Source: Nonlabens ponticola
Lineage (GTDB): Bacteria > Bacteroidota > Bacteroidia > Flavobacteriales > Flavobacteriaceae
NCBI RefSeq assembly: GCF_003966335.1
Contig: NZ_CP034549.1
Span: 2,430,001-2,462,000 of the forward strand
Reading direction: 5' to 3'
DNA: 32,000 nucleotides
This document shows, piece by piece, positions 1 through 32,000 of the stretch; the stretch's first letter is position 1, and each line of letters starts with the position of its first letter. Position numbers and translations under genes: made by a program. The notes below the pieces were generated by a model. That model was not told where the DNA came from, searched no databases, and saw nothing but the letters and a program-made list of their open reading frames with translations.

Positions 1-67
1 CCAACTAAATGGATCCCATATCGAACTAAGGTCTCCCTTGCTTTGGTTCCATTATTTCAGGAACTCC
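1..67 (-). other. Start of the 16S-23S internal transcribed spacer (partial, runs off the window)
   Basis: Lies immediately 3' of the 16S end on the minus strand. No tRNA cloverleaf is recognisable in these 67 nt. GGTCTCCC at 30-37 is complementary to GGGAGACC at 1623-1630 in the 16S leader, where a processing stem would be expected, but this is only 8 bp and therefore weak. Confidence 0.5.
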
Positions 68-1594
<1,527 letters not shown>

Positions 1595-1875
1595 TAGAAT
1601 CTCTTAAAAAAGATCTCTTGTTGGGAGACCTCGTCCAAAACGAGAACCACTCAATTGGCGTACATGTTTATTTACATCTTAATTATAATCTTACCAGAAA
1701 AACAATAAAATTGCTTTCCTAAATCTTTGTGCTGTCAATCAATATCTCAATGAACTACTCCAAAATTAATGACCGGAATCAAACCATATACCCTCAAGGC
1801 TATTCGTATGATATTCCAACCCTTTTGAAGAACTTTCGCCCTACTTCAGAACCAACGTCCCTTGCAAAGCGGGTG

Positions 1876-1908
1876 CAAATATACACAGCCTTTTTCTTTC
1901 CAACCAAA
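1876..1908 (-). promoter_or_regulatory. Candidate rRNA operon promoter (Bacteroidota type, TTTG-N21-TATATTTG)
   Basis: The minus strand reads TTTG (1908-1905), 21 nt, then TATATTTG (1883-1876). This matches the established Bacteroidetes -33 TTTG / -7 TAnnTTTG consensus and sits about 285 nt upstream of the 16S 5' end. Motif match only. Confidence 0.35.
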
Positions 1909-2008
1909 CTTTTTTACAAATAAAATTGAAAAAACTAAAATAAATTCACAAACAACCTAAGACACAATAGATTACAAACGAAAATAATTTAGGGAGAATA
2001 TCAAAATA

Positions 2009-3346
2009 TCAACATGACAGCAATCGGCTAGATAATATTCTGAAACGAACATACATCAAAATAGCTGATATAGTCAATCCTGATAAGAGTCCAATCCAAA
2101 TACCTACTCCACCTAGAAGGTCTGCGCTACCAAAGTAGTATGCTATAGGAAAACCGATGCAGGCGTAAGCCACAAAGCAGATCAAACTAGGAACCCATAC
2201 ATCTTGCAGACCTCGCAAGGCTCCAAGAACCACTACTTGTATCCCATCACTGACCTGGAAAATGGCTGCAACAATCAACATTGACGATGCAATGACAATC
2301 ACATCTGGATCGTCAATATAAACTTGAGGTAGCAAATCTCTTCCAAAATAAAATGCCATGGCAAAAGCAACGTCTAATATCAATGCCATTAAAAATATAG
2401 ATCGTGCGATCCTGATTAACTCAGTATGATCTCGTGAGCCAAGTTGATTCCCAACTCGAATGGTTGCTGTAACACTCAACCCAACACCGACCATGAATGT
2501 TATTGCCGAAAGATTAAGAGCAATTTGATTTGCTGCTTGAACATTAGTTCCAAGAACTCCAGATAAAAAAATAGCCGCCGTAAAAAGACTCACTTCAAAA
2601 AACATTTGTAGTGCTGTTGGCAATCCAATATTTAATAAAGAAACCATCTTCTTCTTAGAGAGCAATATTGTTCTCGTAAAATAATATCGTGTTTTATTAT
2701 CCTTAAGTAATAGTAAGAATAGTAGCAGCGCCATGAGCAAACGAGAAATTAACGTACCATAAGCTGCACCAACCACTTCTAATCTAGGAAACCCGTACTC
2801 GCCATAAATTAATAAGTAATTGACACCTATGTTAATAACATTAGCAATCAAAGTAGCATACATAGCAAACCTCGTTAATGAAAGCCCGTCAGAGAATTGC
2901 TTTAGAGCTTGAAAGAACATCAACGGTATCAATGAGAAAGCAACAACCCTCATATATGGTATGGCTAATTCTACTACCTCTACTGGTTGATCCATTTTGT
3001 AGAGAATAGGCTCTGCCAGTAATAGTAGTATGACCAATAATAATCCATTGACGATGCACAATAGCATACCGTTTTGAAGAATGGATTTTACCGCATTGAT
3101 GTCCCTTTTCCCATCCGCTTCTGCAACTAGCGGTGTGATCGCAAATGAGAAACCTATACCAATAGAAAGTGCAATAAAAATCAATGTGTTTCCCAATGAA
3201 ACCGATGCAAGAGCAGCTGCACCTAATTTCCCTACCATAATATTGTCAGCAAGAGCTACTAGTAAGTGAGCTACTTGACCAGCGATTATAGGATAGGCTA
3301 TTGAGAAGTTTTTACCAAATTCTTTGGTGTACTGGGATAATAGCAA
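2009..3346 (-). CDS. MATE family multidrug/toxin efflux transporter
   Basis: 445-aa polytopic membrane protein of about 12 TM helices with the typical MATE N-terminus (FSIAYPIIAGQ...) and length. The ORF opens with TTG at 3346; there is no in-frame ATG upstream before the stop at 3368-3370. Confidence 0.88.
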   Translation of the reverse strand: MLLSQYTKEFGKNFSIAYPIIAGQVAHLLVALADNIMVGKLGAAALASVSLGNTLIFIALSIGIGFSFAITPLVAEADGKRDINAVKSILQNGMLLCIVNGLLLVILLLLAEPILYKMDQPVEVVELAIPYMRVVAFSLIPLMFFQALKQFSDGLSLTRFAMYATLIANVINIGVNYLLIYGEYGFPRLEVVGAAYGTLISRLLMALLLFLLLLKDNKTRYYFTRTILLSKKKMVSLLNIGLPTALQMFFEVSLFTAAIFLSGVLGTNVQAANQIALNLSAITFMVGVGLSVTATIRVGNQLGSRDHTELIRIARSIFLMALILDVAFAMAFYFGRDLLPQVYIDDPDVIVIASSMLIVAAIFQVSDGIQVVVLGALRGLQDVWVPSLICFVAYACIGFPIAYYFGSADLLGGVGIWIGLLSGLTISAILMYVRFRILSSRLLSC

Positions 3347-3449
3347 GTTGTCGAAAATTATAGGTTTCTAGATGAGGGTAAATGCGCGATATCAAAAACT
3401 ATAGTCCAGCACAAAATCGTGTCTTGTGCAATAAATCTTAAAATTAGTC

Positions 3450-3465
3450 AGCTTTCGCGAAAGCT
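3450..3465. repeat. Iterated palindrome copy 1 (AGCTTTCGCGAAAGCT, 16-bp perfect)
   Basis: Exact core GCTTTCGCGAAAGC at 3451-3464. Intergenic, 15 nt downstream of the ppk2 stop. Confidence 0.95.
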
Positions 3466-3480
3466 AGACTGGAAACGCAC

Positions 3481-4356
3481 TTAATCCCGTGATAAAACCT
3501 CCTTGTATGTTTCAATCTTATCGAGCTCTTCCTTATCCAACGTCGGGAAGTTCACATCTTCATAATCATCTAATTTCTCATTGAGTATTGATGAAACGAT
3601 CAGTCTTGCTATTGGTTTTTCATCTGCGGGCACGATGTACCATGGACTATGCTCATGGCTCGTGTTTGCAATGGCCGCCTCATAACATCGTTGATAGTCA
3701 TCCCATAAAGCTCGCTCTTTCAAATCTCCACTTGAAAATTTCCAATTTTTCTCGGGTAGATTAAGACGCCTCAATAATCTGTTTTTCTGCTCCTCTTTAC
3801 TTAAATGAAGGAAGAACTTAAATACAATGGTTCCATTTTCAACCAACTGTTTCTCAAAATTATTGATTTGCTCAAAGCGCATGTTCCAAAAATCCTGGTT
3901 TACATCACTTACCTCATGGATGTCTGGTAGGTTCTCATTTAGCAAATATTCTGGATGAACTCTTGTTACTAGCACATTCTCATAATGAGTACGATTGAAG
4001 ATGCCAAAATTACCCTTAGCCGGTAAGGTGATATAATGACGCCACAGGTAATTATGTGAAAGCTCTAGATCAGTAGGTGTCTTAAAGCTATGCTGCTCGA
4101 CGCCACGCACATTGAAATCTTTAAAAACTTCTCTAATCAGACTATCCTTTCCTGAGGTATCCATACCCTGAAAACAAACCAAGACGGCTCGCCTGTCGTT
4201 GGCGAACAATCGCTCTTGAAATTCCGCTAGTTTCCTGCGTTGTTTCTTAAGCTCTTTTTTAGCTGTCTTTTTATCGAGATCAAATGACGGTTTTGTGCTT
4301 CTTTCAGATATTTTGAAGTCTGCGTCTGCGTAGTAGTCGTTGGCGTTTATCTTCAT
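3481..4356 (-). CDS. ppk2: Polyphosphate kinase 2 family protein (single-domain PPK2, polyphosphate:nucleotide phosphotransferase)
   Basis: 291 aa with the Walker A-like GMDTSGKD motif, the HSFKTPT..E..HNYLWR block and a length typical of one-domain PPK2. Its ATG overlaps the upstream stop as ATGA at 4353-4356. Confidence 0.88.
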   Translation of the reverse strand: MKINANDYYADADFKISERSTKPSFDLDKKTAKKELKKQRRKLAEFQERLFANDRRAVLVCFQGMDTSGKDSLIREVFKDFNVRGVEQHSFKTPTDLELSHNYLWRHYITLPAKGNFGIFNRTHYENVLVTRVHPEYLLNENLPDIHEVSDVNQDFWNMRFEQINNFEKQLVENGTIVFKFFLHLSKEEQKNRLLRRLNLPEKNWKFSSGDLKERALWDDYQRCYEAAIANTSHEHSPWYIVPADEKPIARLIVSSILNEKLDDYEDVNFPTLDKEELDKIETYKEVLSRD

Positions 4357-5516
4357 TTGCTGGCAAATAACTTTACATCTTTCTCGCTCACATCTTTACC
4401 GCCTAAAATAATTAATCGCTCGACAACATTGCGCAGCTCTCTTATATTTCCCGTCCAATCATATTCTTGCAATAGTTTGATTGCTTTCTTGTCAAAAGTT
4501 TTTACCGGCGTACCCTGTTCCTTTGCAATTTTTTCAGCAAAATAATCAACCAGTAATGGTATGTCCTCGCGTCGATCATTTAGCGATGGCACATTAATAA
4601 GTATAACGGCTAGTCTGTGATAAAGATCTTCTCTAAATTTCTTATCCTCAATCTCTTGCTTTAGATCCTTGTTTGTAGCTGCGAGGATGCGCACATCTAC
4701 CTTGATATCTTTGTCGCTGCCTACTCGTTGAATTTTATTTTCTTGTAGGGCGCGTAATACTTTAGCCTGAGCTTTGGCACTCATATCGCCTATCTCATCA
4801 AGAAATATAGTACCGCCGTTAGCTGCCTCAAATTTACCGGCGCGATCCTTATTGGCTCCAGTAAAGCTACCTTTGACATGACCAAATAGTTCACTCTCTA
4901 TCAATTCACTAGGAATAGCGGCACAATTGACTTCTATAAAGGGACCTTTGGAACGCTCACTTTTCTCGTGTAACCAGTGTGCAACAAGCTCTTTACCGGT
5001 ACCGTTTTGTCCTGTAATAAGAACGCGAGCATCGGTTTGAGCTACCTTGTCTATTATGTTTTTTATGATGACAATGAGCTCGCTCTCGCCTATCATCTCA
5101 TAATTCTTACTCACTTTTTTCTTGAGCCTTTTATTCTCGACCACTAGCTCTTTTCTATCCAATGCGTTGCGCACGGTGTTGAGCAATCTGTTGAGATCTG
5201 GTGGTTTTGAGATATAATCAAAAGCACCCAGTCTCATGGTATTAACAGCGGTATCGAGATCGCCATGTCCAGAGATCATTACAACTGGCACCTCTGGCTT
5301 GATCTTTTTTATAGCCGTTAGAACCTCAACACCATCCATTTTTGGCATCTTTATATCACATAGTATCAGGTCATAATCGTTATCCTTGATAAGTTCAATA
5401 CCAGCTAGACCGTCTTCTGCTTCAATGACATTGTAGCTTTTGCTTTCTTCAGATAATATTTTTGAGAGTACACGTCTTATTGCAGACTCGTCCTCGATAA
5501 TAAGTATTTGTGCCAT
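4353..5516 (-). CDS. Sigma-54-dependent response regulator (receiver + AAA+ activator) with no C-terminal DNA-binding domain
   Basis: N-terminal receiver domain (ILIIEDE..., DLILCDIKMPKMDG). AAA+ sigma-54 interaction domain with Walker A GQNGTGKE, the GAFTGA-loop variant GSFTGA, Walker B FLDEIG, and IRELRN. The protein ends 25 aa after IRELRN at residue 387, so there is no Fis-type HTH. Confidence 0.9.
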   Translation of the reverse strand: MAQILIIEDESAIRRVLSKILSEESKSYNVIEAEDGLAGIELIKDNDYDLILCDIKMPKMDGVEVLTAIKKIKPEVPVVMISGHGDLDTAVNTMRLGAFDYISKPPDLNRLLNTVRNALDRKELVVENKRLKKKVSKNYEMIGESELIVIIKNIIDKVAQTDARVLITGQNGTGKELVAHWLHEKSERSKGPFIEVNCAAIPSELIESELFGHVKGSFTGANKDRAGKFEAANGGTIFLDEIGDMSAKAQAKVLRALQENKIQRVGSDKDIKVDVRILAATNKDLKQEIEDKKFREDLYHRLAVILINVPSLNDRREDIPLLVDYFAEKIAKEQGTPVKTFDKKAIKLLQEYDWTGNIRELRNVVERLIILGGKDVSEKDVKLFASK

Positions 5517-6409
5517 TATATTTTAAATTTTAATCCTACTCTAGAGTAGAATGTATTAGAATCATTGATGTTCTTCACATCATCTCCATCCTCATTGCGC
5601 AACCTTATATCATTAATAGCCGTGTAGCCTACATAGGCATAGAGTGACAAATGTCTCGTTAGGTTGTACTGGTATCCAGGCCCAACAACTACCGTCGTTA
5701 AGCTTGCATTATCGGCAATTTGATCGTCGTCTGTGACAACATTATTCTGAATGTTTGCATAAAACCCGTCAAGCCTTGCATACAACTGTACGCTATTTTT
5801 ATCATTGAATCTGTATTTCAGATTCATCTTGGGTGCGCCTACGCTATAACTCCAGTCTGGAGCAAATTCCCTGTAGTAGTTTATATAGGGTAAAGGAAAC
5901 GGTCTACCAACTCGCGTGGAATACTGCACACCTACTACAAGTCTCCACGGTTTGGTCTTGAAATTATCTGTTGCGTCCTTTATAAAATAAACAGAACCCG
6001 AAAAGAAAATATCGTCCTTCTCTACACTGCCAGAGTCAAAGTTTGACGCAAATAAAAATCCTGCCCTACTACCAAACCGCCAGTCCTTTTTCATAGGAAA
6101 TGTATAGCCTATGGCGCCCTCATAACTCTCGTACCTATCTGTGCCAAATTCTCTAAAGCGATCGTCATCTCTAATCAAAAAATGCACGTTGCGATATTCA
6201 AAAAACGGGACGATGTACGTGCCTTCCTTAATCTTGAGTGGAATATTGATAAAGGTTCTAAATCTCCTGAAACTGTTGTCTGAGTTTCTTTGTGGGAAGT
6301 ACGTGTACTCTACTCTAGCGAGGTCGGTTGCTTGGGAGTTAGCTTTCGCGAAAGCTAAAAACACTACAATCATCACCAACATATAACTGGTTGTCTTACT
6401 CTTCTTCAT
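5516..6409 (-). CDS. Outer-membrane beta-barrel protein, function unknown
   Basis: Signal peptide MKKSKTTSYMLVMIVVFLAFA/KANSQ is followed by alternating aromatic/hydrophilic beta-strand patterns through to the C-terminus. I place the start at ATG 6409, not the track's 6502, which would put 31 non-signal residues in front and overlap the upstream gene. Confidence 0.65.
   Translation of the reverse strand: MKKSKTTSYMLVMIVVFLAFAKANSQATDLARVEYTYFPQRNSDNSFRRFRTFINIPLKIKEGTYIVPFFEYRNVHFLIRDDDRFREFGTDRYESYEGAIGYTFPMKKDWRFGSRAGFLFASNFDSGSVEKDDIFFSGSVYFIKDATDNFKTKPWRLVVGVQYSTRVGRPFPLPYINYYREFAPDWSYSVGAPKMNLKYRFNDKNSVQLYARLDGFYANIQNNVVTDDDQIADNASLTTVVVGPGYQYNLTRHLSLYAYVGYTAINDIRLRNEDGDDVKNINDSNTFYSRVGLKFKI
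6339..6358. repeat. Iterated palindrome copy 2 (TTAGCTTTCGCGAAAGCTAA, 20-bp perfect)
   Basis: Exact core at 6342-6355, inside the beta-barrel CDS. It encodes FLAFAKAN of the signal peptide. Confidence 0.95.
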
Positions 6410-7316
6410 GCAGTGCAGCGTTGTTAGGGTTTTTATTAAAATCAATGGGATTACTCTGGTAAAAATGTACGTCTCGTTGTGGAAACGGTATAGTGATACC
6501 ATTATCTCTGAATGCCTGGTCTATCGCAAATCGCAGATTGCTCTTGATACGAGGATCTGTAAAACTGTCACGCACATAGAAGTATACACCAAAGTCCAGA
6601 CTGCTATCACCAAAGTTATTGAACATGACAAATGGTTCCGGGCTTTTTAAAATTCCTTTTTGTTCCCGGGCGCACTCTACCAGCAAGCGCTCGACTAGTT
6701 TTGTGTCGCTACCATAGGCAACGCCTACAAGCACATGCTCGCGGGTTTTGGCGTGATTTTGAGTGAAGTTATAGATGACCTCTGTAAGAAAGAGATGATT
6801 GGGAATCACAAGAATTTTATCATCTCTTGTTATCGCACGGGTACTGCGCAATTTTATCTCAAATACGCGGCCTACCTTGCCATCCATTTCTATCACGTCA
6901 TTCACCAGAAGCGACTTATCAATCAGGATGGCCACACCTGCGATAATATCTTTGAAAAAGTCCTGCAGTGCAAAACCTATTCCTACAAATACGGCAGCAC
7001 TGGCCGTCAGTATAGCAGTCAAATCCACACCAGACGTGCTTAACACAATGAGGATTACCGTTAAATAAACCAGATAATTAAAGAACTTGAAGATGCTCTC
7101 AAACTTGAGCTTGTCTGCACTATCCATGTTCCTGGTAACAAACTTGCGTATAGCCCTCAATACAAAGGTTGCCGCTATTACTGCGAGAATGGAGACGATA
7201 AGCATCCAGGTATCAAAGTGAAAATCACTCTTATCATCCTGAGGAATGATCTGGAATGTGAGAAAATCCTTAACAGATTGCCAGGTCTCTTTTATGGATT
7301 GCCAAGTTGTATCCAT
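6396..7316 (-). CDS. Mechanosensitive ion channel family protein (MscS-like)
   Basis: 306 aa with three N-terminal TM helices, then the MscS beta-domain signature (VNDVIEMDGKVGRVFEIKLRSTRAITRDDKILVIPN) and a C-terminal alpha/beta domain. Confidence 0.85.
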   Translation of the reverse strand: MDTTWQSIKETWQSVKDFLTFQIIPQDDKSDFHFDTWMLIVSILAVIAATFVLRAIRKFVTRNMDSADKLKFESIFKFFNYLVYLTVILIVLSTSGVDLTAILTASAAVFVGIGFALQDFFKDIIAGVAILIDKSLLVNDVIEMDGKVGRVFEIKLRSTRAITRDDKILVIPNHLFLTEVIYNFTQNHAKTREHVLVGVAYGSDTKLVERLLVECAREQKGILKSPEPFVMFNNFGDSSLDFGVYFYVRDSFTDPRIKSNLRFAIDQAFRDNGITIPFPQRDVHFYQSNPIDFNKNPNNAALHEEE

Positions 7317-8608
7317 TAATATTTAAGCCATTTATACAAATCCTTCCAATTGGTTTTCTTGCCGTACATGAGTATACCTATGCGATAGATTTTGGCAGCG
7401 ATGTAAGCTACTAAAAATATAGATGCATAAAGTATAGTCACGCTTAGTGCTATGTGCCACCACTCTACTTCACCAAATGGTATGCGCATTAACATCACAA
7501 TAGGCGACGTTAGTGGTATGTACGAGAATACAACGGCTACAGTACCGTTGGGATTATCCATTACGCTGAAAAACCCAACATAAACTGCTAGCATTAGAGG
7601 CAAAATAACAGGCAACATGAATTGCTGTGTGTCTGTTTCATTATCCACTGCTGCTCCTATGGCCGTATAGATAGCAGCATACAAGAAGTAACCGCCGATA
7701 AAGTAAATGAGAAAACAACTAATCATCGTTCCTAGTGGCAATTGCATAATGTCATTGATGATAGCTTGCATTTGATCCACATTTTGTGTCTGGGCTACCA
7801 CTTGTGCATTTGCTGGTGTTTGAAATGCCTCAACGCCTAAAATTGCAGAACCAACGGTCACCAGAGCAATTCCCAAAACAATCCATATCGCAAATTGAGT
7901 TATTCCAGCTAGTGAAGTACCCATAATCTTACCCAGCATCAAATAGATAGGTTTTACAGAACTTACAATGATCTCAATAATACGATTGGTTTTTTCCTCA
8001 ATTACTGATCGCATCACCATATTACCATAAATAATAATAAACATCATGAGTAAATAACCAGCGGCGCCACCCATGGCTATTTTAATCCAGCTAGATGCCT
8101 TGCTATTAGTCACTCCTGAATAGGTCTGTAATTCCACCTGAGCTTGCACTCGATTCTCTTCTAAAGTCTGCGGTTGTATACCAACGTTGATGAGATTGCG
8201 TTGCGTCGCTTGTTGCGAGACTTTTTCTTCAATAGCATTTATAAAACCTACTGATGGTGAGTCATCACTATATATTTCTACTTTGACTTCTTGATCAGTA
8301 TTCTGAGAGATGTTTATCAAGGCATAGTATTCCTTGCTCCTACTTATTTCAATCGCGTTCTCAAGATCTGCATTTGCGATCGACAGATAATTGTATTCAT
8401 CATTAGATTCAAATTGCTGACTATAATTTCCAGTAGTGTCGCGCAGCGCTACTTGTCGTACCTCATCGCTGTTAATACTAGTCAACCATCCTATCAATAA
8501 AATCACCCCAATAAATATGAGCGGACTTAAAAAAGTCATGACAATAAAAGTGCGATTGCGCACACGATTGATGTACTCACGTTTAATAATCAACCAAAGT
8601 TTATCCAT
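7316..8608 (-). CDS. ABC-2 type transporter permease (NatB-like, large N-terminal extracytoplasmic loop)
   Basis: One N-terminal TM helix, a soluble loop of about 150 aa, then 5 TM helices, directly downstream of an ABC ATPase. I use ATG 8608 (MDKLWL...). The track's GTG at 8614 is also possible. Confidence 0.8.
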   Translation of the reverse strand: MDKLWLIIKREYINRVRNRTFIVMTFLSPLIFIGVILLIGWLTSINSDEVRQVALRDTTGNYSQQFESNDEYNYLSIANADLENAIEISRSKEYYALINISQNTDQEVKVEIYSDDSPSVGFINAIEEKVSQQATQRNLINVGIQPQTLEENRVQAQVELQTYSGVTNSKASSWIKIAMGGAAGYLLMMFIIIYGNMVMRSVIEEKTNRIIEIIVSSVKPIYLMLGKIMGTSLAGITQFAIWIVLGIALVTVGSAILGVEAFQTPANAQVVAQTQNVDQMQAIINDIMQLPLGTMISCFLIYFIGGYFLYAAIYTAIGAAVDNETDTQQFMLPVILPLMLAVYVGFFSVMDNPNGTVAVVFSYIPLTSPIVMLMRIPFGEVEWWHIALSVTILYASIFLVAYIAAKIYRIGILMYGKKTNWKDLYKWLKY

Positions 8609-9530
8609 TATCACTCACTTTACGTATGAAAATTTCATTGACACTAGGAATCACCTCGCTGAAGTGTGTCAATTCTCCCAAACTCGTCAATTGCTGTAAA
8701 ACGTTGGAAACGTTTAAATTTTCAGGTATTTGCAATTCTAAGTCAATGGTGTTATCCAGTCCTTTTATTTCAATAGGTCTCACGCTCATGGATGTTTGTA
8801 AAGTAGCGATGACAGCAGCTTGATTAGGAGCGATTAATGAAGTTGTATAAGTTCTATTACGGTAAGAATCCCTGACGGAATTGAGCGGTCCTTCTAGAAC
8901 GACTCTAGACTTATTGATTAATGATATGTGATCACACATTTCTTCTACACTTTCCATGCGGTGTGTTGAGAAAATAATAGTCGATCCTTGATCACGCAGG
9001 TTTAGTATCTCATCCTTGATCAAATTTGCATTGACTGGATCAAAACCTGAAAACGGCTCATCAAAAATGAGCAAATCTGGTTCATGGAGTACCGTGACAA
9101 TAAACTGCACTTTTTGAGCCATTCCTTTTGACAGCTCTTGTAGTTTCTTGTTCCACCAGCCTTGCATTCCTAAACGATCAAACCAATATTCTAATTTTTC
9201 CTTTGCCTCAGACTTGCTCAATCCTTTAAGACGCGCCAGATAGATACACTGCTCGCCTACCTTCATTGACTTGTATAGTCCACGCTCTTCTGGCATGTAT
9301 CCTATATTGGCTATATGTTTAGGTTCCAGTGCCTCATCATTGAGCAACACTTGACCTTGATCTGGAACGGTAATTTGATTAATGATTCTTATAAGCGATG
9401 TCTTTCCAGCACCATTAGGACCTAACAAGCCATAAATACTGCCTTTTGGGACTTTAATCGTCACATCATCCAGCGCTGTAAAGTCACCGTATGACTTTGA
9501 GATATTTATCGCTTGTAATGCGTATTTCAT
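8601..9530 (-). CDS. ABC transporter ATP-binding protein (NatA-like)
   Basis: Walker A GPNGAGKTS, signature LSKGMAQK, Walker B LLIFDEP. The start is set at ATG 9530 (MKYALQAINISKSYG...) because the track's 9638 start would run through the dnaJ terminator hairpin at 9634-9661. Confidence 0.9.
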   Translation of the reverse strand: MKYALQAINISKSYGDFTALDDVTIKVPKGSIYGLLGPNGAGKTSLIRIINQITVPDQGQVLLNDEALEPKHIANIGYMPEERGLYKSMKVGEQCIYLARLKGLSKSEAKEKLEYWFDRLGMQGWWNKKLQELSKGMAQKVQFIVTVLHEPDLLIFDEPFSGFDPVNANLIKDEILNLRDQGSTIIFSTHRMESVEEMCDHISLINKSRVVLEGPLNSVRDSYRNRTYTTSLIAPNQAAVIATLQTSMSVRPIEIKGLDNTIDLELQIPENLNVSNVLQQLTSLGELTHFSEVIPSVNEIFIRKVSDNG

Positions 9531-9626
9531 AAAAGAATTAAAACAGGCTAAAATACTAAGACCACGGCCATCTACTAGTTTATTTTCATATAATTTAATA
9601 ATTATCACGCCTTTACAAAAGGTCAT

Positions 9627-9661
9627 AAAAAAACCCACCTCTCAATTACTTGAGAGGTGGG
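9627..9661 (-). terminator. Rho-independent terminator of grpE-dnaJ
   Basis: 12-bp perfect stem CCCACCTCTCAA / TTGAGAGGTGGG (9634-9645 and 9650-9661) with a 4-nt loop. On the minus strand it is followed by a run of 7 U (A-run 9627-9633 on the plus strand). Confidence 0.78.
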
Positions 9662-9752
9662 AAAAATTGCTATGAAAAAGAAAAATAACAATTGGTTGGT
9701 TAACCAATGTTGATCAAAGGTAATACATCTTTTTCATTTAATTAGTATTTAT

Positions 9753-10886
9753 TTAAGAAAACATGTCTTTTACCTTTTCAAAGAAAGATTTATCTCCTTT
9801 CTCTGGTGCAGGTTCAAAAGAGCTATCTGTTTTCATACTTTCAAAAAACTCCTTTTGCTCCTTAGTTAAGGTACGTGGTGTCCATACGTTGACATGAACT
9901 AGTAGGTCACCGTTTCCATAGCCATTGAGACTAGGCATTCCTTTACCTCGCAATCTCAAGATTTTGCCAGATTGAATTCCTGCTTCGATAGGAATACGCA
10001 CCTTACCTGTCACGGTCTTAATCTCTTTAGTAGTTCCCAATACGGCGTCTGGTACGCTCACATAAAGATCATAGTGTAGATTGTTTCCTTCACGTTGCAA
10101 CTCGTCGTGTGGCTTTACCTCTATATCGACTAGTAAATCACCGCTTATACCATTGCCAGGTGCCTCATTACCTTTGCCACCTACTTTAAGACGCATATCA
10201 CTTTCTACACCAGCAGGTATCTTGATCGATACTGTTTCCTCATCAACAATAAGTCCTTGAGCATCTGCACCAGCAGGTTTTGAATCAATCATTTGTCCAG
10301 CGCCACCACAAACATTACAAGGTGCACTAGTTTGCATGCGACCCAAAATGGTATTTTGAATCTTGGTCACTTGACCAGATCCATTACATGTGGTACAAGT
10401 TTTATAGGTAACACCAGGCGCTTGTTTCTTGCGCTTGACCTTTACTTTTTTCTCAACACCATTGGCTGCTTCTTCAAGCGTCAAGGAGACTCTAATTCTC
10501 AGATCTTTTCCTTTAACTCTGCGCTGGCCACCACGACCACCAAATCCTCCAAAACCAGAGAATCCGCCGCCACCACCGCCGAAAATATCACCAAACTGGC
10601 TGAATATGTCGTCCATATCCATACCGCCAAAACCGCCGCCACCGCCAAAACCTTGACCGCCGCCACTCGTATAGGCCTGGTGACCCAACTGGTCGTACCT
10701 AGCTTTCTTCTGTGGATCGCTTAGGGTTTCATAGGCTTCGGCTGCTTTTTTGAAATTAGCCTCGGCAGTCTCGTCGCCCGGATTTTTATCTGGGTGAAAC
10801 TCGATAGCCTTCTTGCGATAGGCCTTTTTAATCTCTGCTGTGCTGGCACCTTTTGAAATACCTAAAATGTCATAAAAATCTGCCAT
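9753..10886 (-). CDS. dnaJ: Molecular chaperone DnaJ
   Basis: J domain with HPDKN, a G/F-rich linker, a Cys-rich region (only two CxxCxGxG motifs) and the C-terminal substrate-binding domains. 377 aa, 1 nt downstream of grpE. Confidence 0.97.
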   Translation of the reverse strand: MADFYDILGISKGASTAEIKKAYRKKAIEFHPDKNPGDETAEANFKKAAEAYETLSDPQKKARYDQLGHQAYTSGGGQGFGGGGGFGGMDMDDIFSQFGDIFGGGGGGFSGFGGFGGRGGQRRVKGKDLRIRVSLTLEEAANGVEKKVKVKRKKQAPGVTYKTCTTCNGSGQVTKIQNTILGRMQTSAPCNVCGGAGQMIDSKPAGADAQGLIVDEETVSIKIPAGVESDMRLKVGGKGNEAPGNGISGDLLVDIEVKPHDELQREGNNLHYDLYVSVPDAVLGTTKEIKTVTGKVRIPIEAGIQSGKILRLRGKGMPSLNGYGNGDLLVHVNVWTPRTLTKEQKEFFESMKTDSSFEPAPEKGDKSFFEKVKDMFS

Positions 10887-10887
10887 A

Positions 10888-11433
10888 TTATTTGCCTATC
10901 ACTACTTTAGGGTAACGCACTGTCTTGTCGCCCAATTTATATCCTTTCTCGATCACATCAATGATCTTTCCCTTCATCTCATCATTAGGTGCTGGTATGT
11001 GGGTCACTGCCTCATGATCCTCTGCATCAAAGGTATCGCCAGGATTTACTTCAATGACCTCAAGTCCTTTAGAGTTGAGCGTATTCTTCAACTTGTTATG
11101 AATCAGGGTAACGCCTGTTGTCAATTGCTCATCGTCAGATTTGGCGATCTCGATCATCGCACGATCAAAATCGTCCATTACAGGTATCATGTCCTTCAAT
11201 ACGCCTTCGCCCGCGGTTTTAAAAAGCTCGATGCGCTCCTTGGCAGTACGCCTCTTGAAGTTTTCAAACTCTGCAAACAGCCTCAAGAATTTGTCCTTTT
11301 CCATTTTGACGGCTTCCTCAAGCACCTCAACCTCACTGCGTTCCTCTTCTTGCTGCTCTTGCTCGCTTTCCTCTTGTTGCAATTGCTCTTCTTGCAATAC
11401 TTCTTTTTCCTCTTTTTTATTCTTCTTTCCCAT
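10888..11433 (-). CDS. grpE: Nucleotide exchange factor GrpE
   Basis: Acidic E/Q-rich N-terminus followed by the GrpE core (FLRLFAEFENFKRRTAKE ... GYKLGDKTVRYPKVVIGK). Immediately upstream of dnaJ. Confidence 0.95.
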   Translation of the reverse strand: MGKKNKKEEKEVLQEEQLQQEESEQEQQEEERSEVEVLEEAVKMEKDKFLRLFAEFENFKRRTAKERIELFKTAGEGVLKDMIPVMDDFDRAMIEIAKSDDEQLTTGVTLIHNKLKNTLNSKGLEVIEVNPGDTFDAEDHEAVTHIPAPNDEMKGKIIDVIEKGYKLGDKTVRYPKVVIGK

Positions 11434-11486
11434 ATCTAGGATATTTCTATAGTTATTAACTTGATTAAGAGTGGTTTTGGGATTAC

Positions 11487-11500
11487 GCTTTCGCGAAAGC
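11487..11500. repeat. Iterated palindrome copy 3 (core 14-mer; TTA[C]...TAA arms span 11483-11503)
   Basis: Exact core. Intergenic, 54 nt upstream of the grpE ATG on its transcribed side. Confidence 0.95.
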
Positions 11501-11534
11501 TAACTCTACCAAAATCTTACCTGCACGCAAAGGG

Positions 11535-11567
11535 CAAAAGTACTGCCATTAAACTAGTGGTGTCAAA
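11535..11567 (-). promoter_or_regulatory. Candidate grpE-dnaJ promoter (TTTG-N21-TACTTTTG)
   Basis: The minus strand reads TTTG (11567-11564), 21 nt, then TACTTTTG (11542-11535). This has the same architecture and spacing as the candidate rRNA promoter and lies about 100 nt upstream of the grpE ATG. Motif match only. Confidence 0.35.
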
Positions 11568-11620
11568 ATGTCACAAGATTAATTTAATAAACTTTTAACC
11601 AAGATCATTGTAGGTACATC

Positions 11621-11628
11621 TATTTTTG
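11621..11628 (+). promoter_or_regulatory. Candidate -7 box (TATTTTTG) for the YceI-family gene
   Basis: Matches TAnnTTTG 26 nt upstream of ATG 11654. No convincing -33 TTTG at the right spacing. Confidence 0.3.
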
Positions 11629-11653
11629 TTAGTTATTAATCAATCATAATATA

Positions 11654-12307
11654 ATGACACGTAATTTTTTAAAAATCACAAGTATGGCTGCTGTAGTTGC
11701 ATTTACAGTTGCTTGTAAAGACGCTAAAAATGAGGTGGATGCAACCGCTGCAGAAGACGAGGCAACAGCTACTGAGGCTGCTGTGACTTATACCGTTGAT
11801 GCAGATGCATCGACCATAAGCTGGGTAGGTTCAAAACCAACTGAGGATCACACTGGAACCATCGACCTACAAGGTGGTCTTGTAAAAGTAAATGGTGAGA
11901 CTATCGAGAGTGGTGAGTTTACTATTGACATGGGATCTATCGAGGTGACTGACCTTGAAGGTGAAGCTGCACAAAACTTGAAGGCGCACCTAGAAGGTAC
12001 CGTTGATGGTAAGCAGACTGACTTCTTTAATGTACCAAAATATCCAACTGCAAAGTTTGTAGTTACAGGGTTAAACGACAACATGCTAGAAGGTAACTTG
12101 ACGCTTAAGGATGTAACTAAGAATGTTTCATTCCCAGTTATGGTTTCTTATGACGGTGACAAGATGATGCTTAAATCAGAAGAATTCACCATCGATCGTA
12201 CAGATTGGGGTATCCAGTATGGTAGCGCTAACTTTACTGACATCGTTGCTGATAAGGCAATATCTGACAACATCAAGTTGACGCTAGATGTAGTGGCTAC
12301 TAAGTAG
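11654..12307 (+). CDS. YceI family lipoprotein
   Basis: Lipoprotein signal (AAVVAFTVAC), a low-complexity A/T/E linker, then a YceI-like beta-barrel domain of about 170 aa (ISWVGSKP...HTG...FTIDM.SI...). Confidence 0.82.
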   Translation: MTRNFLKITSMAAVVAFTVACKDAKNEVDATAAEDEATATEAAVTYTVDADASTISWVGSKPTEDHTGTIDLQGGLVKVNGETIESGEFTIDMGSIEVTDLEGEAAQNLKAHLEGTVDGKQTDFFNVPKYPTAKFVVTGLNDNMLEGNLTLKDVTKNVSFPVMVSYDGDKMMLKSEEFTIDRTDWGIQYGSANFTDIVADKAISDNIKLTLDVVATK

Positions 12308-12328
12308 TAGTAAAGTAAATATCAAATT

Positions 12329-12354
12329 AAAGCCTCCTATTGGAGGCTTTTTTT
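12329..12354 (+). terminator. Rho-independent terminator after the YceI-family gene
   Basis: Stem AAAGCCTCC (12329-12337) / GGAGGCTTT (12342-12350) with a 4-nt loop, followed by a T-run to 12354. It overlaps the last codons of the convergent minus-strand ORF. Confidence 0.75.
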
Positions 12355-12747
12355 ATGGAATAATAAACCGTTATGCTTTTTAAAATAATGAGTGAAACCA
12401 GTAAAAAACAAAATGATATATAAAACGTACCCCATAAAAAAATGCACACTAAGGTCATAAATAGCTGTGAGGATAATCCATGGTAAAAGGACTGCGGCCA
12501 AAGTGATTAATTGAAAATGCCTAAGCAACTTGTGTATTTTCAACTCATAGGTAGCGTCAGGATTTACCACATCATATGTCGTTTTATAAAGAAGACCTAT
12601 TTGAAATTGCAATTTATCACCATGATTGACTATCACCTCTGTTGAGCTTCCAGGCGATATCTTAGTGCGTGATCTATTATTACGCTTTATCACAATTTGC
12701 GGAGCAAAATGATATATCCGCTCATCTTGTGGGTAAGAAAAAGTCAT
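12337..12747 (-). CDS. Hypothetical membrane protein
   Basis: 136-aa ORF with a soluble N-terminal half and two C-terminal TM helices. Its ATG is 5 nt after the stop of the upstream gene, so it is probably co-transcribed. No family recognised. Confidence 0.5.
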   Translation of the reverse strand: MTFSYPQDERIYHFAPQIVIKRNNRSRTKISPGSSTEVIVNHGDKLQFQIGLLYKTTYDVVNPDATYELKIHKLLRHFQLITLAAVLLPWIILTAIYDLSVHFFMGYVLYIILFFTGFTHYFKKHNGLLFHKKSLQ

Positions 12748-12752
12748 TTTAT

Positions 12753-13664
12753 TTAATCGAGGTATTCTTCTAGTGCCGCCTCTAATTTAGTAAAGTCAAA
12801 TGAATATCCAGCTTCTTGGATCTTATTGCTGCTTACATGCTGACTGGCCAGAATGATTGTAGACATCTCACCCATGATGAGTTTCATCATGAATTTAGGC
12901 ACGTTGGGTAGAAAAACTGGCTTGTTTACCACATTGCCAATTTTTTCCATCATCGCGCGATTACGCACAGGATTAGGCGCTACACCATTATAAACACCTG
13001 TCAACTTGTGACTAGCAATATGAACGAATATCTGTGCAAGATCATCTACCGCTATCCAGCTCTGCCACATTCTACCATCTCCAAAACCTGCACCGGCATA
13101 CATTTTTACAGGTTTAGCCATTTGCTCCAGTGCACCACCTTTGGAAGCAAGTACAATACCTATACGTACGATAGAGTGTTTGACACCTAAGCCTTGAAAC
13201 TGCATCCCTATGCTTTCCCAGGCTACACAAACATCTGCCAGGAAGTTATCTGCCATAGGTGGCACTTCATTTTCCTGCATGGCGGGACCTTCTTTCTGGT
13301 CAGGATAGATACCTATGGCGCTTGCGGTAATCGCGTGCTTTACCTGATGTTCATTATCCTCTAATAAATTGAGCAATAATTGTGTACTATCAATACGGCT
13401 GGACATAATGCGCTCTTTGGCCTCATCAGTCCATCGCTGGAAAACTGATTCTCCAGCAAGATGTATAATGGTATCCACACCATCTATACACTTGCTGTCA
13501 ATTGTCATAGCCTTGACATCCCATAAGAAACCCTTGTAGTTAGCTTTATTTTCAATCGCCTCTTTTCTGGTCGTGAGATAATGCACCTCATGCCCATCGG
13601 CATGTAAAACCTCTGTGATTTTACCGCCTACTAGTCCTGTCGCTCCTGTGATAAGTACTTTCAT
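12753..13664 (-). CDS. TIGR01777-type NAD-binding epimerase/SDR family protein (YfcH-like)
   Basis: Rossmann N-terminus MKVLITGATGLVGG. The 303-aa length and the C-terminal region are typical of the YfcH/DUF1731 group. Confidence 0.82.
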   Translation of the reverse strand: MKVLITGATGLVGGKITEVLHADGHEVHYLTTRKEAIENKANYKGFLWDVKAMTIDSKCIDGVDTIIHLAGESVFQRWTDEAKERIMSSRIDSTQLLLNLLEDNEHQVKHAITASAIGIYPDQKEGPAMQENEVPPMADNFLADVCVAWESIGMQFQGLGVKHSIVRIGIVLASKGGALEQMAKPVKMYAGAGFGDGRMWQSWIAVDDLAQIFVHIASHKLTGVYNGVAPNPVRNRAMMEKIGNVVNKPVFLPNVPKFMMKLIMGEMSTIILASQHVSSNKIQEAGYSFDFTKLEAALEEYLD

Positions 13665-13724
13665 ATTACTAAGTTACTAGAGTATCAACCTCGCAACCTT
13701 GTTGTTATAGATAAGTTTAACTAG

Positions 13725-13757
13725 AAAAGCTCACAGCCATCTGGCTGTGAGCTTTTT
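13725..13757 (-). terminator. Rho-independent terminator after the DUF2141 gene
   Basis: 14-bp perfect stem AAAAGCTCACAGCC (13725-13738) / GGCTGTGAGCTTTT (13743-13756) with a 4-nt loop and A/T runs on both sides. Confidence 0.68.
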
Positions 13758-13775
13758 ACTTGATGAAATCATAAT

Positions 13776-14204
13776 TCAAATCACGATCTTGATGGTTGCA
13801 TCATCCGTAACGTCAAATTTAGCGTCTGCCCATGATGGTGGTCCCATGCTCATTGGGTTGTTACTCATTCCATAATCTTCCTTAGGCATGCCATTGTTCT
13901 CAAAGTCCATTTGCATGTTCTCATTTTTATCATGCAATACCATGACCGCATATTCACCAGCTGGTACATTTTTAAATGTTACCGTTGCAACACCATCTAC
14001 TATGGCAACAGAATCTGATTTGAAAGGTGCGGCACGCATGAAGTCGTTTTTGGTATTAAGCGAGAACATCATCTTGCCATCATTACTGCGAGCGTTAGGA
14101 ACGGTAACAGTGAGTGTATAACCATCGTTGACGGTTTCTTCTTGGCCTTGAGCAGTAAAAACGGTTGTAGCTAGAAATAAAATACTAAGGATAAAAGTTT
14201 TCAT
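13776..14204 (-). CDS. DUF2141 domain-containing secreted protein
   Basis: Signal peptide MKTFILSILFLATTVFTAQG followed by the DUF2141 pattern (...VLHDKNENMQMDFENNGMPKEDYGMSNN...). I use ATG 14204 rather than the track's 14255. Confidence 0.8.
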   Translation of the reverse strand: MKTFILSILFLATTVFTAQGQEETVNDGYTLTVTVPNARSNDGKMMFSLNTKNDFMRAAPFKSDSVAIVDGVATVTFKNVPAGEYAVMVLHDKNENMQMDFENNGMPKEDYGMSNNPMSMGPPSWADAKFDVTDDATIKIVI

Positions 14205-14250
14205 AATAAGTGTGTTTAATTTGTTAGACGAGCCAAATATGCGACCACAT

Positions 14251-14340
14251 ATCACCTGTAAAAATTATAGATCACCCAACTGTAGAATTATGAATCCCAG
14301 TTGTAAAATTTTCTAGTAAGCATCCAACTATAATCAATCT
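14251..14340. repeat. Degenerate tandem repeat array, unit about 20-23 bp (ATCACC..CTGTAnAAtTAT..)
   Basis: Unit A 14251-14270 is ATCACCTGTAAAAATTATAG. Unit B 14271-14293 is ATCACCCAACTGTAGAATTATGA. Unit C 14294-14316 is ATCCCAGTTGTAAAATTTTCTAG. A weaker fourth unit, ATCCAACTATAATCA, is at 14322-14336. The array lies in the divergent intergenic region between the DUF2141 gene and the beta-barrel gene. Confidence 0.55.
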
Positions 14341-14398
14341 GTCTCGTATATAATCTAAATCAACTACCATCAAACGATATCTTCATATTTCATTTCTA

Positions 14399-15181
14399 TT
14401 GTTGCTGGGTTGCAGCTGGACGGCAAGCGCTCAAGGCCTCGTCGATGGTTTCTATCAAGGAAAAGGAAATTTTACGGCAATACTGGGATCTGGCTATGAA
14501 GACAATCCTACTTATCTCGCTGGTAAGACTGAATTAGATCTCGAGAAGTCCTTCTTTAATATCAATACCTTCATAGCATTAGGCGTTCTTAATAATCTAG
14601 ATTTAAATATTGCAGCGGCTTACGTTCAAAGCGATGAGGAAAAAGCATTACAAGATGCGGCGATCGCTTTGAAGTACAAATTCTACACGATAAAGGGAGA
14701 AAAGACTAACATCTCATTTCAATTAGCAAGCGGTTTCAGGTTTCCGCTTTCAGACTATGAGACTGAAGGTCTCAATGCTCAAGGTCAACAGGCTACCAAC
14801 TTTTCAAATCGACTGATTATTCACGCTCAACGAGATGATGGTTTATTTGTAACTGCTCAAGCTGGATATGATTACCGATTTGATCCAGTGCCGTCGTCCG
14901 TCAATACCGCGATCAAAATAGGATTTGCCAAAAGCACCTATTACCTAGACGCTTTTATTGACATTCAAAATAGTCAAGACGGCAAGGATTACCGTGGCTT
15001 TCCTGCACCTAATAACTTTCGTGAGCTCGAGGTTGATTTTGTGAGGATAGGCACCACCTTTTACAAACCTATATATGAAGATTTAGGTGGATTTATCAAC
15101 CTGGCCTACACTGTTGATGGTCGCAATGTAGGATTGGGACCAGCGATTAATATTGGATTGGTACTTAGATCAAGGCTGTAA
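14399..15181 (+). CDS. Outer-membrane beta-barrel protein (putative transporter-like), start codon uncertain
   Basis: 260-aa ORF with beta-strand periodicity and aromatic-rich turns. The reading frame is open back to 14354 and encodes a full signal peptide (IKRYLHISFLLLLGCSWTASA/QG) with no ATG or GTG. The track start at 14399 is TTG in the middle of the hydrophobic core. Confidence 0.7.
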   Translation: MLLGCSWTASAQGLVDGFYQGKGNFTAILGSGYEDNPTYLAGKTELDLEKSFFNINTFIALGVLNNLDLNIAAAYVQSDEEKALQDAAIALKYKFYTIKGEKTNISFQLASGFRFPLSDYETEGLNAQGQQATNFSNRLIIHAQRDDGLFVTAQAGYDYRFDPVPSSVNTAIKIGFAKSTYYLDAFIDIQNSQDGKDYRGFPAPNNFRELEVDFVRIGTTFYKPIYEDLGGFINLAYTVDGRNVGLGPAINIGLVLRSRL

Positions 15182-15193
15182 AGACATTAAACC

Positions 15194-15520
15194 TTAAAGA
15201 TTCTTCTTGATCTTGAGCAGCTCTGCTTTTACAAATTCCAGCTTGGCAATGATCTCAAAATTGCTGATCTCTGTTTTATGAGATTTCATGTAATCACGAG
15301 CGCCTTCTAACGTGTAGCCACATTCCTGTACTAAATGGAATATGGTTTGTAGATTTTTAATATCCTGCGGTGTAAACTTACGGTTACCGCGAGCATTTTT
15401 TTTAGGCTGGATGATGTCAAATTCCTTTTCATAGAATCTGATTTTTGAAGCTGCCACGCCGAAGGCCTTGGTCACTTCACCCATGGAATAATACAGCTTT
15501 TCTGGTAGGTCAACGTGCAT
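15194..15520 (-). CDS. MerR family transcriptional regulator
   Basis: 108 aa with an N-terminal MerR-type HTH (YSMGEVTKAFGVAASKIRFYEKEF) and a short coiled-coil C-terminus. Its ATG shares 1 nt with the upstream stop, as TAATG. Confidence 0.82.
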   Translation of the reverse strand: MHVDLPEKLYYSMGEVTKAFGVAASKIRFYEKEFDIIQPKKNARGNRKFTPQDIKNLQTIFHLVQECGYTLEGARDYMKSHKTEISNFEIIAKLEFVKAELLKIKKNL

Positions 15521-16500
15521 TAGTCCAGTGATATATTTTCCTGCTGTGATTTCTTGAGCAGCTCGTTAAACTCCTCTGGAGTCAAGTTACCGTAATAGAA
15601 ATTGATAGGATTGATACGCTCGCCATCCAGGAATACTTCATAGTGCAAGTGTGGTGCCTGTGATCTTCCTGTAGACCCTACATAACCTATGATATCGCCG
15701 CGTTTTACACGCTGGCCGCGTCTCACATTATATGGCTTGTTAGATCTCAAATGTGCGTATAAAGTAGTGTAGCCAAAACCGTGATCGATACGTATATGAT
15801 TCCCATAACCAGAGCTATTAGCATCTGCTCGATCTACAACGCCATCGCCAGTAGCAAAAACAGGTGTACCGCGCGGCGCGGTAAAATCCATACCATAATG
15901 AAACTTTCTGGTCTTGTTAAAGGGATCTGTACGATAACCATAGCCACTTGCCATGCGCGTCAAATCCTGGTTGCGCACTGGTTGAATGGCTGGAATACTG
16001 GCTAGTAAATTTTCTTTATCCTTGGCAAGTACCGCAATCTCGTCTAGCGATTTACTCTGTATAGCGACACGCTTCTTGAGCTTATCGATAGACTCTTTTA
16101 CAGCTATAATTCGCTCACTGGCGTCATATCCTTCATAATCCTCATAGCGATTCACACCACCAAAACCTGCCTGTCGCTGCTCATCTGGAATAGGCGTCGC
16201 GTCAAAATAAATACGGTAGATACTGTTATCGCGATCCTCAATATCCTCAATTACAGTCGCTAGCTGCTCTACTTCCATCTGCATGGACTTGAGCTGCTGC
16301 TCCACAAATTGTTTCTCACGCTTTGCACGTCTCAATTCTGGCGAGTCATATACCTGACCTGCATATAGATAGAGTAAAAAACCTGTGAGACAAGAGAAGA
16401 AAATAAAAAGCGTCACTCCACCAAAAATCTTACGCTTCTTGCGCTCTACCTTCTGGTAGGACAAGGTTTCTGGATCGTAGTAATACTTAATCTTTGACAT
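15520..16500 (-). CDS. M23 family metallopeptidase, membrane-anchored
   Basis: One TM helix, a coiled-coil region, then the M23 motifs HYGMDF, GNHIRIDHG and PHLHYEV. The start is set at ATG 16500 (MSKIKYYYDPETLSYQ). The track's extension to 16617 crosses the palindrome and promoter region. Confidence 0.85.
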   Translation of the reverse strand: MSKIKYYYDPETLSYQKVERKKRKIFGGVTLFIFFSCLTGFLLYLYAGQVYDSPELRRAKREKQFVEQQLKSMQMEVEQLATVIEDIEDRDNSIYRIYFDATPIPDEQRQAGFGGVNRYEDYEGYDASERIIAVKESIDKLKKRVAIQSKSLDEIAVLAKDKENLLASIPAIQPVRNQDLTRMASGYGYRTDPFNKTRKFHYGMDFTAPRGTPVFATGDGVVDRADANSSGYGNHIRIDHGFGYTTLYAHLRSNKPYNVRRGQRVKRGDIIGYVGSTGRSQAPHLHYEVFLDGERINPINFYYGNLTPEEFNELLKKSQQENISLD

Positions 16501-16522
16501 ATGTTTTAATATGCTATTTTTG
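16493..16522 (+). promoter_or_regulatory. Candidate alaS promoter (TTTG-N18-TATTTTTG)
   Basis: TTTG at 16493-16496 and TATTTTTG at 16515-16522 on the plus strand, about 135 nt upstream of the alaS ATG. A mirror -7 box, TACTTTTG, lies on the minus strand at 16622-16615 for the peptidase gene. Motif match only. Confidence 0.3.
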
Positions 16523-16571
16523 CCGTGAATAGCACGCTGCTTGTGGTTTGCAGTGTGTTTGATGAGTGTTA

Positions 16572-16585
16572 GCTTTCGCGAAAGC
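16572..16585. repeat. Iterated palindrome copy 4 (core 14-mer; GTTA...[G]TAAC arms span 16568-16590)
   Basis: Exact core, in the divergent M23-peptidase/alaS intergenic region. Confidence 0.95.
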
Positions 16586-16656
16586 GTAACAATCATCACA
16601 GCAATAAACGCAAACAAAAGTAATAAATTACCTCAAACTGCATCTACAGCAAGCCG

Positions 16657-19281
16657 ATGAACTCCCAGAAAATAAGACAAACATTCCTCGAATATTTTAA
16701 AGAACGCCAGCATGAAGTGGTAAAAAGTGCACCCATGGTTATCAAGGATGACCCAACGCTCATGTTTACCAATGCTGGGATGAACCAGTTTAAGGAGTAT
16801 TTTCTAGGCATTAATGATCCTAACAACAAGCGAGCAACTGATACTCAAAAATGCCTGCGAGTAAGCGGTAAACACAATGATCTTGAGGAAGTTGGTGTAG
16901 ATACCTATCACCATACGATGTTTGAAATGTTGGGCAACTGGTCCTTTGGCGATTATTTTAAGAAAGAAGCAATTGCTTGGGCTTGGGAACTGCTCACTGA
17001 GGTTTACGGCATTGATAAAAACAGCCTGTACGTCACCATCTTTGAAGGCGACGCTAGCGAGAATCTAGATTGTGATACAGAGGCTTATAATTACTGGAAA
17101 GAATTAATTGCAGAGGATCGCATTCTTAATGGTAATAAAAAAGATAACTTCTGGGAAATGGGCGATCAAGGTCCTTGTGGTCCTTGTAGTGAGATTCATG
17201 TGGATATACGCAGCGATGCAGAAAAGGCCAAAATTGATGGTGCAAGTCTGGTAAATGCAGATCATCCTCAAGTGGTGGAAATATGGAACCTTGTTTTCAT
17301 GCAATACAACCGCATGGCAGATGGTTCCTTGAAAAACCTACCGGCACAACACGTGGATACAGGTATGGGCTTTGAAAGATTGGCGATGGTGCTGCAAGGC
17401 AAGCAATCCAACTATGATACTGATGTTTTCCAGCCACTAATAAGAGAAATTGAGACCATCACAGGTCGATCTTATAATAAGACAGTAGAGATTGACATCG
17501 CAATACGCGTCATTGCAGACCATGTACGTGCTGTATCTTTTAGTATTGCAGATGGACAATTGCCATCTAACACTGGTGCTGGTTACGTGATTCGCCGTAT
17601 TCTACGTCGCGCCATACGTTATGCGTTCACCTATCTAGACCGCAAGGAGCCTTTTATCTACATGCTTGTCAATACATTGTCTCGACAAATGGGTGAAGCG
17701 TTCCCGGAACTTAAATCGCAAAAGAATCTTATCACAAACGTGATCAAGGAAGAAGAACAATCATTCCTGCGCACGCTGGATCAAGGACTACTGCTACTTG
17801 ATAATGTTATTAATGAGACGACAGCTTTAGGAAATAAAACGGTCGATGGTAAGAAGGCCTTTGAACTTTATGACACGTATGGTTTCCCAATTGACTTAAC
17901 AGCTCTCATTCTCAGAGAAAAAGGACTGGAATTAGATGAGAAAGGTTTTGAAGAAGCTATGCAGGTTCAAAAAACACGTTCTCGATCTGCAAGTGAAACA
18001 GTGACTAGTGATTGGACTGAATTAAGACAGGACGACCAGCAGGAATTTATAGGATATGATAAGCTAGATGCTCAAGTATTTATCACACGCTATCGTAAGG
18101 TAACGACCAAAAAAGATGGCGATTTATATCAGCTGGTTTTTAATTTGACGCCGTTTTATGGCGAGAGCGGCGGCCAGACTGGTGATAAAGGATACCTAGA
18201 ATCCAGCGCTGGCGATACCATATATATTATAGACACTAAAAAGGAGAACGGTCAAACCATACATTTGACCAAGACCTTGCCTAAAGAATTACAATCATCC
18301 TTTAAAGCGACCGTAGATCAAAAACAACGTAAAAGAACGGCAGCAAATCATACAGCCACGCACCTACTACATCAAGCGTTACGCAAGATCTTAGGAACAC
18401 ATGTGGAGCAAAAAGGTAGTATGGTGCGCAGCGCGTCCTTAAGATTTGATTTCTCGCATTTTTCCAAGCTTTCTCAAGATGAGCTGGATCAGGTAGAGCA
18501 TTTTGTCAATGATCGTATCAACGAGCAGTTGGAACTACAGGAAAATAGAGCCAACACTTATGAGAACGCCATGGCCAATGGTGCGATAGGATTGTTTGGT
18601 GAGAAATATGGTGATGTAGTGCGCACGATCAAATTTGGCGATAGTCATGAATTGTGCGGTGGTACTCACGTTAAAAATACGGCAGATATTTGGCACTTTA
18701 AAATAGTTTCAGAAGGTGCTGTTGCAGCAGGAATACGCCGTATTGAGGCAATCACTGGTGATGCGGTCAAAGATTATTTTACAGAGCAGTCACAGCATTT
18801 TGAGGACATCAAGGCATTGCTCAACAATCCAGGCAAGCAACCTATTGAAAGCATTGAGTCTCTTCAAACTGAAAACAGCCAGCTTAAAAAAGAGATTGAA
18901 GAGCTTAAAAAAGCCAAAGCTGGAAACCTAAAACAAGAACTTATACAAAGCGCTGAAAATCATGACGGCATCAATTTTATTGGCACCAAAACAGATCTAG
19001 ATACTAAGAGCATCAAGGATCTTGCTTTTGAGATCGAACGCGAAATGGATAATCTATTTATGATCATAGGTAGTGATGCCAATGATAAAGCAACACTCAC
19101 GGTAATTATCAGTAAAAATCTGGTGGAAGAAAAAGACCTCAACGCTGGTACCATCGTTCGCGAGTTAGGCAAACATATTCAAGGCGGTGGCGGCGGCCAG
19201 CCGCACTTTGCCACTGCTGGTGGCAAAGATCCAGATGGATTGCAAGCAGCCATTGACGCCGCTAGAAAAATGGTCTCGTAG
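16657..19281 (+). CDS. alaS: Alanine--tRNA ligase
   Basis: 874 aa with class II aaRS AlaRS blocks ([28 protein letters not shown]), the editing-domain HxxxH motif ([11 protein letters not shown]), CGGTH, and a C-terminal DHHA1-like domain ending in [13 protein letters not shown]. Confidence 0.98.
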
Positions 19282-19282
19282 T

Positions 19283-19873
19283 ATGATGAATGATCCTTTC
19301 TTACAAGAACAAGAGCCGTTCAAAAGTGCAGATGAGAAAGAGCTGACCTTTGCCACCTTTGGCAATCGTCTCGCCGCGACCTTACTGGATACCTTGTTCA
19401 TTGTAATGCCGTTGGGACTGCTCAATGTACTCAATACGCTTTACTGGCGTGACTTTTATATCTATCTCGCTATCACGATTTGTATTCTAAGTTACAAACC
19501 CGTGTTAGAAACAATTTATGGCGCAACTTGGGGCAAGATGCTGATTGAAATCAAGGTGGTAGATTATGCTGGCGAACGCATTAATGCATTGCAAGCATGG
19601 CTGCGCAGCATTTTCACAGTATGCTTGACCTTAATCACCATACCATTTCAATATGCTATTTTCAATAATGAATACTTGAATAGCATTGATGGATTTATCA
19701 GCTATTCCACAGAAATGTCCATTGAGTATCCTGCACTAAGCACCATCTCAACCATCAATTTTTTCATCTTGACCATTGAAATCATCTTCTTAGTTACAGA
19801 TGTGCCTAGAAGACGTGCTGCCCATGACCGTATAGCTAAAACGTATGTCATCAAAGATCCTGAGACTCTCTAA
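19283..19873 (+). CDS. RDD family membrane protein
   Basis: ATG lies 1 nt after the alaS stop. Contains the RDD-type pattern (FGNRLAATLLDTLF ... AAHDRIAKTYVI) with 3 TM helices. The track's start at 19187 would overlap alaS by 95 nt. Confidence 0.78.
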   Translation: MMNDPFLQEQEPFKSADEKELTFATFGNRLAATLLDTLFIVMPLGLLNVLNTLYWRDFYIYLAITICILSYKPVLETIYGATWGKMLIEIKVVDYAGERINALQAWLRSIFTVCLTLITIPFQYAIFNNEYLNSIDGFISYSTEMSIEYPALSTISTINFFILTIEIIFLVTDVPRRRAAHDRIAKTYVIKDPETL

Positions 19874-19920
19874 TATTTGATTGTTATGAGAATTGCCGTT
19901 TATCCAGTAACTCAACAATT

Positions 19921-20211
19921 ATGAGCACCGCTGGTCACATACGAGCCATGATCACTGTCATGAAGAACAACGCTAGACGTAGAAAGACTAGTGATAAATC
20001 TATGGCTGGTGCAGAAGCTGGATCCCTTTACAAATCTGGATCAAAAGCACCAACTTTTACCAAAAAACAAATTGCTGATACCAAAAAGGCTATCAGAGAA
20101 AAGGCTCAAAAGGAACAGCGCAGGAGACTGCAACTATTGACCGTTGTGATCATTGCAACGCCTATTTTATGTTATGCGATTTACAAGTTGCTGGAATATT
20201 TGATCTTCTAG
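19921..20211 (+). CDS. Hypothetical small basic protein with a C-terminal TM anchor
   Basis: 96-aa ORF with a very K/R-rich N-terminal 65 aa and a single TM helix at the extreme C-terminus (LLTVVIIATPILCYAIYKLL). No family recognised. Confidence 0.45.
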   Translation: MSTAGHIRAMITVMKNNARRRKTSDKSMAGAEAGSLYKSGSKAPTFTKKQIADTKKAIREKAQKEQRRRLQLLTVVIIATPILCYAIYKLLEYLIF

Positions 20212-20251
20212 CGATCCCGTATCCTTAGTAAATGCTGCGTACATTTAGCTT

Positions 20252-21163
20252 ATGAAATTCACCACCAGCTTTGAGATTGAAAAGCATCCACTTCCTATTG
20301 ATCATGACAGTCATGTGGTTTTGCTAGGCAGTTGCTTCACTGATCATATGTATCGCAAATTGCGCTACTATGGCTTTGATGCTGTTTCAAACCCTTTTGG
20401 GATATTGTTCAATCCTTTCAGTATATCTCACCTGGTAAGCAAATCAATTCAGGATGATTTCAAGCTAGATGATGTAGAATCCACTTTTTCATATCTCGCA
20501 CATTCTGATATTGCCGGTGATGATCCTGATGCTGTTTTAACTGAATTGCAAACGGCTGGAAAAAAGCTGAAAGAAAGTCTTAATAAGGCAACTCATGTGA
20601 TTATTACCTTGGGCACTTCTTGGATTTATGAGCTCAAAGAAAGCAGCCAAATCGTTGCTTCCTGCCATCAACAGCCACAAAAACTGTTTGATAAACGATT
20701 GCTCAAGATAGATGAGATCAACCAAAGTTTGAATAAACTAATAGATCTAATCCAGGGCTTGACACAGGCTTCCATCCTATTTACCGTATCGCCAGTACGT
20801 CACACTCGAGATGGCATGGTTGAGAATCAACGCAGCAAGGCGCGTCTTCATGAGGCAATACAGCAACAAGTAGATGCAAAAAGAGCATATTATTTTCCTA
20901 GTTATGAGCTTTTTATGGATGACCTACGCGACTATCGTTTTTATGATCGTGATATGATCCATCCCAATGAAATAGGTGTAGATTATGTGTGGTTACGCTT
21001 TCGCGAAAGCGTAATCAACCAAAACACCGCAACAGCAATTAAAGCACTTGAGAAACTACGCAAATTAGAACAACACAGACCGAAAGACGCCGCAACTCAC
21101 GCTAGACAGGTTGATGAATTTAAAGTTAAAGTGCTGAATGAATTCCCTAACTTGACGCTATGA
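20252..21163 (+). CDS. GSCFA domain-containing protein
   Basis: Contains the family-naming GSCF motif (VVLLGSCFTDHM) and the later ...HPNE... block. 303 aa. Confidence 0.82.
   Translation: MKFTTSFEIEKHPLPIDHDSHVVLLGSCFTDHMYRKLRYYGFDAVSNPFGILFNPFSISHLVSKSIQDDFKLDDVESTFSYLAHSDIAGDDPDAVLTELQTAGKKLKESLNKATHVIITLGTSWIYELKESSQIVASCHQQPQKLFDKRLLKIDEINQSLNKLIDLIQGLTQASILFTVSPVRHTRDGMVENQRSKARLHEAIQQQVDAKRAYYFPSYELFMDDLRDYRFYDRDMIHPNEIGVDYVWLRFRESVINQNTATAIKALEKLRKLEQHRPKDAATHARQVDEFKVKVLNEFPNLTL
20993..21014. repeat. Iterated palindrome copy 5 (TTACGCTTTCGCGAAAGCGTAA, 22-bp perfect)
   Basis: Exact core at 20997-21010, inside the GSCFA CDS. It encodes WLRFRESVI. Confidence 0.95.
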
Positions 21164-21786
21164 TAAGAGGAATTAAAAACCTATTCATAGGTGCCGTCAT
21201 TATGCTAATTGTGGTCTTAATTTATAATTGGATAAGTGACAGCAATAATGAACAAGAGCAGCTAGACGCGCAAACAGCCTTAATCTTAAAACAGGTAAAT
21301 AACGTGAGTAAACTGGTCGTGACCGAGGCGCAGTTTGCCAAGGTGTACACCTATGAAAATACCAGAAGCTATGGTTGGGACTTTTATAGCAGCCGTAAGA
21401 CTGCGCTGATAATTTCCAACGCCAGCGTACAAATTGCCTATGATTTAAGAAAACTAGAAGTCGAGGTTGATGAAGATTCAAAAACCATTGAAATTAAAAG
21501 CATTCCTGAGCCAGAAATCAAGGTCGATCCAGATCTTACCTTCTACAATTTAGAGAATGGCCTGACCAATAAATTTGAAGCTAAAGACCTAAACACCATC
21601 AAGAAACGCATCAAAAAAGATATTATTGAGAAAGTAAGAAAGGATCAAATCCTTGCCAACGCAGAAAACAGATTGCTAAGTGAGTTAAGTCAAATCTATC
21701 TATTAAGTAGCGTCTATGGCTGGAAATTGGAATACGATGGCACCGAAGTCAATAGTGAAAAGGAACTCAAATATCTGTTGGATTAA
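21160..21786 (+). CDS. Membrane-anchored protein, DUF4230-like
   Basis: 208 aa with one N-terminal TM helix followed by a soluble domain. ATGA overlap with the GSCFA gene. The family assignment is from memory of the architecture, not from a search. Confidence 0.6.
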   Translation: MIRGIKNLFIGAVIMLIVVLIYNWISDSNNEQEQLDAQTALILKQVNNVSKLVVTEAQFAKVYTYENTRSYGWDFYSSRKTALIISNASVQIAYDLRKLEVEVDEDSKTIEIKSIPEPEIKVDPDLTFYNLENGLTNKFEAKDLNTIKKRIKKDIIEKVRKDQILANAENRLLSELSQIYLLSSVYGWKLEYDGTEVNSEKELKYLLD

Positions 21787-21848
21787 AGCCATCAAAAAAT
21801 CCTTGCAGTTTGCACCACAAGGATTCTCATCATCAAAACTAAAACAAA

Positions 21849-22322
21849 TTATGGGGTGTTGGATCGCTTCCTGCCGCGCAACTCTCTTAAGAGCTTACGC
21901 TTGAATTCAACCTCAGTTTTCTTGAGCTGCAGGAAACGTGTTGCTCCTATAACTTTAATCATCTTACGATAGCGTGATTCAAAATTACTCTCATTGAGCT
22001 CTGATTCTATCTCAAACATGCGGTCAACATAATCTGCGGCTTGCTCGTCTGACATGGTGTTGTAGTTAGAACCCAGCTCACGCATCAATCTTTTCTTTTG
22101 ACGATATAGCTTCTCGCGATCTTCCTTTACTTCATTGAACAGCGGCCAGAATTTTTGTGCCTCATCAGATGTAAGATTGAGCGCGTTTGTAATGTAAGCT
22201 ACCTCTAAAGCTTCAATTTTTTCTTGCGCTTGTTCAGTTTTTTGAATATTACTGACATTGCGCACTTGTGAAAATGCTGTGGTGCTTAGGGCAAGCACAA
22301 TTATTAGGATGCTATTTTTCAT
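21849..22322 (-). CDS. Periplasmic helical protein of the ECF module (Spy/CpxP-like)
   Basis: Signal peptide MKNSILIIVLALSTTAFSQ followed by a charged helical protein with an LTxxEAQKFWP-type motif. ATGA overlap with the upstream anti-sigma-like gene. Confidence 0.6.
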   Translation of the reverse strand: MKNSILIIVLALSTTAFSQVRNVSNIQKTEQAQEKIEALEVAYITNALNLTSDEAQKFWPLFNEVKEDREKLYRQKKRLMRELGSNYNTMSDEQAADYVDRMFEIESELNESNFESRYRKMIKVIGATRFLQLKKTEVEFKRKLLRELRGRKRSNTP

Positions 22323-22819
22323 TCTTCCATCATTTGGTTAAGGTCTACCTCATCTGCTAGGTAGTCGACGAGAACATCTTGATTAATGTCATTGTAGCTT
22401 TCATCTTCCAGAAAATCATCAGCGCCCAGATATAAAATCTCAAGGGCTTCCTCGTCTTGTGTTATGTCGGTTTCTGCGAGATACAGAATCAAATCTTCAT
22501 TATCTAGGTCGTCCATGGTAAAGGAATTGCTGTTCCAGAAACCATTCACAGCAATAGCAAACACGATAATTGCAGCAATGGCTAATAGCGGAGTGATCCA
22601 CGCTGGTTTATCAGAATCCATTTGAACGACCGGCTTATCAATCGTTTGATCCAGTAGGCGTTGCTCAAGATTTTCAAAGTATCCATCTGGAACTGTAAAA
22701 GGATTATCTCGAGAAGTATTTGAATCGTTAGTTATAGATGACAAACGAGCCAGATTTGATTCAAAGTAGCCGTCTGGCACCTTGAAACCTAGATCTTCAT
22801 GTTTGTTATTCTTTTTCAT
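22319..22819 (-). CDS. Putative anti-sigma factor (single-pass membrane protein)
   Basis: 166 aa, positioned directly after an ECF sigma gene. It has one central TM helix (WITPLLAIAAIIVFAIAV), a duplicated cytoplasmic motif F[KT]VPDGYFE (residues about 12-20 and 41-49) and an acidic C-terminus. Confidence 0.5.
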   Translation of the reverse strand: MKKNNKHEDLGFKVPDGYFESNLARLSSITNDSNTSRDNPFTVPDGYFENLEQRLLDQTIDKPVVQMDSDKPAWITPLLAIAAIIVFAIAVNGFWNSNSFTMDDLDNEDLILYLAETDITQDEEALEILYLGADDFLEDESYNDINQDVLVDYLADEVDLNQMMEE

Positions 22820-22849
22820 AATTCTATGACTGCTTTGAGCAGTGTTAGT

Positions 22850-23398
22850 TTAATCTCGTTTAAGGTACGCTTCAATTTTTTTTGCCGCAATATGATAGCT
22901 AGCTTTTACAGCACCTTCAGTAAGTTCAAGAATGCTGGCAATATCCTTGAATTTGATCTCATCATAATATCGCATATTAAAGATCTCTTTTTGTCTATCA
23001 GGTAATCTTGCAAGTGCTCGCTGGAGTTCGAGTTGAATTTCATCACCAGAAAAATAAACATCTGCTTCCAGTTGATCCACTAGATATTCTTGTAGCTCGG
23101 CACTTTCAATTTTTACGGTGCGTGACTTTTTCTTGAGAAAGGTCATGCTCTCGTTGTAGGCAATGCGGTACATCCAGGTGCTCAATTTACTATCACCTTT
23201 AAAATTGCCTATACCTCTATGAATCTTTATAAACACATTCTGGACCACGTCATCTGTGTCCTCGTGATTCAATAAAATCTTACGGATTTGCCAATAGATA
23301 TTCTGCTGATATTGTGCTACCAGTAAACGAAAGCCCTTATCCAGAGATTTGGGATCCTTGATAAGAGCGATGATTTCGTTTTCTGTTACTTGGCTCAT
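22850..23398 (-). CDS. RNA polymerase ECF-type sigma-70 factor
   Basis: 182 aa with region 2 (DDVVQNVFIKIHRGIGNF...STWMYRIAYNESM) and region 4 (LPDRQKEIFNMRYYDEIKFKDIASILELTEGAVKASYHIAAKKI). Confidence 0.9.
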   Translation of the reverse strand: MSQVTENEIIALIKDPKSLDKGFRLLVAQYQQNIYWQIRKILLNHEDTDDVVQNVFIKIHRGIGNFKGDSKLSTWMYRIAYNESMTFLKKKSRTVKIESAELQEYLVDQLEADVYFSGDEIQLELQRALARLPDRQKEIFNMRYYDEIKFKDIASILELTEGAVKASYHIAAKKIEAYLKRD

Positions 23399-23498
23399 TC
23401 AGGCTTTAAGACTAGCGTGTTTTGCAATAGTTTAATCACAATCAAAAAATTATGATTGGATCGATTTTTGCTTAGTTTTATCTTCAAATTTAATAAGA

Positions 23499-24221
23499 AT
23501 GCAACCTACTGAATTTAAACAAACACCATCAAAGTATCAGCCACTTATTGAGGTTGATGATACTACAAGAGCAACGTTTTACCGCAAGACGTACACTCAT
23601 GTCGCACTAGCAGTTTTACTTTTTATTGTTCTTGAAACCATGTTACTGCGCATCGATCCTTTGGTTGAGTTGATGCTAAGTCTAGCACAAGGCTGGACGT
23701 GGCTTCTAGTTTTAGGTGGTTTCATGTTTGCCACCAGCTATGCTGAGAAGTTAGCGCACACAACCCATGATAAGACCACACAATACGGAGCACTATTCCT
23801 TTTTGTACTGGCAGAAGCGATCATTTTTGTACCGCTTGTCTACATCGCTTTATTTTATGGCGAGATGGAATATTTCTCTACCATCAATCAAGCAGCAATT
23901 ATGACGTTGGCGTTGTTTACAGGCTTGAGTGCAGTCGTATTGCTAACCAAAAAAGACTTTTCATTCCTACGTAGTTTTCTAGCAATAGGCTTTGTAATTG
24001 CCATCGGCGCCATCATCGCTGGGATGATCTTTGGCTTTAATCTAGGTCTGGTCTTCAGCGCTGGAATGGTGGTACTTGCCGCAGGAACCATTCTATATCA
24101 AACCTCACAACTCGTCCACAAATACGACACCGATCAATATGTAGGCGCTTCCCTAGGCCTATTTGCATCCTTGATGCTGCTGTTCTGGTATGTGTTGAGC
24201 ATCTTTATGGGACGTGATTAA
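23499..24221 (+). CDS. Bax inhibitor-1/YccA family membrane protein
   Basis: 240 aa with 7 TM helices. The N-terminal FYRKTYTHVA motif and the overall pattern are typical of the BI-1/YccA family. Confidence 0.88.
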   Translation: MQPTEFKQTPSKYQPLIEVDDTTRATFYRKTYTHVALAVLLFIVLETMLLRIDPLVELMLSLAQGWTWLLVLGGFMFATSYAEKLAHTTHDKTTQYGALFLFVLAEAIIFVPLVYIALFYGEMEYFSTINQAAIMTLALFTGLSAVVLLTKKDFSFLRSFLAIGFVIAIGAIIAGMIFGFNLGLVFSAGMVVLAAGTILYQTSQLVHKYDTDQYVGASLGLFASLMLLFWYVLSIFMGRD

Positions 24222-24242
24222 ATCTTGGTACTTACTTAAAAC

Positions 24243-24271
24243 AAAAACAGCGCCCATTGGGCGCTGTTTTT
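24243..24271 (+). terminator. Rho-independent terminator (AAAAACAGCGCCC-ATT-GGGCGCTGTTTTT)
   Basis: 13-bp perfect stem with a 3-nt loop and a T-run, 22 nt after the BI-1 stop. Confidence 0.8.
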
Positions 24272-24371
24272 GTTTCTAGCAATAACTCTGAAAAGTCATA
24301 TAAAATAAGGTGTTCTTGATTTTTGTTATATTAAGAGCAATAACAGTAAACAATCTAATTAACTCTTTTAT

Positions 24372-25511
24372 ATGCCTATCAAACAGAAACTTTATATTCT
24401 TTCCATAGTTTTACTTGTATTGTCTTGTAAGACGGAAAATCAATCAGCCATTGAGCCAGAGCCTGAAAATATGAGTCTATTGGTAGGTGAGGTGAAAGAT
24501 TTTCCAGATAGTACCTGGATTTATCTAAGCTATGAAGGAAATGATGCAGACTCAACAATGGTCACAAAAGGTAAATTCCAATTCGAGCAAACAGTCGAAT
24601 ACCCAAAAAGTTACACGATTTACACAAAAAACCCGCCTAATTGGAGTAGTATTTGGTTAGAAGAAGGCACTACGACATTTAGCGCCAGGAATGGAGACTT
24701 CAGAAATGCAATAGCATCAGGAACTGCCACTCAAGAAGAAGACAATTCATTTGTTGAGTCGTTAGGAGGCTATTGGAATAAACAAGATAGTCTGAGATTG
24801 ATTTATATAGATACGTTGCAACCAGCTATAGAACAAGAAAAAGCGTCAGACTACGCAGCAAAATTAAGAGCCGATAAATTCAAAAAAGAGCAAGCCTACA
24901 TTGCCGAAAATCCTAATTCTTATTTAAGTGCTCACCTATTGGATTTTTATACAACTACTTATGGTTACGATACCGTAAACCTTCTTTTCTCAAAATTTCC
25001 GGACAGTTTAAAATCTTCTGCCTACGGTATGAGAATTAATAAGTTTCTTGATACAAATGAAAGTCCCGACATAGGTGATGACTACATAGATTTTACCCTA
25101 AAAAATGACACTGGCGAGATGGTAAAATTTTCCGAAGCTAGAGGTAAACTAACGCTTATTGATTTTTGGGCCTCGTGGTGTGGCCCATGTATTGAAGAAT
25201 ATCCAACATTAAAAAAAGTATATGAACAAAATAAAGCTAACGGCTTTGAAATAGTAGGTGTTTCACAAGACTTAAATGAAGAGCCATGGCTGGAAAGCAT
25301 TAAAAAAAATAGACTCAATTGGACAAACCTTATTAATGATAAAAATAGCCCAAGTGACCCATACCTGATTTATGGAATCAATGGTATTCCAGACAATTTT
25401 CTTGTTGATGAAAATGGTAAAATCATCGCACGCAACCTACGTGGTGAAGATCTTGAAAAGGCTGTAAAAGATTACTTCAAATATCGCCGACCTGATAACG
25501 ATGTCTTCTAA
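24372..25511 (+). CDS. TlpA-family thiol-disulfide oxidoreductase lipoprotein (N-terminal DUF4369-like domain + thioredoxin fold)
   Basis: Lipoprotein signal (LLVLSC) and C-terminal thioredoxin-like domain with WASWCGPC. 379 aa. Confidence 0.88.
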   Translation: MPIKQKLYILSIVLLVLSCKTENQSAIEPEPENMSLLVGEVKDFPDSTWIYLSYEGNDADSTMVTKGKFQFEQTVEYPKSYTIYTKNPPNWSSIWLEEGTTTFSARNGDFRNAIASGTATQEEDNSFVESLGGYWNKQDSLRLIYIDTLQPAIEQEKASDYAAKLRADKFKKEQAYIAENPNSYLSAHLLDFYTTTYGYDTVNLLFSKFPDSLKSSAYGMRINKFLDTNESPDIGDDYIDFTLKNDTGEMVKFSEARGKLTLIDFWASWCGPCIEEYPTLKKVYEQNKANGFEIVGVSQDLNEEPWLESIKKNRLNWTNLINDKNSPSDPYLIYGINGIPDNFLVDENGKIIARNLRGEDLEKAVKDYFKYRRPDNDVF

Positions 25512-25515
25512 TAAT

Positions 25516-25544
25516 AAAAACAGCGCCCCATGAGCGCTGTTTTT
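25516..25544. terminator. Bidirectional terminator between convergent genes (AAAAACAGCGC-CCCATGA-GCGCTGTTTTT)
   Basis: 11-bp stem flanked by an A-run and a T-run. Its stem sequence is almost identical to the terminator at 24243-24271. Confidence 0.75.
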
Positions 25545-25547
25545 GTT

Positions 25548-26234
25548 TTAATTAGTAATCGCTTTCCACTTTAAACCTTCTAGAATCGTTGTCAGTCCGG
25601 TAATCTTCTCTTTCTTACCTGCTTTCATATCGCTGTATATGGCATAGGGTGTTGCGCCAATTAACGTCGCTACTCCAGTAGCGCTTTCAACAAAGTTTTT
25701 ATCTTTTGCATCGGGCAAATCTGTTTGAAAAGAACCAAATGATATTGCTTCTAACTCGTTAACCAACGACACATATTTTAGTACATTGGATCCAGTGATT
25801 GCATCATCATCAGTAAAATACCTATTGATTTTACGGTAAAATCTTAAGGCATTTTTGTTGATCATATCCGCATTTAATTGATTGATGAAAATATCAACCA
25901 CTCTTTTCTCATTGATGTACTCTTTGATATAATCTGACCTAAAAATTCTCAACATAGAAATTCTTGCTTCAGATAGTGCTAAATCTGTCTCGATCTTCTT
26001 TTTCTCCTCATCACTCGCGGATTTGAGCGACTCCCGATAGGATTTGATCTTTTGATTCTCTTCATTTATAAAATTTTTGAACTGACCTTCATAAGAGTCC
26101 AGTTGCAACTCAGCATCAGATTTTATAAATGTTAAATAACTAACTAATCCTAAAGGTTTCACATCGTCTTTGGAAAGCTGGGAATAGCCAGATACATATA
26201 TTAGAAGTAAGCAAATGGTATAGAGTGTTTTCAT
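25548..26234 (-). CDS. Hypothetical secreted protein
   Basis: Signal peptide MKTLYTICLLLIYVSGYSQ (ATG 26234; the track's 26243 start is TTG) followed by a helical, K/E-rich protein. No family recognised. Confidence 0.55.
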   Translation of the reverse strand: MKTLYTICLLLIYVSGYSQLSKDDVKPLGLVSYLTFIKSDAELQLDSYEGQFKNFINEENQKIKSYRESLKSASDEEKKKIETDLALSEARISMLRIFRSDYIKEYINEKRVVDIFINQLNADMINKNALRFYRKINRYFTDDDAITGSNVLKYVSLVNELEAISFGSFQTDLPDAKDKNFVESATGVATLIGATPYAIYSDMKAGKKEKITGLTTILEGLKWKAITN

Positions 26235-26273
26235 GATAAACAATTTGATTCTAAACTAGAAACATTGTAAAGC

Positions 26274-26301
26274 AAAAAAAATACCCTTTAAAGGGTATTT
26301 T
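26274..26301 (-). terminator. Rho-independent terminator after ettA
   Basis: 24-bp perfect palindrome AAAATACCCTTT/AAAGGGTATTTT (26278-26301), preceded on the plus strand by an A-run that becomes a U-tail on the minus strand. 30 nt downstream of the ettA stop. Confidence 0.7.
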
Positions 26302-26330
26302 CTGGTACTAATGGAATGGGATCGAATATT

Positions 26331-28022
26331 CTAATCCCTAATCAACTTCTTGTAACGTATTCTTTTAGGCGTTACATCACCCAAGCGTTTCTTCTTGTTC
26401 TCTTCATACTCGGTAAAGCTACCTTGGAACGAATAGACTTGTGAATCACCTTCAAAGGCAATGATATGTGTACAAACTCTATCAAGGAACCATCTATCGT
26501 GCGAGATAATCACGGCACAACCTGCAAAGTTTTCCAGACCTTCTTCTAGCGCTCTCAAGGTATTCACGTCAAGATCATTGGTAGGCTCATCCAGAAGCAA
26601 CACGTTTCCTTCCTCTTTCAACGTCATCGCTAGGTGCAAACGGTTGCGCTCACCACCAGATAGCGTGGCTACCTTTTTATTCTGCTCTGATCCCGAAAAG
26701 TTGAATCGGCTCAAATAAGCTCGCGAATTCACCATCTTGCCGCCCATCATGACCGTGTCCTGACCATCGGCAAAGTTCTCCCAGATAGATTTTTCTGGAT
26801 CGATGTTACTGTGCGTTTGATCTACATAAGCCAACTTTACCGTATCACCTACTGTAAAACTTCCCTTATCAGGTTCCACCTCATCCATTATCATCTTGAA
26901 AATGGTGGTCTTACCAGCACCGTTGGGTCCTATAATTCCCACGATTCCATTTTGTGGTAGTGTAAAATTCAAGTCTTCATACAGCAGCTTATCGCCAAAG
27001 GCTTTACTCACTCCTGTCGCCTCGATCACGTTAGTTCCTAGTCGTGGACCATTAGGAATGTAGATCTCTAGCTTTTCTTCCTTGGCTTTTTGATCTTCAT
27101 TCAACAACTTGTCATAGTTATTTAAACGCGCTTTTTGCTTGGTCTGGCGACCTTTGGCACCTTGACGTACCCAATCCAACTCTCGCTGTAACGTTTTGCG
27201 ACGTTTAGATTCTGATTTCTCTTCCTTGGCAAGACGGTCGCTTTTCTGTTCCAACCAGCTAGAATAATTCCCTTTCCATGGGATTCCTTCACCACGATCC
27301 AATTCTAGGATCCAGCCAGCAACATTATCTAGGAAATAACGGTCGTGCGTTACCGCGATTACCGTTCCTTTATATTGCGCTAGATGTTGTTCCAGCCATA
27401 AAACCGATTCGGCATCAAGGTGGTTGGTAGGCTCATCCAGCAGTAAAATCTCTGGTTGTTGTAGCAATAATCTACACAATGCTACACGACGCTTCTCACC
27501 ACCAGAAAGGTTTTCAATACTTGCATCGCCTGGTGGCGTGCGCAAGGCGTCCATTGCGATTTCTAGTTTAGTATCCAGTTCCCAGGCGTTGAGTGCATCG
27601 ATCTTGTCCTGCAATTCTGCCTGACGGTTCATGAGCTTCTCCATCTTGTCGGCATCGCTGTAAACCTCTTCTTTACCAAAATCGTCATTGATCTGATTGT
27701 ATTCATCTAGAATTGCAACGGTTTCTGCCACGCCTTCACGCACGATTTCCATCACGGTTTTACTCGCATCCAGTTCTGGTTCTTGTTCCAGATAACCTAC
27801 TTTGTAACCAGGCAGGAAATGAATATCACCCTGGTAATTTTTCTCCTTGCCAGCAATAATCTTGAGCAAGGTCGACTTACCCGAGCCATTGAGACCCAGA
27901 ATACCAATCTTGGCGCCATAGAAGAAACTCAAATGTATGTTCTTCAATACCTGTTTTCCCGTGCTTTGGTAGGTCTTTGACAGACCAGACATGGAAAAAA
28001 TTACTTGTTTATCGTCACTCAT
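26331..28022 (-). CDS. ettA: Energy-dependent translational throttle protein EttA (ABC-F ATPase)
   Basis: 563 aa with two ABC cassettes (GLNGSGKST / LSGGEKRRVAL / LLLDEPTNHLD and GPNGAGKTT / LSGGERNRLHL / LLLDEPTNDLD). The N-terminus (VIFSMSGLSKTY) and the inter-domain linker are typical of EttA. Confidence 0.95.
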   Translation of the reverse strand: MSDDKQVIFSMSGLSKTYQSTGKQVLKNIHLSFFYGAKIGILGLNGSGKSTLLKIIAGKEKNYQGDIHFLPGYKVGYLEQEPELDASKTVMEIVREGVAETVAILDEYNQINDDFGKEEVYSDADKMEKLMNRQAELQDKIDALNAWELDTKLEIAMDALRTPPGDASIENLSGGEKRRVALCRLLLQQPEILLLDEPTNHLDAESVLWLEQHLAQYKGTVIAVTHDRYFLDNVAGWILELDRGEGIPWKGNYSSWLEQKSDRLAKEEKSESKRRKTLQRELDWVRQGAKGRQTKQKARLNNYDKLLNEDQKAKEEKLEIYIPNGPRLGTNVIEATGVSKAFGDKLLYEDLNFTLPQNGIVGIIGPNGAGKTTIFKMIMDEVEPDKGSFTVGDTVKLAYVDQTHSNIDPEKSIWENFADGQDTVMMGGKMVNSRAYLSRFNFSGSEQNKKVATLSGGERNRLHLAMTLKEEGNVLLLDEPTNDLDVNTLRALEEGLENFAGCAVIISHDRWFLDRVCTHIIAFEGDSQVYSFQGSFTEYEENKKKRLGDVTPKRIRYKKLIRD

Positions 28023-28431
28023 GTTTAGATGTTTTGTCTTGTAATAATGTATTCAATTGTTTGAGAGATTGATCTGTGTAACGCTTTCGCGAAAGCTTCA
28101 TCACATCAAGCCCTTGTACTTTTAATAAAAGTCCTTGTTCTTTCAATTCAAATTCCTGCACGTCGCTGAAGGTGAAACCTACGGACTTTTGCCCAAGTAA
28201 TTTAAATGTTGCACTCTTGTCGCTGTACGAAATGGCGTTGGCACTGGTAAAGCTGTCCAAACTCAAACTGGTAAAGGCTGCAACGGCAAGACCAGCGGCA
28301 ATGTAAGCCCATTGTTCCGGTGCGTCCAGTATCCAGCAAGCAACCGCAATCACGATCAAAACAACGCCAGTCAAGGCAAAACCACGATACCTAGCAGATG
28401 TCAAATCAATAAATTTGATACTGCGCTGCAC
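28015..28431 (-). CDS. Hypothetical membrane protein (2 TM + C-terminal PH-like soluble domain?)
   Basis: 138 codons with no ATG; a GTG at 28431 lies immediately after the TAG of the upstream ORF and in the same frame. Two TM helices are followed by a beta-rich domain of about 75 aa. Its stop overlaps the ettA ATG by 8 nt. Contains palindrome copy 6. Confidence 0.5.
   Translation of the reverse strand: MQRSIKFIDLTSARYRGFALTGVVLIVIAVACWILDAPEQWAYIAAGLAVAAFTSLSLDSFTSANAISYSDKSATFKLLGQKSVGFTFSDVQEFELKEQGLLLKVQGLDVMKLSRKRYTDQSLKQLNTLLQDKTSKHE
28083..28096. repeat. Iterated palindrome copy 6 (core 14-mer)
   Basis: Exact core inside the 138-codon ORF. It encodes KLSRKR. Confidence 0.95.
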
Positions 28432-28614
28432 CTACACTCTACCTTTAAGGGCGTTGAAAACCCATGCAATGGCAAAAAATCCGATGCCCACCGCGGCAAA
28501 ACCATAACCCGCTACGTCTCTATATCTAAAGGCGCCTAGTGCGATCAAGCCTAGTCCTATAATAATCATGATGAGCACTGCCCATCCTAACACTCCGTTT
28601 TTATTCATCGCCAT
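28432..28614 (-). CDS. Small membrane protein (60 aa, 2 TM)
   Basis: ATG start and two hydrophobic helices (VLGWAVLIMIIIGLGLIALGAF, GFAAVGIGFFAIAWVF). Ends in a TAG that is in frame with the next ORF. Confidence 0.45.
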   Translation of the reverse strand: MAMNKNGVLGWAVLIMIIIGLGLIALGAFRYRDVAGYGFAAVGIGFFAIAWVFNALKGRV

Positions 28615-28654
28615 AATCTATCCATTTAATCTATCAAATATAAGGTGGTCAGGT

Positions 28655-29803
28655 CTAGTCTGTTTTGACTTTTTTTGACCCGCGATATAGTTCATACTTC
28701 ACTAGTCGAGCCTCAAGTTTACCGTTGTACAATTTAATACGTTTGCTGGTTTTTAGGCCTACATGTTTCAAGGCTTCTAGATTACCTGTAATGAGCCATG
28801 CGGTACTACCGGCATATCTGCTCTTGAGCGTGTCGCCTATTTCTTTATAAAAAGCCTCCATATCGATCTCCAGTCGCTCATCATACGGTGGATTAAACAT
28901 GAGAAATGCCTGTGCACTTTGTGAATCTCTAAAGAAATCACCTTTCTCTAGACTAATAAAATCAGTAAGATTGGCATTCTTTACATTTTCCCTTGCTTTT
29001 TCAATAGTGTAACCATCGGCATCACGTGCGATGATCTTGCCATCAAACTCACGCATCTTCTTCAAGCAACTTTCCTGGATATTCTCAAAGAGCTGGTTGT
29101 CATAGTCTGGCCATTTTTCAAAGCCAAATTCTGGCCTATTGATATTGGGTGCGATGTTCGCGCCTATCATGGCTGCCTCAATCGCTATGGTACCACTACC
29201 GCACATAGGATCAATAAAAGTCGATCGCTGATCCCAATCACTCAGCAAAATAATTCCAGCCGCTAGCACCTCGTTGATTGGCGCGACGTTGGTTTTTTCA
29301 CGGTAGCCACGTTTATATAATGGCTCACCGCTGGTGTCCAGCGATACATCGACTGTCTGATCATTGATGTGAACAGATATGCGCAAATCTGGATGCTTGG
29401 TATCCACATCTGGTCGCCTACCCGATTGATTGCGTATCTGATCCACAATCGCATCCTTGGTTTTCAAGGCAACATACTGACTGTGATTGAAATATTGAGA
29501 AGAAACCGTGGCGTTGACAGCCAGCGTATCGTGCGGCGTCAAGTACTCGCTCCAGTCCATCTGGTAAATGCCGTCGTACAAATCCACCTCATTGCGAGCG
29601 CGGAAACTGTGTATGGGTTTCAAAATCCTGATCGCCGTGCGCAGCATCATGTTTGCCTTGTACATAAAGCCTTGATCACCAGAAAAGCTTACCATGCGCA
29701 CGCCAGGTTTGATGTCCATCGCGCCCAGGTTTCTTAGCTCTTTTTCCAGTACTTCTTCAAGGCCAAAAAGCGTTTTGGCAATCATCTTAAAATTTTGCGA
29801 CAT
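28655..29803 (-). CDS. THUMP domain-containing class I SAM-dependent RNA methyltransferase (RlmL/RlmK-like)
   Basis: N-terminus MIAKTLFGLEEVLEKELRNLGA... (ferredoxin-like + THUMP), SAM motif I DPMCGSGTIAIEAA and catalytic NPPYDERL. The start is set at ATG 29803, not the track's 29896. Confidence 0.85.
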   Translation of the reverse strand: MSQNFKMIAKTLFGLEEVLEKELRNLGAMDIKPGVRMVSFSGDQGFMYKANMMLRTAIRILKPIHSFRARNEVDLYDGIYQMDWSEYLTPHDTLAVNATVSSQYFNHSQYVALKTKDAIVDQIRNQSGRRPDVDTKHPDLRISVHINDQTVDVSLDTSGEPLYKRGYREKTNVAPINEVLAAGIILLSDWDQRSTFIDPMCGSGTIAIEAAMIGANIAPNINRPEFGFEKWPDYDNQLFENIQESCLKKMREFDGKIIARDADGYTIEKARENVKNANLTDFISLEKGDFFRDSQSAQAFLMFNPPYDERLEIDMEAFYKEIGDTLKSRYAGSTAWLITGNLEALKHVGLKTSKRIKLYNGKLEARLVKYELYRGSKKVKTD

Positions 29804-29846
29804 GCAGGCAGATTTGAGCGGCAAAATTAAGGTATTTTTGTGGCCT

Positions 29847-30653
29847 ATGGATGATGCGCAGCACTCTAAAACTTGGTATGCCAGCTGGTTTAACACGCCG
29901 TACTATCACATGCTGTACAAGGATCGTGATTATCAAGAAGCCGCTGATTTCATGCAGCAACTCACTGATAAATTAGAGTTGACTCAAGGTGCCAAAATCC
30001 TGGATCTTGCCTGCGGTCGTGGTCGCCACAGCATGTATTTGAACAAGCTGGGTTATGATGTGACTGGTGTAGATTTGAGTGAGAGTAGTATAGCTTTCGC
30101 GAAAGCGAGATTAAAAAACATCAAAGAAGGACACTTAGAACTGGACGAGCCTGATCAATCCTCGCTGCAATTGGATCGCATCAAGTTTGCCGTACACAAT
30201 ATGACGGTGCCTTATACTGATACCTTTAATGCGGTGTTCAATCTCTTTACCAGTTTTGGATATTTTGACGATCCACAGGATAATCAAAGAACTGTAAGCA
30301 GCATCAAGAAGATGTTGAAGCTTGATGGATATGGAGTGATTGATTTTTTCAATTCGCATCACGTGATAGAGCATCTTGTGCCTTATAATGAGAAAGAAGT
30401 GCGCGGCATCATGTTCAAGCAATCACGTAGGTTTGAGGATGGTTTTATCTTCAAGGACATAGAGTTTGAAGACGACGGCGAGCGCTATAAGTTTACCGAG
30501 CGCGTGAGTGCATTGACTCAGGAGGATTTCTTGAATTACCTCGACACTGCTAGTCTCGAATTGGTACACACTTTTGGCGATTATCAATTAGCTGACTTTG
30601 ATCAAGAAACATCACCACGATTGATACTGGTTTTTAAAATCGCTGTGTCATGA
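29847..30653 (+). CDS. Class I SAM-dependent methyltransferase
   Basis: Motif I ILDLACGRGRHS, followed by VTGVDLSE...A and FNLFTSFGYF. The start is set at ATG 29847 (MDDAQHSKTWY...) because earlier starts overlap the divergent gene. Contains palindrome copy 7. Confidence 0.8.
   Translation: MDDAQHSKTWYASWFNTPYYHMLYKDRDYQEAADFMQQLTDKLELTQGAKILDLACGRGRHSMYLNKLGYDVTGVDLSESSIAFAKARLKNIKEGHLELDEPDQSSLQLDRIKFAVHNMTVPYTDTFNAVFNLFTSFGYFDDPQDNQRTVSSIKKMLKLDGYGVIDFFNSHHVIEHLVPYNEKEVRGIMFKQSRRFEDGFIFKDIEFEDDGERYKFTERVSALTQEDFLNYLDTASLELVHTFGDYQLADFDQETSPRLILVFKIAVS
30093..30106. repeat. Iterated palindrome copy 7 (core 14-mer)
   Basis: Exact core inside the methyltransferase CDS. It encodes IAFAKAR. 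Confidence 0.95.
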
Positions 30654-31318
30654 ATTACCTGTTCACATTTCTAGCAGTTGTTGCTGGCGCCTTGCTTGCC
30701 TGGCAAGTGCGTGAGATCTCTAGAAAGCGCTTGAAATTGCTACTGGCATTCTCTGGTGCGTTATTGCTAAGTGCGGTCGCTACAGAATTCCTACCTGAAA
30801 TCTACACAGAAGGCTCGGTTGATTACGGCATCTACCTTATCGCTGGTGTTTTTATCCAGATCATTCTTGAATTCTTCTCAAAAGGCGCGGAACATGGACA
30901 CTTGCACATCGATAAAAATGTAAGTGCTTTTCCTTATGCCCTATTTTTAAGTTTGTGTTTGCATGCTTTTCTTGAAGGAATGCCATTGCAATCCAACGAT
31001 AGCATGGTTTATGCGATTGCCGTTCACAAACTGCCCATCGCCTTTATTTTTACGGCATTCTTGATAGCAAATAAGGCCAGTTTTGTACGCATATTCATTG
31101 TAATGAGCATCTTTGCGGCTATGTCGCCACTAGGAACACTGCTAGCTGCAGAAATAGGCTGGGTGCAAGAAGTCATGTTGCCTATAAAGGCAATAGTTGC
31201 AGGTATCGTCTTGCACGTATCTACCACGCTCATTCTTGAGTCGAGCGATGGTCACAAGTTCAACCTTGCCAAATTGCTTGCGATGATTCTAGGTGCTGCA
31301 CTGGCTTTTTTGATTTAA
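30650..31318 (+). CDS. ZIP family metal (Zn/Fe) transporter
   Basis: 222 aa with about 7 TM helices and ZIP signatures (HAFLEGMPL, AVHKLPIAF). ATGA overlap with the upstream methyltransferase. Confidence 0.82.
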   Translation: MNYLFTFLAVVAGALLAWQVREISRKRLKLLLAFSGALLLSAVATEFLPEIYTEGSVDYGIYLIAGVFIQIILEFFSKGAEHGHLHIDKNVSAFPYALFLSLCLHAFLEGMPLQSNDSMVYAIAVHKLPIAFIFTAFLIANKASFVRIFIVMSIFAAMSPLGTLLAAEIGWVQEVMLPIKAIVAGIVLHVSTTLILESSDGHKFNLAKLLAMILGAALAFLI

Positions 31319-32000
31319 TCATTTCTTGACAAACACCATGCAATGCTGCCATGGTAGGTGATCAATATTTTCTTTGAGCTTGAATCCGTTGGCGTTGAAC
31401 TCTTTCACGGCTTGAGCCTCGCTCATTTTATGAATTGTCTTTATAGGAATTTGAGGATCCTCGCCGCGATATTCAATGAGATAGATCTCGCCATCTTTCT
31501 TTAAGGCCTTGCGCATAGACGCAATCATCGCTACCGGAAAGCTGAATTCATGATACACATCTACCATCAAAATTTTATCGACAGAGTTGGATGGCAAATT
31601 CACGCTTTTCTCTGACCCTAAGATTAGCTCTACATTTTCAATGTTACTTTCTTCTTTTTTGTAATTCATCGCCGCCAGCATCTCTGGCTGTATATCGACA
31701 GCATAGATCTTACCTTCAGGTACCTGTGGTGCCATTTTAAACACATGATAACCAGATCCAGCGCCTATATCTGCAATGTTATCATCTGGCTGAATGTTCA
31801 TGTTTTCAAGCAGGATGGATGTGTTTTCTTCTTGTTCTCTTTCTGGACGCTCCAGCCATTCCATGCCTTGAAATCCCATGACATGCGCAATCTCACGACC
31901 CATGTACCACTTGCCTATACCATTGATGCTGCCTGATTTATAGACGTAGTCTTGAGAGCTTTCGGTTTGTTCGTCTGACCGAGTAGAGTCAGTAGTTTGG
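31319..32000 (-). CDS. Class I SAM-dependent methyltransferase (5' end outside the window)
   Basis: Motif I IADIGAGSGYH followed by AVDIQ and a C-terminal fold of typical length. The frame stays open upstream of the track's ATG 31903 through to position 31999 (...QTTDSTRSDEQTESSQDYVYKSGSINGIGKWY-MGRE...), so the gene probably starts beyond the window. Confidence 0.78.
   Translation of the reverse strand, partial: QTTDSTRSDEQTESSQDYVYKSGSINGIGKWYMGREIAHVMGFQGMEWLERPEREQEENTSILLENMNIQPDDNIADIGAGSGYHVFKMAPQVPEGKIYAVDIQPEMLAAMNYKKEESNIENVELILGSEKSVNLPSNSVDKILMVDVYHEFSFPVAMIASMRKALKKDGEIYLIEYRGEDPQIPIKTIHKMSEAQAVKEFNANGFKLKENIDHLPWQHCMVFVKK

Follow-up and report, generated by a model that had tools for sequence, protein, structure and literature searches.

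The USS of the Pasteurellaceae and the DUS of the Neisseriaceae tag self DNA for uptake; in their classical form they are asymmetric and occur about once per kb. In H. influenzae, 65% of USS lie in ORFs, with an excess in noncoding DNA, an origin by point mutation and a significantly even spacing (PMC1939737). HIP1 of the cyanobacteria is an iterated palindrome that is conserved and quasi-periodic, enhances natural transformation and has been proposed to be an uptake sequence (bioRxiv 10.64898/2026.06.24.733823; 10.1101/2024.09.10.611283). Natural competence also exists in the Flavobacteriaceae, where Riemerella columbina favours its own DNA and no uptake word was found at k ≤ 10 (PMC7965970). 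The word analysed here, from a genome that had been judged to be of the Flavobacteriaceae type and is that of Nonlabens ponticola, was predicted to behave like HIP1 or DUS/USS. This likeness holds: the word is enriched in one clade and in intergenic DNA, is nevertheless mostly coding, originates by substitution, is conserved at orthologous sites and is evenly spaced. It differs from the classical USS and DUS in being a perfect palindrome with a mean density of about one copy per 4.4 kb, genic and intergenic alike, and no flank asymmetry like its own has been established for uptake sequences. The searchable literature yielded no account of a word of this kind in the phylum, and Rfam gave no match, in line with the original prediction that the element had not been described.

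The window, a stretch of 32,000 nucleotides, contains all seven of the predicted exact copies of the 14-mer GCTTTCGCGAAAGC (Table 1), and a scan of it for variants with one, two or three mismatches returned none. Chance does not account for this number: dinucleotide shuffles of the window gave a mean of 0.07 matches even with two mismatches allowed, and resampling of synonymous codons with all proteins fixed gave 0.025 copies expected in ORFs against the four seen. The AFAKA, LSRK and FRES peptides in the window ORFs are each one encoded by the palindromic word. Intergenic DNA makes up about 6% of the window yet holds three of the seven copies, the predicted split of three intergenic and four genic copies being right once gene starts had been corrected by orthologue gene calls. 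The predicted constraint on the neighbouring bases (A or C at −1, T or G at +14) is seen in all seven copies. The long perfect palindromes at copies 2 and 5 were likewise borne out, as were the TTA(C)/(G)TAA arms with a 1-nt offset at 11487 and 16572.

Table 1. Copies of the word in the window, with their surroundings and orthologous positions.
Copy	Position	Context	Local sequence features	Orthologous position
1	3451–3464	Intergenic; 17 nt downstream of the stop of a 291-aa gene (3481–4356, −) and ~105 nt upstream of the start of a 445-aa membrane-protein ORF (2009–3346, −)	16-bp perfect palindrome AGCTTTCGCGAAAGCT, 3450–3465	
2	6342–6355	Within the signal-peptide coding region of gene 5516–6409 (−); AFAKA frame, ...VMIVVFLAFAKA-NSQ	20-bp perfect palindrome, 6339–6358	
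3	11487–11500	Intergenic, divergent grpE/yceI region; 54 nt upstream of the grpE start		Exact in N. agnitus (L121:3351)
4	16572–16585	Intergenic, between M23 peptidase (true start near 16500, −) and alaS (16657, +)	Conserved TAnnTTTG box at 16515–16522, word ~50 nt downstream of it	Exact conserved island in four Nonlabens species and one Dokdonia contig (M23–alaS locus); absent in Leeuwenhoekiella and Croceibacter
5	20997–21010	Within a GSCFA-family gene (20252–21163, +); RFRES frame	22-bp perfect palindrome, 20993–21014	Exact in N. agnitus; synonymous TTT>TTC in N. ulvanivorans; NLFATS (AAT CTT TTT GCG ACG TCA), no indel, in Leeuwenhoekiella
6	28083–28096	Within a 138-aa ORF (28015–28431, −); LSRK frame, 68 nt before the stop		Exact in N. 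ulvanivorans (L122:21264)
7	30093–30106	Within a class-I-type methyltransferase-like ORF (~29850–30653, +); AFAKA frame, ...SSIAFAKARLK	One C only in the 39 nt upstream	

Across the clade the core is the 16-mer CGCTTTCGCGAAAGCG, a 14–16-base palindrome. The original prediction gave the 14-mer; N. ponticola is atypical in that the outer positions are often A/T rather than C/G. The core is the centre of a symmetric context of about 40 bp, TTTTnnTGATTAC–core–GTAATCAnnAAAA, and the arms of 142 clade instances show a weak extended consensus together with a strong strand asymmetry, with C scarce in the 5′ arm and G scarce in the 3′ arm, that reaches about 30 nt; the claim that the flanks share nothing beyond about 24 bp was therefore wrong. 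At intergenic copies, the strand entering the site has 0.10 less C and 0.11 more T, and its G and A do not change. The 710 kb scanned for near-variants contained 159 exact copies, 15 with one mismatch and 14 with two, a ratio of exact to one-mismatch copies of about 10:1. The 16-mer has four CpGs as well as an NruI site. Outside the full word, its subwords TCGCGA and TTCGCGAA are not enriched and occur at the compositional expectation.

About 90 of the first 120 word-bearing genome blocks found in a search of 596 Gb belong to the Flavobacteriaceae, chiefly Dokdonia and Nonlabens, and the remainder are single matches across unrelated phyla, such as chance would produce in a search of that size. 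Unbiased densities are 7 copies per 32 kb in the window and, per 22.6 kb, five copies in N. agnitus, three in N. ulvanivorans, seven in N. tegetincola, two in Leeuwenhoekiella and none in Croceibacter. The word is therefore restricted to a group of marine Flavobacteriaceae: it is concentrated in Nonlabens and Dokdonia and present in Leeuwenhoekiella, and Aquimarina probably also carries it. No copy is present in either of two lytic Nonlabens phages that are close relatives of each other (35.7 kb each), where about eight would be expected at the host density; both lack TCGCGA entirely. Prophage-like viral contigs bear the word at host-like spacing, so its absence from foreign DNA is not general.

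Among 144 copies, 48 are intergenic; those in long ORFs, where two thirds of all copies lie, use all three frames (AFAKA 53, RFRES 22, LSRK 21). The word can override protein sequence, as seen at copy 5, where LRFRES in Nonlabens faces NLFATS of equal length in Leeuwenhoekiella. Orthologue alignments checked for an indel, a target-site duplication or terminal repeats at the word revealed none; together with the share of copies in ORFs, this agrees with the original view that the word is not a REP, BIME or MITE. In all six comparisons with aligned orthologous Nonlabens DNA, which cover four window copies (11487; 16572 three times; 20997 twice; 28083), the word is kept, once with a synonymous change, and the flanking DNA is 62–84% identical. 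The word is thus a DNA-level signal and not a mobile element; it arises in existing sequence through point substitutions, whatever the reading frame and also between genes, and orthologous copies remain exact as the DNA around them diverges. Nor is the word an artefact of assembly or of linkers, since dozens of assemblies made independently of one another contain it, at orthologous sites and in frame within conserved genes.

The copies are over-dispersed and avoid one another at short range. Over 118.7 kb of exposure no neighbouring copy lies within 750 bp, where about 26 would be expected, and the hazard of meeting the next copy climbs with distance from 0.06 to 0.64 per kb. At loci that had been selected without regard to the word, the intervals have a CV of 0.45, compared with 0.90 under the null (P = 1.5e-4), and the shortest of them measures 1403 bp (P = 5.5e-4).

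Several explanations were weighed against the reading of the word as a self tag for uptake or recombination. The main rival is that the word is the site of a chromosome-organising or nucleoid-associated homodimer, direct selection keeping about one site per 4–5 kb so that the chromosome can be structured, compacted or segregated; Noc NBS, SlmA SBS, MatP matS, ParB parS and gyrase/IHF at REP/BIME would then be its functional analogues. Perfect 14–16-bp palindromes are typical of dimeric HTH or ParB-type sites, and the quasi-regular spacing with short-range exclusion, the exactness of every site at its own position (coding DNA included), symmetric arms that suggest a footprint of ~40–70 bp and the absence of the word from the lytic phages all suit such a protein. 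The preponderance of exact copies over near-variants also favours selection per site, although such proteins usually accept degenerate sites and one-mismatch copies are here about ten times rarer than exact ones. Further difficulties are the strand-asymmetric arms (5′ C-free, 3′ G-free), which are not obviously explained, the lack of a candidate protein and the ~650–700 sites per genome extrapolated from density, which is 10–30 times the number in known site-specific nucleoid systems. We regard this explanation as somewhat unlikely. A good deal less probable is a single-strand hairpin signal, in RNA or ssDNA, that acts in processing, stability or priming and has flanks tuned for folding. The palindrome would yield the same hairpin, CGCUUU[CGCG]AAAGCG, from whichever strand is transcribed or exposed; the 22-mer has a predicted fold of −8.3 kcal/mol (z = −2.3), and the predicted probability of the core hairpin falls from 0.52 with native flanks to 0.28 when the flanks are random, to 0.42 when the outer flanks are random (P = 0.01) and to 0.425 when the outer flanks are exchanged (P = 0.0014). 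However, covariation is absent (none of 29 near-variants is a compensatory double change), and the loop is as invariant as the stem, which argues for recognition of sequence rather than structure. There is also no instance-specific extension of the stem (MFE −13.8 for native versus −13.7 for swapped or random flanks), Rfam offers no match, a stable hairpin has no obvious benefit in ORFs and signal peptides, and a role in RNA predicts no even spacing in DNA.

The palindromic, CpG-rich and clade-specific nature of the word, with its NruI site, could also reflect a methylation- or repair-linked mutational drive that corrects mismatches towards the word, leaving it as a functionless by-product, after Elhai's model for HIP1 or a Vsr-like very-short-patch system. 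HIP palindromes linked to orphan methyltransferases offer a precedent (PMC4390886), the intergenic arm shift resembles a C>T change on the entering strand, and the Nonlabens phages are wholly devoid of TCGCGA. Blind repair, however, predicts neither mutual avoidance nor a hazard that rises with distance, a specificity of 14–16 bp is far above that of known methyltransferase or Vsr sites, and the internal subwords are unenriched outside the word, unlike patch-repair signatures; we consider such a by-product improbable. Several conserved copies 50–100 nt upstream of start codons in the divergent grpE/yceI and M23/alaS regions, and a central CG as in LacI-type operators, might indicate the operator of a classical transcription factor with a very large regulon. 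This is very improbable given hundreds of sites, two thirds of them at arbitrary positions in ORFs, with a spacing regular regardless of gene structure and no functional theme common to the neighbouring genes. Hardly any weight is left for a miniature mobile element (MITE, REP/RAYT-type) or its remnant. Iteration of a palindrome and intergenic enrichment would fit one, but the hypothesis is effectively refuted by orthologues of equal length with and without the word that show neither indel nor target-site duplication, by in-frame copies in three different frames, by copies that are never clustered and are old and positionally conserved, and by the absence of any transposase in the window, as first noted, and at the orthologous loci.

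By analogy with USS, DUS and HIP1, the reading that we tentatively favour, at somewhat less than even chances, is that the word marks DNA as self in natural transformation, for uptake and/or recombination. The roughly 10:1 excess of exact over one-mismatch copies counts against such a tag, as it looks more extreme than that of USS and DUS under pure drive and hints at direct selection on each site. Strong positional conservation in promoter-proximal intergenic DNA also counts against it, since it suits an intracellular binding site equally well. With regard to viral DNA, the prophage-like contigs that bear the word count against an uptake tag and its absence from the phages counts for one. The perfect two-fold symmetry of the word, with an 8-bp half-site, suggests that a homodimeric sequence-specific protein recognises it. 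Its function may be one of coverage, since about one copy would be needed per segment of a few kb and a second nearby copy would bring no gain. The strand that is G/T-rich and C-free 5′ to 3′ into the site, on both sides, might, as speculation, serve single-strand steps such as hairpin exposure or RecA loading. If the word is such a tag, fragments bearing it would be preferentially taken up or recombined, new copies would spread where there is none within recombination-sized reach, and mutated ones would be replaced, a process that would amount to molecular drive, with or without selection.

The window contains seven exact copies of the 14-mer palindrome GCTTTCGCGAAAGC (the word), as the original prediction had stated. 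No relative of the 14-mer with one, two or three mismatches was found in the window, and no other k-mer is iterated there, the word being its sole iterated oligomer. Dinucleotide shuffles of the window gave 0.07 matches even with two mismatches allowed, compared with the seven observed. A codon-preserving null, which had been proposed as a check and in which every protein was held fixed while synonymous codons were redrawn from the usage of the window itself, predicts 0.025 copies in ORFs; four were observed. The word encodes the peptides AFAKA, RFRES (FRES) and LSRK in its three reading frames, and all occurrences of these peptides in the ORFs of the window (AFAKA, two; LSRK, one; FRES, one) are encoded by the word. 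What had been claimed of the flanks, namely A or C on the left and T or G on the right, extended perfect palindromes at two copies and arms offset by 1 nt at copies 11487 and 16572, was also borne out. A tRNA search returned nothing relevant to the word. The first 3.4 kb of the window has no copy, and the complete 16S rRNA gene lacks the word.

Coordinates of features in the window and, in the last line, in a Leeuwenhoekiella contig
Feature	Coordinates	Strand	Remark
Word	3451 (start)		
Word	6342 (start)		
Word	11487 (start)		
Word	16572 (start)		
Word	20997 (start)		
Word	28083 (start)		
Word	30093 (start)		
Extended palindrome	6339-6358		20 bp
Extended palindrome	20993-21014		22 bp
16S rRNA gene	70-1595	-	Rfam SSU_rRNA_bacteria, 1524 bits
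Atu_C9 match	13726-13818	-	31 bits (gathering threshold 40)
TATTTTTG	16515-16522	+	Kept upstream of alaS
GATGA/TCATC examples	16558-16565 and 16592-16599		Arm range -30..-1
ORF	5516-6502		5' over-extension
ORF	15520-16617		5' over-extension
ORF	28655-29896	-	One of the two longest
ORF	29694-30653	+	One of the two longest
Split inverted repeat	L124:9880-9925		CGTTTTC-N24-GAAAACG

The distribution of the word among genomes was assessed in a scan of one genome per species (185,579 species, 596 Gb). Flavobacteriaceae account for approximately 90 of the first 120 word-containing blocks listed, overwhelmingly Dokdonia and Nonlabens, and these blocks often hold two or three copies per 8 kb. The remaining listed blocks are single matches in unrelated phyla, the number of which fits chance in 596 Gb. 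Further loci were fetched via AlaRS and were thus chosen blind to the word; the AlaRS of the window shows 100% identity to the protein recorded for Nonlabens ponticola, and its nearest relatives beyond that species are those of other Nonlabens (75-80% identity). Per 22.6 kb, these loci hold five copies in N. agnitus, three in N. ulvanivorans and seven in N. tegetincola; outside Nonlabens, Leeuwenhoekiella sp. A16 has two copies together with near-variants and Croceibacter atlanticus has none. The four Nonlabens genomes, for which sampling took no account of the word, have about one copy per 4.4 kb; by extrapolation, a genome would carry roughly 650. The word is short, specific to a clade (Nonlabens, Dokdonia, Leeuwenhoekiella and probably Aquimarina) and over-represented by orders of magnitude, as is expected of an uptake sequence.

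In 710 kb of DNA from this clade there are 159 exact copies, 15 copies with one mismatch and 14 with two. No indels were found at word sites in orthologous alignments, the sequences with and without the word being of equal length. The GSCFA gene carries the exact word in N. agnitus and a synonymous TTT>TTC variant in N. ulvanivorans; where Nonlabens encodes LRFRES (TTA CGC TTT CGC GAA AGC), Leeuwenhoekiella encodes NLFATS (AAT CTT TTT GCG ACG TCA). As these codons differ without an indel, the word was built in place by several substitutions, some of them non-synonymous. Both its location in coding and noncoding DNA and its origin by point substitution are those looked for in uptake sequences. 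In the spacer between the M23 peptidase gene and alaS the word forms an invariant island in an alignment of four Nonlabens species with a mean column identity of 62%; this copy is also present in a Dokdonia contig and is missing in Leeuwenhoekiella and Croceibacter. A copy between grpE and yceI is common to N. ponticola and N. agnitus, and copy 28083 is common to N. ponticola and N. ulvanivorans. At the place of the word in Nonlabens and Dokdonia, the Leeuwenhoekiella spacer carries a split inverted repeat, which may be coincidental or may represent another element occupying that position.

An element derived from a MITE or IS was rejected given the absence of a length difference between sites with and without the word and the unrelated flanks of different copies. 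REP/BIME elements (RAYT) resemble the word in that they are short palindromes present in hundreds per genome, with an intergenic excess and hairpin potential. However, REPs are strictly extragenic, imperfect and variable, are clustered in BIMEs and are gained by insertion, whereas two thirds of the copies of the word lie in ORFs, the core is exact and no two copies are found within 750 bp of each other.

This short-range exclusion is strict: in 118.7 kb at risk there were no events of a next copy within 750 bp, compared with approximately 26 expected at the mean rate. The hazard per kb is 0.06 at 0.75-1.5 kb, 0.15-0.33 at 2-6 kb and 0.64 at 6-8 kb. Across the four loci selected independently of the word, the 18 intervals average 4.3 kb with a CV of 0.45, compared with 0.90 for random placement (P=1.5e-4), and the shortest of them measures 1403 bp (P=5.5e-4). 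The copies are over-dispersed, as if one were needed per few-kb segment and a second nearby were useless.

Among 142 clade instances, the base preceding the 14-mer (position -1) is C in 80% and never G, and the base following it (position +14) is G in 80%, which makes the 16-mer CGCTTTCGCGAAAGCG the true core. N. ponticola departs from this pattern, with C at -1 in three of seven copies and G at +14 in three of seven, and may have its own dialect of the word. N. ponticola alone has lost the outer C or G at its orthologous M23-alaS and grpE-yceI sites. A weak symmetric consensus, TTTTnnTGATTAC|core|GTAATCAnnAAAA, extends beyond the core, together with a strong strand asymmetry of the arms, the flanks on the 5' side (left) and 3' side (right): C falls to approximately 8% at about -30 to -3, compared with a background of 19%, and the mirror region on the right is depleted in G. 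A codon artefact is excluded, since the asymmetry is found in intergenic copies as well as in all three coding frames. LSRK or AFAKA preceded by a hydrophobic stretch was considered as the sole cause of the 3-nt periodicity and GT/AC-rich flanks and was rejected, because intergenic copies and all frames have the same position-specific pattern and C/G depletion. In the intergenic copies the shift is essentially from C to T (C -0.10, T +0.11; G and A unchanged). Nor is the skew a statistical artefact of the word, as the chance matches in unrelated phyla are unskewed (C 0.28 compared with a background of 0.295). The asymmetry is previously unreported. It could stem from what the reader prefers, from insulation of the hairpin, from RecA loading onto a G/T-rich 3' tail or from deamination of cytosine on whichever strand is exposed toward the site. 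On the left GATGA or GATGAT, and on the right TCATC, are approximately threefold enriched at a variable distance from the core; occurring in just 11% of arms (background 3.6%), they were rejected as a defining part of the element.

The word lies within long ORFs in 96 of 144 instances (67%), read as AFAKA in 53, RFRES in 22 and LSRK in 21; the other 48 (33%) are in short-ORF DNA and are presumably intergenic. In the window, three of the seven copies fall within the roughly 6% of DNA that is intergenic. A favoured coding context is the end of a signal peptide (...FLAFAKA\|NSQ...), which includes copy 6342. The ORF that had been drawn across copy 16572 proved to be over-extended: the orthologous M23 peptidase is annotated at 326 amino acids, which makes this copy intergenic. 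The sequence TATTTTTG, kept upstream of alaS in four Nonlabens species, Dokdonia, Leeuwenhoekiella and Croceibacter, fits the Bacteroidota -7 promoter consensus, TAnnTTTG; copy 16572 lies approximately 50 nt downstream of it and is therefore probably within the alaS leader transcript. The two longest ORFs of the window overlap by approximately 200 nt on opposite strands, and the start of the methyltransferase-like ORF almost certainly has to be moved downstream, to near 29850. Two other ORFs show a comparable 5' over-extension.

Two closely related lytic phages of Nonlabens, P12024S and P12024L (each 35.7 kb), contain no copy of the word and no near-variant. They also lack TCGCGA (NruI) entirely, compared with approximately four sites predicted by composition in about 35 kb, which might reflect restriction avoidance in the host; given the relatedness of the two phages, this counts as one observation. 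Each phage encodes a DNA methyltransferase. Among the matches listed, several IMG/VR contigs (L178, L214 and L239/L242) hold two or three copies of the 16-mer at a host-like spacing of 3-6 kb alongside phage genes (depolymerase, S49 protease, amidase), and are probably resident prophages of the clade. The arm asymmetry in the prophage-like contigs is intermediate (C 12.8%, compared with about 8% in chromosomal copies), consistent with arms that adapt more slowly than the core.

The original prediction likened the word to HIP1 and to DNA-uptake words, and the USS of Pasteurellaceae, the DUS of Neisseriaceae and HIP1 are indeed its closest behavioural matches. Like USS and DUS, it is a clade-specific exact word that is hugely over-represented, with about two thirds of copies coding and a noncoding excess; it arose by point substitution without insertion, occupies weakly constrained protein positions where it can dictate the peptide, is kept at orthologous sites, is spaced more evenly than random and has a strict core within a weaker extended motif. 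USS and DUS are absent from a lytic phage of the host, as is the word from the two related Nonlabens phages, but the prophage-like contigs carry it. In Haemophilus influenzae, 65% of USS fall within ORFs; there is a noncoding excess, the USS stem from point mutation and their spacing is even (PMC1939737). The word differs from the asymmetric USS and DUS in its perfectly palindromic form, in its length (14-16 bp compared with 9-12 bp) and in being approximately four times sparser (one per 4.4 kb compared with about one per kb); it never forms close pairs, while DUS frequently occur as inverted-repeat terminators. The word appears to have far fewer near-variants than USS and DUS. Its hosts are Bacteroidota; demonstrated competence and a known receptor are on the USS and DUS side, and no genes suggesting a surface or periplasmic receptor (e.g. 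a ComP minor pilin) were found in the window. Riemerella, of the same family, is naturally competent, and R. columbina prefers self DNA (PMC7965970).

HIP1 (GCGATCGC) and the alternate HIPs share with the word a GC-rich, perfectly palindromic form, genome-wide occurrence in genic and intergenic DNA, evolutionary conservation and quasi-periodicity. The word is conserved at orthologous sites and quasi-periodic, and HIP1 is described as palindromic, conserved and quasi-periodic in a preprint (bioRxiv 10.64898/2026.06.24.733823). Long without a clear function, HIP1 has now been reported to increase natural transformation, through uptake and a Chi-like effect, and has been put forward as an uptake sequence. 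The word is not HIP1 or a cyanobacterial alternate HIP, its sequence being different and its host, Nonlabens ponticola, belonging to Bacteroidota; it is also twice as long as HIP1 and roughly 5-10 times less dense. We know of no description of strand-asymmetric arms, such as those around the word, for HIP1. The density of the word is similar to that of Escherichia coli Chi (about one per 4.5 kb), and both are possible self-DNA markers, Chi being missing from phage lambda. Tracy et al. in 1997 reportedly found Chi to lie in G/T-rich sequence on the strand that becomes the 3' tail, much as in the arms of the word. Chi is nevertheless 5-8 nt long, asymmetric and biased in orientation with respect to replication, in contrast to a 16-bp palindrome that is identical from both sides, and short-range exclusion is no known property of it. 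An identity with Chi was rejected because the word is its own reverse complement, so that no orientation exists.

Chance, artefact, a protein motif, MITE or REP elements, a terminator, a structured RNA family and an ordinary regulon operator are excluded by the data, which show it to be a recognition word at the level of DNA, kept exact and spread evenly. A homodimeric reader is suggested by its twofold symmetry, each half-site being 8 bp. Ranked first, and tentatively favoured, is a tag that marks self DNA for uptake or recombination, because of the parallels with USS/DUS and HIP1 and the self-preferring competence of R. columbina in the same family. A site for a chromosome-organizing protein comes second and appears rather unlikely. 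Noc-binding sites (NBS), parS, matS and SlmA sites are likewise palindromes of 12-16 bp, often genic and conserved in position, and are bound by dimers, as the word would be by its putative homodimeric reader. The half-site and its spacing differ, however (TTTC-GC-GAAA in the word, TTTC-N4-GAAA in parS/NBS). Those systems have tens of sites, compared with approximately 650 (extrapolated) for the word, and their sites are biased to the origin, the terminus or the non-terminus, whereas the word recurs every 4 kb in the sampled loci.

A signal acting as a single-strand hairpin is improbable. Native flanks give a predicted single-strand core-hairpin probability of 0.52; it drops to 0.42 when the outer flanks are random (P=0.01) and to 0.425 when they are exchanged (P=0.0014). 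Extension of the palindrome by the flanks is limited to the inner 2-4 nt (TTAC/GTAA, TTCC/GGAA), and an extended, copy-specific hairpin was rejected, the native MFE of -13.8 kcal/mol being matched with flanks swapped between copies (-13.7) and with random genomic flanks (-13.7). No compensatory pairs were found among the near-variants in the 710 kb of clade DNA, and no Rfam covariance model matched any of the seven copies, even at E<=1. An intrinsic terminator, a GC-rich hairpin followed by a U-tract, would require the reverse of the arms observed, which are T/G-rich on the 5' side and A/C-rich on the 3' side, and most copies are in ORFs. Elsewhere in the window, a sub-threshold match to the Rhizobiales sRNA Atu_C9 was rejected as such, since it consists of a terminator-like GC hairpin and T-run downstream of an epimerase gene. 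Least probable of the four ranked readings is a methylation or repair drive. Away from complete copies of the word, neither TCGCGA nor TTCGCGAA is enriched, in which the word differs from the HIPs; a cognate methyltransferase is known for the HIP side only.

The word and comparable elements in Nonlabens or Dokdonia were not found in the searchable literature or in Rfam, and a search for HIP elements in Flavobacteri- returned nothing relevant. To our knowledge, genome-wide signal words are rare, with USS, DUS, HIP1 and Chi as the known examples and none described for Bacteroidota. The kind of element is known; what is new is the phylum, the greater length and palindromic form, the unusually strict exactness and spacing, and the arm asymmetry. 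It is possible, though somewhat doubtful, that the word is the first sequence-specific signal for self-DNA recognition (uptake or recombination) in Bacteroidota, a 16-bp palindrome with a putative homodimeric receptor. USS, DUS, HIP1 and Chi have each informed the understanding of self/foreign DNA discrimination and of molecular drive overriding protein coding, and the clean statistics of the word (exact copies outnumbering near-variants by approximately 10:1, strict short-range exclusion, asymmetric arms) suit it well to disentangling drive and selection. Marine flavobacteria are key degraders of algal organic matter in which natural transformation is essentially unexplored, and the word provides a concrete, cheap handle on this process and on self/foreign discrimination; if it enhances transformation, it would be a practical genetic tool for genera that are hard to engineer. 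If the self-DNA reading is true, abundant marine Flavobacteriaceae (Nonlabens, Dokdonia and Leeuwenhoekiella) would practise word-biased natural transformation, a single-strand step of which would be recorded in the C-free and G-free arms.
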